Shown: piece after piece, positions 1 to 64,000 of the stretch | Numbering within the stretch: position 1 is the first letter of the stretch | Layout of the letters: every line of letters starts with the position of its first letter | Assembly (NCBI GenBank): GCA_965655095.1 | Contig: OZ296651.1 | Coordinates: 117,552,001 to 117,616,000 of the forward strand | Reading direction: 5' to 3' | Source: Haplodiscus bocki | Taxonomy: Eukaryota | Length of the DNA stretch: 64,000 nucleotides | The notes under the pieces: generated by a model | Told to the model about the DNA's origin: nothing | Databases searched by the model: none | Seen by the model: the letters and a program-made list of their open reading frames with translations, nothing else | Made by a program: the position numbers and the translations under genes

Positions 1-3000
1 CACCGGCTATTTTTTCATTCACAATAGGTTTCGTTTGCACTTTCACTTCATTCTCACCAGCAGAGGCTAATATCTTTGTGAACGCCCGACCTTCCACACC
101 GGCAGCATACTTTGCAACGTATCGTGAACACATTTCGTCGTCACAAATTTGGACGTTCGTACTGCTTTCGGTGAAAGCAAACAAAGCTGCATTTGTTGGT
201 GACGAGTGTTCATTGTAAGCAGCAGGGTAGTGATGTTTTCCAGCTCTCAGTTCTTCTTCAACTTTGTCCGTTGAAGAGTTAGGGTCAATATAGGACAATT
301 TCATGCTTCTCAGCAGGTCCCAAGTTTCTTTGGAGTAATTAGGTTGTATTTCCTTGTAAGAGAACCCAACTGATGCAGGATATTTAGGTACCCTACACAC
401 TGGCTTTCCCGACCAATCAGTTTTCTTTTTACATCTATTTTTTCCCTTGCCACAATCGTGCCGTTGGTATTTTTGGAAAAGTTTTCCCAACCGGAACCGT
501 TCTCTATCCGATAATGCTGGACAACATTTGCTCAAGGCGCCCATGAATGTTTCTTTCGAACAGCAGACTCGGGATTGAACTTCCGGACCAAACTTGTTTT
601 CTCCGGTACACACTAGTGCATGGATGTGTGGAAAGGCCGAAGTTTCATCTTGCCACTCGTATCTCATCCATAAGTGAGAGATTGGTCCCAAAGGTTGCTC
701 GGCCGAACACTTCAACCATTGCATTACATACAGTGAGGCGCGATGCCAACATCTAAGCATAGGCATTAATTCACTTTGTATTACAGATAGTCTCAGTTCT
801 TTCGAGTAATATCGGGCGGGTAAAGTTTGTCAATAGCCTGGAAAATTTTCCGCAAGCCAGGGTGAGTAGATTGCCCACATGTGTATGTAACAAAATAAGT
901 GGGGTTTTTATCTCTAATGAGTGCTGCTACTTCGCAGACATTTTTCCGGGATTCTGCACAATCGAACTTGAACGTTTCATCGGAAAAGTACTGCTAATTA
1001 GTAGGCGCACTGCCCAATTCTTGCCAGCCTCTGTTCAACACAATCCGAATATCAGTTTTACTCAATTGTAAGTTTAAAAGACAGTCAAAAACGAACTGAA
1101 GATATGATGCGTGACTGGAGGTTAAAAGCGACCCATCAGTGATGCGAGTTCGCAGCATGTTCTCTAAACCTGCAAACCCCACTTGTTTGTTGTATTTTTC
1201 GGATTGGAACAGGGATATTGGAGTTGCTCCTTCAATGCTGCCATCGTAATTTTGGGACCAGAAAATAGAAGGAAAAAGCAGTCCTTCCGGTTGAAGCAAA
1301 GGCGTTGATGATGTCGAGGAAGCTGTAATGTTTTCCATGAAACGTTTCTCCTTAACGGTTACGGTAATGGGATGAATTTTTTTCCTGTACAGTAAGTTGC
1401 ATCGAGAATTCAACAGTATGTGGAGAGGAATATTGTAATTTTCCTCACTGACAGCCTCTTGTACAGCAACAATGGCCCTTTCACCCGAACACACGTTCAA
1501 TTTATTCATCACCATAGTTGCTACGTCGGAAGTCCCTTGTTAAAGGAACATAATGTTTGTCACAAATGAAAACTCCTTGACCGGTTAAATTACTGAGATA
1601 GTGCCACTTTACAGTCGACACTTTCTTAGAGTTAGTTCCTCGGTAGATTAAAAAACTCCAGTAGCCTCGTAGAATTTTTTCTATTAAGGTCTCAGGTGAC
1701 TCCAACAAAGGTTCAGCAAACTTGTTAGCTTTCAGTGTACGCCAAAAAATGCAGAAGGGACCACCATGCCGAAGCAAAATTACAGCGTCTGTACCCCGAG
1801 AACCACAACCACATCCCACAAGCTCAAATTGGACATCAAACACGATGATATTGCGAGGTGGGTTGACCTTGTTCCTCAAACTGTTCACATCAGTTGTTGT
1901 AGCAATCACGTGTTTCGTATCCATGGTTACGTCGCGCACAATTTTCTCAGTCAATTCTATTCTTTGGCTCAAATGCAGATGGCATAAGTCAGCACATAAT
2001 GCATGCAACACCACGCCACCCGCCTGAAAAAAGTTTTAAATCATGTTTGGGTTGTCATTGTTAGTCGCCGCGTTGTTCAATATACTGTCAATGTCAGCTT
2101 GAGCTTGTGAAATACGCTGCAACTTGCTTTCTTTTCCAAACCCAGCAAATGTATTACGCAACAGTGACAACAAATTTGTTGCCAAAACGTGGTTAACGCC
2201 GGATACCATGGATGAACATAAAATTGGAGAAATGCAGCATGCTGCTTGAAGAAACCAGAGTGTATCTCCAGTATCATTGATCAGAGGAGGAGGTGAGCAA
2301 CCATGTTCATTGTTTGGTTGAGCCAAAGCGTAGCACTGAAGAAATTTCACATTACTCAAAAGTTCTTGTTCGTTTTTGTCCATCACTTTCGTCAATCGAA
2401 TGCAGGTGTCAAGATCTACGCCGACATGCTCCGGCATTTTTTCCTTTTTCGGCTGATATTGAGAGAGATCAGTGGCGACATCTTCAATCAACTTACCTTG
2501 AACAACCCATTGTCTAATTAAAATTGATATATCTGACCTGAAAAACATGGCGGTTTCTTCAACCTGGAACAAACGATTGCTAGCGATGTTCCAACGCCGT
2601 TTACGTCTCAACGAAACAGTACTCATACCACTATAAGACCCAACGCTCCGAAACAGTTGATAGATGTGGCTAGCATAATTAGCCTTTAAGCTACTCACAC
2701 ACGACAATGAAGGTGATACAATGGCTAATCGTTCCTCAAACAAAGTTGGAATTCGTCCCAGCTCCGGTTGCCTGGGGGATGCAAGAACTGTAACGCACAT
2801 CCCCTGTCATGCGCAGAACAAGTTTGCACAACCAAACCTTCTTTCTCATGTAACCGCAATGTGGCAGCCACTAGAAACGTCTTTAAGCACATCAAAGGGC
2901 GCAAAAAGTCGAGTCTAGCGCCTGAGTTTTTTGAATGCAGACGCTTGGAATGATGTGAAAGTTCTGTCTATTAAGTTTACAAAATGCTGCGCTGGTATGT

Positions 3001-4690
3001 AGCCAGGATCTTCGATAAACGTCCAACAACCGAAAGGGCAACGTATGTTTGGATACGGTTCCAAGTCCAAATCTTCAGCCATTTCTTTTTGTCTCATTGT
3101 TGTCATTAGTTGCTCGAAACGTTTCAGTCTCTGTGTTCCATCAACAGTACAAGTGCCAAAAATACGCCGCCGATTCAAAACACGCTGGATGCAGATAGAG
3201 AAAAGGGTAATTATCCCTAGCCAATGTTGCCTTATTTCCAGGGGTAACAGCGAGCAAAGAGCGACTAAACAAGCTTCTGGCTTGGAAGTATCAGAAAGGA
3301 GCGTGAAAAAAACAGCTGGCCAAGCCATTTGCCAGTTAACCTTTGGTGCAGTACAATAGTTATAACAGAAACAACACAGATGTACATTTTCGTTTTTCAG
3401 CTTTTTGCCGAACTTTCTATTAACCAATCCAACTTTGCTGTAGGCCTTAATGTCGAACGGATAATATACCGTGGCTTGACGCATGCACTTGCAACAAATG
3501 TTGGCAGCATCGACAGTATCTGTCACAACCAATTTTGACTCAGTTTTAACGGTTGATTCTTCAGTCAATTCCGATGATGGAACGAAATTTTCAGTTATTT
3601 TCAGTAAAATCTCATCAGCCAACTCGCCTCCAGGCAATCTGTGAAACTGATCTTGTCGATGTTCCACAGCAGTTGCAGGACGGCCTCTACTTCGCGTTGT
3701 AGTATTTTCTCCATCACAAAGAGCTTCTGCCAAACAAAAAGATGTCACAGCTGTATTAGTTTCTCTATCGTCGATCAAATATGTGGCGACTGGATATTCT
3801 GAAGACCGTCTGCGCTTCTGCAACGGCTCAGTTTCATCAAGTGCTGCAAGCGCTGTCTGGATTACGTGGCAGTGAGTATTCATTGCTGAATTTGCGCATT
3901 GACTACTCGAACCAGCAACATTTTCTGATAGGAGTGATGAAGTGTGGTATGTTTCGGTCAAGCCACTAATTACCTCAAAGTGATCTCCAGTTCGCGTTTG
4001 TTGAATGAAAACGCCTTGTCTGTCATTTGAGCAGTCGCATTTGTAAACGAACCAATTTTTCAAAAGACTGTGGTATAAATAAACGTCTAATTTAAAAAAT
4101 TGACAGAAGGTATATATTTCAACACAAGTGCCAAAAACTCCATTTTCTGCCATTCGCGATGTCTGCAGGTAGTGGTTGACAGTTGGACTGGTGAGAAGTT
4201 TGTTCTGGTTGGGGAACTCAGCGGAATAGATAGAAGTTTGCAAACTGTTTTCCGGAAAGGTTACCGAGTCCATGTTACTCACAATATGTTTCCTCAAATC
4301 ATGACCACTTTCATGAGAGAAACCGATAGCTACGCCCAGGGCAGTGAAAGGACAATTACCATCACCCGTTATTTTAAGACTCTGCGAGGGTTGAACAGAA
4401 GTGAGGCGAATGTTAGTTTTATTCACAATTATGCCGCTTGTTGGGGAACAGGATAGTCCCATCGCTTTCAACGTTGATTCTATGTGCAGGGTATCAACAG
4501 ACGAGACCAGCAAATTATTATCAGCTATACTGTACAAAATTCCTAATGGTTCGCTGGTTGAAGAAACGTTGTCAGTGGTATTTGGACAGGAGTGATTACG
4601 TTCACTGAAGCGTCCACATTTTGCACAGCGACGTCTTTTCAAATCACTCTTGCCAGATGGCATTGCTCTTTCACAACAAACTTCGCTCAA
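1..4690 (-). pseudogene. Disrupted OTU-Rep(HUH) polyprotein, N-terminal half
   Basis: ORF pieces 2915-4690 (KRRRCAKCG..H.C; GDGNCPFTAL; HFE), 2036-2800, 1502-2014 and 994-1515, plus YFVTYTCG and RYEWQDETSAFPHIHAL on the minus strand near 615-905. Multiple stops and frameshifts, and an internal deletion at 1514. Confidence 0.88.
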
Positions 4691-4861
4691 AAGTTTATCA
4701 ATAACTCATCTTTAATAGTGAATACAATGTAAAGAGTAGGCGCCATTATATAACCAACGTACAAAATGACATCGTTTTGCTCGGCTTTCAAACTGTTCAA
4801 TTAACGGTAGCATCTAATTAATTCGAAAAAAGTAGTATCCAGAAAAATATATGCAATGTGG

Positions 4862-4899
4862 GCCTTGGGTTTGCGCAGTTAACGGAGCAAAACCAAGGC
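4862..4899. promoter_or_regulatory. 12-14-12 inverted repeat upstream of polyprotein (one mismatch)
   Basis: GCCTTGGGTTTG-N14-CAAAACCAAGGC; same arms at 22664 and 60069. Function inferred only. Confidence 0.55.
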
Positions 4900-7800
4900 A
4901 TTCATCAGAGAATGAAAACAAACAGGTACTTACTTGGAGAGGCGGCGATGTAATGAGTGTTAATTGCGAATCTTGTGTTGTTTAAAAATCGTATTTAAGA
5001 AAATAATTTCCGTTCGCCCATACAAGTGGAACGCATCTCGATGTTACGGATTCCCGTAAATTAGTAGTGTACATGGCGAGTTCTGTCAAGTTTTTTTCCG
5101 CAATCCTCAGTAAAAGAGACTACAATGCACATCACAATGGTTCTTAGAAACCAACAATGTTCAGTTGGAAAAACCAACTGAGAACGCATAAGTGTTGAGC
5201 GAATTCATACGGACTTCGAAAGGTGTTTGGGAAAACTGTGCACTTTAGCAGGCCTGCAAGTTAACCTAAAAAGAGTAATCATGAAAAATGAGGAGGCAAG
5301 AAATGGAGAAAAAAAAGTTTTCCGAGATCTTACTATTAATTCAGGCAAACTAAAATTATGCCCTATTCTTTATGACTGAAGTCTGACACGAGGTGAAAAT
5401 TGACTCCACAGAAAAATATCTTCACGTAGAAAACCCGAAATCCTAACAAATTAGAGAACTATGTTTAAAAGATTCTTACCATCTTGTTTTTCTCTTAGTA
5501 AAATCTTGGCTTCCAAAATCATTGCATGATACGGAAGTTATGGAAGCTGAGAAAACCAGGTGATTCAGTTGAGAAAACAACTGCTTGGAGCAGTGGTTGA
5601 TCAATAAAAATTATATCAAAAATATCGACAGCGTTTATGTAAATGCTAAAAATGAAACATTCAAGTTGATTATTGTACAAAGCAGATGGGATTTTTGACA
5701 GTTGAAACAAGAAACAGCAAGAGGCCCTCTTTTTCCCCCGCGAAAAAACACGTTAACAATTTTACCTTGTCAAAGTTTCATTTGAACACCTGAAGAATGT
5801 AAACTTTCAGTATTTGCCGAAATTTATTGAAATTGTCGTCAAACAGAAGTCATTTTTTTATAAGTGCGTCACAAAGTTGATCCACAGTCCCATGCGTGGT
5901 ACTTCCACGCCACAGATAACACACAGTTTGCTATGAATGTTGAGGCAGTACTTTCCACCAAAAAGTATTTTCCACAAGCAAGGCTTTTCGCTAACATCTG
6001 CACAAAACGCGTCCGAATCCAAACAGTGTTGTCGGAAAAGGCAATTTTTTGCGGTCAAAACTATTGATAATATGATCTGAATTACGGTCATTCGATCTTG
6101 AATTTCGCTCCAAAAATGGTAAAAACGATTGAGTGGTTGATCACATGGAAGATGAAACGAAACTCACAGGCAACACAAATATGAAGATTTTTCAATAGCA
6201 TGAAAAACACGATGGAATGACGCACACACTGTCAAGTTTGTCAGAAACCTATAGGTAATGTAATTCTGCGAACATGCACGTTAACACTCCGTAGCTTTTA
6301 GGCGGTAGAAGGGTAAAAAATTAATGAAAACATTTTCTCCGTAGCAAAACCATTAGCTTGCTCAACTCTGAGGAGCCCGTTGACACTGTTCGTTCAATGC
6401 CAATCATCTTTGGAATCCATCGGTATAAATTTAAAGTTACGATTATGTTGTACACTTTTCAATTTTTCTTACGCCTCTCATGCTCCATCAGCCACATTAG
6501 CAATTCATGTAGGATGATAACAGCGGAGTTCCCCTTTGGAATTCGGAAATTGTGGAAGAATACCCAGTAGTCAGTCAACGATTCTTACAAATATTATCCA
6601 GCATTCTTCGTTCAGGAAAACGTCAGTTAAATAAATTACCCGAAACAATTAGCTCAATTTATCGACAGAAGCCACACGATGTTGACCATAGTCAGTTGAG
6701 ACTTCAGTGAGCCACGATTCACAAGAGGAAAACTTCAAACGATGGAATGACATGAGAAAAGTGTCTACTTCAGAGGGTTCAAATGAGGGATGGGAAATTG
6801 GCAAAGTCTAGTTGACGCTAAAGAAATTATGATTTCATATCAAAACGCTTTATACAAAAACTAACTTCGGCAATAGTTGAGAAGAATAACACTTTGCTAT
6901 ATTTCGCACGACCGCGGATAATTTTTTTGACAACGAGAAGCATTATTTCACAGAAAAATCAAAACTTACTTTGAAAAAAGTTCGAAACTCCCATATGTAG
7001 GCTTCAGAACCAACCAAATATATTCTTCCGAAAAACTCAGGTAAAAGAATTCGTGAAACGCGACAATTTTTGAACGGTCTGTAGAACAATAAAATCTTCA
7101 AAATCGGAAACACCCAAAAACGACATCAAGAGTAAATAAGCATCGTTTCAACTGTACACATTACCTCCACATATTGTTGAAGTTGCTTACACTAACCACA
7201 TTTCATGTTGGCAAAAGCTCAAAAAGTAGATAATCGAAGTACTGCTTTCAAGAGTTCATAAATGAAAGGCACATATTTAATCGACTATCAGTACTGATCC
7301 GCCATGAAGTTGGCCTTTATCTTGTCATAATTTATGGTTCAAGATTATTTGATGAAGCCAACTGTCTCAATTCAATGATGATTATGACTAGTAACTTTTC
7401 TCATCTTTTTGTTTTCCAAAAGCATCCAACGTTCTATATATGTATTTGGACGACGCATGAATAATATTGTTACATAGTGGATGAAATGTCATGGCGCAGA
7501 ACTTCCTATTCATAAATTTTCTAGTACAGAACACCTAACTGTACATTTTCATGTTTTGAAAAAATCAACTCATGTGAAATAGCACACAACACTTATATTG
7601 TTCCTCTGAAGCACAAAGGAAGGCAACGAGAACCACGAAGAATTGCTTCAAGTACATGACTCATTGCGCAACCAATAGATTTTTTTGAAAAAAGTGGATT
7701 AACTAAATGGAACGGAACTGTCCTGAAAACGTCCATTGTTATGGAAGCCGGTAACGGGTAGGTCTCCGGAGATATATTTCAATTCAGCAGCTGATAAAGT

Positions 7801-8123
7801 GGAAAATTTGTTACTTTACCGTTCTGAGCTGACTTCCGGAAAAAATCGACCGGAAAGTACGTTTGCCATACTTCATTGCTGCTGTATGAACTTAAAAAAA
7901 CCAGGAAGATTACTATAGGTTTTGAGGAACATCCTCACATTTACGGTGTGAGACGACCTTTGTACGTATCAGTTGCATCCGCATTGTGCGAGTTAATCTT
8001 CAGTCTGGAGAAAAGTATCGTAAAAAAAGAACAAACAACAGTTTCCAATTATTTAAACAAAAAATTAGATTCCGAACCAATCACCAGAATTGATACCGGA
8101 AAAAAATGAATGCAAAAAAAACC

Positions 8124-8165
8124 CGCCCTCTAGTAAATTGCACCGTTGCCTCCACTGGGGGGTCA
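8124..8165 (+). repeat. Junction motif J1 (A|B), core CCTCCACTGGG 8149-8159
   Basis: CGCCCTCTAGTAAATTGCACCGTTGCCTCCACTGGGGGGTCA; homology of A to D ends here. Confidence 0.9.
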
Positions 8166-8760
8166 TGGGATTGCGCCCGTCATTGGGCCTTTCCGAGGCG
8201 GGGGAGGGGCCCCTTTGCCGAGGTGTAATATATAGAGAAAGACCCTATGCAGACATGTGCTGCGTACACGCGATTTCAGCTCCTACCCATACGATTTGAT
8301 TCAAACTTTGCATGCAGGCACAGTTTACAATTCTAAGAACAATGGTGCAAGTTAGATCACTCTAGCAAAAATGATTGGGGAATTATGACGGGATGATTCT
8401 GTTTTTTGGCCCCTTTTGGCAGTTTTTTACCAACCGCCCTGCAAGTAACCACATGCATTTGGCCGAAACTTTTTGTGTAAAGCATAATAACTGTTGGCTG
8501 CACACATGCAAAAAATTTTCCACCAACTCGTCATAGGTGTGGAGATATGACGCATCAAATTTCGAAAAAAATGCCGAAAATCGATCATTTTGTCATAGCT
8601 CCCACATTGAACTACCTAGTTTGCGCTCTGGAGTGTCTCCAGTATGAAATTGACTCCATAACTTGAAAAATAATTTTTCGACGATAAAAAATTTTTGGCC
8701 ACTTTGCCGAAAAAAATGACGGTTATGACGAATTTTCCGAAAAAAAACATTTTTTACCAA
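8161..8760 (+). repeat. Terminal module of B: GC-rich hairpins plus three degenerate ~160-180-bp repeats
   Basis: CCATACGATTTGATTCAAACTTTGCATG; TATGAC anchors at 8384, 8546 and 8724; diverged homolog of the modules at 26199, 27251, 46494 and 63367. Confidence 0.75.
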
Positions 8761-11700
8761 AAAACTAAATTTTCCTTGTAGAATTCGTTTCTGATACTTT
8801 TGTGGTCGGATTTTTTTCGGAAATTGCTTTACTGCTAAACATTCTTCAACTTGGGGTAAATTTTGGGGTAAAACTCATTTTGCGAAAAAAATCAATTTTT
8901 GGGAAGATATCAAATGATGTTTTGTTATTTTTGTAAAAGTGTTATCTGGTACTTTTACGAGGATCAGTTCGCAAAGTTTCTGGAGGCAAGAAACATTTCC
9001 ATGAGAAAAAAACGAATTGAACCGAGCAGCGCAGTTTGTATGGTAGATGTCTTCTCTGTTTTTCCCTTCGATAATGCAAGGAAATTTTCGAGCGAAAAAA
9101 GTTCGGCTATTTTCAGGAAAATATTCTGAAAACCGGAGATCTTCCTCCGAATCCCCAATGAAAAACGAGAAATCTCAGGGTTTCCGTTGTACATACCGAT
9201 TGTGGTGTTGCTTTCAAGCTAAACGTTTGTAATTTTATCAATGTCAAAAGCAGCTTTTAAATCTAAAAAAAAAAGAACATGCAGAATAATTCACAGTCAG
9301 TTTTAACAAAATAATTGTTCCCTAACGCAGCAATTAGCTGAGACACTGGCCCACAAATGTGTGTTAGGCTTAAGCAGCCAATTGAAAAGGTAGCCTAAAT
9401 ATTTCGAAAATTATACGAAAGAGCAAAATAGGTGAGAGTCAAATTCAAGAGATAATTGTTCCATAACGTACGTATCGGTTGAGACACAGGCCCAAAACAA
9501 TATGTTGTGCATCTAATTGGTGATTCATCTAAAGTTTCAGCGCATCAAGTAGACGCTTAGCAGATAACGCGATAGTATGCGATATGATTCTTAACCTACA
9601 AAAAAAAAATTTTTGGCAGGAAAACAGGAACTTTTACGCGTGCTGTTTTGGTTACGTGTTTTTCCTACCTACAAAAGGTACGAATGACAAAACGATCCTG
9701 TTTACTGTGTTACTACAGCATTTCAGATTGGTGTCACGAATTTCCAAAAAAAATAATTGAGGGTTTTTGTAGTTTCAGTTATGGATAATGCAAAAGGAAA
9801 ACTCCTTTATGCCCTGCATGTCTCTTCAAACCAACATTAATGTGTTCCAAAAGAAATACGGCAACTTGGGATGCATCAAAATTACAGTATGCAAGTGGTT
9901 TTAAAGGCACTGTACATCATGCGCTTAACTTGAAAATTCTGAGAATTGAAAAACTGAGCAGCCGAGACAAATTTTTTGATTGAATGTAAACAATTTTTTG
10001 GGGACACAACAAACCTAAGGCAAAAAGTTGATTCAAACACATTTTTCAGGTATTCCACGCTATTTGGTTGAGCAAAAACTAATTTTTGAGGGTTATGCTC
10101 CGACTTCAATCAAGTTAACATTATGTAAGTGTGGTAAACTTGCTAAGACTCGAAGAAGTCACATTTAGTTGCATCTATGTAATCAATTTCTTAATCGCCA
10201 CTTGCTTCAACTGTTGATACAAAGAGAGCTTTTGTTAGCATTCTGAAACTGTAGCTCCTGAATCTTGTCAATACCATCAGAAGCAAGACAATATGTTTCA
10301 TCTGGAGCGTGGAAATCAAAACGAGTACAACTTTACTTATGGGCGATGTTGTTTGTCGACATCTCAAAATAAAAGTCAACAGTTCTAAGCCTGACAAACT
10401 CAAATCTCATGAATGTGTGCTCGTATTCATCGAGTGAACAGGTCATCTTTTGCGTGTTTACATAAACAAATAGCAATGTAAAAATTCGGTTAATGAAGAG
10501 TTTCAATTTCACCTTGGCTAAAGTCTGCATTAGGTCAAGAATAAGAGGGTCAACTATTTCACATCCTGCGCCGGTCGCAATATTCATTGGCGATGGATAA
10601 CATGCAGAAAGCGATGGGTTCTGTTGACTCCTTCTAAATACTGGAAGTGTTCTCGTTCCGATTGTTACGCAAGTATTCAGCAAAGAACTGGAGGCATTGT
10701 ATTAGTACGGGAAATTGTTAGAGGGTGATTGTACAGGCAGTATGAAACTTATTAGTGTAGCCGACAGTCGAAATTATACATACTACGTTGTAAAATCCAT
10801 AATGTCTAAAAAAATGAAACAATCTCGCAACCTTTATACCACTTCTACGAAAACAAAAACCACGTTAATCGAAAGGTGTTGGCCTTTCGGTATACATTTG
10901 TAGAAACATTGTCACATCATTTGCATAAAAAGCAATTTGTTGAAGATTGAAGAAACTTGTTGCAAAGTTATCAACGCCATACAGAACCTTATGGTTGCGA
11001 AACGAAAGTAACGCTGTAACCAAGTTTACTGGAACTTTTTTGGAAGGGTAATTTCAACCAAGAAGAAATGGTTAATGAAAACTTGGCTTCCGATGCGGAC
11101 GAAAGAACATGCACATTTTGGTCAAAGTGTTAATGAGCACCGTTAGAACTACATTACACAATGGAGGTCAAAGAAGACGAAGCGGAAGAAAAACGCTGGT
11201 ACATAATCAAAAAGATGCTTTCGGATAAAAGCCACTATCTTTCATTGCCACTAATTTTCAATCAGTTATTCGGTGAATCACAATTTGATAATCCATATAA
11301 AACGAAGGAGAACTCATAAGCTACCAAAAAAATTCGACTGGTGGACATTCCGCGGCAGAACTTCATATCACCGTTTAATATCGACAAAAGTTTTCTACAA
11401 GTATTTCATTTAGAAAGTCTGCGCTGTAATACAACTGAGATACGACGTATTCAAGAGGCCGTGCTATTGTACAGTGCAACAAGCAATACAATGAGGAAAA
11501 GCCAAATGTGAAACTAGAGCCACAATGGATATATATTTACTTAAGAAATAGGAATTGAGGCAAATTGTGGAAAGAGAGCAATAGTCAAAAATTGAAACAG
11601 CTTGTTGGGACTCAACTTTTATGAGGCGTGGGCATTGACATCGTGAAAATTTGATTCAAACCAAGTAATGCGAAGAAAAGCACAGTGGCCTTAAACAGTG

Positions 11701-14326
11701 TCAATCAAGAGAGTAATATGATAACAAACTGTAGTTCCTGTTTGCACACTTATCATTTGTTCCAGTTTGACCGCGCAATTGCAAAGTCAAAATTTCCTCA
11801 AAAGAAACTTTTTCTTGGATATTAAAATCTTCCAGGACACCCAGAACAAGCTAAAAGCTTACAATTGTTATCAAAAAGTTATGATCGCAACCATGATCGT
11901 TTTTGTAATGAACCGCATTTTAGGGAAAGGACAAGCAATCAGTTCAAAAGTAGTACATTTCAAATTGTAAATACAAGGAAAATATTGTGATTGCAACTTA
12001 TTTGACTCTTATGTATGACGTTTCAGTTTGTGAAATGGCTCAGACAAGGATCTTTGATGAGTTGTTTCTGTTTTCCAAAAAAGAAACTTTACGCAAAGTA
12101 GTCGAAAACGATTAACTATGAAAGTACAAAACGTGTCATCATTAAAAAAAATTCAGCAAGATTGCACACGTACTTTTCTGACAAATGTACTGCAAAAATC
12201 TGATTTCACTCAAAAGATGAAGAATCGATGAACTGCATGTGGCTAAGAAATATCATCAGTTTTTCCCTGAGATAATTGATTCGTAGCGCATAGAAAAAGC
12301 CAAGCGTTTGATGGAAATTGGAAAACAATCAGTTGCATTTGGAGTGACTGTTGCTGAAATAGTCATTTTCTCATGGAAGAAAAAATTAAACAAAAATGGT
12401 TTCTGACGTGAGAAGTGCGAGTTTTGGGACACGATTACGATTGCAAGGGGGGAAGCACCAGCAAAAATTCGATTCAATGCAATAAATGCAAGACAAAGGA
12501 CTTTCACACAGTAAAAATTATGATTCGTTTCATTGCGAATTGCCGGAGGGCGACACTTTTTAATGCTGCAAAAACATCAAACATATTGCAGAGTTTGCAG
12601 TCTTGGTTGGTTGCTCGCAGCCGCCTGATTGACAGTTATCCGAAATGGAAATGATCTCAAAAATCTAGCAGTCACATAGAAGGCAGCTACACATGATCAA
12701 CCGATTAATCATCATTTTGTTGCCGGGTTATCTCAAAACCCCTCTTTTAACTCTCAAAAGTACACAATGTTAAGGCACGAAATCCAACAGCCACGAATCA
12801 TTAGGACTGATTCTTTAGGCATTTGACTATTAAAAAATGGTTCGACGCAAAAACGAGTAAATTCCAGTCGTTAATTGGACAGTGCCTATTTACGAAGCTC
12901 CAAGCGGTTTCAGTCAAATTCAGCACAGCAACACAAAGTTTGCGTTGTTTTACAGTTAACACAAAGAAGCATTAAAAACTTGTTGAAATTTATTTCAGTG
13001 GGTACCAACGTGCGGCCAATATCAATTTAAAGTTATAACAACCAATGCTTCAAATAGTACACACATGATGACTTCTAACAAATTCAATTTCTTATAGAAC
13101 TTATGATCGGACACAAGAGGTTCGTTCAGAAATGGAGCTTTCGTTAAAATGCTGAAATTATTTCTAAAGTTCCCAAGATTAAGTGCGTCACAAAATTATC
13201 CTACGTTTGTTCAAGTGTGCTCAAATTCATAATATCTGTTTTCGCTACCAGGAAATGAAAATTTTGAGAGAAACTTTTTAACAAAGAAACCCATAAGAAC
13301 TTCGGCACTTCCCTTGGAAGTCCCCGAGATATCAGTGGCAGTTACCCAACGACAGCCTCTGAGGCAATTACATTTTCCAGAAAATAGCCAAAATGATACT
13401 GCAAACGAATAACAAAAATTTCAAGTCAAACATTTCAGGTTTATTCAATTTTTTCAAGTACGGTCTTTTGTTCAGACAAAGATGGAAACTAAAACATTGT
13501 GCCGCAAAGCATCCACTGAAAATATATCGTTCTTTTGCTGACAATACGGGATGCTCATTAACCTATAGTTTATAATCCAAGTTTCAGATCTGGCTTCACA
13601 TAATATGGTCCACTATCGGGGAAAACAAACAATTTTCGAACAAAAACGCTCACCTTCGGAGAAATTCGTTGAAACTATTGAAAAAACTAAGGGAACAAGT
13701 CAGTTTTAACTTTAAACTAATTTTGCGGACTATGCATACTACAACTACAGTAACTTGCTGTACTTCTTGAAAAGTGTAACTATTGTAAAACACGGCGAAA
13801 ATTAAAGATGCAATTGATTTCATACAAAAAACAGAAATGGGTAGCCCAACGAATAGAAACACAAAAAGACAAGGGAACAGGTTTGAGGGAGTTCATCAGA
13901 AAAAGCACTTTATTATAAAACTAGTTAAGTTAGCAATAAGACACAAGTTAAAGCTATTGTAATCTGTTTAACTGGTTTTTCAGATGCAAGAAATGGACAT
14001 TGAATTATTTTGAAAAGATAAAAAGTTTGCAGATAAAGCACAATGATGTCAACATAGTAAACAAGGCGGTTTGCATGCAACACTATGCAGTCGAAGCACA
14101 CAATGTAAATGAAATCCGGGGCTATTTTGTTGTAAAGCCTGCAGAAAAAACCAGAACTTTTGCAGTCGAAGCGGCTGCATTATACTCTAGAAGCGAAACG
14201 TCCTGAGGGGCTCCACTATGCAGTTGAAGCATTTGTTTGTCAGTGCATTGAAAAAAGTTTGGACTCGTAGAGAAGCAAAGTAACGATCGAAAAAAATTTT
14301 GACAACAAAGTCTCTGATAGAGTTTT

Positions 14327-17300
14327 TTAGAAAGCATTCGATTGGTTGGAACACACTACAACTTTCAAATTGTCTTCTCTGTGTGCCCATGTTCTAGCAA
14401 TGTTTTCAGCTAAGGAGATGGCTGTGGGAAGTGAAACATTGCTCTTCTTGACATTGACATAAAGTGAAGCAGCATCGAGCCATTCTTTTTCAAAAAGTCG
14501 GATTCTTTGGCCAGCATTCGTCCAGTCGAAACCAGTAACATAGGCACAAACTATCCACGGCATTCGAGTTGGCACCCTCGTGAATGCCGACCCCAAGCCT
14601 GCATTATGCTCTCGAGCACGACGAACCAAGGACATCGTTGAGCCAATATACAATACGTTCTTTTGAGGAACACTTTGCAGCAAGTAACAAAAACCCAAAG
14701 CTTGCGTCGGCAACTCTTGCACTGAAGGCGGAAAAGGGGATGCTTTGGCAAGGTCAATTGAAGCATCTTTCGTGCAATTTTTGTCAAAATTTCATTCGTT
14801 AGCTCAGACCACTGTGATTTCTTACGCGTTAGATCAAGAATCGCTTTCTTGTTAGCTTCTCTTGTTCCCACAAACGTTACGTGGCTTAAATTTCTTACTC
14901 TACTCATGACTACATATAGTTGCTCCGGAAGCCACAAACTAAACTCCCTAGACCCCACAATTTGAGTGGCCACCATAGGCAACGTTTCACCCATGGTTTT
15001 GTGGATGGTCGAAGCTACAAACAGCTTCAGAGGGAACTGGATTCTGCGACATACTGTTTTATGGTTCAACCGAATTGTCACGCCGATCTCTTTATTGATA
15101 ACAACACATCGCCAAGTGTTTGTCATAACTGACAGCGGAGGAATAGTTCGGCAACCAGCTGGAGCTAGAGCAACTGTCACACTCCCATTTTCAATGCTAT
15201 CCATAGAGACTAGAACACAAAGTTGGCCCTGATAAGCTTGTATTGATGGCTTATTAACTGTTAATCGTAGAATGGCCCCTGGGTAAAGGAACAAGGACCC
15301 GGGTTCGAGGCATTTCTTGTTGAGGAAATTGGAAGTCGTTGTTGACGCTTCGGTCCAGTTTTCAGTGCTAGACAAACACATTTCATCTACTGCCATGTGT
15401 TCATAATATTGAGTTCCACTGTTTTTAACGTCGGTTATCTTGTTTTCAGTTGCTTTACGCTCAGCTTGCCGTGTAGCGAAAATTCTGATACTATCGCTAG
15501 GCACGTCGGACCACGACTCCACAAAGTTGCAACTTTTTTCAATGATTTCCCAAATGCGCTTTGCATTGGCATCTGTTTTGGGGACTGAAGACATTAGAGA
15601 CAGTAGTTCTTGGCCGTTTTTGTTTTGCATCCTAACGAAATTCTTCAAGTTGTGGAAGGCGAAGGTGGTTAGAGGGAATGACGAGCTCATCAGATAGGAA
15701 CCCGAAGGCGGAGGAAGTTGAAAGAAATCCCCAGTTGCAATGACCAATTTTCCACCGAAAGGAACATAATTCGAGGTTATGACTTGCAACACATGATCAG
15801 TTGCTGCCCATATTTCGCTTGAGATCATCGACATTTCTTCAATAAAAAACACATCAACATTTTGCAGGAACCGGGTTTTAACAGGGGAACGCTGTAAGTT
15901 GGACAACGCAGTCTTTGCAAGCGACTCAGCAGAAGAACTTTTTTCAACCGGAAAAGGAATTAAGGCATTTAGATGTCTTCCCGCTAGAGCAGCAGATCTC
16001 TCAGCCGCTAAAGAGGTCACAACACAGTGTAATCCTTGACAGAGGGCATACGCAAGTGATTTCAGCATCACAAAAGTTTTGCCACTTCCAGGCGGACCGA
16101 AGACAACTTGATGTCTTATGAAAAAGCACAGTCGCCGCTTGTATTTATCGATTGACAGCATCAGCCTGTCTAAAGTCCGGCATTGCTCAAGGTACGAATT
16201 TTTACACTGATCAGGGCTCTTTTGTATCTTTGGCTTCCACGGGACTGGCGCATTGACAGTTGAATCTAACATGGTCTGTTCATTTGGCAATTGAGTTTGA
16301 CATGTGTGAAGAAAAGCCACCATTTTATTTTTTTCCAACACTAATTGAAGAGTTAAAGCTTCATCACTTTCTTCCATGACTTTTATATCAAGGGCAGGCG
16401 GTAGTGCAGCCGCAAAATAAAGATTGTTTCTTAAAAGGGCTTCGGAAAGGACACCATGTGCCATCAAAAGGTATTTTTCGATTAACTTCGAGGATCCGGG
16501 TGTAAAACGTAGTTGTTCCAACAAATACTTACGTGTCACAGTTTTTACCGTCATCTCATTGACGCAGCTGGGAACAACATTGGCTGCTACGAAAGCATCT
16601 TTGAATGATTGAACATTTAAAATGTCTATTTCTGTAATGAAATCTCCCAGAGTTAACAAAAGATGCAGTAAAAATTTCGTGGGATTGTTTGGTAAAATGT
16701 TGCTATACACAACAACAGCCGTTTCGTTGGACAAACTTTTCCAATGAGCAACAAACTGGCTATTGTTTCTGCTTCGAAGAACTGGAACGACGTTTTTTCT
16801 CATTTCATTTTTCAGCTTTTCATTCCGCTCATTACTACCTTTCAAACGACAAACGTTAATGAATGACTCTACAGCAGCTGGACGTAACTTGATGACATAC
16901 CCTGTGGCATCCACCCAAAAAGTTTTGCGGATATTTTTTTTCACAAACAGTTCATGATTGCTTTTGACTCTCTCAATTTGTGATTTACAACGAACAAACC
17001 AACTGTAATAAACCGATAAAGTTGAAATGAAATTTAATTCGGGTGGACGAAGTCCGAAAAGGGTAACTTTGTCGGGCGTAACGAAGCTGGTTTCAACATC
17101 CGCAAGCAAAAGTACCTGACTTTCTGTGAACTGCCGGTATTTCGGAAGTTGCAAAACTTGTCTGCGCACGCGAACTGCTTCGTCAAAAGTTGTGCTGAAT
17201 TTCAATTTGTTGTTATGTTTCTCTTTCACAATCCCTGAGCGATATTCTTTTGGAACTGTAGGCACATGTACGAAATCGACGTTCGTGCAAACGTAAGGGA

Positions 17301-20300
17301 GTTGTAAGCACCACCAGAGGCACTCTGTTATACTTACTATCCGCCCTGTAATTGCATTCTGTTTTTCATAGTCCCGCAGTTTCTTGTTTATAGTAGCTTG
17401 AACGCCAGCTATTTTTTCGTTTTCAAGCGGCTGTGTCAACACTTTCACACTGTCCTCTGCTTCACCCGCCAGGATATTTGCCGCTGCTCGAGATTCAATT
17501 CCAGCGGCATATTTTGCAGCGTAACGTGGTGCCATGTAGTCATCACAAATTTGGACATTTGTACTTGACTGTGTAAGAGCAAACAGAGCCGCATTAGTGG
17601 GAGAAAAATGTTCGTTACTCACAGTTGGATAATGGTGTTTTCCACCTACCAATGGTGCTTTAGCCTTTGGCGTTAAAGTATTTTCATCAATGTCCGCTAA
17701 ACCTAATTCTTGCAGCAAATCCCACGTTTCAGCGGAGAAATTGATGGGCACCTCTTTGAAGGAGAAACATTGCGATGCCGGATACTTAGGCACACGGCAG
17801 ATAGGCTGATTGAGTCTGTCTGTTTTCTTGTGGCATCGTTTACGGCCTTTGGTACAATTATGAACCTGATATTTTTGAAATAAATCGGCAAGCATCAAAC
17901 GGTCGCCCTTGGTTAATGTGGGACAACTGATTTCCAAGGCACCTAAGAACGTTTCTTTTGAGCAGCATATGCGAGATCGGACATCATTCGAAAATTTATC
18001 TTCCGGAGTACACAAAATTGCATGCAAGTGTGGAAACCCTGCAGTCTCCTCTTGCCATTCATATCTCATCCAAATGTGAGATACAGGTCCCAATGGACGT
18101 TCTGGTGATTTCTTTATCCATTCCATGACATATTGGGAAGCTCGATACCAGCACCTGAGCATTGGCATTAGTTCAGCTTGAATTGCAGCTGACAACACTT
18201 CCTTTGCTGTAGTATCTTCTGGGTAGAGTTCATGAAGTGCTTCAAAAATTTTTCTAATACCGGGATGGGTTGATTGCCCGCAAGTATATGTCACAAAGTA
18301 GGTTGGATTTTTCTCCCTGATAAGAGCAGCGAGTTCGCACACATTCTTCCGGCTTTCAGCACAGTCAAACTTGAAAGTTTCGGTTGATACAAATCTAGAA
18401 TTACTCGGAGCAGAACTCACTTCCTGCCAGCCGCGATTTAAAACAATTCGAACATCAGTTTTGTGAAGTTGAGTGTTCAGGAGACAGTCGAATACGTACT
18501 GCAGATATGCAGCATTACAAGAAGTTAATAGTGACCCATCTTTTATTCGAGTGCGAAGCATATCTTCCAAACCAGCGAAACCCAGATGTTTGTTGTACTT
18601 CGATGAATTGTATAGAGCTGCTGGTATCGCACCGTGAAAACTTCCGTTTTTTGACTGAGACCAGAAAATTGACGGGAAAAGCAACGCTTCCGGTTGAACA
18701 AGAGGCAACGAGGAAGTTGAGATAGCAGCAATATTTTCCACGAAACGTTTCTCTTTCAAGGTTAGACTGATGGGATTTCCCTTACGCCGATACAAAAGAT
18801 TGCATTGAGAGTTCAGAAGGATATGCAACGGTAATTTAAAGTTCTCTTCCTTACAACTACGTTGAACTGAAAGAGCTTTACTATCTTGACAAGGTTTTAC
18901 TTTGCCCATGTATTTCAAGTTCTCATCAATAAAGTCATCATCGTTTTTGCCGGGTAAGAGTTCATCTATGAGTGAGGAATTGCTGCTGGTAACAAAATCG
19001 ATTGTTTCTGCAGCTACCTCAGGGTCTGTTGATTCAAAAAATGGCATGTTACAAAATCTCTTAGGCCCACTTCTTGGATTAGTTGAAACTGAAGAATCAG
19101 ATTCAGAAGACAATTCCATTATCTCTTCCTTTGGGCATGGAGCAGCATTTATTAGGACACGTTTATTGGTCTCCTTCAGTCCTTCCTTGAAATGACTCTT
19201 GCATATACAGCTATGACATTGAAAGTATGGGCAGCGCAAAAACGAGCACAGGCCGCATCTGCAACGAAAAGTACTTTTCCTAAAATCTCTCGTCAGCGGT
19301 AAATCGTGCTTTTGACATATAAAGACGCCCTGACCTGTCAAAGTGCTCAAAAATTGCCACTTCAGATCGGCCAAGTCAACATTTCTTGTTTTTTCAAAAA
19401 TTGCAATAGTCCAGTAACCACGAAAGGCTGACTGAATAGCCTCGGTTGGATTGCCGTCAGTTTTCCTCGCGAATTTGCTGTTCTTTTCAATGATCCAAAA
19501 CCTTTGGAAATCTTTTCCATGCCGAACCAACCAACGTGGCTCGTTTTTAGGTCCTGCATCTTTTGATCCCATTGCAATCAATTCATATTCCTGGCCTGAG
19601 ACAACGAAGCTCAATGGAGGTTCATTTCTGTTTCGCAAATTATTGACGGACGTGGTAGTGAAAATGGCATGAGTTGTTACATCAGGAAACTCCAAATTTG
19701 ACGCACAAGTAATGGCTTTGCGTTCCAGCAGAGGGATATGGCGAATACTGTCACAACACATTTCAAGGAATTTCGCACCGAGGACGCAACAACATTGGGC
19801 ACTAGTCGAGGCTTCGTCTTCACTTTGACATTGTTGTAGTAATTTCTTTATGGATTCCTCCGATCGCCTCAGAAGTATCGTACTGTTTGCATTACGCATT
19901 GTCGTTGGGGAAATGAAAACATTTCTCAGCAAACAGAACAAGGGTTTCAGTGTCACAGGGTATTTGGGCGAATTAACTAACAAACGACACATCAATGGTG
20001 ACAAACAGGTTGCAGCTTGTACAAGCCACAAGACGTTATTGCAGTTATTGTTCAGTGGAGGGGGTGAACAACCGAAATCGTCAGTACCTTGTGCAAAAGA
20101 ATAACAACTTAAAGCTTCAACGTAGTTCAAATATTGCTTTTCACATTTGTCCACAATTTTGGCAACCTCAACGCAAGTTTCCAAGTCAGTCGAAGAGCTA
20201 TGCAACAAACAACTGGTCACATTTGCCATCTGTGGCTGATACTGAAGCATTCCGGAAGCAATATCATCAACAATTTTGCCGTCTCTCACCCATTGGCGAA

Positions 20301-22376
20301 TCAGAGTTTTAATATCGTCTCTGAAACAGCAAGAAATTCCTTCCGCCTGATACAAGATATCGCTAGTGATGTCCCAACGTGTTTTTCGCTTCAACCGCAC
20401 TGTACTTATGCCACTGTAAGAACCGATACTTTTCAGTAACTGGTATGTATGACTGGCGAAATTCGCTTTGATGTTTGTTATCCAGGAAATTGTCGGAGCT
20501 ACCACACTCAAACGCTCCTCGTGGAGTAGAGCTGTTCGTGTTAAAGAAGGATGGGAAGGAGGGTGAATGTAATGAACGGAGGACCCCTTTGAGTGCATGG
20601 AGCAAGCATGAACTATCAATCCTTCCGACTTGTCCACTCTCAATGTTGCTGCAACTAAGAATCGTCGCAGTGATAATGTAGGTACCAAGAAATCCGATCG
20701 CATCCCGCGCAGATGCAAGTGGCTAGAAGCTTGAAAAGATGTAAACTCCGGGTAAAATAGGTTCAAAAAGTGTTTGGCTGCAATGAATCCTACTTCTTCA
20801 ATGAAACACCAGCAACCGAAAGGGCACCTGACGTTGGGGTAAGGTTCCTCATCTAAAGCAAGTGCGATGCTTTCCTGCTCCAAACCTTTCAATAGTTGTT
20901 GAAAACGACGCAATCGAAGGGTTCCATCAACAGCACATTTGCCCTGGATTCTGCTTTTGTTCAGATATTGCTGCACACTAGATGAAAAACATCCAATAGA
21001 TCCCAGCCATTGCTGCCTTATTTCCACAGGCAATATTGCCAAAATGTTTATCTGTGTTTCTCTGGTTAATTTTATATCACTTAAGAGTGTGAAAAACACA
21101 GAAGGCCATGCCTCATTCCAGTCAATGCGCTCGAATGTGCAATAACATAAACACAAATTACATAGATAGACAAGGGATTCTCGAAGTCGATTTCCGAACA
21201 TTCTGTTCTTCAGTTCTGATTTCTTTTTGCTAACCAGCTTGAATGGATGATGGAGTGTTGGTTTTCGCATGCATTTTTGGCAGTAGTCAATATTGTCCGG
21301 AACAGAACTTTTGTCATGCGTTTCTCTATTGCTTTTATCAGTGCCTGACACACTGGAAGCAGAATTGTGAAGGTTCATCCATTCTGGTGAATGATTTCCC
21401 GTCATTTTCTTTCTGCCGTCAGTCGAAAAAGGGGAGAATGGCGGGTTGTAGTTGCAAGTTGCGGTGACACTAATGTGAGGCGAAGACACTTCTGGCATTG
21501 GAGAATGTGTTTCAAAAGTGTTAGCATCAGTAGTACTGAGCTTCGTTTTTTTCGTAGCTGGTTCTTCTGCTGTACCCTGAAGAGCTCTCAGTAACTGAGT
21601 CTCAGCTGCACAAATCCTCGAAGAGAATTCCAAGGAAGAGTTAACCATTGAAGTTCTTGGCGGACACACAATTTCATCAATTCTAATCGAAAAGAGCTCA
21701 TTGACTACTTCAAAGTGATTTGCACTCCTAGTTTGTTGAATGAAAATGCCTCGCCTGTCTGTATTCAAACAACATTCATATATCAACCAAGATTTCAAAG
21801 GCACATGGTATAAATAAACGTCAACTGAAAAAACTTGACAGAAAGTATAAATTTCTACGCAAGTCCCAAAAACACCATTTTCGCCCATTTTCGAAACACG
21901 GAGGTACTCGTCAACAGAAGCACAAGTCAAAATACGATGCTGATTGGGAAAATCGTCCGAGTGAATTACAGTTTGCAGGCTATTAGGGGGGAAATTGATC
22001 ATGTTCATGTTTGCAACAATTACATTTCGTATATTTTCACCACAATCCTGCATCAGACCGAGAGCAACAGCCAAAGCAGTAAAAAGGCAATTACCGTCAC
22101 AAGAATTGGAGTGACGTTCGCCGGGCGCAAAGAAGAAATGAAGCAATCATTTGGGATTGTACTTTGGTGATTCAAGAGAAAGTCACTCAACTCCAAATTA
22201 GCCAGGGAATGCAAAATATCTTTTCTTCGGGCAGGTGACACGGATATGGCAGTGTCTGGAATTTTGTATAACACACCTAAAGGCTCGTCAGCTTGAAGTT
22301 CTGTTTCAATATCTTTGACACATTCATGGTTCTTACCAGCAAATTGTCCACAAGCAATGCAACGTCGCCGCTTCAT
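14327..22376 (-). CDS. Zn-knuckle/OTU/HUH-Rep/PIF1 helicase/GIY-YIG polyprotein of B (two 1-bp frameshifts near 22100 and 14778)
   Basis: ORFs 22053-22376 + 14551-22146 (2531 aa) + 14327-14722. OTU DGNCLF...HFE; Rep YFVTYTC, RYEWQEETAGFPHLHAIL, YAAKY; helicase GPPGSGKT, IEEMSM, GDFFQLPP, TIHKTMG, QLYVVMSRVR; GIY-YIG CYLL..YIGST...RR.REHN...PW...GF...FE..W. Confidence 0.92.
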
Positions 22377-22663
22377 ATTTCAAAAATTGTCATAAGGAGC
22401 CAGTGACAACTTAACAGAAGGTCATGATCATGTCATTCCATATCTATTTGAAAAAGAAACGAGTGGTTCAAACTGGCGCAACACGTTTTTTAAACAATTT
22501 ATTTCCCTAATACACAAGCGGGAAAATACCTGACAGAAAAAAATTCTCTATGAATACATTCATACTGCAACTCAACTTCAGTGAAGGGATTAAATCATCC
22601 GAGCAAACACCCAACAAAACTGAGAAAAAATAGCATATCGAACGAAATGCATAAATCCTTTCA

Positions 22664-22701
22664 GCCTTGGTTTTGTGAGGGCTACTGAGCAAAACCAAGG
22701 C
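22664..22701. promoter_or_regulatory. 12-14-12 perfect inverted repeat upstream of B polyprotein
   Basis: GCCTTGGTTTTG-N14-CAAAACCAAGGC. Confidence 0.55.
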
Positions 22702-25700
22702 GGTCAGTGATCTCATGAATTTCTACTCTAAGAGACAGATCGTTTTATCTAGCTACAGATGTTCCCATAACAACTTGTTCTAGTGGAAAAAAAGTGAAGA
22801 CCAAGGAAATGTCAATGCAAAAACGTGTTCAGCAATTAGTTGGAGAAAAAAACAGCTAAATGTATTTTTTTTTTCAAAAACAACAGGACTTAATAAATGT
22901 TCACCATCGTACACGAGTAAAATCTCAATAAATCACACACGATAAACTGGAAATTAAAAAGAACATTTCTTTGTACAGGAAAACTTTGGTTGCGTAAATC
23001 CACTTGATTGTTACTTTATTTTTGCAAAAACTGTTATAATCAAAATGAAAGGGCTTAACCAACGCAAAAAAACTACCTAAGTAGTTTACATTGGTGAGAA
23101 AAATCATGTTTCATCAAACAAGTTATTTTGGAATTTCGTTTCACATCTTTTGAGATGTCGGAAATCAGAAGACAAACAAGTGGTTTTTGTTGACGTAAAA
23201 AGCCACAAAAGACATGCAAATAACAGCACAACTTCTGCAGAGAGACACAAAACCAGTATTGACGAAACCCTGATCAAATTCATACATCTGCAGAAAGTCA
23301 GAGAACAGTCCCCATTTTTGAGCTATGTACAATGCCCACTTGGCTTTTTTATGAAACAAGAAACACTCCTATTCGTTTCTTCGGCTTTAGGACAATCTGG
23401 ATATTTTAATCGAGCAAAAAGTAGATTCATCAGTTGTTGTGAGGCATAACAATGTTCATGTTATGCAGTGCAATCATCCAAACAGTTGAGGTGCTAATTC
23501 ATTTTCCGCATACTTTCATCTGAGATCATTCCGCTCCTATTGAGGTGTACATTCAGTTATCGTTGAGGGAACGCTAACAGAAAAACGTAATGGAAATGTT
23601 ATTTTATAGAAAACTACAAAAATTGAGAACCAAAGAACAAAATTGACAAAGAAAAAAAAGGATCGAAAATTAGTCTTTGGGTATATGGAAAACACCGCGG
23701 ACTACAGAAGTTATCCGATAAAACATATGGGAGTCGTTAGATGAAACTTTTTGATTACTCTAACCAAACTGCGCAACACAAGTAGCAGTTAGGACATGCT
23801 GGCCTGCCGTTTTTTTCTGAAAAATGCAACGTGAAAAAGGCATCGTTTAACTAAAAGGAAACACACTGCAACAACAAGTAGCCAAAAAATTCATTCGTCA
23901 TCAGTACTCTATCGTGAAATTCAAGTACTATTTCTCCGTTGGGAAGTCGAATCATCAATTGAAACAACATACTTGCTCTTGCCAATTGATTGATTATGGC
24001 TGATAAACCAGTAATGAAACGCAATTATGTGACACCAGCCTAGAGAAAACATAAATTCAACACAATCAACAAATGTCAGGCAAAGAGATTTCAAAAGAAG
24101 CACTTTGGAGAAAAATTTGTTCATCAGTTGCTCTGCTGAAGAAAATAAACGGAGATCTGTGAATAAACGCTGCGAAACAGTCAGAATAAAATTTAAAAGG
24201 CGACGTCGTTTTAGGTGAATTGATCTTTTACCTAAACCAACCCAATGATAGAATATGGTAGGGATTAAAAAATCGGCATTTATTATAGAAACACACCAAA
24301 GATATTGGTATTGTACAAATTGCTACATCCTAACCAAAAATCATATTATGATATGAAGAAGAAAACACCGGGATTTTGCATTTACCCCACCTCTATTTTT
24401 CGACCTGCTACCAATTTCAAAAATGATGACAATCTTTCTGACAATCGAAACATCGAGTTGAATCCAAAAAAAATCAAAATAAACCAACCCAAAGAACCTG
24501 GTGTTGTTCTGCAGCTGGGGAATAACAAAACACAGTTTCCTGAAGCATGCTGATTGGATTCAAAAATCATTCAAGATGATGCACTTGTACTTAGGTGAAA
24601 TTTGGCCAAATATATGGAATTAAATGAAAGGTCCTCAAATTTTTCTGACGATTTGGACAAATTAACAGTACTTTTAACAATTCCAAGAGGGTTCCAAACT
24701 CGCGAGAAGCACCACACAAAAATACTGCAATGTGTGTAGTTGACGTGTGGCAAGCCTCGAGTTTTTCAAATGACCTTTGCTAATTAACAATGGAAACTTC
24801 GAAATACCAAAAAACTTGTGAAAAGAGCGTCCGAATCAACGGGACGGATGAAGCAGTAGATGGTGTCCGGAATCCAAAGGAAATTAGTAGGAAACGAAAT
24901 AAATGGCAGAAATAGAAGCATCGGGTCTGAAACGCAGCGAATACGGGTAGCATGTTACTGCAGCACCTGCATTCATTTTTGTATATTTGGTCAATGCGTG
25001 TACTGAAACTCGGTCAAGCAAACTGGCCAAAAGTTATTCCAATGTCTGACATTAAAAAACTCACTGACGCTGCAGGGTAGTCATCATGCAGTGGCCTGTT
25101 AAATCGAAAACACTTCAGAGCAAAGACGAAATGTAAAATCAAAGCCCAGACAAAACGCAATCTGAGATTTTGGAACACCGTTTTTAACGTTTTTCATCCT
25201 GCATGAACAAAGTCCACTTCTTGTGGCATTGTTGAAAGCAATCAGTTGGGAAATTTGAGACTGCTTGCGAAAAGAAGCAATTGTCGAAGAACAAGATCCA
25301 GTAGTAAGGACTACCATAAAATGAAATTGAAGCAATTCTTAAGTGAAGCAATGTTTTCGTATTGAATGTGTTTCATACCTGACAGACTAATTCACAATTT
25401 TTTGGCAGTTGGTCTACCGACTGAGTCATATAGGCGTCGAATCTGTCATGTTACGTACAGCTACAGGCAAAACAGAACGATTTAGGTCCACTCTACATAG
25501 AAAATCACTGGAAAACGGAATGAAGCGTAAAGGAGGGGAAAAGTGACAGAACGAACTTTCTCCTAATAGCCTATGTTCCTCACAGGCAGACTCATAAGCA
25601 ACTGCAAAAACATGATAAAAAAGCACGACGGAGCACCTTCCCTGCAGAGGAATTAACACATCAACACTCCAATGCACGTGAAATTGCTATAAAGTCTGAG

Positions 25701-26161
25701 CTTTTATACAACAACCACAGAAAAAAAGTGTGCCTATATATCATGCCATTTTACTAAAAGTTGACAGAAAATATTGTAAACTTTCTTGAAAACAGATGGG
25801 ACTGTTAACGGCCCAGGGTGAAAACTTATTTTGAGAAAAATACATTTACTTGAAGGCACTTCACCGTTGTGGCATCCTTGTAGCAAAGTTTTACTACACT
25901 GAGGGTGTAACACTTACTGAATTAATGGCGAAAAACGTAATTCCACAAAGTAAGCAAATTGACACTTTGGTATGACACACTTTTCCCAAAAAAAAACAAC
26001 GACAACCTATCCCAGAAAGATTCAGCAGTTTATAATGATCAAAGGCCGACGGAAAAGACGTTAGGCATAAACAAAAGAAACATTTCCAGAGAAAACATGC
26101 CCAGAATTGGCAATCCAATTGTTCTCTGGACTTTGGATCCGATAAAAAATCCTTGTAATCC

Positions 26162-26203
26162 CGCCATCTGGTAAATTTCGCCGTCGCCTCCACTGGGTGG
26201 TCA
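26162..26203 (+). repeat. Junction motif J2 (B|S1), core 26187-26197
   Basis: CGCCATCTGGTAAATTTCGCCGTCGCCTCCACTGGGTGGTCA. Confidence 0.9.
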
Positions 26204-27249
26204 CGCTTTTTAGCCACACAAAACATTTGCGAGGCGGGGTAGGGGCCCCTGTGCCGAGCTTCAATTGCCAAGTTTACACTTACCCGCACCCACCCGGTGA
26301 AAATACGATCTCGAAACCTAACCATACGATTTTGATCAAACTATGCATGTGGATATAGTCCGCCGATGTATGAAGATTTTTGGCACTTACATCATTTTTT
26401 TTCTTTTCGTTGGGGAGATATGACGCAATGATCCTGTTTTTTTGCAGGTTTCGATGTTTTTTTCGCAATATCTCCACACTTTAACCATAGCATTGGAGTC
26501 AAATTTTTTGTGTGAAGCACAATTGTTGTGGACTACCTACACGCCAAAAATTTTCGGCCAGGGCTTTTTGCCCTAGGAGATATGACCTTTCAAAGTTGTC
26601 AAAAATAGGCCAAAATCGACCAATTTGTCATTTCTCCCAAGTTGATGTTAAAAAGTGATGTGAGCCTTCGTCACAACGTGACGGGACTTGTGTCAAATGA
26701 AAGATAATTTTCCGACAAAAAAACAGTTTCGGTCAAACTGCCAAAAATAATGACGGTTATGACGAAAATCCCGAAAAAAAACCAAAAACTCCGAAATTTT
26801 TTTTTCTCATTAGAATATTTTCCCTTGATAAGTTGCGCGATTTCTTCGCCCAAAATCTTCCTCCTTTTGGAAAAAGTTCAAGATCACGTAGAAGGTTTAC
26901 GTAGAACAAATTTCCTGAATTTCATTCAAAAAACAAACAAACGGTTGAAGTACCTATAAGTAAGGGACAAAAATTGAGAATCAAAAGTAGCATCACCTTC
27001 GCCCCGTTTTTCCGTAGATTAGCGCAGCGTTTCGGAGGAAAATCGGGGCATAAAACAATTCAACATAACTTCTTTTATCCACTTTTGTAAGTTTTTATGA
27101 CAGAAGGCTCCAAAAATGTAGTTTTTCATTCAAACTGGGGAAAGTACCTAACATGGAACGTTTCATAGGAACAGAGAAAATACATGTACTGGCACAAAAA
27201 AAGAACCAGTGGCCGCCAACTGGTGAATTTCACCGTTGCCTCCACTGGG
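26187..27249. mobile_element. S1: ~1.05-kb non-autonomous mini-element
   Basis: Terminal module plus ~450-bp tail between cores at 26187 and 27239; related copies at 29429-30424 and 45426-46492; no credible ORF. Confidence 0.85.
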
Positions 27250-27255
27250 TGGTCA
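27206..27255 (+). repeat. Junction motif J3 (S1|C'), core 27239-27249
   Basis: CCAGTGGCCGCCAACTGGTGAATTTCACCGTTGCCTCCACTGGGTGGTCA; includes the GGTGAA-T-TTCACC inverted repeat. Confidence 0.9.
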
Positions 27256-29417
27256 GGGATGTAACCTTTTCGGAATCCGAGGCCGGGGAGGGTCCCGCTG
27301 CCGAGGTTAAATAATAATACGGTAAAAATACATCATACCGCATGGGGGGACTGGGAAGCCGATCTCGGGTCCTACCCGATAGAATTTATTCATATATTGC
27401 ATGCGGTCCTAAAATGGCGAGGTTAGAAAGGGGAAGAGGGAAAAAACTTTTTCCATTCACAACGTGATGAGTTATGACGGAATGATAGTGTTTTTTGCCC
27501 CAAATTTGAATTCTCATCGGTCTAGTTCCACATCTACCCGATACAATTGGCCCAAATTTTGTGTATGAGGCACAAATGATTTCAACAATTTGCATGCCAA
27601 AAATTTTTGGCCCAGCCCTTTTCGTTCGGGAAATAGGCGCTGATGAATTTTTAGATTTTTGCAAAAAATGCGTCATTCCGTCAATTTTGATCGCCAAAAA
27701 CAACTATTTCTCGTGCGCTAGCCTTCGCGAAGGGAGCCAAAACTGAACCGGCAATTGATTTTGATTCGCCAAAAATTTTCGGCCAAAATGCCGAAAAAAA
27801 ATGACGGATATGACGGGAAGAAAATGACGGAAATGACGGGTTTTTTTTTCAAAAAAAAAAATTTTTTTTCGGAAATGTTCTTTTTTTGCGCGTAGAATGC
27901 GCCTAACAATGTTACACAGTCTCTAGACCAGTGATTGTTGACAGTTTGACCGTAGTATACCTCGTATGAGATGTTTTTTTTTGGGAAACACAATTTTGAA
28001 CTGGTTAGGCATTACTGATGTAACCTACCATTTTTTCATTCATACATTTTTTTCGCATTAAGTACAATGTCATACATATTTTAAATCTTGGATCAGAGCT
28101 CTCTGTTGGTTGTAGAATGTAAAAGGTGCTTCCAATACGTGTCATGCCTTTTGAAAATATAAAAAAAAATTGGCAATTTTTTGCATTCAATTTCAATTAT
28201 TTTTGCAAGAAATTTTGAGTTTGTTGTATTATTGTTCTCAGCAAATTAGACGTTCTTTCGTTTTCCCTGTCAAGTTTGTTCGTAGAAACTAGCAGTGTAT
28301 GTTTTTTTCAGGGTTGCATTGCATGAGTTGAACTTCTTTTTGGGCAGTGTACGTTGGAGTGTGTTATGTATTTGTTAAACGTTGCAGTGCCTTACGTATT
28401 TGTTAACTGGTTGGACAGTTTATAGTTGGCGTTCAACAAGAATTACTTTGGCAATCGACAAAATTTACATGGGGACTACATTTACGCATGAGGTTGTTTT
28501 GTTTGGTGTCCAACCCCAACACTCCTCAGTCTGTTATGGTTTTGAAACGTTTTTAACTAATCGTTTTTTTTCAACTACTCAAAGTCTTGCTGAAATCAGC
28601 TATGCATGGTAGCTTCGCCAGTAAAAGGGAAGTCTAGAATGAAAAGGTTAATAAATTAATCGATGAAGTTCATATATTTATTTGACTGAATAATTTGAAT
28701 TCAATTGTTCCAATCCGAATGAAAAGTATGTATTTGGGTCAGTTTTCATCTTTACATAGGCTATCCTCTGAGATTTTGGAATTCTTTTCCACAGACTGCT
28801 TCGGTGTAATGCATCTGGCTTTTCAAAACTTTTCCTCCACTGAATTTTGTAGATGTAGGCTCTGCCACTGAGTGTTTGTACAAAATCTTGACGAATCCCT
28901 TTTTCAGAAAATGGTGTACTCAGTTTGTTTCACTTTGTTGATGATTTGCTCTTGCTTATCGACCGTTTTGGGAAAAGATGGACTTCTTCCTGTGAACAAT
29001 GTTGGACAAGTCTCCAGCTCAGACGTCACCGTTGGGGAATTTTATGTTTCGGTGTTTCTTCATGATCAGTTGCAGTTCTTGAGGACCGCTAATTCTGGTG
29101 ATGTTTCGATGACTCGCCGAATGTTACTTCTGTTTCTCTTGAGGAGTGGTATAGAAACTAATCCTGGTCCGCCGAAAAAAAAAGAAATTTTGCAGAGAGC
29201 CCAGGAAGTGCGTAACGTGTGGGCGTTTCTATGGCAGCAAGGACTGCTCTTGTTTCCATTCATGCATTGAAAGAGCCTCAGCTGGTGAAGACTATATTGA
29301 TCGGTCGCTGTCTTCTGCGCCTTTCAATAACCTGAGTCTTTTCTCGAACGTGCCGAATTCAAAAGCTTTTTCCTGCGCAAACGCTAATTTGACGAGAATT
29401 TGCATTGATTTTGGAAT
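27239..29417 (+). mobile_element. C': truncated, diverged copy of unit C
   Basis: Aligns to 30414-32551; homology stops at 29417, followed by an 11-nt filler. Confidence 0.85.
28911..29417 (+). pseudogene. Leader with 2A-like motif plus first polyprotein codons, truncated
   Basis: MVYSVCFTLLMICSCL...LLRSGIETNPGPP, then +1 frame FCREPRKCVTCGRF. Confidence 0.75.
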
Positions 29418-29428
29418 CGAATTAAGAA

Positions 29429-30424
29429 CCGAGCTTCATAAATCAAGTTTACACCTAACCGGACCCCCCCGAAAAGGAGACGATCTCGAAACCTAACCAT
29501 ACGATTTCGATCAAACTTTGCATGTGGATAGAGTCTGCCGATGTATGAAGATTTTTGGCACTTACATCATTTTCTTTTTTTTCGTTGGGGAGATATGACG
29601 CAATGATCCTGTTTTTTGGCAGGTTTCGATGTATTTTTCGCAATATCTCCACACTTTAACCATAGCATTGGACTCAAATTTTTTCTGTGAAGCACAATTG
29701 TTGTGGACTACCTACACGCCAAAAATTTTCGGCCAGGGCTTTTTGCCCTAGGAGATATGACCTTTCAAAGTTGTCAAAAATAGGCCAAAATCGACCAATT
29801 TGTCATTTCTCCCAAGTTGATGTTAAAAAGTGATGTGAGCCTTCGTCACAACGTGACGGGACTTGTGTCAAATGAAAGATAATTTTCCGACAAAAAAACA
29901 GTTTCGGTCAAACTGCCAAAAATAATGACGGTTATGACGAAAATCCCGAAAAAAAACCAAAAACTCCGAAATTTTTTTTTCTCATTAGAATATTTTCCCT
30001 TGATAAGTTGCGCGATTTCTTCGCCCAAAATCTTCCTCCTTTTGGAAAAAGTTCAAGATCACGTAGAAGGTTTACGTAGAACAAATTTCCTGAATTTCAT
30101 TCAAAAAACAAACAAACGGTTGAAGTACCTATAAGTAAGGGACAAAAATTGAGAATCAAAAGTAGCATCACCTTCGCCCCGTTTTTCCGTAGATTAGCGC
30201 AGCGTTTCGGAGGAAAATCGGGGCATAAAACAATTCAACATAACTTCTTTTATCCACTTTTGTAAGTTTTTATGACAGAAGGCTCCAAAAATGTAGTTTT
30301 TCATTCAAACTGGGGAAAGTACCTAACATGGAACGTTTCATAGGAACAGAGAAAATACATGTACTGGCACAAAAAAAGAACCAGTGGCCGCCAACTGGTG
30401 AATTTCACCGTTGCCTCCACTGGG
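29429..30424. mobile_element. S2: mini-element lacking its first ~65 bp; ends at junction J4 (core 30414-30424)
   Basis: Near-identical to S1 at offset 3175; its start matches 63422 onward. Confidence 0.85.
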
Positions 30425-32044
30425 TGGTCAGGGATGTAACCTTTTCGGAATCCGAGGCCGGGGAGGGTCCCGCTGCCGAGGTTAAATAATAATACGGTAA
30501 AAATACATCATACCGCATGGGGGGACTGGGAAGCCGATCTCGGGTCCTACCCGATAGAATTTATTCATATATTGCATGCGGTCCTAAAATGGCGAGGTTA
30601 GAAAGGGGAAGAGGGAAAAAACTTTTTCCATTCACAACGTGATGAGTTATGACGGAATGATAGTGTTTTTTGCCCCAAATTTGAATTCTCATCGGTCTAG
30701 TTCCACATCTACCCGATACAATTGGCCCAAATTTTGTGTATGAGGCACAAATGATTTCAACAATTTGCATGCCAAAAATTTTTGGCCCAGCCCTTTTTGT
30801 TCGGGAGATAGGCGCTGATGAATTTGTAAATTTTTGCAAAAAATGCGTCATTCCGTCATTTTTGATCGCCAAAACCAACTTTTTCTCGTATGCTAGCCTT
30901 CGCTAAGGATGCCAAAACTGAACCGGCAATTGATTTCGGTTAACCAGAAATTTTCGATCGAAATGCCGAAAAAAAATGACGGATATGACGGGAAAAAAAT
31001 GACGGAAATGACGGATATTTTTGTGAGAAAAAAAAAATTTTCCCGGGAAAGGATCGCTTTGCGCGTAAAAAGCACCTAAAAACGCTGGAATTGATCGTTT
31101 TGCGCGTAAAATGCGGCTAACAATGTTTCGCAGCTTCTACACAAGTGGTCGTTGACACTTTGACAGTATTTTGTCTCATATGACACAGTTTTTTCAGCTA
31201 AACTCAAATTTAATCTAGTTAGGCGTTACTTATGTAAGTTATATTTTATAATCCTACATTTTTTCTCATCAAGTATAATGGCATACATAAATTATATCTT
31301 GGATCAGGGCTCTTTGTTGGTTGTAGAATGCAATAGATGCTTCCATTACGTGTCATTCATTTTGAAAAATAAAAATAAAAGTTTTGGCAATAAGTTTTGC
31401 ATTCCATTTCAATTGTTTGCCAGAAATTTTAAGTTTGTTATATTATTGTTCTGAGCATCTATGAGGTTCTTTCGTTTTCCTTGTTATGTTTTTTTGTAGA
31501 AATCAGCAGTGTTGGAACTTTCCACGTTTGCATTACGAGAGTTGAACCTCTTTCATGCCTTGTAAGTTGGAGTGTGTTATGTAATTGTTAATTTTTTTGG
31601 TCAGTTTATGGTTGGCGTTCAACAAGCACCACTTTGGCATTCGACAAGGAATATTTTGAGAGTATACTTACTCAGCAGTTTGTTTTGTTTGGTGTACAAC
31701 GCTAACAGTCCTCATTGTTTTGAATTTGAATCGTATTTAACTAATCATTTTTTCAAGTACTGCAAGTCTTGCTGAAATCACACAAGCATGGTATTTTCGG
31801 CATTAAAAACGAAAAGTCACTGAAGAGACAGTTAAAAATTCAACTGGTGAACTTCAAATATTCAATGCAGTGAATCTTTTGAATTCAAATGATCCAACTG
31901 TTTTTGAAGTTCCTTTCGATAGAAGATTTTTCTGTAACGCATGTGGCTGTTTCAAAGCCTTCATTGACTGAGTTTTATAGATGTAGGCGCCGCCACTGAG
32001 TGTTGATGGGTGTACAGAGTTTTGACGAATCTCATTTTCAGAAA

Positions 32045-32317
32045 ATGGTTTACTCACTTTGTTTAACTTTGTTGATGATTTGGTCTTCTTTATGGACAGT
32101 TTTGGAAAAAGATGGAATTGTTTATGTGAACAATGTCGGAGAAGTCTTCAGCTCAGACGTCACCGTTGGGGAATTTTGTGTCTCTTTGTGTCTTCAGGAT
32201 CACTTGCAGTTTATGAGGATCGGCAATTCTGATGAGGTTTCGATGACTCGCAGAATGTTACTTTTGTTTCTGTTGAGAAGTGGTATAGAAACCAACCCTG
32301 GCCCGCCAAAAAAAAAA
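32045..32317 (+). CDS. Leader peptide: hydrophobic N-terminus and 2A-like (StopGo-like) motif
   Basis: MVYSLCLTLLMIWSSLWTVL...MLLLFLLRSGIETNPGPP; ATG preceded by TTTTCAGAAA; only synonymous changes vs C' across the last 22 codons. Confidence 0.7.
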
Positions 32318-32321
32318 GAAA

Positions 32322-35300
32322 TTGTGCAGAGAGCCCAGGAAATGCGTAACATGTGGGCGTTTTTATGGCAGCAAAGACTGCTCCTGTTTCCAATCATCCA
32401 TGGTAAAAGCCTCAGCTGGTGAAGACTATATTGATCGGTCGCTGTCTTCTGCGCCTTTCAATAACCTGAGTCTTTTCTCGAACGTGCCGAATTCAAAAGC
32501 TTTTTCCTGCGCAAACGCTAATTTGACGAGAATTTGCATTGATTTTGGAATACCGTTTGTGGGGACACCACTGAACACACACTTGTTGGGTGCCATTTCT
32601 TTGAACGGTTTGTTTCCATCACAAACTCATCCTGTTCCAGGTGACGGTAATTGTTTGTTCTCTGCTTTAGCGGTGTCAATTGGGTCGCAAGCTTGGTATC
32701 ATTCAAAACTGCGCCAGCGTATTTGTTCGGCTTTACCCTCGCTAGATATTGCTCCGCATTTTTTGGAAATTTACACAACCATTGATAGAAATGTTGTGGT
32801 ACAGACAGCTTCAAACGTGAACGAATATTTGAATCGTTCCGGAATGCGATCAAATGGTGTGTATGGGACTTGTGTAGAGATCTATGGCTTCGCCCAAATT
32901 GCGGTGGTTGATGTTCACGTTTACCATTGCATGACAAAATTGTGGATAGTGTATAGCTATGCCGGAGATCGTGCTACAGTGGACGTTCCATCTGTGTTCC
33001 TGGTACATACTCATGCAGGTAATCATTTTGAAACGGTAGCAGTGTTGTCCGCAGAAATTCCAACTTCACAGCAAATTTTGCCTCATGGTTGCGTCCAGAC
33101 TTCATTCCCAGATACGGCATCACAATGCAATCTGATTTCCGCGTCAATTGATGCGAACACTTGTGCTCCAAAATGTAGTGCGTGTTCTGAATGTGATGTT
33201 TTGCCTCATTTGTGCAATGAAGGCCTCAAATCAAGCTCTCTTGGATTGGGCGGTATCCACAACGATCGTTTGTTGCCCGGCAACAATTTTTTAAGCGGAG
33301 CGAAAATTGATTGTGAAAAAAATGTTTCCAGTTGTGTTGCATTCAGCCCAGGCGTTGCCTTCAATTCCCTGCCTCAGCAGATCCATTCCACGCAATCCAC
33401 TTACAATGACACAGCCACAATGATAGAGGAGAAAAATGAGGTCAGTCAACATGCGGATGCCTCGGGTAACTCGTGTGTTTTCACGTCTACTTTTTCAGCC
33501 GACAAAGTACAAAGTACAGAAATGTGCAATAAATGTTGTCGAATTTCAACTTCTGCTTATCCTTTGGAATGGCAAAGTCTTGAAAAAAAAGCAGTCAAAC
33601 GAAGAAGATTTGGTTTGCGACCTACTGCTACATGTTTGGTCTGCCAAAGCTGTTTCAATTACAATAACGAGGGAAATTGTTGGCGGTATGCTTGGCCTTC
33701 CGTAATTCATTCGTTACTGAAGGATCTCAGCATTCGAGATGGTACTATGAAAAAAATTGTTTCGTTTTTACCTCCGGAAATACGTGACAGTTGGGCTATG
33801 TGTCAACATTTGCATCCTGCTGTTTCTATGGCTGATCGAGCTGTTCTAGTTGATATAACAAAAGGGAAGCAAGTTTTTCTGAACAAAGTAAATTGGGTGT
33901 TTTCACTGATTTGGAGGAAGCCTTAGATAGTGAATGTTATCCAAATTGTAGATGTCCCTTCGGTTGTTTCACATTTGTTGAAGAAACTGGTCAAATCGCT
34001 TTCAACCACCTTGTAAATGGAATTTTGCCTTCATTCACATCGTTCAACTCTGATTACTTGAACCATTTTCGAGGTGCAAGAGACGATTGGTTGAAACCAA
34101 TGAAAATTTTGGATGCGTTTGATGTTTCCGGCTTTGTCAGTGTTAATGAGACCTATGGTCTTGTTGTAGGAACTTGTGTGAATCATAGCAATGGGTCTCA
34201 GCTGCAGTATCTTCACCCGCCTGCACACCCGTTTTTAGGACGTTTCAGTGTTCCTACCAACGACAGGTTGGCATTTGTTGCTCCAAATTTGCGTATATTG
34301 AAGAACGCCAAAGCTAATTACGCTAGTCACACTTTCCAGTTGTTGAAAGCTGTTGGTAATTATTCAGGAATTAGCAGCATTCGGTTGAGCTCTAAACGCC
34401 GTTGGGATATTACTTCGGATTTGTTGAACAAGGCTGAATCCCAATGCAGTTTTTACCGCAGCGATATTCAATGTTTTTTGAATAACTTCGTGTCCTCTGG
34501 CGAAATAACTGATGAAATCCGACAAGGCATTCAAAGTAAACCCAACATTGAACAATCGGCTGCTTGTCTTTCTGCGTCAACAAGCGTGTCAATTCTAGAT
34601 ACTTATCGTTTATTCAGTTCACCTGGATTATCTGATGGACAACGCTTGTGCGCAAAATTCAAGTCTGTCACGTTCGCTCAGCCTCCCAATTTTTTTGGTT
34701 CTTCTCCTCCAAAAGTTTTGAGCTCCAAGACTTACTTTTTGTCGTTGCTGCAAACATTATTTTGTATCTCTCCTCAACTGTGTCGATCTTTATCAGATGC
34801 AACTGCTGTTGATAATGCGATATTTCCTTTGATGCATCTTTTGGACCCTGTAATTTTCCCAAGGTTGCGTCGTTGCAAAAGAAAAACTGTGGATGCTTCT
34901 ATGAGTGATGAATTGTCCAAGTTGTTTACTAGATTTCCGGAAAGTCCATCTCGTTGCCTCAGTTACGGTGTCTCACAATTTTGTGATGATGTCATCCATG
35001 AAGACCTAGCAAGCCGTCAAGATATTTTGCCTTTTTTGGAAGCTCAGGAGTTTGATGGTGTTAATGTTATACTTTTTTCATACGCGGGGGTAAATACTTT
35101 GCGTCCTAAATTCAAAGCTCCTCTGAACTTTAAAACTGGTCAGTCCGTTTTCGAGTTGAAATTTATTGCTACTGAAGGTTTAGGGAGTCGTAATAACATT
35201 CTTTTGAGGCATGGTGGGGTTTTCCAAGGTTTTTGGGCGTACAAAAGCAAAAGTATTTTCCCTGAACAGGTGAGGTTGCCTTGTGATACAGCGGTTGATC

Positions 35301-38300
35301 ATTTTATCAATGACTATTGGAACATTTGTGTCTACTATCGACAGACGTCTGCCGATATTGATGAGCTGCGGTCAAAATTTTTTGAAACACTGGCAGGCCA
35401 GGGAAAGTTTTTTTGTAAGAATCATTCTCTGTTACTCACCCGTGATTTTCCTTCCAGTGGTTTCAAATGCTCATGTGGTAGAAGTTCTTTTTTACGTTGT
35501 CCAGTGTCTGGCTGTGGGGCAAGTGTTTGCAGAATGCATTCTAAACAAGATAGTCAGGAGAGACAGTTTGTTTCCGATGATAACAAAGGGATCTGTAGTG
35601 AGTCCACGAAAATCTCAGCGTGCGATTCAAGTCAGTTAGATGATTGTGGCTATAGTCTTATTTCTGTTGATTCACAGAATCGGTCCAGATCGCCTACCAA
35701 CACGGTCACGTCCTCGGAATTTGTTACCAATCCTGGGCTTTTAGGGGAAGAATCTGAAGGATCGCATGTTTCGCTGCCTGTTACAACTGCTGCTGGAGAT
35801 TCAACTGTTGTTTTGCAACGTGATTTCCGAACAGACAGCACTGATTTTCAGCTCCCGCTTCATGTTTTTTTGAATGGCCAATGCGGTTTACTGAAAAGGA
35901 ATAAAGGGTCTCCGTTGTATGTTGCAGCTAGACATAAAAGAATTTTGGAGAACATCACCGCGACGTCGCCCCCCAACTCTGTCCCTTTGCTTCAGCCGGA
36001 AGCCATGTTGTTTCCGTCCATCTTTTGGCACCAAAACGCAGACGGCAGTTATTCTGGTGCAATACCTTCTCCCTTGTATAATGATCAGAAGCAAAACGAA
36101 TTGCTCGGTTTCGCAAGTTTAGAACAACATTCACAAACGCGCTTGAAAGATTCGTCTCTGTTGACGTCAACAGATCCTCGTTACGTCCAATACGTATTTG
36201 ACACAATTTTTAACCTACAGCTGCGTGTCAATGACACGAGAATCGTTTTGAACAGAGGTTGGAGTGAAGCGGCTCGGCAACGAAAGAATGTTCATGCCAT
36301 GCGAGAAGGTGCAATTTTTTTCGATCAATGTGATTCTCGGAAGAATGTTAATGAACTGGGAGCAGCTTTGAAAGAACGGCCAGCTACATATTTTTTCACT
36401 TACACTTGTGGGCAGTCGACGCATCCTGGCTTGAGAAAAATTTTCAGTGCGTTGGACGCAAAGTTTCCGAAAGACGTATGTAAAGAGGAGGACCGAAAAT
36501 CAGCGATTCAATCTGAAATGGTCACAATGTTGAGAGCGTGGGAGCGAGCTTCTCGTCTTGTCATGAAGTACATTGAAACGTCACCCGAGCGGCCACTGGG
36601 AAAAGTTGATAAGATTTGGTATCGATATGAGTTTCAAGATGAAGCTAGTGGATTCCCTCATGTACATGCTTTGATTTGGACGTCAGAAGATTGTTTTAGT
36701 GAAGCAGTAAGGTCTAGAGTTTGTTGCTCGGCAACAACTTTTCTGGGGAACTTATTGACTGAAGTTGGTTTGCACAATTATAGTTTGGATGATTTGACCG
36801 AGTTACGAGATCTATTCAACCGTTATCAATCACACAACTGTTTTAAAGCAAAGTTTCGTTGTCAGAAAAAAACTGACAGAATGGAGGAAAAAACCTGCCG
36901 AGTGCCGAAATATCCTCATTGTGCTGGCTTTACCTACAAATGTATTCACAAACAATTGTCGGAAGAAACGATAGCAGTTTTGAAAAAGCTCAAATTAGCT
37001 GAGTCGAGTGACTTTGATTGTTCGGTCACCATTGATCAGCGTCTTTGTGGCGGCAAGCATCATTATCCAACAGAAATTAAAACACACATTTCTCCGACAA
37101 ACGCCAAAATTTTTGCGCTCGTCCGATCTAGCAACAATCTACAAATTTGCGACATATACATGAGTAGCCGTTATTTGTCAAAGTATGTTGCAGGCGTGGA
37201 GGAACGCACCGAAGTTTCTATTTCTACGTCAAATGGAACCTATATGTACGACTTCCATGTTGATGAACAGGTGAACAACAAAATTGCTGGAGTGTACTTG
37301 ACCAATATGAACAAGGAGAGAAAGCCGAATAAAAAGTGTTTAAACTCTCGCATTTTGAGTCTGACAGAATCCGTGTGGTGGTCATTGCAATTTCCCTATG
37401 TCGTGACCAATATTCAGTTCATTCACGTTGTCACTGCCCCGCGAGAGAAACGGGCTGGAATAGTTATTGAACCGAAATGCAGACTTTCCAACAGCAATCA
37501 AAGTCCTCTTTTTGGGAGGCAGAGTTCAATTAGACACAGCAAAGGATTTCCTCCTCATCGTTGCTTCACGGAAAATCAGAAGTTGCTGATAATTGATGCA
37601 GAAAAAAGTTCCTTTTCTCCAGACAAAATAACCGTTTTTGGTGTACGTCCCCCCGAACTAACGTTTGTTCTCAAAGTGGAAAACTATTTCACTTGGTTTT
37701 GCCGCTTCCGAAAGCCCTTAAAGGTGGCACCAGAAAGTTTATTAAAGAAAAACATAACTAAATCACGTTGGGTGGATGGCCTCGGCTTTTGTGTATACCT
37801 TAATTCCTTGTATAAAGAAGACTTTTTCAACTACTGTCGCAACTTTTCTAGTGGGGTCCCTCGTTTCTCCACGCAATGTCTTGAAGCCATTGCATGTACA
37901 ACGAGCGATGCGAGTCACAAATTCATTTATCAGAAAAAGGTTCACCAAACTCAAGTAGTTTTGTCGAACGTTGTTCCGAGGAACACAACCAACTTTCTGA
38001 CCCATATTCTGTTGTCTCTTGGAGAATACGTAACCGAACTTGACATTTTTTCTCAATCGAATATGAAATCTGCGTTTTTTGAGGCCTCTTTGGCGAGCTC
38101 TCCTTTGGGATGCGAAGATTCCGAAATTATTGATGTTGATCGGCGCTTTGTGCTTGAACAATTACGTTATTATCCAGGATCATCTACTTTACTAGATCGG
38201 TTCGTTACGAGTGCCTATTTGTGCATCCAGCAGGCAGCACAAAATAATTCAGTCATTTTTCCGAGCTCAACACCGCGAGTTTTAGAACAGAGTATTGTGG

Positions 38301-40342
38301 AGCAGAGTAACAGCAACATTTCTGACGAATTGGATGCGCAAAAAGAGAGTCTTCTTCGTGCAGTTGCCAATGGGGGTTATGTTGGTTTACCAACGTATGC
38401 CCAATTGATGAACGCCACCTTAGCACGTCCTTTGATTTGGAGCCAAAAGATACATAAAGCAGGCAACCAGACTGACGAATCTTTGCATGACCAACAGAAG
38501 ATATTGGATTACGTTTGTTCTTTGTACGATAACTATTGTTCTTGTACCACTGACTTTATTAAACATCAATTCATAGTTGGTCCACCGGGTACAGGAAAAA
38601 GCTATGTGCTGATTCATTGTGTGATTGCGGCTCTAGCTAGGGGGCTGAGATGCGTCATAACTAGTGTCGCTGCTGAGAGAGCTTCAGTTTTCGGCGGAAA
38701 ACACACAAACGCTTTAATCCCTTTCCCCGTCATTCAAAATGAAACGGTGAGTCATCTAGTTTCGCATGCTTTGAACAGTCTTGCCCGAGATCCTGTTAAA
38801 TTTACTATTTTGGAGAAGTTGGATGTTTTTTTTGTCGAGGAAGTTTCAATGATTTCAGCTGAACTTTGGTCCGCGATGGACAATGTGTTGCAAGCCGTAT
38901 CTGAAAACAATCTTCCTTTTGGAGGAAAGATTGTTATTTCCACAGGGGATTTCCGTCAACTTCCGCCTCCTACGGGAACATTCCTTTTGCTGAGCAACTC
39001 GGTGTTAGCTAATTTTGAGCTTCAGTATTTGAAGCACTATGTGAGAATGCAGAACCAGCAAAGAAAGAGGCTTCTGGATTTGCTGTCTGAATATCCTGTG
39101 ACAGAGACATGCATTAAGATGTGTTGTGACATCATCGAGAAATTTTGTAAATTCGTAAGCACGTGGTCGGAAGTCCCTTTGGATAGCTTGAGAGTGTTCA
39201 GTACGAGAGTTGCTGAAAAAGAGGCTGTGGAAGAGAGAATATCTTTTGTGACAACACATCAAAACATACAGAGTGTGTCTTTCCATTGCAAGGATGAAAT
39301 GTCAAATACAGGAACCCAGAATTGGGTTACCGCAACAGCACCCGTCAGCAAGTTCCTCAACCGAAGTTGCCTTGAGCCAGAGTCTTTGTTTATACATGTT
39401 GGGTGTGTATTGCGCTTAACTTGCAATTTGCCATCGCTGAAACTGTTCCAGGGACATTTGTGTTTAGTTGAATCGTTCGATGAAATTGATCGCCATATTG
39501 TTGTCAGAGTTGCTCCAGACGGAGTAAGGTCTGTGTCATCTAACAACCCTGACGTTGCTTCCTGGAGGCTTGTAGTTATTCGTAAAAGAATTGGCGTTCT
39601 CCATAAGTATAACAATTTCACCGTTTGCAGACGTGTTCAATTTCCTTTGAAAATGTATGTGGCTTCAACCGTTCACAAAATAATGGGGGACACTGTTCCA
39701 TGCTTGGCAACACAGATTGTTGGTGGTAAAAAATTCTCATACTGGCTGAAAGAGCAGCTTTATGTAGTTGTTAGTCGGGTCACTGATCTTTCCCACATAA
39801 CGTTTGTCGGTGACAAGCAGCGGACACTTGATGCAATTAATCTTCTTTGCCGCAAAGATAGCCATTTGGTTCCTTTGATAGATAACTGTTTGTCGTCCCG
39901 TGGCAGGTGTAATTCCGGTGTTTCAACGACCCAAACATTTTATCCCTTTCCCTTACGTGTTTTTGATGTACCACTTTCGGCAATTGGTTACTGTTATTTG
40001 TTGGTGAGTGTTAAACATAGGGAACTTTTTTACATTGGAAGCTGTAAGCAGTTGCGGCGACGATTGCAGGAGCATAATTCGGGAAATGGGAGTTCATTTA
40101 CAAAGCCTGTTGAAAGAAGACCCTGGGCTCTAGTTGCTTACGTGACGGGCTTTTCAAACGCCGTTTCACGAAGCCGTTACTCTTTTGAACAGGATTGGCA
40201 AAGAGCAATGCTTAATTGGAATTATTCGAATGTGAAGCTAACCCTTGAAGATTACTTGTCAGAGTGCCATGTTCTTATGGATTCGTATAAAGTTACAGGC
40301 ATCGAAACAGCCCTGGAATGTGAATGCATGCGAAACTTGTAA
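32322..40342 (+). CDS. Zn-knuckle/OTU/HUH-Rep/PIF1 helicase/GIY-YIG polyprotein of C (frameshift near 33890)
   Basis: ORFs 32322-33926 (GDGNCLFSAL, HFE) and 33893-40342 (YFFTYTC, RYEFQDEASGFPHVHAL, YLSKY, GPPGTGKS, VEEVSM, GDFRQLPP, QLYVVVSRV, in-frame CYLL..FYIGS...RRRLQEHN...RPW...GF...FEQDW). Confidence 0.92.
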
Positions 40343-41664
40343 TGTTTTTTCGATTGTTCATATGTATTTTTCTTCATAGGTTTAGACTTTTGTAAAACTA
40401 CCATCGAGAAAACCCACCGTATTTGCAAGTATTAATTTGTCCGAAGCAAAATTTTCAGCAACTTTTTTTGTAGCCGATCATGTTGGTTGATTTGAATGAT
40501 TGCCATTGTTTGTTGCTAGTTATGAGCCAACCTTTGTAAAATTGGACGTGTTTTAGTTGTTAACAGATGATTTTTGTAACAGGATTTTCTTTTGTTTCTC
40601 TAACACTTTTTTACTCGACTCACACAGTAACTTTATTTTCGTGGTTCAACTTTTATACTCTGACACTTTATGAAATATCCTCTTTAAATGCTTTACACGG
40701 TAATTAAAAGATTCGGAAGATCATTTTTTGCAACAATTTGTTTTCACGTGCGTCTAAAGTTTCAGTGTGGAGCTGTTTTAATACTTTCGGGAGGCTATCT
40801 CATTGATTCACAGAAATATCACTTTCACTTTTTGTTCAGTGACCAAGGCAAAAATTTAAGTAACAAAATGTTAACTGGAAAATAATGCGAAAGGTTTTCG
40901 ACGAACTGACAATAATGTTTATGTTTTTTTCAGTGTCTCACTGACTCTGACCTGTTATGGATGTTATTTCTGACTCAATTAATGTTGTATACCTGACGGA
41001 AGCAAATTTGGTTTTATATTTTTTTGTACTGGTTGCTCAGCAACCGCCAACGTGATTTCCGAATTAGTATGTTGTTTGCTAGATGAACGTACTTGAGTTG
41101 GTTGTCCAGCAAGCCATATTCCACAAACTGGCCTGTAAACATGAGATGATAGCAGCTGAATTCTTTAGTTGCGCAACACTTTTCAAACCCAAACCATATT
41201 CCTTGTTACGGGAGATGAGAAAACTTTGTATTTCAAACTATTATTTGTTGTATGAATTATATTATGTGAAGCATTTTTCTTATGGTTACTTTCGCGCGTG
41301 AATTGAACAGTGGTTCACCACTATTTAATTTTTTGGCAGAGATTAGAGAAGGGCTGTTATTTTGTGCATCTGGCATTGTTTGAGTAATTTTTTCATCCTT
41401 GGGTGTATTTGGCAGTTTTATTTTGCCAAAAACGTTTTTTTCCAAAGAAAATTTCTTAATTTTCACCGTCAGGACTGCTCTGTAGCTGTGCAACGGGTGT
41501 GCATTTTTTCTTGAATCAGTCCTCTGTCTAATAAGTAAATGTCATGAACAAAAGTAAAATCTGATTTATTTGTTGGGTTTTTCAATTCTTAATTGAATGA
41601 TATAAAATATGCTTTGTTCGTTTGTCTGCTTTGATGATACATTGTCCTTCTGTTTTCGGTTGTT

Positions 41665-42261
41665 ATGTCTGAATATTTTGTTTTGGCGGCCTCGTCTCTT
41701 TATTGGGCAGCACAGGAAAGACCCCACCTCTTTGATCCTTTCAGGCCACATTTTTGCGCAATTTCGGGTGCTTCACTCAATAACTACCAGCCACAAAAAA
41801 ACATATGTTATCTTCTTGAATCGAATTTCTACAACACGAATGGAAAAAAGGTTATCATTTGGCATGATGCTGTCAATAACTCTTTGTCAAGCAAGAAGAA
41901 TCCGGCAATGAGTCCTGGAGCCTTTTTCAGTAGAATGGCTTATGTGAGAAAATTCAATGTCGTGGCATTCACCTACTTGCCTAGATCTGGAGCACAAAAT
42001 TTAAACAACGTTTTGAAAGACTGTCCAACAGGAATTGTTTTTCTCAAAATGAATTCGATTCTATCGAAACGGTACAAAAATTTGATCAATGAAGAAAAAG
42101 ATCTGCACCTGAATAGCCTGCTAGAAAATCATATGCTGTCCAGAACACTGCTAAACAACGGCTTGGAGGACTTGACTTTGCGTCGGTCCCGGAATAGACA
42201 CAATAATCTTCAAAACAGAGTTAGTGTTTTGATTTTTGGTTCCATTTTATTGATGATTTAG
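41665..42261 (+). CDS. Divergent SGNH/GDSL-fold protein (putative)
   Basis: Block-like motifs VLAASSL, AISGASL, VIIWHDAVNNSL and KDLHL in SGNH order; same position as the clearer SGNH gene of D. Confidence 0.55.
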   Translation: MSEYFVLAASSLYWAAQERPHLFDPFRPHFCAISGASLNNYQPQKNICYLLESNFYNTNGKKVIIWHDAVNNSLSSKKNPAMSPGAFFSRMAYVRKFNVVAFTYLPRSGAQNLNNVLKDCPTGIVFLKMNSILSKRYKNLINEEKDLHLNSLLENHMLSRTLLNNGLEDLTLRRSRNRHNNLQNRVSVLIFGSILLMI

Positions 42262-43250
42262 AGGAAGAGAAGGGATATATATTTCCGATGGTTTTTTGAA
42301 GGAAACGCTGAACGTTAGTGATTACTACGTTGACGCATTTAACATTCGAACCAACGGACTGCATACAGATTTCCTGCATGACACTTCCATGCTATTCAGT
42401 TTCAATGTTTTAACGTTTTTTCGGGGAACCAAATCCGAAGTTGGAAGTGTGTGACCGGAGAGTTTGTCATGTTTCAATAACAACACTTGCTTGTTTTCAC
42501 GATTTATTGTGAAAACAAGCAAGTCATTCGCAAACTTTTTCAAGAATGTGTTTTCTTACAGGTCCGAAGAAACAGAGGTGGGTTGCACGAATCGGCATAG
42601 GCATCAATTACCGCCAGCTCCAAGAAGATATCTTGATGAGTAGAAAACCATCGGTGTTTTAACACCGCATGAACATTTTGAGTTCATTTCTGACATTACT
42701 TCCTTTTATTGTTTCATTGCACCATTTGTGCTGCCATGTGGTTTTTGAATTTCAAAAATGAATTAGCGACCTTCCCTTGATTTAGTTGGAGTATGATTTT
42801 ACTTTTGATGATGTTATTTGAAGCTGACTGTTTTTGTAGCATTTTGTGTAGAGCCTTCTGGCGTCCAAATTTTACTACTGGAATTGTTGGAAATTGTTTT
42901 GTTTTGAAGATAGAAATAGTTCAGAATAATTCGTGTGTAATGTATTACCTCTATTTCAATTTGTATGATTCCAGTTTGTGAACAATTTTTGACATGGAAT
43001 GGAAAGCTGTTTTTGAGGACACATCCGGTAAATGGCTGCAGATTGAGGTGGTCTAAGGTGAAGTGTGCCATAGACGGCAGTGAAAAGTTGTTAGGCTGTC
43101 ATTGAAAAAAAACAGAAAATCTCAAGTTTTTGTTGACAAAGTTACAATGTGCCTTTTTTTGTTTAAACTAAATCAGACTGCAAATCTTGACTTGTCTTTT
43201 TACCGTATAATTTCCTTATTTGGAACACATCCTGTTGCATTTTTTAAGAA

Positions 43251-44243
43251 ATGAATAGACAAGTAACTGTGGCTGAAGTTACAGGAGAAGGTTTTTTGCG
43301 CAACAGCCAGAACACTGTATTAAGGGGCATAGTTTTGGTCCTGAAGAAGAGCGATCGGCCACTGCAGTTGTTCAGACCTCAAACAACAAAGTTGAAGCGC
43401 CCACTTCCTGAAGGGACATATGACAGAATGGTCATTATTGGCCAATGGAACAGTAAAGACTGTTTTGTCGTCATCTCAGCTTCAGCGCAGAAGTCTGCTA
43501 AACTTTTTTCGGATAGTCATCTGACTGTTGGTTCTGTTGTAGAGGTAACAGAGCCTATCTATTCGAACACGTGTTTGGGCAATGACCGAAATAATCCGAT
43601 TATTGAAAGTCATCAGGCTATCGTTGTTATCAACAACGTAACCAATGAGGATTTCCCGCCAATTCCTATTATTTCATTACCCAGCACACCCGCAATGTTC
43701 CACTACACTCTGAACAATAGAAATTTGTTGTTTTTGCATGGAAACATTATATCTCCTACCTGTTCTGGAAGTATGTGCGACCGTCGTATTCTCAGAAATG
43801 AAACGGTGTGCGCTTGCCTACAGAAGAACTCAGTTTCGTCGTGGACTGTCGCCGCACGCATCCTTTCTAGAGACGTGGAAGAGGAAGCGGACGATCCCTT
43901 GAGCGGAGACATGACACAGAGTCATCAGTTGGCATCGTTTTTTTGTAGCAATGATGTTCTTCGCTTGCCAGCTAGCTCGGTTGAATTGAATCTGTTGCGT
44001 GAATCAATAACTAGGGTGACAGAGTATGTCAACGATAATGGTGGTTGGAGAATATCTGGTTACAGCAAATCGAGTGTCAGTGATGAGTCAATTACTCAGG
44101 CTGTTCATCATGTGAGAGTTTGTCGTCTTATTCCAGCTGTTGTAATCCCGAACAACTTGAAGTACGCTATCGGTAATGCTCGGCAGCCGCCCAATCGGCC
44201 GCCTCCACTACAACAAGCCAACCCAAATGTTCAGCATGATTGA
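43251..44243 (+). CDS. Conserved 330-aa element protein, possibly OB-fold plus Zn finger
   Basis: Intact ATG-to-stop ORF; clear homolog in D (RPLQLFRPQT, CLGNDR.NPI, CSG..CDRR...CACLQK, N..GWR.SG). Fold is inference. Confidence 0.8.
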   Translation: MNRQVTVAEVTGEGFLRNSQNTVLRGIVLVLKKSDRPLQLFRPQTTKLKRPLPEGTYDRMVIIGQWNSKDCFVVISASAQKSAKLFSDSHLTVGSVVEVTEPIYSNTCLGNDRNNPIIESHQAIVVINNVTNEDFPPIPIISLPSTPAMFHYTLNNRNLLFLHGNIISPTCSGSMCDRRILRNETVCACLQKNSVSSWTVAARILSRDVEEEADDPLSGDMTQSHQLASFFCSNDVLRLPASSVELNLLRESITRVTEYVNDNGGWRISGYSKSSVSDESITQAVHHVRVCRLIPAVVIPNNLKYAIGNARQPPNRPPPLQQANPNVQHD

Positions 44244-45399
44244 TTTTTTGTGGATTTTTCAAAACACCGCAGCCATACGTGCTTTTCATAGTCGGATGCC
44301 AATGAACACATAGAAAATGTTCCTTTTTGAAAAACTTATGATAATTGCAATTCTGTACTGCCTCGGATAAAATCAATGCATTTGCCTCAGTTACTCAATT
44401 TTACGTGATCTCTTTTACATATGAACTTTCTTTCCACATATGATAGAATGAAGGAAACAACCGTTGTTGTCTCACCTAAATAAATTTTGTTTTTGTGGCT
44501 AGTATCCTGCATTGTACTCTGTCAGTTACTTCAATTTACTTCAGTAATCCACATTGAAAGTTGTATGAGATTTCAGTATGCTTTTCTATGTCAGTAATGC
44601 ACTTTGGAAGTAATTGTCTTCAATAGAAGTAGAGTCAGTGGTGTCAGTAGCTCTTGATGATATCATTTTCCTTATGAGTTTGATTTGGTCCACTTTATTA
44701 AGATAATGTTTACTTCAACGTTATTTTCCTTCTAAACATCTTAGAGTGGAACTTTTGGTGCGTGATTTGCCTTGTGTTGAAAAGATTTAGCCATAAACTT
44801 GGAGAGACAAGTCTACATACTTTGGTAGTGTTCAAAGTTTCAAAGTAATATTCACTATGAATGGTACTGATTTATATTTTGGCACCCCTGTGAACTCGTT
44901 TCGACTTAGAAAGTCACTGGTACGTTCAGAGAAGTCTATTTTTTTTGTTCAAAAAATCGCACGGACTAAACGGAGATGAACTTCATGTTTCAGTTGAGAC
45001 AGCAAAGTACGTTGAACAAATACGGGAATGTGTGAGCCTCGTTGTGCGATGAAGACAGATCGATGTTTTGGGAGCTTTATCAAGTGGAAAAACGTGTAGG
45101 AGCTTTGGAACTGTTCATGCACAGGTGATTGAACTTGCCAGTGTTTCTATGTTTCCTCTGATATATTATTTGTCGTTCTTTCACCAGGTACTTTTCGATA
45201 GCGTTTGGAAATCATATTTTTACTCAATTGTTTGTCTTTGATAAAGTCAGGTCCTATTGTCAGTCTTGGCTAAAATTGTTTATTTTTCGAACGGTTTTGG
45301 CTTCTGTTCTGTTAATGTTGAAACTTTTTTCCTTTTTTTACTTTTTTTTCAAAAATCTTTTTGAATTGACGTTCACAGCTTCCTGTTAATCAATCACTG

Positions 45400-45442
45400 G
45401 GCCTTTCTAGCGAACGGTAGCCTTTCCTCCACTGGGTGGTCA
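45400..45442 (+). repeat. Junction motif J5 (C|S3), core 45426-45436
   Basis: GGCCTTTCTAGCGAACGGTAGCCTTTCCTCCACTGGGTGGTCA; upstream part diverged, core invariant. Confidence 0.88.
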
Positions 45443-46492
45443 CGCTCTTAAGCCCCACAAAACATTTGCGAGGCGGGGTAGGGGCCCCTGTGCCGAGCTT
45501 CAATTGCCAAGTTTACACTTACCCGCACCCACCCGGTGAAAATACGATCTCGAAACCTAACCATACGATTTTGATCAAACTATGCATGTGGATAGAGTCC
45601 GCCGATGTATGAAGATTTTTGGCACTTACATCATTTTTTTTCTTTTCGTTGGGGAGATATGACGCAATGATCCTGTTTTTTGGCAGGTTTCGATGATTTT
45701 TTCGCAATATCTCCACACTTTAACCATAGCATTGGAGCCAAACTTTTTGCGTGAAGCACAATTGTTGTGGACTACCTACATGCCAAAAATTTTTGGCCAG
45801 GGCCTTTTGCCCTAGGAGATATGACCTTTCAAAGTTGTCAAAAATAGGCCAAAATCGACCAATTTGTCATTTCTCCCACGTTGATGTTAAAAAAGTGATG
45901 TGAGCTTTCGTCACAACGTGACGGGACCTGCACCAAAAGAAAGATAATTTTTCAGAGAAAAAAGTTTCGGTCAAATTGCCGAAAATAATGACGGTTATGA
46001 CGAATTTTCTGAAAAAAAATTAAAACTTCCTCAAAAAATCACTTTTGACAGTAGAGTTAATTTCCGGTGTTTTTTTGCGCGATTTCTTCAGCCAAAATAT
46101 TCGTCCCTTTCCAAGGAGGTCAAAACCAAGTAGAAAACTTACGTAGAGCAGTTTTACCAAAATTTTCTCAGAACATCAATCAAACGGTTGAAAAACCTAC
46201 AAAAAAGGACAAAAATCGAAAAGCAAATTGACCATCACCTTCGCCCCGTTTTCCCGTAGATTAGCGCAGCGTTTCGGAGGAATAACGGGGCAAAAAAGAT
46301 TTCCACTTTGACTTACATTTTCTACTTTTCTATGTTTTTCTGAAGGAAGTCTATAAACTCTAGTTTTTGACTCAAACTGTGGAAAATACCTAACTTGGAA
46401 CGTTTCAAGGAACAGTGAAAGTACATATATTGGCACTAAAAACAAGAACCAGTGGCCGCCAACTGGTGAATTTCACCGTTGCCTCCACTGGG
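45426..46492. mobile_element. S3: ~1.06-kb mini-element; ends at junction J6 (core 46482-46492)
   Basis: Homologous to S1 along its length, with a more diverged tail. Confidence 0.85.
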
Positions 46493-47809
46493 TGGTCACG
46501 CTTTTTAGCCCCACAAAACCGTTTGCGAGGCGGGGGAGGGGCCCCTGTGCCGAGCTTCAATTGCCAAGTTTACACTTACCCGCACCCACCCGGTGAAAAT
46601 AGGATCTCGAAACCTAACCATACGATTTCGATCAAACTATGCATGTGCATAGAGTCCGCCGATGTATGAAGATTTTTGGCACTTACATCATTTTGTTTCT
46701 TTTGGTTGGGGAGATATGACGCAATGATCCTGTTTTTTGGCAGGTTTCGATGTTTTTCTCGCAAAATCTCCACACTTTACCCATAGCATTGGACCCAAAT
46801 TTTTTGTGTGAAGCAAAATTGTTGTGAACTACCTACATGCCAAAAATTTTCGGCCTCCGCTTTTTACCCTAGAAGATATGACCTTTCAAAGTTGTCAAAA
46901 AAGGCCAAAAACGATCATTTTGTCATTTCTCCCAATTTGATGTAAAAAAAGTGATGTAAGCTTTCGTCACAACGTGACGGGACCTGTATCAAATGAAAGA
47001 TAACTTTCTGACGAAAAAAAATTTTTGGTCAATTTGCCGAAAAAAATGACGGTTATGACGATTTTTTGTGGAAGAAAAAAAACCCGGTAAAAAGTCAGTT
47101 TCTCTACTTCAACTGAAATCCGTCAACTTTTTGAAGGCGGGAACCAAGCTTTGCTGAAATTTCGTACTAAACTAGTGCGCTGGAAAGTTATCAGTGAGGC
47201 GAAACTTTTACTTGGGCCAATTCATAAAAACTCGTTGCAGTTTTTTCTTTCAATTCCGAATTATTTGTAACAGAAATTTTCAAAATTATGTTAAAATTAT
47301 ACAAAACTGTAGCAAATTTTCTGTCTCAGTGGACATTGAATTAGATTTGAGGTGATTAGTTATAAAGAGCTGCACACAAACTTTTCCTGAATGACCCATT
47401 TAATTTTTAATGAACATTATACGTATCAACTACAGAAAACAACTTAAACTGTGCTAAATAAAGTTGACCAGTAATACAAAGTGAAATCTCAGTATCTTGA
47501 ATGGTAGCAACCCTTGTAAATTCAATTGGATGCACATAAAACAAATCCACTTCATGACAACTCTCATTTTCTTTAACGACAATTGATCTATTAGTTTTGG
47601 GCAAACACCTTACGGTCGAATGCCTTGTGACAGTCGATGTTGCATGCAAACAACTTTCGGTAGCTTGCTGAATGATTCATTGCACCTTGTTTTAAATGTC
47701 TCTAATACATGTGTTGAACCGGTAATCAAGTATTTGTAACTGTAGTAAAAATTATCACAACAGTGATTGACATAAGATTTGTTTGAGTTTTGTTGGTTCA
47801 ATTAAGTGT

Positions 47810-48824
47810 TCATCTCATGTTGTTTGCATTGTTACTTGCCGGCAAATTTGCGTTAGCGTGAAAAAGGCGTGGTGGCTGGTTTGTATCATCTCCATTCCAA
47901 GGAATCACATTGTACTTCAAGTTCACAGGGATCTCAATCGCTGGAGTGATTCGACAAATTCTCACCCTTTGAACATTTTGCGCAATGTTTTCTTCTGTTA
48001 AAGCAGTTTTGTAGAAGCCTGACACTCTCCACCCATCATTGTTATTAACATGATTAGCAACACGCATGACAGCTTCCCTCAAAAGTCCCCTGTCAATTGA
48101 AGTGTATGCCGATCTAATGATAGCTTCCTCACGAAAAGTTTGATCAATGACAAACTTTGCAGAATATCCCCTGTTAGAGGGTCATCGTCTTAGTTCAAAA
48201 TGTCCTGACTAACTACCCTTGCTGATATGACCCATGCTGACAAAGTTGATTTTTGCAAACATGCACAAATGCTTTCGTTTTTTCTATTTCTTCTGTCGCA
48301 CAAAAAACCGGAACAAATCGGAAACACAGGAATTGCGTGGTGCAAAAACGAAAGGGGTCGATGTGGGAGACAGAAGTGGAACATTGCACCCGTCGAGGGA
48401 TTCAAATCGATAGGAACAGGCTCCATTGGCAGGTCGTCGGTAACTACCTCTAACGGAAGAGACACGTTGAAAATTGGATTGGTTCGATCGTTACCAAGGC
48501 AGGAGATGGAAAAAATAGCTTCTTTCACATGCACGATGGCACCAATAGTTAATTTTCGGTCAGCAAAATGGAGTGAACTTTTTTGCGCAGAATCTGCTTT
48601 TTTGCAAAGCATTCTCGCGTTTCCATTTCGCCGATTATGATTACGCGATCATAGTTTGTGTCAGGGGTCATTCTTTTAGCTTTTACAGTTTGCGGTCGAA
48701 ACAACTGTAGGGGACGATCAAATTTTTTAAAAACCAAAACAACACCTCGGATATATGTGTTCTCACTGTTTCGCAAGAAATTGGGAGCAGTTATTTGGGC
48801 CGTATTTACACGGGTGATCATCAT
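47810..48824 (-). pseudogene. Disrupted homolog of the 330-aa protein
   Basis: ORF pieces 48549-48842, 48190-48612 and 47810-48082 align in order to 43251-44243. Confidence 0.85.
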
Positions 48825-50145
48825 TAGGAACAATCTTTTCAAGCATCATCTTATACAACGCGGTTTACACAGTGACATTTTGTCAACCTTTTCAGGACGC
48901 AGAACTAATTGTTCTCAATAAACAAAACAAAGAAGATGAAGTTCAACATGATCAAATACAACTTCATTAATTTTCCACGTTTCAGTGAGAATTGTTAGTG
49001 TACATTAAACGGTTTGATAAAAAAAGTTCTTGCTATTTTTCTATTGAAAAAATATCAGGTTTTTTTACGTGATGCCACGCAAAAGGTGGAACTGACATCT
49101 TTCATCATTTTTTCACGTTTCAATGGTCTGAAAATTCAGTCATTTGTGAATGACGAGTATGGTTGGTCACATTTACTTTCATCAGTGAACTTTCACTGAA
49201 GATTAATGTCTGTTAATGCAAATGAAAAGATTATACGTATTGAAGACGTGTTAATTCAGGATAAAATTGTCCTTATGCGAAAACCAGTCTAATATGAATG
49301 AAAATCTTTTTAAAAATGAACAATTCATTGCACAGACAATGATAGCAATTCAAAAGAAATGAAACAATCGGCAAATTTTCGACTTGAACAAAAATGAAGT
49401 TAAATCGAAGCTACATAAAACGATATTTCACGGGAAGTAATCTGTGGAATGTTTCATTTCAATGAGAAGTTGAATTAGCTATAAAAAATTAACAAGCATA
49501 AAGACAACGCCGAACAAAAAGCAACATTCATGGGTTTAGCAGTATTCAAAGTGTATGGAAAAACGTAACTGAAAGAAACTAACATACAGAAAAAAACAAC
49601 GCAACATGCCAAATTCAAAGTTCTCACGGATTAAACCGACATTTATTCAGAAAAATCATTTAATTTTGTTGAGAAGTTACAAAAACTAAAAACTTAGATC
49701 ACTTTACACTCGGTTCCAATTGTATGCACAGCAAAATAACCAATTAGTCCCCTTTGTTTGCTGCATAATAAAATAAAAATATCTGTTTAACCGAATATAC
49801 CGAAGGAAGCCTTCTTAACTTTGGTCGTCCAGGTTTATCACCACATTTTTTTTCTTTTTCAGCTGCAAAAGGATGTGATTGCTTTCAGAACCGCAGTCGA
49901 CAAAGAGCAAGTGTACGTATTCTGCGACGCTCTGTTAAAACAGTGGGCATTAAACAGTTACAATTGATCACAATTTTGTCGGCCACATTATGACAACTTT
50001 CCAGTCAACTTTGATACTTTAAAAAAAAGAAAGACGAAGGTGAACAAACACGCCATTACCAAAAAATTCAAACACAGGGTACCATGTTAGAGACTGCGTT
50101 CATTAATCAACAACTACTTCACCAAGGCTTTGTTGCTTGTACTTA

Positions 50146-50903
50146 TCACAGGTCAGAAAAACGTAATACAGTACCCAAAACTCTTTTCCTTAGAATGTGT
50201 ATCAAGTTGGAAACACCGTGACGAGACAAATGCACGCCATCCATCAAATTCCTCTCGGAGCTCATTTTGCTAGCAACCGACACAAAACTGTATTGACCCG
50301 AAGAGTTTCTGAGTCCATCGTTCACCCTTTTGATATCTAGGAGGCAAGCTTCGGAACTGATGACTAGAGCCAAGCAGTATACTCTGTAACACATTGGAGA
50401 GGCCAGACGCACGAGGTACATAATATCTCGAACCACCTAAGAGTTAACAATTTTTTTTTCAGCTCAACATGCACTTCGTTTGATTTTGTCGAACTTTCTT
50501 CAAATTTTGGACAAAAAAATACTTTCAGTTTCATTTGAAGCTCTGCTTATTAGTAGGAAAATGTTTTTGCAGGGAAATATTGCCTGCGTATCAACTCATA
50601 CACAATGCACCCTGATGTTGCAACCAGTATTTTTCTAAAATGTTCTCAGTCGCAAGCAACTTGACATTGTGTTGAACAGATTACTCACTTGCTCAGGAGT
50701 CTTTCCCCGTTGTCTGCCGCGCCTTGTAAGTCCATTTCCCCCGATGAACAGAATGATTGATTCGCAAACGTTGTTAGGTTTCTTAAACAGTCAATTACCC
50801 AACGGCAAGATGCCGTGGCACCAGGGAAAAACTTCACTTCCAGGTTTGCGTGCTTACTGACGAGAGTTCTTCCAAGAGAATCAGCTATGATAAGATGTCT
50901 CAT
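50146..50903 (-). pseudogene. SGNH/GDSL hydrolase, two exons (intron 50437-50688), one frameshift near 50785
   Basis: IIADSLGR, FPGAT, LFIGGNG, DGVHLS; donor CAA|GTGAGT and acceptor CTCTTAG|GTG join in phase 0 (KTPEQ|VVRDI). Confidence 0.8.
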
Positions 50904-51702
50904 TTAGATCTGCAGAAAGTTGAAAACCAACGACGAGGGGCGACGACAAAAAACCGACAATTAAGGATTCCAACAGCATAGGTTCACAATGATGGAACAC
51001 ACGAAACAACTGCTATTAGCATTACATTGGAGTATAAAACGCAAGAGCTGAAAATAACTTTGTTCCAAGAGCTCTAATTAGATACTTGCTCATTTGAGTG
51101 TGTCTGCTTTTTGGTAAAGAACCAACGCTTTACCAAGTGTTTCACCTTGCGGTCGAAACAGGAAGAAGTACAGGGTTTTTATCTTACACTGTCTGGGTGT
51201 ATTTCGTTATTAGGACATACAAAAAAGAAAGTTTTCGATAATATACGCTAAAAATGCAGTGCAAAATGTTAAATTTTCTAATCAATCAACTTTACATACA
51301 GTGGGCAATCAGGAACGTTCAATGTTGAGGGGCAGTTTATGAAAACCTAATGTACCTATTTTAACGTTCCAAAAACCATGTTAAAATTGCAGCAAATTCT
51401 TTTCCGCAAATGAACAATGCCCAGAAAGTTTTGTATTAAACTTACTTAAACGTTGAACCGAAAGGAAAAGAGTACGTTGGCTAAATACTGTGCAGACTAC
51501 TCTCAAAGACATCACAAATCGAACAACTGAATTGTTGTAATTAGTAACAGAAAAAACATTTAGAAACAACCATTTCAGCGTTCTTTAAATACAGCAAAAA
51601 GCAAAAACACACATACGAAGAACTTTATATGTGCACCTCTGGAAACCACCGGACAAATTGAAGATATACGTTGGACGTTCAAGAATTCACTTCATGTGTT
51701 GA

Positions 51703-54700
51703 TTAAGTAATGAACTTTATGTTTTTTTGTGAAAGGGCATTCACTTCGTCACATTTCACAGTCGGCGAAGCATTTGATAAGTAGTTTGTCAGTGTTTCTC
51801 TAAGGTAATAAGGTAATATGGGCTGATTAGAGCAAATTACCCCTTTCAAGACATCTTCTTTATGAGGCCATTTTATGATTAAGTTTTCTGCTGTTGACAA
51901 TGCATTCGGGAGGGAGATGTTCTTCTTTCTCAAGTTAAGCAATTTAGTAACTGCCTCAAGCCACTGTTTTTCAAAAAACCTTATTCTCTCTGTTGAGCTG
52001 CTTGCAAGAAAGCCGGTCACGTAACCACACAAAACCCAGGGTCTTCGAGAGGGATCCTGTGTGAATGATGCTCCCAAGCCAACATTATGTTCACGAATTC
52101 GTCGATTGAGGCACATTGTTGAACCAATATATAACAAGTTGTTTTGGGGGACGCTCTGAATAAGGTAACAGTAGCCAACATTCTCCTGCGGTATACTGAT
52201 GGTTGATGGAAACGGGTTTGTAGCACCATGGAAGATCGTTGGGTCACGGGAAGAACACTTATAGAGGAATTCGGTACTCACCTCCGATCAGTGTGAGTTT
52301 TTACTCAGCAAACTCAGGATGGCTCCTTCGTTGGACTGCTTCGATCCCACGAAAGTGATGTCCGCCAGTGATCGAACACGACTCATTACTACGTATAGTT
52401 GCTCTGGCAACCAAAGCGAAAACTCTTGGGTTCCAACAATCTGCGTGGCAGCTGTTGGGAGTGTTTCGCCCATAGTTTTATGAATAGTTGACGCCATGTA
52501 CATTTTGAGGGGGAATTGGATTCTGCGACAACTGGTTCTGTGGTTTAGACGAATGTTCACTCCGATTTCTTTTGCAAGGAAAATACATCTCCAGGTACTT
52601 CGTTTTACAGAGAGTGATGGAACGGATCGGAAACCAGCAGGTGCCAAGGCAACAGTTCCTGTTCCGTTGTCAGCCAATGAGTCCAGGGAAACCAAAACAC
52701 AGAGTTTTCCTTGAAAAAACATCAAATTTGGCTTGTTCACGGTGAGTCGGAGAATTGCTCCGGGGAACAGAAACAACGATTTTGGCTCCAAACAATTATT
52801 GTTTAGAAACTTTGTTACGGCTCCAGAAGCTTCTATCCAGTTGTCCGTACTTGACACACACATTTCATCTGTCGATGAACTTTCATGGAACTGGGAACCA
52901 CTGTCTTTCAATTGATTAATTTTCTTCAACGTCGCATATCTTTCTGCTTTGCGAGTAGCAAAAATTCGAACTGTATCATTTGGTACGTCATCCCAACCTT
53001 CTACGAAACTGCAATTTCGTTCGATCAAATTCCAAATTTGGTTTCCGATGGCAGTTGTTCTGGGAAAAGTTGACACAAGTGACAAAACTTTCTGACCTGT
53101 TTCATTTTGCATACGCACAAAGTGCTGGAGGAAAGTAAAATGAAAAGTTGTTATTGGGAATGAAGAACTGATCAGACAACTTCCTTTGAGTGGAGGAAGT
53201 TGAAAAAAATCTCCTGTTGCAATGATTAGTCTCCCAGCAAATGGCACGTAGTTTGAGCAGATGATTTGGAAAACGTGGTCCGTGGCCGCCCAAAGTTCAA
53301 TAGAGATCAACGAAATCTCTTCAACGAACAACACATCCAAATTCTAGAGAAACCGACTTTTGTCCGGTGATTTCTGGAAGCTGGGCAAAGCTACTCGAGA
53401 AAAAGAGTTAACAGTTCCATTTTTTTCCACCGGGAAAGGATTGAGAGCGTTCAGACGCTTTCCACCTAAAGCAGCCGACCTTTCGGCCGCCAGTGAAGTT
53501 ACCACGCAATTGAGTCCTTGACATATTGCATAGCTCAGAGCTCACAACATGATGAACGTTTTTCCCGTTCCTGGTGCCCCTGCAATGATTTGATGTCTGA
53601 CGAAATTTTGTGTTCCTTCTCTGTACAAGTCCACGATTTCAACTAAATGTTTCCAAATCTTACTCTGTTCACAGTACGACTTCAATGTCTGGCTAGGATG
53701 TCTACCAAAGTCCGGTTTCCAAGCAACAGGTGCAGTTAGGGAAGCATCTATCATACTTTCTTCGCTTGGAAGTCCCATTTGAAATTGGTGTAAGAACTCC
53801 ACCAATCTACTCTTGTTCATCGTCAAATTTGCAGCGACATTTTCTTCGGAGTCGGCAGAGATGTTGCGATCCAAGACAGCTGGTACCCCGGATGCAAAAT
53901 ACAAATTTTTTTCTAACAGTGCCTCTCCTAGAACGCTATTTGCCATCAGCAAAAACTTGTCAATGAGTTTAGAGGATCCTGGCACAAAGCGGAGCTGTTG
54001 CAATAGGTACCGGCGAGCTAGTTGAAGGACAACTGCTACGGTAATGTTGTTACGCTCCACCAGTTTGGCAGCTACAAAAGATTCCCTGAGAGAAGAAACA
54101 GAGAGAATGTCCAATTCGGTGTCAAACGAACCAAAAGTCAGCACAAAGTGCAACAAGGACTTTGTTGGACTACTGGGCAGAGTATTTGTGAAAACCACTA
54201 CGGCTTTTTGTTCTGAGAAACAAAGATTGTACGCCACTAATCTGGGGCAACTGTTGGCTCCTTGCAATTTGGGGACAATGTGTTTGCGGCACTCTTCTTT
54301 CAAAAATTCGTCCCTCCGGTTATCACTCCTTGTTGCACAGAAATCAAGAAAATCAAAGATAGCGGGTGGGCGTATCTTGATTACGTATCCAAGGCAATCA
54401 ACCCAAAAATCATTACACGATGCACGGCTCAACAAAATCTCATGACTACTTTTCCCTTTCGAAATGTTGTTTTTGAATGTAACGAACCAACAGAAATAAC
54501 TTTTCAAACTGCTGACAAACAGAAGCTCTGGTGGTCTCAGGCCAAAAATGGTCACTTTGTCAGGCGTAATCGAACTCTTTTCCACATCTGCCAACAACAA
54601 TTCTTGATTTTTTGTTAATTGCCGATTTTTTGGAAGCTTCAGAATGTATTTCCGAATTTGGACAGCTTCGGCAAAAACAGCACTGAAGTTCATGGTGCTT

Positions 54701-57700
54701 GCAGTTTTTTTTCTATGATTATTCCTGATCTGAACTCTTTGGGAACTGTTGGTACATGAATGAAATCTACGTTTGTGCAAACGTACAGCAACTGCAAAGC
54801 CCACCACAAGCGTTCAGTTATGCTAACAACTCTTCCCGTTACAGATTTGCAATTATCATCATCCTGACGTTTTTTGGTAACGCTGGTTTGGACACCTGCT
54901 ATTTTTTCGTTCACAAAAGGTTCTGTTTGGACTTTCACTTCATTCTCACCAGCAGAGGCTAATATCTTTGTGAACGCCCGACCTTCCACACCGGCAGCAT
55001 ACTTTGCAACGTATAGTGAACACATTTCGTCGTCACAAATTTGTACGTTCGTACTGCTTTCCGTGAAAGCAAACAACGCAGCATTTGTTGGTGACATGTG
55101 TTCATTGTAAGCAGCAGGGTAGTGATGCTTTCCAGCTTTAAGGTCTTCTTCAAATTTGTCTGTTGAAGAGTTAGGGTCAATATAGGACAATTTCATGCTT
55201 CTCAACAAGTCCCAAGTTTCTTTCGAGTAAGTTGTATTTCCTTAAAAGAGAACCCAACTGATGCAGGGTATTAGGGTACCCTACACACTGGCTTTCCTAA
55301 CCAATCAGTTTTCTTCTTACATCTATTTTTTCCCCTGCCACAATCGTGCCGTTGGTATTTTTGGAAAAGTTTTCCCAACCGGAACAGTTCGCTATCCGAT
55401 AACGCTGGACAACATTTGCTCAAGGTGCCCATGAGTGTTTCTTTTGAACAGCAGACTCGGGATTGAACTTCTGGACCAAACTTGTTTTCTCCGGTACACA
55501 CTAGTGCATGGATGCGTGGAAAGGCCAAAGTTTCATCTTGCCACTCGTATCTCATACATAAGTGAGAGATTGGTCCCAAAGGTTGCTCGGTCGAACATTT
55601 CAACCATTGCATTACATACTGTGAGGCGCGAAGCCAACATCTAAGCATAGGCATTATTTCACCTTGTATTACAGATAATCTCAGTTCCTTGGATGTCATA
55701 TCGCGCGGGTAAACTTTGTCAATAGCCTGAAAAGTTTTCCGCAATCCAGGGTGAGTAGATTGCCCACATGTGTATGTAACAAAATAAGTGGGGTTTTTAT
55801 CCCTAATGAGTGCTGCTACTTCGCAGACATTTTTCCAGGATTCTGCCCAATCGAACCTGAAAGTTTCATCGGAAAAGCACCGGTAATTAGTACGCGTAAT
55901 GCCCAATTCTTGCCAGCCTCTCTTCAACAAAGTTTAAAAGACAGTCAAAAACGAACTGAAGGTATGATGTGTGACTGGAGGTTAAAAGCGACCCATCACT
56001 GATGCGAGTTCGCAGCATGTTCTCTAAACCTGCAAAACCCACTTGTTTGTTGTGTCTCTCGGATTGGAACAGGGATATTGGAATTGCTCCTTCAATGCTG
56101 CCATCGTAACTTTGGGACCAGAAAACGGAAGGAAAAAGCAGCCCTTCCGGCTGAAGCAAAGGCGTTGATGATGTTGAGGAATCGTTCAAGTTTTCCATGA
56201 AACGTTTCTCCTTAACGGTTAGGGAAATGGGATGACTTTTTTTCCTGTACAGTAAGTTGCATCGAGAATTCAACAGTATGTGGAGAGGAATATTGTAGTC
56301 TTCGTCTTTGAAAGCCTCTTGTACAGCGACAAGGGCCCCTTCACCCGACCACACGTTCAATTTTTTCATCGCCAATTCACTTTCGCTGATCGAATTTGCG
56401 TTCATGTTGTTGCACAAAAAAGAAGCTACCGATGAATTTGACTTTTGACTTGAACAGTTGATGGATAGATCTGGTTCAACAACGCTTTTGTCCTGCCCAC
56501 ATAAACTAGCTATGTTGGAAGTCAGTTCACACTGTGTAGCATTGATTGCAGCTTCAGCGTTCGGTTTTTTAGGTGTTAACTTTCGTTTTGCTGTAGGTCC
56601 AACTCAAACTCGTAAGTTCGGATGTTTCATTCCCTCCTCGAAGTGTTTCTTACACACACAACTGTTGCACCTTGAGTAGGCACATCTGAGGAATGATGAC
56701 CTTCCACATCGACAGAAGTAGTTGCTACGCCGAAAGTCCTTTGTTAACGGAACATCATGTTTGTCACAAATGAAAATTCCTTGACCGTTTAAATTACTGA
56801 GATAGTGCCACTTTACAGTCGACACCTTTTTAGAGTTAGCTCCTCGGTAGATTAAAAAAGTCCAGTAGTCTCGTAGAAATTTTTCTAGTAAGGTCTCAGG
56901 TGAGTCCAACAAAGGTTCAGCAAACTTGTTAGCTTTCAGTATATGCCAAAAATTGCAGAAGCGACCACTATGCCGAAGCAAAATTACAGCATCTGTACCC
57001 CGAGAACCACAACCACATCCCACAAGCTCAAAATGGACATCAAATAGGACGATATTGAGAGGTGGGTTGACCTTGTTCCTCAGATTGTTTACATCAGTTG
57101 TTGTAGCGATCACGTCTTTCGTATCCACGTTTACATCGCGCAGAAGTTTCTCTGTCAATTCTATTCTTTGGCTCAACTGAAGATGGCATAAGTCAGCACA
57201 TAATGCGCGCAACACCACGCCACCCGCCTGAAAAAAGTTTGAAATCATGTTTGGGTTGTCATTGTTAGTCGCCGCGTTATCCAATATACTGTCAATGTCA
57301 GCTTGAGCTTGTGAAAAACGGTGCAACTTGCTTTCTTTTCCAAACCCAGCAAATGTATGACGCAACAGTGAAAACAAATATGTTGCCAAAACGTGATTAA
57401 CGCCAGACACCATGACTGAACATAAAATTGGAGACATGCAGAATGCTGCTTGAAGAAACCAGAGTGTATCCCCAGTATCATTGTTCAGAGGAGGAGGTGA
57501 GCAGCCATGTTCATTGTTTGGTTGAGCCAAAGCGTAGCACTGAAGAAATTTCACATTACTCAAAAGTTCTTGTTCGTTTTTGTCCATCACTTTCGTCAAT
57601 CGAATGCAGGTGTCAAGATCAACGCCGACATGCTCAGGCATTTTTTCCTTTTTCGGCTGATATTGAGAGAGATCAGTGGCGACATCTTCAATCAATTTAC

Positions 57701-59912
57701 CTTGAACAACCCATTGTCTAATTAAAATTGGAATATCTGACCTGAAAAACAAGGCGGTTCCTTCAGCTTGGAACAAACGATTGCTAGTGATGTTCCAACG
57801 CCGTTTACGTCTCAACGAAACAGTACTCATACCACTATAAGACCCAACGCTCCGAAACAGTTGATAGGGGTGGTTAGCATAGTTAGCCCTTAAGGTACTC
57901 ACACACGACAATGAAGGTGATGCAATGGCTAACGGTTTCCTCAAACAAAGTTGGAACTCGTCCCAGCTCCGGGTGCCTGGGGGATGCAAGAACTGTAACG
58001 CACATCCCCTGTCATGCGCAGAACAAGTTTGAACAACCAAACCTTCTTTCTCATGTAACCGCACTGTGGCAGCCACTAGAAACGTGTTTAAGCACATTAA
58101 AGGGCGCAAAAAGTCGAGTCTAGCGCCTCTGAGTTTTTTGAATGCAGACGCTTGGAATGATCTGAAAGTTCTGTCTATCAAGTTTATAAAATGCTGCGCT
58201 GGTATGTACCCAGCATCTTCGATAAACGTCCAACAACCAAAAGGGCAACGTATGTCTGGATACGGTTCCAAGTCCAAAGCTTCAGCCATTTCTTTTTGTC
58301 TCATTGTTTTCATTAGTTGCTCGAAACGTTTCAATCTCTGTGCTCCATCAACAGTAAAGTTGCCAAGAATACGCGGCCGATTTAAAACACGCTGGATGCA
58401 GATAGGGAAAAGGGTAATTACCCCCAGCCAATGTTGCTGTTTTTCCAGGGGTAACAACGAGCAAATAGCGACTAAACAGGCTTCCGGCTTGGAAGTATCA
58501 GAAAGGAGCGTGAAAAAAACAGCTGGCCAAGCCATTTGCCAGTTCAACTTTGGTGCAGTACAATAGTTATAACAGACACAACATAGATCTATATTTTCGT
58601 TTTCCAGCTTCCTGCCGAACTTTCTTTTAACCAATCCAGCTTTGCTGCAGGTTTTAATGTCGAACCGAAAATATACCGTGGCTTGACGCATGCACTTGCC
58701 ACAAATGTTGGCACCATCGACAGTATCTGTCAAAACCAATTTTGACTCAATTTCAGCGGTTGATTATTCAGTCAATTTCCATGATGGTACAAAAATTTCA
58801 GTCAATTCCAGTAAAATCTCATCAGTCAACTCGCCTTCAGGCAATCTGTGGAATTGATGTTGTAGATGTTCCACAGCAGTTGGAGGACGGCCTCTATTTT
58901 GCGTTGTAGTATTTTCTGCACCACAAAGAGCTTCCGCCAAACAAAAAGATGTCACAGCTGTATTAGTTTCTCTATTGTCGATCGAGTATTTGGCCACTGG
59001 ATATTCTGAAGTCCGTCTGCGCTTCTGCAAGGCCTCAGTTTCATCAAGTGCTTCAAGCGCTATCTCGATTACGTGGCAGTGAGTATTCATTGCTGAATTT
59101 CCACCTTGACTACTGGAACCAGCAAAATCTTCTGATAGGGGTAATGAAGTGTGGTATGTTTCGGTCAAGTCACTAATTACTTCAAAGTGACTTCCAGTTC
59201 GCGTTTGTTGAATGAAAACTCCTTGTCTGTCGTTCGAGCAGTCCCATTTGTAAAAGAACCAATTTTTCAAAAAACTCTGGTATACATAAACGTCCTATTT
59301 AAAAAATTGACAAAAGGTATAAACTTCCACATAAGTGCCAAAAACTCCACTTTCTGCCATTCGCGATTTCTGCAGGTAGTGGTTGACAATTGGGCTGGTG
59401 AGAAGTTTGTTCTGGTTGGGGAACTCCGCGGAACAGTCTCAAGTTTGCGAACTGTTTTCCGGAAAAGTTGCCAGGTCCATGTTACTCACAAAATGTTTCC
59501 TCAAACCATGACCACTTTTATGAGATAAACCAACGGCCACGCCCAGTGCAGTGAAGAGACAATTACCATCACCCACTATGGAAAGAATCTGCGAGGGTTG
59601 GACAGAAATGAGGCGAATGTTGGTTTTATTCACAATCATGCCGCTTGTTAGGGAACAGGATAGTCCCATCGCTTCCAACGTTGATTCTAAGTGCAGGGTA
59701 TCAACAGAAGAGACTAGCAAATTACTAACATGTATACTGTACAAAATTCTTAATGGTTCGCTAGTTGAAGAAAACTTTTCAGTGTTATTCGGACACGAGT
59801 GATTACGTTCACTGAAGCATCCACATTTTGCACAGCGACGTCTTTTCAAATCACTCTTACCAGATGGCATTACTCTTTCACAAGAAGCTTCGCGCAAAAG
59901 TTTAACAACCAC
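51703..59912 (-). pseudogene. Disrupted OTU/Rep/PIF1/GIY-YIG polyprotein of D
   Basis: At least nine colinear ORF fragments: GDGNCLFTAL, RYEWQDETLAFPRIHAL (first HUH His lost), YVAKY, GAPGTGKT, GDFFQLPP, QLYVVMSRVR, CYLI..YIGST. Confidence 0.9.
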
Positions 59913-60068
59913 TCATCTTTAGTAGTGAATACATTGTAAGGAGTGGGCGCCATTATAGAATCAACGTACAAAATGACATCGTTTTGCTCGGCTTTCAAAC
60001 TGTTCAATTAACGGTAGCATCTAATTAATTCGAAAAAAGTAGTATCCAGAAAAATACATGCAATGTGG

Positions 60069-60106
60069 GCCTTGGTTTTGCGCAGTTAACGGAGCAAAAC
60101 CAAGGC
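60069..60106. promoter_or_regulatory. 12-14-12 perfect inverted repeat upstream of D polyprotein
   Basis: GCCTTGGTTTTG-N14-CAAAACCAAGGC. Confidence 0.55.
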
Positions 60107-63100
60107 ATTCATCAGAGAATGAAAACAAACAGGTACTTACTTGGAGAGGCGGCGATGTAATGAGTGTTAATTGCGAATCTTGTGTTGTTTAAAAATCGTA
60201 TTTAAGAAAATAATTTCCGTTCGCCCATACAAGTGGAACGCATCTCGATGTTACGGATTCCCGTAATTTAGTAGTGTACATGGCGAGTTCTGTCAAGTTT
60301 TTTTCCACAATCCTCAATAAAAGAGACTACAATGCACATCACAATGGTTCTTAGAAACCAACAATGTTCAGTTGGAAAAACCAACTGAGAACGCATAAGT
60401 GTTGAGCGAATTCATACGGATTTCGAAAGGTGTTTGGGAAAACTGTGCACTTTAGCAGGCCTGCAAGTTAACCTAAAAAGAGTAATCATGAAAAATGAGG
60501 AGGCAAGAAATGGAGAAAAAAAAGTTTTCCGAGATCTTACTATTAATTCAGGCAAACTGAAATTATGCTCTATTGTTTATGACTGAAGTCTGGCAGGAGG
60601 TAACAATTGACTCCACAAAAAACATCGTCAAGTAGAAAACCCGAAAACCTAACCAATTAGAGAACTATGTTTGAAAGATTCTCACAATCTTGTTTTTCTC
60701 TTGGGAAAATCTTGGCTTCCAAAATCATTGCATTATATGGAAATTATGGAAGCTGAGAAAACCAGGTGATTTAGTTGAGAAAACAATCGCTTGGAGCAGC
60801 TGTTGGTCAATAAAAATTCAATCAATAATATCAAAAGCGCCTATGTATATGCTAAAGATGAAAAAATCAAGTTGATTATTTTACAAAACAGACGGGATTT
60901 TTGAAAGTTTGAAACAAGAAACAGCAGGAGCCCGTCTTTTTTTCCCACGAAGAACCATGTTAACAATTTTACTTTGTCAAAGTTTCATTTGAACAACTAA
61001 AGAATGTAAAGACTCAGTATTTGTCGAAATTTATTGAAATTGTCGTCAAAGAGAAGTCGTTTTCTTATAAGTGCTTCCCAAAGATAGTCCACAGTCAGAT
61101 GCGTGGAGCTTCCACGCCAAAGATAACACACAGTTTGCCATGAATGTTGGGGCAGCACTTTTATCAATAATTGTTTTCCCCAAGCAAGGGTTTTTTGCTA
61201 ATATCTGCACAAAACGCGTCCGAATCCAAACACTGTCGTCCGAAAAGTTAATTTTTTGCGGTCAAAACTTTTGATAATATGATCTGAATTATGGTCATTC
61301 GGCCTTGATTTTCGTTCCAAAAACGGTAAAAACAATTGAATGGTTGACCACATGGAAAATGAAACGAAAATCACAGGCAACACAAACATGCAGAACGTTC
61401 AATACAAGCAAAAATACGCTGAAATGACGCACACACTGTCAAGTTTGTCAGAAACCTATAGGGAATGTAATTCTGCGAACTTGCACATTAACACTCTGTA
61501 GCTTTTAGGCGGTAGATGGTTAAAAAATAAATAAGAACAATTTCTCTTCCGTAGCAAAACCGTTAACATGCTCAACTTTGGGGAGCCCAACGACACTGTT
61601 CGTTTATTGCCAATCATCTTTGGAATCCATCGGTGTAAATTTAAAGTTACGATTATGCGTTCACATTCCAATTTTCCTTACGCCTCATGCTCCGTCAGTC
61701 ACATTAGCAATTCGTGTACGTTGATAACAGTGGAGTTCCTCTCTGCAATTCGGAAAATGTGGAAGAATACCTACTAGTCAGTCAACGATTCTCACAAACA
61801 TTATCCAGCATTTTTCGTCCAGGAAAATGTCAGTTAAATAAATTCCTCAAAACAATTAGGTCAAAGTGTCAACAGAATCCATACGATGTTGACCATAGTC
61901 AGTTGAGACACCAGTGAGTCACGATTCACAGGATGAAGAGTTGAAACGATCGAAAGTGTCTAGTTCAGAGGGTTCAAATGGGGGATGGGTATTTGCAATG
62001 TCGAGTTGACGCTAAAGAAATTATGATTTCATATCAACACGCTTTATCCAAAATCTAACTTCGGCAGTAGTTCAGAGGAATAACAGGTAGCCATATTTCA
62101 CCCGTCTGCGGATAGTTTTTTTTCGACAATGAGAAGCATTTTTCACATAAAATTCAAAACTTTTTTTGAAAAAGTTCAAAACTCCGATATGTAGGCTTCA
62201 GAACCAACCAAAATAATTCTTCCGAAAAACTCAGACAAAACAATTTGTGAAACGCGACAATTTTTGAACGGTCTGTAGAAGAGCAAAATTGTCCAAATCG
62301 GACACACTCAAAAACGACATGAAGATTAAAGAAGCATCGTTTTAAAAGTACACGTTACTTCCACAAATTGTTAAAGTTGCTTCCACTAACCACGTTTAAT
62401 GTTGACAAAAGCTCGAAATGTAGAGAATCGAAGTACTACTTTCACGACTTCATAAATGAAGGGCACAGATTTATTCGACTATGAGTACTGATTCGCCATC
62501 AAGTTGGCCTTCATCATGTCAATATTTACGGTTGACGATTATTTGATGAACACAACTGTCTCAATTCAATGATGATTATGACTAGTAACTATTTCTCATC
62601 TTTTTGTTCTCCAGAAGCATCAAACGTTCTATATACGTTTTGGACGACACATGAATGAAATTGTTACATAGAGGATGAAATGTTATGGCGCAGAACTTCT
62701 TATTCATAAATTTTTCAAGTACAGAACACCTAACTGTACTTTTTGATGTTTTGAATAAATCAACTGACGTGAAAGAGCACACAAAACCTATATCGTTCCT
62801 CTGAAGCGCGGAGGACGGCAACGAGAACCACCAAAAAATGCTTCAAGTACATGACTCATAGCGCAATCCAAAGATTTGTTTACAAAAACTGGATTGAATA
62901 AAAGGAACGGAACTGTACTGAAAACGTTCGATGTTATGGAAGCCGGTAACGGGTAGTTCTGCGGAGTTATATTTTAATTCAGCAGCTCATAAAGTGGAGA
63001 ATTTGTTACTTTACCATTCTGAGCTGGCTTCGGGAAGATATCGTCCGGAAAGTACGTTTGCCATCCTTCATTGCTGCCGTCACGAACTTTAACAAAAAAA

Positions 63101-63329
63101 ACAGGGAAATTACTATAGGTTTTGAGGAACATCCCCACTTTTAGTGTGTGAGGCGAACTCTGTACGTATCAGTTGGATCCGCATTGTGCGAGTTAATCTC
63201 GAGCCTGTAGAAAAGTATCGTAAAAAAAGAACAAACAACAGTTTCCAATTATAATAACAGCAATTTAGAATTGCGGAATATTCATCAGAATTGATGCAGA
63301 AAAAAAAGAAAGTTGGATAGAAAAAGCCC

Positions 63330-63371
63330 CGCTCTCTAGTAATTTCCACCGTTGCCTCCACTGGGTGGTCA
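63330..63371 (+). repeat. Junction motif J7 (D|E), core 63355-63365
   Basis: CGCTCTCTAGTAATTTCCACCGTTGCCTCCACTGGGTGGTCA. Confidence 0.9.
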
Positions 63372-64000
63372 CGCTCTTAAGCCCCACAAAACCGTTTGCG
63401 AGGCGGGGGAGGGGCCCTGTGCCGAGCTTCATAAATCAAGTTTACACCTAACCGGACCCCCCCGAAAAGGAGACGATCTCGAAACCTAACCATACGATTT
63501 CGATCAAACTTTGCATGTGGATAGAGTCTGCCGATGTATGAAGATTTTTGGCACTTACATCATTTTCTTTTTTTTCGTTGGGGAGATATGACGCAATGAT
63601 CCTGTTTTTTGGCAGGTTTCGATGTATTTTTCGCAATATCTCCACACTTTAACCATAGCATTGGACTCAAATTTTTTCTGTGAAGCACAATTGTTGTGGA
63701 CTACCTACACGCCAAAAATTTTCGGCCAGGGCTTTTTGCCCTAGGAGATATGACCTTTCAAAGTTGTCAAAAATAGGCCAAAATCGACCAATTTGTCATT
63801 TCTCCCAAGTTGATGTTAAAAAGTGATGTGAGCCTTCGTCACAACGTGACGGGACTTGTGTCAAATGAAAGATAATTTTCCGACAAAAAAACAGTTTTGG
63901 TCAAATTGCCAAAAATAATGACGGCTATGACGATTTTTTGTGGAGGAAAAAAAACAGGTAAAAAGTCAGTTTCTCCTCTACTTCATCTGAAATCCGTCAA
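63355..64000. mobile_element. Unit E: start of another A/D-family element
   Basis: Terminal module followed by ATTTTTTGTGGA...GAAATCCGTCAA, matching D 47061-47126 rather than the mini-element tail. Confidence 0.75.

What the first reader, a model, noticed from the sequence alone, without database searches (positions are those of the whole stretch)
1..64000. Polarised head-to-tail array of unrelated Helitron-like families joined through one invariant 11-bp core
Seen: seven copies of CCTCCACTGGG, all on the + strand, each at a switch between units. Core-to-core lengths are 18038, 1052, 3175, 15012, 1056 and 16873 bp. Neighbouring units belong to families whose interiors do not align at DNA level, and no host DNA separates them. 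Established: canonical Helitrons insert dispersed at A|T and Helentrons at T|T. Inference: these elements use their own end/start junction as the target, building mixed-family arrays like a cassette locus. Plain rolling-circle overrun or unequal crossover would mainly give homo-tandems.
Basis: partly seen in the sequence, partly recalled or inferred. Interest (0 to 1): 0.92.

Follow-up and report, generated by a model that had tools for sequence, protein, structure and literature searches.

The report
Mixed head-to-tail array of Helitron-like transposons
The whole window is a one-directional chain of giant rolling-circle (Helitron-like) transposons and their short derivatives, from several related families, each joined to the next through the same 17-base sequence; nearly identical units sit between different neighbours elsewhere in the genome, so units are placed or exchanged exactly at that joint.

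Summary
CCTCCACTGGG occurs 7 times, all on the + strand (0.01 expected), and the invariant stretch is 17 nt long: CCTCCACTGGG[T/G]GGTCA. Each copy is the join between the 3' end of one unit and the 5' end of the next, with no foreign DNA between them.

The units are three autonomous families (A, B, C; 15-18 kb), ~1.05 kb non-autonomous units, and one deletion chimera. The families are related, not unrelated. Their ~2,700-aa proteins (weak OTU, HUH Rep, Pif1 helicase, GIY-YIG) are 41% identical and share their end sequences. The coding block is antisense to the joint strand in A and C, and sense in B.

Independent assemblies carry the same joints, and on one contig the array runs for more than 137 kb with one polarity. 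Family C units that are 99.5-99.65% identical from core to core lie between different neighbours in three loci. Conversely, A-unit tails that are 98.2% identical are followed by C in one locus and C' in another (~71% identical). Across 22 joints I counted 18 combinations of end types. All switch points fall inside the 17-mer.

This favours Rep-mediated, site- and orientation-specific placement at the elements' own end joint. No empty/filled pair, solo copy or circle was seen, so the target model is supported but not proven. I rate it a new variant of a known kind.

The parts
8149..8165 (+). Joint core 1 (G variant, CCTCCACTGGGGGGTCA): A-type 3' end joined to C-type 5' end
26187..26203 (+). Joint core 2: C-type 3' end joined to A-type 5' end (unit U2)
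27239..27255 (+). Joint core 3: S-type 3' end joined to B-type 5' end
30414..30430 (+). Joint core 4: S-type 3' end joined to B-type 5' end
45426..45442 (+). Joint core 5: B-type 3' end joined to A-type 5' end
46482..46498 (+). Joint core 6: S-type 3' end joined to A-type 5' end
63355..63371 (+). Joint core 7: A-type 3' end joined to A-type 5' end
1..8148 (+). U0: 3' part of a family A unit, cut by the window edge; 90% identical to U6; RepHel remnants lie on the - strand
8149..26186 (+). U1: family C autonomous unit, 18,038 bp. It is 99.5-99.65% identical to the copies in L010 and L011, which have other neighbours.
14327..22146 (-). U1 RepHel gene, antisense to the core strand. The main ORF is 14551-22146 (weak Helitron_like_N, HUH FPHLH, Y2 YAAKY, PIF1). 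A frameshift near 14740-14770 splits off the GIY-YIG domain (ORF 14327-14722).
26187..27238 (+). U2: short non-autonomous unit (S), 1,052 bp. Its first ~580 bp are the A-type 5' end (92%).
27239..30413 (+). U3: deletion chimera. 27239-29417 is the first 2.18 kb of a B unit (81% to U4). 29429-30413 is an S unit from position 68 onward (97% to U2); one core has been lost.
30414..45425 (+). U4: family B autonomous unit, 15,012 bp
32322..40342 (+). U4 RepHel gene, sense to the core strand. It is in two overlapping ORFs (32322-33926 with weak OTU; 33893-40342 with Helitron_like_N, PIF1 and GIY-YIG), broken near 33.9 kb.
41665..42261 (+). 198-aa ORF of family B with no family match; a 34%-identical copy is in L004
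43251..44243 (+). ORF2 (330 aa): conserved accessory gene downstream of RepHel, 44-53% identical across families, function unknown
45426..46481 (+). U5: short non-autonomous unit (S), 1,056 bp, 87% identical to U2
46482..63354 (+). U6: family A unit, 16,873 bp, decayed
51703..59912 (-). U6 RepHel remnants in at least 9 ORF fragments, antisense to the core strand
47843..48591 (-). U6 ORF2 remnant (broken)
63355..64000 (+). U7: start of a further unit with an A-type 5' end, cut by the window edge
26142..26195 (+). Example of the conserved 3'-end module (RTS): about 45 bp plus the left part of the core, probably ending in CTG(G)
26196..26765 (+). Example of the conserved 5'-end module (LTS): it starts G[T/G]GGTCA. 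The first ~250 bp are recognisable in all families, including the distant L003 and L005 families.

Best explanation
The window is part of a chromosomal, one-directional array more than 137 kb long. It is made of rolling-circle transposons from a distinct clade of Helitron-like elements. Their ~2,700-aa protein carries a weak OTU match, an HUH/Y2 Rep nuclease, a Pif1 helicase and a C-terminal GIY-YIG nuclease. The array holds three autonomous families (A, B, C) and their ~1 kb non-autonomous derivatives. Every unit runs from a 5' end (LTS, starting G[T/G]GGTCA) to a 3' end (RTS, ending ...CCTCCACTG(G), a CTRR-like end). The 17-mer is simply the RTS joined directly to the next LTS, the same joint a Helitron circle carries. 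Proposed mechanism (inferred): the Rep nuclease nicks the top strand inside this joint, between core positions 9 and 11. Because it recognises the same sequence in donor and target, a unit released from one joint is transferred into, or next to, another RTS/LTS joint. That regenerates two identical joints and keeps orientation fixed. Since all families in this genome keep the same 17-mer, any family can land at any joint, which produces polarised mixed-family arrays. What is shown: the anatomy, the protein domains, the precision and polarity of the joints, the recurrence in other loci and assemblies, and the unit-precise change of neighbours. What is inferred: the nick position, Rep as the agent, and the joint as the target.
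For: The core occurs 7 times on one strand against 0.01 expected, and 17 nt are invariant. Protein evidence: Helitron_like_N, PIF1 and GIY-YIG; HUH and YxxxY motifs conserved in 24 of 35 homologues; the best fold match of the Rep region is the Helraiser transposase 7lcc, E 8.8e-5; the helicase is Pif1-like and the GIY-YIG is SLX1-like. The same joints occur in ENA contig ctg85795 (99.83% identity), which carries 9 cores of one polarity over 49-186 kb. They also occur in a scaffold from another study (L002) and in a JGI contig (L009). The family C unit is present three times at 99.5-99.65% identity core to core. Its upstream neighbours are A, S and A, and its downstream neighbours are A-type, C''-type and B-type. 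The flanking A tails of the window and L011 are only 90.2% identical, while the A tails of the window and L012 are 98.2% identical yet are followed by C and C' (~71% identical). 22 joints give 9 RTS types, 8 LTS types and 18 combinations. The T/G difference at core position 12 goes with the C-type downstream unit (G at all four such joints, T at all other joints). Related families in another genome have joints CT[AG]G|GTGG[TG]C, some with hairpins ending 6 nt before CTAG, which is typical of a Helitron 3' end. Literature: the Helraiser transposase cleaves the RTS-LTS joint of circles precisely (PMC5876387), and a heterologous head-to-tail Helitron pair with a direct CTAG|TC joint is known from maize (PMC2267711).
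Against: I found no pair of otherwise identical arrays with and without a unit (empty versus filled joint). I found no solo insertion, no right-hand array edge and no circle sequence. The one left-hand edge (L010 25265...ACCTC|GGGGGTCA...) could be a 5-bp-deleted joint rather than a true host flank. The invariance of the core could reflect nick-site chemistry alone, as with the geminivirus nonanucleotide, rather than target choice. An A unit followed by a C-like unit recurs in 4 loci, so part of the unit order is inherited through segmental duplication. The 3' hairpin is convincing only in S-type ends; folds of the other joints are no better than shuffles and no covariation was seen. All RepHel genes in the window itself are broken. 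A 28%-identical relative (L023) looks like a solo insertion. The role of the GIY-YIG domain is unknown.
Confidence: 0.55

Rival explanations
1. There is no special targeting. Arrays grow by rolling-circle read-through and concatemer formation, and by segmental duplication. Heterologous neighbours arise from occasional ordinary insertions that happen to land at an element end, as proposed for the maize pair.
For: Helitron tandem arrays and head-to-tail joints are known from bats and plants (PMC5876387 introduction; PMC2267711). An A unit followed by a C-like unit recurs in four loci, and large blocks are shared between loci (for example L013 and L014 at 98.9%), which shows segmental duplication.
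Against: 18 end-type combinations among 22 joints, none with an intervening base, is far from what rare chance landings would give. Identical C units sit in three different contexts, all switching within 17 nt. Read-through gives homo-tandems or conserved unit pairs, not free re-assortment.
Confidence: 0.2
2. The array is a satellite-like locus shaped by homologous recombination. Unequal crossover and gene conversion between the conserved 5'-end regions of units shuffle and homogenise them.
For: The 5'-end module is 85-97% identical over ~600 bp among many units. U3 is a product of deletion or recombination within the array. A 1.4-2.2 kb satellite adjoins one array.
Against: Exchange points would scatter along the 250-600 bp of homology. 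Instead, the change from 98-99% identity to 71% or less occurs at the 17-mer on both sides of the units. The 3' ends of B share nothing with those of A or C apart from the core. C units (99.6%) are much younger than their A neighbours (90%).
Confidence: 0.1
3. The GIY-YIG domain, not Rep, gives the site specificity. It would act like a homing nuclease, cutting the 17-mer in resident arrays to open them for an incoming unit.
For: A GIY-YIG domain sits at the C-terminus in 27 of the 43 homologues found, the position where Helentrons carry an AP endonuclease (PMC4067079). The left half of the core (CCTCCA) is shared by families whose 3' ends are otherwise unrelated, a constraint beyond the CTRG|GTGG nick consensus seen in relatives.
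Against: The closest solved GIY-YIG domain is SLX1, a structure-specific rather than sequence-specific nuclease. Several family members lack the domain. There is no direct evidence for either nuclease.
Confidence: 0.15
4. The joints are assembly artefacts, made by collapsing or chaining repeats through a shared short sequence.
For: Repeats this long and similar are hard to assemble, and short-read scaffolds break at the cores (L002 ends within ~170 bp of two cores).
Against: The same joints in the same order appear at 99.83% identity in a separate long contig with ~72x coverage. Other joints appear in four further long contigs, a SPIRE-style scaffold and a JGI contig. Unit lengths reproduce to within 8 bp.
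Confidence: 0.02

Closest known systems
Canonical Helitrons (HLE1; e.g. Helraiser/HelibatN) and their tandem arrays
   Same: RepHel protein with an HUH/Y2 nuclease followed by a Pif1 helicase. Best fold match is Helraiser. No terminal inverted repeats. A CTRR-like 3' end (CTGG/CTAG). Precise RTS-to-LTS joints like those of Helitron circles and of the tandem copies reported in bats and plants (PMC5876387).
   Different: The 5' end is G[T/G]GGTCA, not TC. No A|T host dinucleotide is seen. The protein is about twice as long, with a GIY-YIG and a weak OTU domain. The Rep region is not found by sequence search against Helraiser. The arrays mix families, and the coding block is antisense in two of the three families.
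Two adjacent heterologous Helitrons in maize (Du et al. 2008, PMC2267711)
   Same: Two different Helitrons lie head-to-tail with the 3' CTAG joined directly to the 5' TC and no host base between, interpreted as consecutive insertions.
   Different: That is a single pair, regarded as a curiosity. Here there are at least 22 joints in 18 combinations, arrays longer than 137 kb, and a 17-nt invariant joint shared by all families.
Helentrons / Helitron2 (HLE2) and their HINE/DINE-1 derivatives (PMC4067079)
   Same: A RepHel with an extra C-terminal endonuclease and OTU-like sequence. Abundant short non-autonomous partners share the ends of the autonomous element. End sequences are shared between families that are less than 70% identical.
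   Different: The endonuclease is GIY-YIG, not AP endonuclease. No 12-15 bp subterminal inverted repeats. No T-runs or T|T insertion. The diagnostic residue before HxH is F or L, not S.
Paramecium chromosome-end Helitrons (PMC13085455)
   Same: Giant ORFs (9-10 kb). The orientation of the ORF relative to LTS/RTS differs between clades but is fixed within an element. Insertion is site-specific and orientation-specific. ORF-less derivatives and associated satellites are present.
   Different: Their target is the telomeric repeat and their RTS ends CCAA. Here no telomeric repeat is present and the sequence next to each end is another element's end. GIY-YIG is not reported there. The hosts differ in GC content and genetic code.
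Subtelomeric Helitron-derived tandem arrays in the cnidarian Hydractinia (PMC11934779)
   Same: Local amplification of Helitron derivatives into megabase-scale tandem arrays in an animal genome.
   Different: Those arrays consist of one non-coding derivative with a 372-bp internal repeat. They are not a mix of autonomous families joined by an invariant core.
HUH-enzyme site-specific integration at a copy of the element's own origin: AAV Rep at AAVS1, relaxase TrwC at oriT copies, IS608 target = left-end cleavage site (from memory, not tested here)
   Same: One nuclease recognises the same short sequence in donor and target, giving orientation-specific integration, with head-to-tail concatemers in the case of AAV. 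AAV Rep origin-binding domains are the next, weak, fold matches after Helraiser.
   Different: These are different element classes, and none builds multi-family arrays. This is an analogy of mechanism only, not membership.
Integron cassette arrays (from memory)
   Same: Ordered, one-directional arrays of unrelated modules, each bounded by a conserved recombination site, with insertion at a site formed by joined ends.
   Different: Integrons use a tyrosine recombinase encoded outside the cassettes and folded attC sites. Here each large unit encodes its own HUH enzyme. This is an analogy only.

Membership tests
Helitron-like elements (RepHel rolling-circle transposons, broad sense) | Rep nuclease with an HUH motif and two catalytic tyrosines (YxxxY) | tested here: met
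   FPHLHAI / FPHVHAL and YAAKY / YLSKY in U1 and U4. Both motifs are conserved in 24 of 35 homologues longer than 1,900 aa. Pfam Helitron_like_N scores 31.3 bits in U4 (cut-off 28.9) and 28.1 in U1.
Helitron-like elements (RepHel rolling-circle transposons, broad sense) | Pif1-family helicase fused C-terminal to Rep | tested here: met
   PF05970 PIF1, E 1e-10 to 1e-13; PDB Pif1 helicases and the Helraiser helicase region are matched.
Helitron-like elements (RepHel rolling-circle transposons, broad sense) | Rep region folds like a known Helitron transposase | tested here: met
   AF2 model of the Rep region (pLDDT 69, pTM 0.71). The top Foldseek hit is 7lcc, Helitron transposase bound to LTS, E 8.8e-5, probability 1.00, though TM-score is low (0.33). 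A sequence profile search against PDB found nothing.
Helitron-like elements (RepHel rolling-circle transposons, broad sense) | Discrete mobile unit with defined ends, no long terminal inverted repeats | tested here: met
   Three C copies are 99.5-99.65% identical from core to core with different flanks. No inverted repeats of 200 bp or more and no short LTS/RTS inverted match above chance.
Helitron-like elements (RepHel rolling-circle transposons, broad sense) | Absence of target-site duplication | not testable with these tools
   No insertion with host DNA on both sides was available.
Canonical Helitron (HLE1) | 5'-TC start and insertion between host A and T | tested here: not met
   All 22 joints read ...CTG(G)|G[T/G]GGTCA with no host A or T. 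A TC lies 4-5 nt inside the 5' end. The one edge seen has ...ACCTC before GGGGGTCA.
Canonical Helitron (HLE1) | 3' CTRR preceded at ~11 nt by a 16-20 nt palindrome | tested here: inconclusive
   CTGG (and CTAG in relatives) fits CTRR. A hairpin GGTGA-ATT-TCACC ends 10 nt before CTGG in S-type ends (z -2.4). A, B and C ends fold no better than shuffles and show no covariation. The related L005 family has 5-8 bp hairpins ending 6 nt before CTAG.
Helentron / Helitron2 (HLE2) | C-terminal apurinic/apyrimidinic endonuclease (Helentron) | tested here: not met
   The C-terminal nuclease is GIY-YIG (PF01541), with no AP endonuclease hit.
Helentron / Helitron2 (HLE2) | 12-15 bp subterminal/asymmetric terminal inverted repeats | tested here: not met
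   The longest LTS(60 nt)/RTS(100 nt) inverted match is 0-7 nt, reached by 95-500 of 500 shuffles.
Helentron / Helitron2 (HLE2) | Insertion within TT, with T-runs at the boundaries | tested here: not met
   No T-runs at any of the 22 joints.
Helentron / Helitron2 (HLE2) | Diagnostic G-S-P-H-x-H in Rep motif 2 (PMC4067079) | tested here: not met
   G-F-P-H-x-H or L-P-H-x-H in all members with a recognisable motif.
Paramecium-type chromosome-end Helitrons | Insertion into telomeric repeats, RTS ending CCAA | tested here: not met
   No telomere-like tandem repeat in the window. The RTS ends CTG(G).
Paramecium-type chromosome-end Helitrons | ORF orientation relative to LTS/RTS varies between clades | tested here: met
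   RepHel and ORF2 are antisense to the core strand in A, C and C', and sense in B and the L005 family. The B arrangement is old, because U3 and U4 share it at 81% identity.
Self-end (joint) targeting rolling-circle element (proposed behaviour) | Same unit found between different neighbours, with switch points confined to the joint | tested here: met
Self-end (joint) targeting rolling-circle element (proposed behaviour) | Empty versus filled joint in otherwise identical arrays; preference for joints over other sites genome-wide | not testable with these tools
   Only ±10 kb pieces of a few contigs could be fetched. The whole source genome is not searchable. The one scan of JGI metagenome contigs gave a single hit, and it is a joint.

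The most novel reading that the evidence does not exclude
These elements would be obligate 'joint-homing' rolling-circle transposons. The active site for both excision and integration would be the composite RTS|LTS sequence, which forms an imperfect hairpin (CCTCC-ACTG-GGTGG) only when two ends are joined. Chromosomal arrays and circles would then be the only competent donors and targets. Several protein families only 41% identical would share one landing pad by keeping the same 17-mer. That would make this a eukaryotic, transposon-built counterpart of a cassette array, and a natural site- and orientation-specific integration system for 15-18 kb of DNA.
Probability: 0.35. Interest if true: 0.85.

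Novelty: new variant of a known kind. Interest (0 to 1): 0.68.

Why it matters
Helitrons are thought to integrate almost anywhere that offers an AT or TT dinucleotide. How tandem Helitron arrays arise, and how they seed satellites and subtelomeric or centromeric repeats, is still an open question. This locus gives a clean natural case. Three autonomous families and their derivatives are joined by one invariant 17-nt sequence, with a recently active family (99.5% identical copies) whose neighbours change exactly at that sequence. That makes the idea that a Helitron-type Rep can use its own end joint as a specific target directly testable with oligonucleotides and plasmid assays. It also defines a large, unnamed clade of giant RepHel-GIY-YIG proteins: 327 clusters at E ≤ 1e-30. 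It adds a second example, after Paramecium, of coding blocks inverted relative to the transposon ends. If the targeting is confirmed, the system would be of interest as a sequence- and orientation-specific integrator of large DNA.

Tried and rejected
- **Host RNA gene as target.** I asked whether the core or 5'-end module is a host RNA gene that site-specific elements aim at. Rfam gave no hit. The single ARAGORN 'tRNA-Glu' at 29413-29506 lies on the U3 breakpoint and is not called in the other copies. Rejected.
- **Telomeric context.** No telomere-like tandem repeats were found.
- **Viral or episomal origin.** The six IMG/VR matches to the 17-mer share only the core and are chance hits. The arrays sit inside 200-900 kb contigs at ordinary coverage.
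- **Conserved hairpin across the joint.** Single-strand folds of six joints are mostly no better than shuffles. RNAalifold finds only the invariant mini-palindrome inside the core, with no covariation. Left as inconclusive.
- **Sequence link to Helraiser.** A Rep-domain profile search against PDB sequences found nothing. Only the fold search linked it to Helraiser.
- **ORF2 function.** No Pfam match, and the AF2 model was unusable at pLDDT 30.
- **Array edges.** Only one candidate left edge was found (L010/L013/L014), and it is ambiguous. No right edge was found.
- **L004.** This locus, from a related genome with a B-like gene, has two cores in the opposite sense downstream and no recognisable joint upstream. 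Its structure was not resolved.
- **Host identity.** Not established. The sample codes suggest, from memory only, coral-holobiont metagenomes. This is unverified.

Full report
**Observation.** CCTCCACTGGG occurs seven times, always on the + strand, at 8149, 26187, 27239, 30414, 45426, 46482 and 63355. Shuffled sequence gives 0.01 matches. The spacings are exactly those reported. No further copies appear even with three mismatches allowed. Aligning ±200 bp around the seven sites shows about 45 bp of moderately conserved sequence upstream and at least 200 bp downstream. Further upstream the sequences fall into distinct classes.

**Anatomy of the window.** All-against-all blastn of the core-to-core units gives the following.
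- U0 (1-8148, partial) and U6 (16,873 bp) are one family, A, at 90% identity.
- U1 (18,038 bp) is family C. It is 64-69% identical to A over about 3.6 kb of coding DNA.
- U4 (15,012 bp) is family B. Its only DNA match to the others is a short one in inverted orientation.
- U2 and U5 (1,052 and 1,056 bp) are short non-autonomous units (S). Their first ~580 bp are the A-type 5' end.
- U3 (3,175 bp) is not a true unit. It is the first 2.18 kb of a B unit fused to an S unit from position 68, a deletion that removed one core.
- U7 begins another unit with an A-type 5' end.

Every unit therefore starts with a homologous 5' module and ends with a 3' module. Nothing else lies between units.

**Coding capacity.** U1 carries a 2,531-codon ORF on the - strand and U4 a 2,149-codon ORF on the + strand. 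Both contain Helitron_like_N and PIF1. U4 also has a C-terminal GIY-YIG domain. In U1 a frameshift near 14.75 kb splits that domain off into ORF 14327-14722. The N-terminal part in U4 has a weak OTU match. The two proteins are 41% identical over 2,049 residues, so the families are related, not unrelated. The alignment shows an HUH motif (FPHLH / FPHVH) and a two-tyrosine motif (YAAKY / YLSKY). Both motifs are conserved in 24 of 35 long homologues.

An AlphaFold model of the Rep region (pLDDT 69) has the Helraiser transposase bound to its LTS (7lcc) as its only significant fold match, at E 8.8e-5. AAV Rep origin-binding domains follow as weak matches. A sequence profile did not reach any solved structure. 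The helicase is Pif1-like, and the nearest solved GIY-YIG domain is SLX1. A conserved 330-aa ORF2 of unknown function lies about 3 kb downstream of RepHel in all families.

The order RepHel then ORF2 is constant. However, the whole block is antisense to the core strand in A, C and C', and sense in B. It is also sense in the more distant L005 family. U3 and U4 share the B arrangement at 81% identity, so it is old and not an assembly error.

**Elsewhere.** Full-length homologues were found only in ENA and JGI metagenome assemblies, and none carries a database name. A profile of the Rep region finds 327 clusters at E ≤ 1e-30 among 1.84 billion representatives, most of them 2,000-3,000 aa long. 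This is therefore a large unnamed clade.
- Contig ctg85795 (185.8 kb) matches window 14774-32054 at 99.83% across three joints. It carries more A units with cores of the same polarity at 49-69 kb and 117-138 kb. The array therefore exceeds 137 kb.
- Four other long contigs of the same sample also carry arrays.
- A 17.3-kb scaffold from another study holds a C' unit with a core at each end and different neighbours.
- The single JGI hit to a joint pattern is an A|C''-type joint, 89% identical to the U0|U1 joint.
- In a second genome, more distant families (33-60% protein identity) also sit in small arrays with ~2 kb short units. Their joints read CT[AG]G|GTGG[TG]C, preceded by different sequence. 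Some have hairpins (perfect 8-bp stem in three of seven joints) ending 6 nt before CTAG, which is a typical Helitron 3' end.
- A junction HMM recognises the 5' module in all of these families.
- A 28%-identical relative in a GC-richer genome looks like a solo insertion between ordinary genes.

**Evidence that units move as modules with ends in the core.** The C unit occurs in the window, in L010 and in L011 at 18,038, 18,030 and 18,032 bp, and the copies are 99.5-99.65% identical from core to core. Upstream the three copies have an A-, an S- and an A-type 3' end. Downstream they have an A-type, a C''-type and a B-type 5' end. The downstream kilobases are essentially unalignable with each other. 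The A tails upstream of C in the window and in L011 are only 90.2% identical, so C is far younger than its neighbours. Conversely, the A tails of the window and of L012 are 98.2% identical over 4.6 kb up to the core, yet they are followed by C in one case and C' in the other, which are ~71% identical. Across 22 joints there are 9 types of 3' end, 8 types of 5' end and 18 combinations, with never an extra base.

**Where the ends meet.**
- Core position 12 is G at all four joints whose downstream unit has the C-type 5' end, and T at every other joint, so it goes with the downstream unit and belongs to the 5' end.
- B-type 3' ends differ from A and C right up to core position 1, so the left part of the core belongs to the 3' end.
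- The only candidate array edge shows unrelated DNA followed by GGGGGTCA, which is core positions 10-17.
- By analogy with CTRR, the 3' end would be CTGG, ending at position 10.

I place the joint between positions 9 and 11. The core is an imperfect palindrome (CCTCC-ACTG-GGTGG) that exists only when two ends are joined. Because it is invariant, covariation cannot test it.

**Mechanism.** The anatomy, polarity, precision and module-wise change of neighbours are shown. The mechanism is inferred. The HUH Rep would nick the top strand in the joint, as Helraiser does at the RTS-LTS joint of its circles (PMC5876387). Because the same sequence is recognised in the target, the released unit would be transferred into or beside another joint. 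Two identical joints would be regenerated and the orientation kept. Any family that retains the 17-mer can use the arrays of the others.

The rivals fare as follows.
- Read-through plus segmental duplication explains growth and the recurring A-then-C-like order. It does not explain the free re-assortment.
- Homologous recombination in the 250-600 bp 5' module would scatter breakpoints, which is not seen.
- A homing role for the GIY-YIG domain is possible and untested.
- Misassembly is excluded by the independent contigs.

**Comparison with known systems.** Helitron homo-tandems are known from bats and plants, and one heterologous head-to-tail pair is known from maize (PMC2267711). Helentrons carry a C-terminal AP endonuclease, subterminal inverted repeats and TT targets (PMC4067079); none of these is met here. 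GIY-YIG has been noted once, in a moss HLE2 family, as a captured domain (PMC11417382). Paramecium Helitrons share the giant ORF, the variable ORF orientation and site-specific insertion, but they aim at telomeric repeats (PMC13085455). Hydractinia has subtelomeric arrays of a single Helitron derivative (PMC11934779). I found no description of long, polarised, multi-family arrays joined by a shared invariant joint.

**Verdict.** This is a real and well-supported structure, and a new variant of a known kind.

**Limits.** Only ±10 kb pieces of a few contigs could be read. The host organism is not identified. All RepHel genes inside the window are broken, although intact 2,683-aa C copies exist in L010 and L011.

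Noticed in passing
window 43251-44243 (+); broken copy 47843-48591 (-); L002 14586-15596, L012 4023-5090 and 20835-21845: A conserved ~330-aa ORF2 lies about 3 kb downstream of RepHel in every family (44-53% identity, many invariant Cys). It has no Pfam match and the AlphaFold model is unusable (pLDDT 30). It is an accessory gene of unknown function.
   Followed up: partly
window 27239-30413: U3 is a deletion chimera: the first 2.18 kb of a B unit fused to an S unit from position 68 of its 5' end. The array therefore also decays by internal deletions that remove a core.
   Followed up: yes
window 29413-29506 (-): ARAGORN calls a 94-nt 'tRNA-Glu' exactly on the U3 breakpoint. The same 5'-end sequence in other units is not called, so this is probably a false positive.
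   Followed up: partly
window ~14740-14770 (-), ORF 14327-14722: A frameshift separates the GIY-YIG domain from the rest of the U1 RepHel. The same break is present in the independent contig (P0001, 2,334 aa). Intact 2,683-aa copies exist in L010 and L011.
   Followed up: yes
window 8149-8165 and the six other cores: The invariant core is an imperfect palindrome, CCTCC-ACTG-GGTGG, that straddles the join of two ends. It can form only in arrays or circles. It is invariant, so no covariation test is possible.
   Followed up: partly
L013/L014 8901-20264 (= L010 25265 onward): Beyond the only candidate array edge lie ~950 bp of unique DNA and then a satellite with 1.4-2.2 kb periods. The flank reads ...TTACCTC before the 5' end, resembling ...TTGCCTC of the 3' end, so this 'edge' may be a joint with a 5-bp deletion.
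   Followed up: partly
L005-L008 and L003 (sample ERZ25074608): More distant families in a second genome form small arrays with ~2 kb short units. Their joints carry a different conserved block containing a perfect 9-bp hairpin (GGGCATGCC-GA-GGCATGCCC) about 55 nt before CTAG|GTGG.
   Followed up: partly
L004 (sample ERZ25074608): A B-like RepHel has two cores in the opposite sense downstream. An ORF198 and ORF2 from a preceding unit lie upstream with no recognisable joint between them. The local structure is unresolved and may break the one-polarity rule.
   Followed up: partly
L023 (JGI Ga0535668_0000682), about 8-24 kb: A 28%-identical RepHel-GIY-YIG gene sits in a ~16 kb low-GC island between a Nipped-B-like gene and a tubulin/FtsZ-like gene in a GC-richer, gene-dense genome. 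It is apparently a solo insertion, so array formation may not be universal in the clade.
   Followed up: partly
protein searches: None of the 43 best full-length homologues has an NCBI or UniRef name, although the Rep-domain profile finds 327 clusters at E ≤ 1e-30. The clade seems absent from curated protein sets.
   Followed up: no
window 25894-26325 (-): A 143-codon ORF runs across joint core 2 on the opposite strand, and it is also called in L001. There is no family match and no conservation check was done. It is probably spurious.
   Followed up: no

Follow-up and report, generated by a model that had tools for sequence, protein, structure and literature searches.

A transposable element in the window, the whole 64-kb stretch of DNA analysed here, raises the question of whether one gene can join two recoding events, namely a 2A-like (StopGo) peptide and, directly behind it, a change of reading frame at a run of adenines. 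The original prediction described such a double recoding from two diverged copies of the element, C and C'. Its 2A half is upheld by the selection on the peptide, by an expanded consensus and by in-frame homologs, while its frameshift half fails. The offset is very probably a one-base slip in an unstable A9 run, most likely by replication slippage or assembly error. This slip, together with an in-frame 2A that would split off a short leader peptide from a Helitron-like transposase, is an account of the locus that appears fairly likely on sequence grounds. The features of the two copies are as follows:

30425..45436 (+), approximate ends: Helitron-like element of about 15 kb (copy C), with ends common to eight dispersed copies and the window
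32035..32041 (+): TTTTCAG, a putative acceptor-like site 3 nt upstream of the likely start codon, present in C and C'
32045..32302 (+): leader with a hydrophobic N-terminus; it has 86 residues, counted from the likely start Met through the Gly of NPG
32240..32305 (+): 2A-like (StopGo) peptide SMTRRMLLLFLLRSGIETNPG followed by P, with a pN/pS of 0.03, a fit to the expanded core, and homologs
32282-32305 (+): core octapeptide GIETNPGP; skipping is predicted at the 32302/32303 boundary
32303..32390 (+): basic NLS-like stretch, which reads P-PKKKK where the copy is in frame, plus the zinc knuckle; pN/pS 0.05
32308..32317 (+): A10 run, lysine codons plus one extra A, breaking the ORF in copy C; A9 in in-frame copies
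32325-32390 (+): CxxC..CxC zinc knuckle, lying within what is predicted to be the N-terminus of the transposase after release
32637..32954 (+): OTU-like cysteine protease domain (Pfam PF02338, E 0.0012, under the curated cut-off)
33890..33900 (+): second one-base break in copy C, near 33894, unrelated to the A-run
36392..37186 (+): Rep (HUH, two-tyrosine) motifs FFTYTC, PHVHA and YLSKY (motif search; PF14214)
38558..38968 (+): Pfam-matched part of a PIF1-like helicase (PF05970, E 1.4e-13)
39986..40210 (+): C-terminal GIY-YIG nuclease domain (PF01541, E 1.7e-09), with the ORF end at 40342
27250..29417 (+): copy C', a 5' fragment of an older subfamily, truncated upstream of the OTU domain
29148-29171 (+): 2A core of copy C', with G+A9 at 29174-29183

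The letters on which the double recoding was founded are as described. In copy C, LLRSGIETNPGP-P at 32270-32308 is followed by A10 at 32308-32317, and in copy C', G29174 is followed by A9 at 29175-29183. The frame of CREPRKC..CSC is +1 relative to the leader in both copies, and no opening ATG of that frame is common to them. A recount of the changes between C and C' gave the same figures, with eight synonymous and no replacement changes in the 22 codons MTRR..GPP (seven and none if counted one codon earlier, as SMTR..GP) and five synonymous and no replacement changes in CREPRK..CSCF. Synonymous-only changes on both sides of the A-run are predicted by one continuous ORF with a recent indel. The +1 frame was also said to be that of CxxC and OTU in both copies, which is correct for C and incorrect as regards OTU in C', where the copy ends at about 29417. 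The OTU match exceeds the curated cut-off of PF02338 in two homologs, P0003 and P0008.

A search of the element's own genome returned 37 matches, and 35 readable copies were left once two old, decayed ones with an eroded motif were set aside. With A9 (or G+A8 in the C' type) taken as in frame, 23 copies are in frame, nine are +1, two are -1 and one is -4. The offset that had been held to be conserved is carried by 9 of 35 readable copies only, and 23 restore the frame with A9 or G+A8, which contradicts frameshifting or slippage as the mode of expression; a majority of frame-restoring copies is the outcome that the original prediction itself had named as speaking against it. From 36 ten-kb stretches fetched, 33 were aligned (two decayed and one truncated being omitted), and eight of these full-length copies have a single unbroken ORF of 2,761-2,780 codons from the leader to the end, comprising in order the leader, 2A, the basic stretch, the zinc knuckle, OTU, Rep, PIF1 and GIY-YIG. 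All eight are in frame across the A-run, and an offset conserved in intact family members, the mark of a programmed shift, was not found among them. A ninth copy (L044) is whole apart from a single base deleted in the leader. In its normal form the gene consists of a single ORF of approximately 2,765 residues, in which the A-run encodes lysines.

Copy C has its own peculiarities. The break near 33894 is private to it among the 33 aligned copies, and the base at this break is at full depth in all four short-read runs. Over 32000-40342 it is a mosaic: roughly the first 400 nt of the ORF match the young subfamily (L046) without a difference, and most of what follows shares 98-99% identity with the C'-type copy L067. 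Copy C would be either a recombinant or an assembly chimera.

The A9 run is the longest homopolymer of the 8,340-nt ORF, and its length among 21 young copies is nine in 15, ten in five and eight in one. Every 7-run measured is invariant, including two A7 runs of the young copies, and a T8 run is unchanged in 20 measured. The non-coding 9-runs of the element vary likewise (9, 9, 9, 10 and 10 for A9; 9, 10, 8 and 8 for T9). Copies with +1 have in-frame sisters in three subfamilies, namely the young subfamily, the L060/L061 pair and the C' type, the in-frame sister of C' being L032/L067 with G+A8; SNP support among the young copies is too low for an exact count of slips. The +1 form exceeds the -1 form (nine vs. 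two), and in the local cluster around the window all five copies are +1. Copy C and its neighbour L039 share A10 at a non-coding run too, so the +1 excess comes in part from local copying.

Short reads came from four runs, none of them registered as RNA; they represent no more than two samples from a single study and may include the source of the assembly. In each of the four, main-subfamily contigs spanning the A-run read A9, and the read depths at 32308 sum without leaving a remainder for the A10 form. As contigs can drop variants, the missing A10 fits an assembly error for this form and does not prove it; such an error is possible for the main-subfamily A10. The C'-type +1 form is bridged by a 214-nt short-read contig in run X1, and in X3 and X4 it is represented by shorter contig pieces, at a greater depth than the in-frame C' form (in X4, 73.7 vs. 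20.3). The C'-type +1 form is real DNA. Pure assembly error as a full account of the offset was considered and is ruled out by this bridging contig.

Programmed +1/-2 frameshifting or polymerase slippage after the 2A as the normal route of transposase expression has several points to recommend it. Nine of 35 copies in three subfamilies are +1, the +1 copies L039 and L040 show no other break across 2,684 codons, and the C'-type +1 form is found in short reads. Long A-runs can slip in transcription, and A10 copies might yield a little in-frame mRNA. As regards a downstream stimulatory structure, the 80 nt 3' of the run have a single folding energy of -19.5 kcal/mol, which counts neither for nor against it. 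Against programmed frameshifting, the majority of copies and all eight unbroken ORFs are in frame, and -1 and -4 forms exist too. Both assembled C'-type +1 copies are cut off at the same point, which makes their frame irrelevant. Seven homologous proteins, known as protein sequences only, read through in one frame, and no conserved shift site was found in the diverged relative compared at the DNA level, a second Helitron family with at most A6 at this place in its in-frame loci. In cardioviruses, 2A is followed by -1 frameshifting at a conserved, protein-stimulated shift site; the likeness lies only in the order of a StopGo site and a shift-prone run. In the present element, the run length is polymorphic and the main product stays in frame. 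That frameshifting is the normal expression is highly improbable, and as a programmed event it is rejected on the copy census, the unbroken ORFs and the run-length variation. The frameshift is ordinary homopolymer decay in a minority of copies.

With the slip set apart, the 2A-like peptide remains to be accounted for. GIETNPGP was regarded in the original prediction as off-consensus for its missing D. However, the StopGo core was widened to (D/G/C/N)(V/I)ExNPGP in PMC12846837, with the skip between the last two residues, and the octapeptide meets it, G at the D position being an accepted variant there. In the viral sequences of the same source, G is found at p12 as often as D, and its supplement has the viral LLRSGIESNPGP on record among StopGo sequences. 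The AGIESNPGP of infectious flacherie virus is tabulated with approximately 99% cleavage (PMC8623073). The core alone is described as insufficient (PMC3708506), and residues upstream of it matter (PMC12846837). A non-random, leucine-rich upstream stretch of the class A type is present (MLLLFLLRS), and the same type is found in P0003-P0008 and P0033. The class B arrangement given in PMC12338488, with an invariant upstream Trp and an EEGIE-type centre, was not found, no Trp occurring within the 18 residues before NPGP.

The 2A-like peptide is under strong purifying selection. From seven subfamily representatives, in pooled pairs that are not independent, the 22 codons of the peptide gave a pN/pS of 0.03, the most constrained segment tested, followed by 0.05 for the basic stretch with the zinc knuckle, 0.16 for Rep and 0.21 for the helicase, while the leader gave 0.64-0.66 (weak, near-neutral selection) and a linker 0.98. 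Purifying selection sets in abruptly at the MTRRM codon. Genome-wide, the G[VI]ExNPGP pattern at the DNA level has 114 matches vs. none in the reversed control.

Homologous transposases carry the motif in part. Six of 29 Rep-region matches (P0003-P0008; 52-67% identity in the Rep region) have it in frame near the N-terminus, and a further motif-bearing transposase, P0033, came from a profile search. Altogether it occurs in 8 of 177 related proteins, seven of them outside copy C's family, vs. 0.04 expected by chance, and always inside the first 160 residues. Among proteins with at least 800 residues ahead of the Rep region it is present in 7 of 86, and among the distant representatives (P0036-P0180) in none. 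A chance motif was considered and is ruled out by the 114 genome matches vs. none and by the eight proteins vs. 0.04 expected. E-x-N-P-G-P is invariant in the seven homologs and the second Helitron family, and variation is seen at core positions one (G, C, N) and two (I, V, L), in motif-bearing lineages that are only about one-third identical in Rep. The 12 residues after the Pro include four to seven K/R in all seven families tabulated, followed by a CxxC or CxC knuckle. It is quite likely that the transposase contains a working StopGo.

The relatives without 2A begin differently. P0010, P0012, P0037 and P0158 start as Met-basic-CxxC, and so do two 2A-less families of the window (at 4666 and 22376). 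The leader therefore has the look of an added piece, and skipping would give back the earlier N-terminus, although in some of the 2A-less proteins just a first exon may have escaped the gene caller. The 2A-less Helitron families of the window, whose ORFs open with Met-basic-CxxC, lie at 2915-4705 (-), 14551-22379 (-) and 51703-59912 (-); a break near 22100 interrupts the one at 14551, and the one at 52-60 kb is decayed. Rep-region trees (quick IQ-TREE and FastTree, without a monophyly test) placed the 2A-bearing proteins in two distant branches, one with P0001 and P0003-P0007, P0008 lying nearby, and another with L105, L109 and P0033. Repeated gain of 2A and ancestral presence with losses are both possible histories. 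That a Helitron-like lineage uses a working StopGo in two distant branches, cuts off an added leader and so regenerates the ancestral N-terminus is somewhat likely. The OTU/Rep/PIF1/GIY-YIG lineage is large, with 948 representative proteins by the Rep region at E up to 0.001; its close members have weak or no Helitron_like_N scores, and it may be a poorly described branch of Helitrons.

Translation would start at the ATG at 32045, behind the splice-acceptor-like site, in a good start context, and the leader frame is open in all subfamilies. StopGo would then skip the Gly-Pro bond to give the 86-residue leader and a separate transposase, which would begin P-PKKKK-zinc knuckle, the N-terminus that 2A-less relatives obtain from the start Met. 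Dosage control would be the most likely role, in which incomplete skipping or drop-off would limit the nuclear transposase, and the hydrophobic leader would possibly send the unskipped product to the ER. The latter part is weakened by P0004 and P0005, which start without strong computed hydropathy. Retrotransposon 2A-like peptides mostly lowered protein abundance in the reporter screen of PMC13405545. The leader of P0003 has the same length (86 residues to the Gly) and is similar outside the 2A (0 of 1,000 shuffles reach its score), and no similarity was found to the leaders of P0004-P0008, so that one of six homologous leaders matches. A search with the N-terminal 335 residues returned only copy C's own family.

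Two other readings keep the slip and differ in what the peptide does. The motif might not skip at all and instead serve as a hydrophobic helix, as a peptide that is signal-like or dampens translation, or as a sequence at which ribosomes pause. In the screen of PMC13405545, leucine-rich eukaryotic 2A-like peptides often cut protein abundance whether they skip or not, and some 2A-like sequences of non-LTR elements are reported as inactive in PMC3708506; yet the invariant E-x-N-P-G-P behind two variable positions tracks the StopGo core and not a generic helix, which leaves a non-skipping peptide rather unlikely. The peptide might also be a functional 2A whose translation starts at MTRRM (32243), giving a 20-residue signal-like 2A with the upstream 'leader' untranslated. 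The abrupt onset of purifying selection at this codon would suit such a start, as would the Met found 12-18 residues ahead of the core in P0033 and the second family, the one-base leader deletion in the otherwise whole L044, and the precedent of the sea-urchin NLR signal-2A (PMC4981915). This Met is missing in P0003-P0008, however, the leader is open in all subfamilies with a good start context after the acceptor-like site, and it agrees with P0003 in length and sequence, so a start at MTRRM is very unlikely. The preferred reading is a 2A-released leader with its putative start at 32045.

Rep (HUH, two Tyr) fused to a PIF1 helicase is the hallmark of Helitron-like elements and was found here (PF14214, PF05970 and motifs). 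The element is Helitron-like by its transposase, and its ends fit neither HLE1 nor HLE2 as outlined in PMC11417382 and PMC3627910. The HLE1 set of a 5' TC, a 3' hairpin with CTRR and insertion between A and T was not found: the left end is TGGTC, the flanks of eight copies show no A-T site, and the right end CTGGG is no more than CTRR-like. The ends of one copy contain no HLE2-type short terminal inverted repeat of at least 11 nt with at most one mismatch, and the flanks are not T-T as in HLE2 insertion. The Rep-region trees include no named HLE1/HLE2 reference transposases. Both junctions of copy C are CCTCCACTGGG/TGGTC (the slash marks the join), not the A-T or T-T of HLE1/HLE2, and the element occurs in tandem arrays with a spacing of 15 kb. 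Head-to-tail joins at CCTCCACTGGG/TGGTC belong to several families (window positions 26190, 27242, 30417, 45429, 46485 and 63358), with a similar junction site at 8152 and further loci L122-L137, and a GC-rich hairpin-like stretch lies approximately 35 nt downstream of them. At most dispersed copies the insertion site resembles the junction that the copy's own two ends would form, a pattern reminiscent of origin-specific rolling-circle insertion. Two more ORFs in the 3' part of the element, 41638-42261 (+) of 207 codons and 43248-44243 (+) of 331 codons, had no match in a Pfam search.

Known systems resemble this element in part. HLE1/HLE2 and HelenSM92 share Rep with PIF1, an upstream OTU, a GIY-YIG add-on and tandem arrays, but no 2A leader appears in the descriptions of them in PMC11417382 and PMC3627910; a GIY-YIG in a Helitron-like family had already been reported in the former. 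The 2A of APE-type non-LTR elements, as set out in PMC3708506, is likewise leucine-rich, near the N-terminus of the main ORF and ahead of the catalytic domains, at 40-80 residues there compared with 20-160 in the Helitron-like transposases. The present case differs in that the 2A-like peptide sits in a rolling-circle DNA transposon encoding Rep, PIF1 and GIY-YIG, its core has no D, and a basic stretch and zinc knuckle come directly after it. Viral StopGo sequences with G at p12 and an upstream motif ending in (A/G/S)G have the core G-I-E-x-N-P-G-P in common with it (PMC12846837), and G-type viral sequences share the hydrophobic upstream run ending in R-S or R-A (PMC12846837, PMC8623073). The setting is unlike theirs, being a cellular DNA transposon and not the polyprotein of an RNA virus. 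In the sea-urchin NLR signal-2A of PMC4981915, an N-terminal hydrophobic 2A could split the product between compartments, and the same could hold here. P0033 has a short form like this signal-2A, whereas the family of copy C has 65 more residues before the 2A and a basic NLS-like stretch downstream of it.

The same genome contains other 2A-bearing elements. Among 30 inspected loci of the 114 with G[VI]ExNPGP, two belong to the copy-C family, six to the second Helitron family, 11 are LINE-like and 11 integrase-linked, with Pfam confirmation for four loci, two of the Helitron type and one each of the LINE and integrase types. Of ten loci fetched for the second Helitron family (L104-L109, L112, L113, L115, L116), eight carry the motif in frame. 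This family has an acceptor-like site 6-9 nt ahead of the ATG and the 2A-like peptide right after it; its transposase is split over three ORFs, and GT-AG intron-like gaps were seen in L105. In the integrase-linked type, G(V/I)ExNPGP is upstream of a PHD-like finger and an rve integrase (L110:8333-9625 (-), Pfam E 1.6e-10), and similar loci are L076, L082, L091-L095, L097, L098, L101 and L102; this element is possibly of the Polinton or Ginger type. In LINE ORFs, 2A-like peptides lie upstream of PHD, endonuclease and RT (L120:6298-9756 (-), L138-L157), and the LINE-type GD[VI]ExNPGP pattern has 38 genome matches vs. none in the control. The LINE-type 2A is of a known kind, 2A-like peptides near the N-terminus of non-LTR ORF2 having been described (PMC3708506).

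A full-text literature search combining Helitron with 2A-like or 2A peptide, with Repbase and subscription papers outside its range, found no paper on 2A in Helitrons. 'Helitron' and 'PIF1' do not occur in four supplements of PMC12338488, 'helicase' does not occur in the main text of PMC13405545, nor does 'Helitron' in that of bioRxiv 2026.09.24.754024. The credible StopGo signal in a rolling-circle DNA transposase would be a new setting for a known recoding signal. Cellular 2A skipping has been described in non-LTR retrotransposons and a few gene families. If the signal works, and with the integrase-linked 2As of the same genome, DNA mobile elements would join RNA viruses and retroelements as users of skipping, and a cis-acting control of dosage or targeting would be probable. 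That a DNA transposon has a 2A selected more strongly than Rep suggests a need common to mobile elements in general, untied to reverse transcription, such as limiting or redirecting the element's enzyme, and sister families with and without the leader offer a natural comparison. For annotation, gene callers place the protein start downstream of the motif (P0002, P0032), and 2A searches confined to D overlook the G-type motif.
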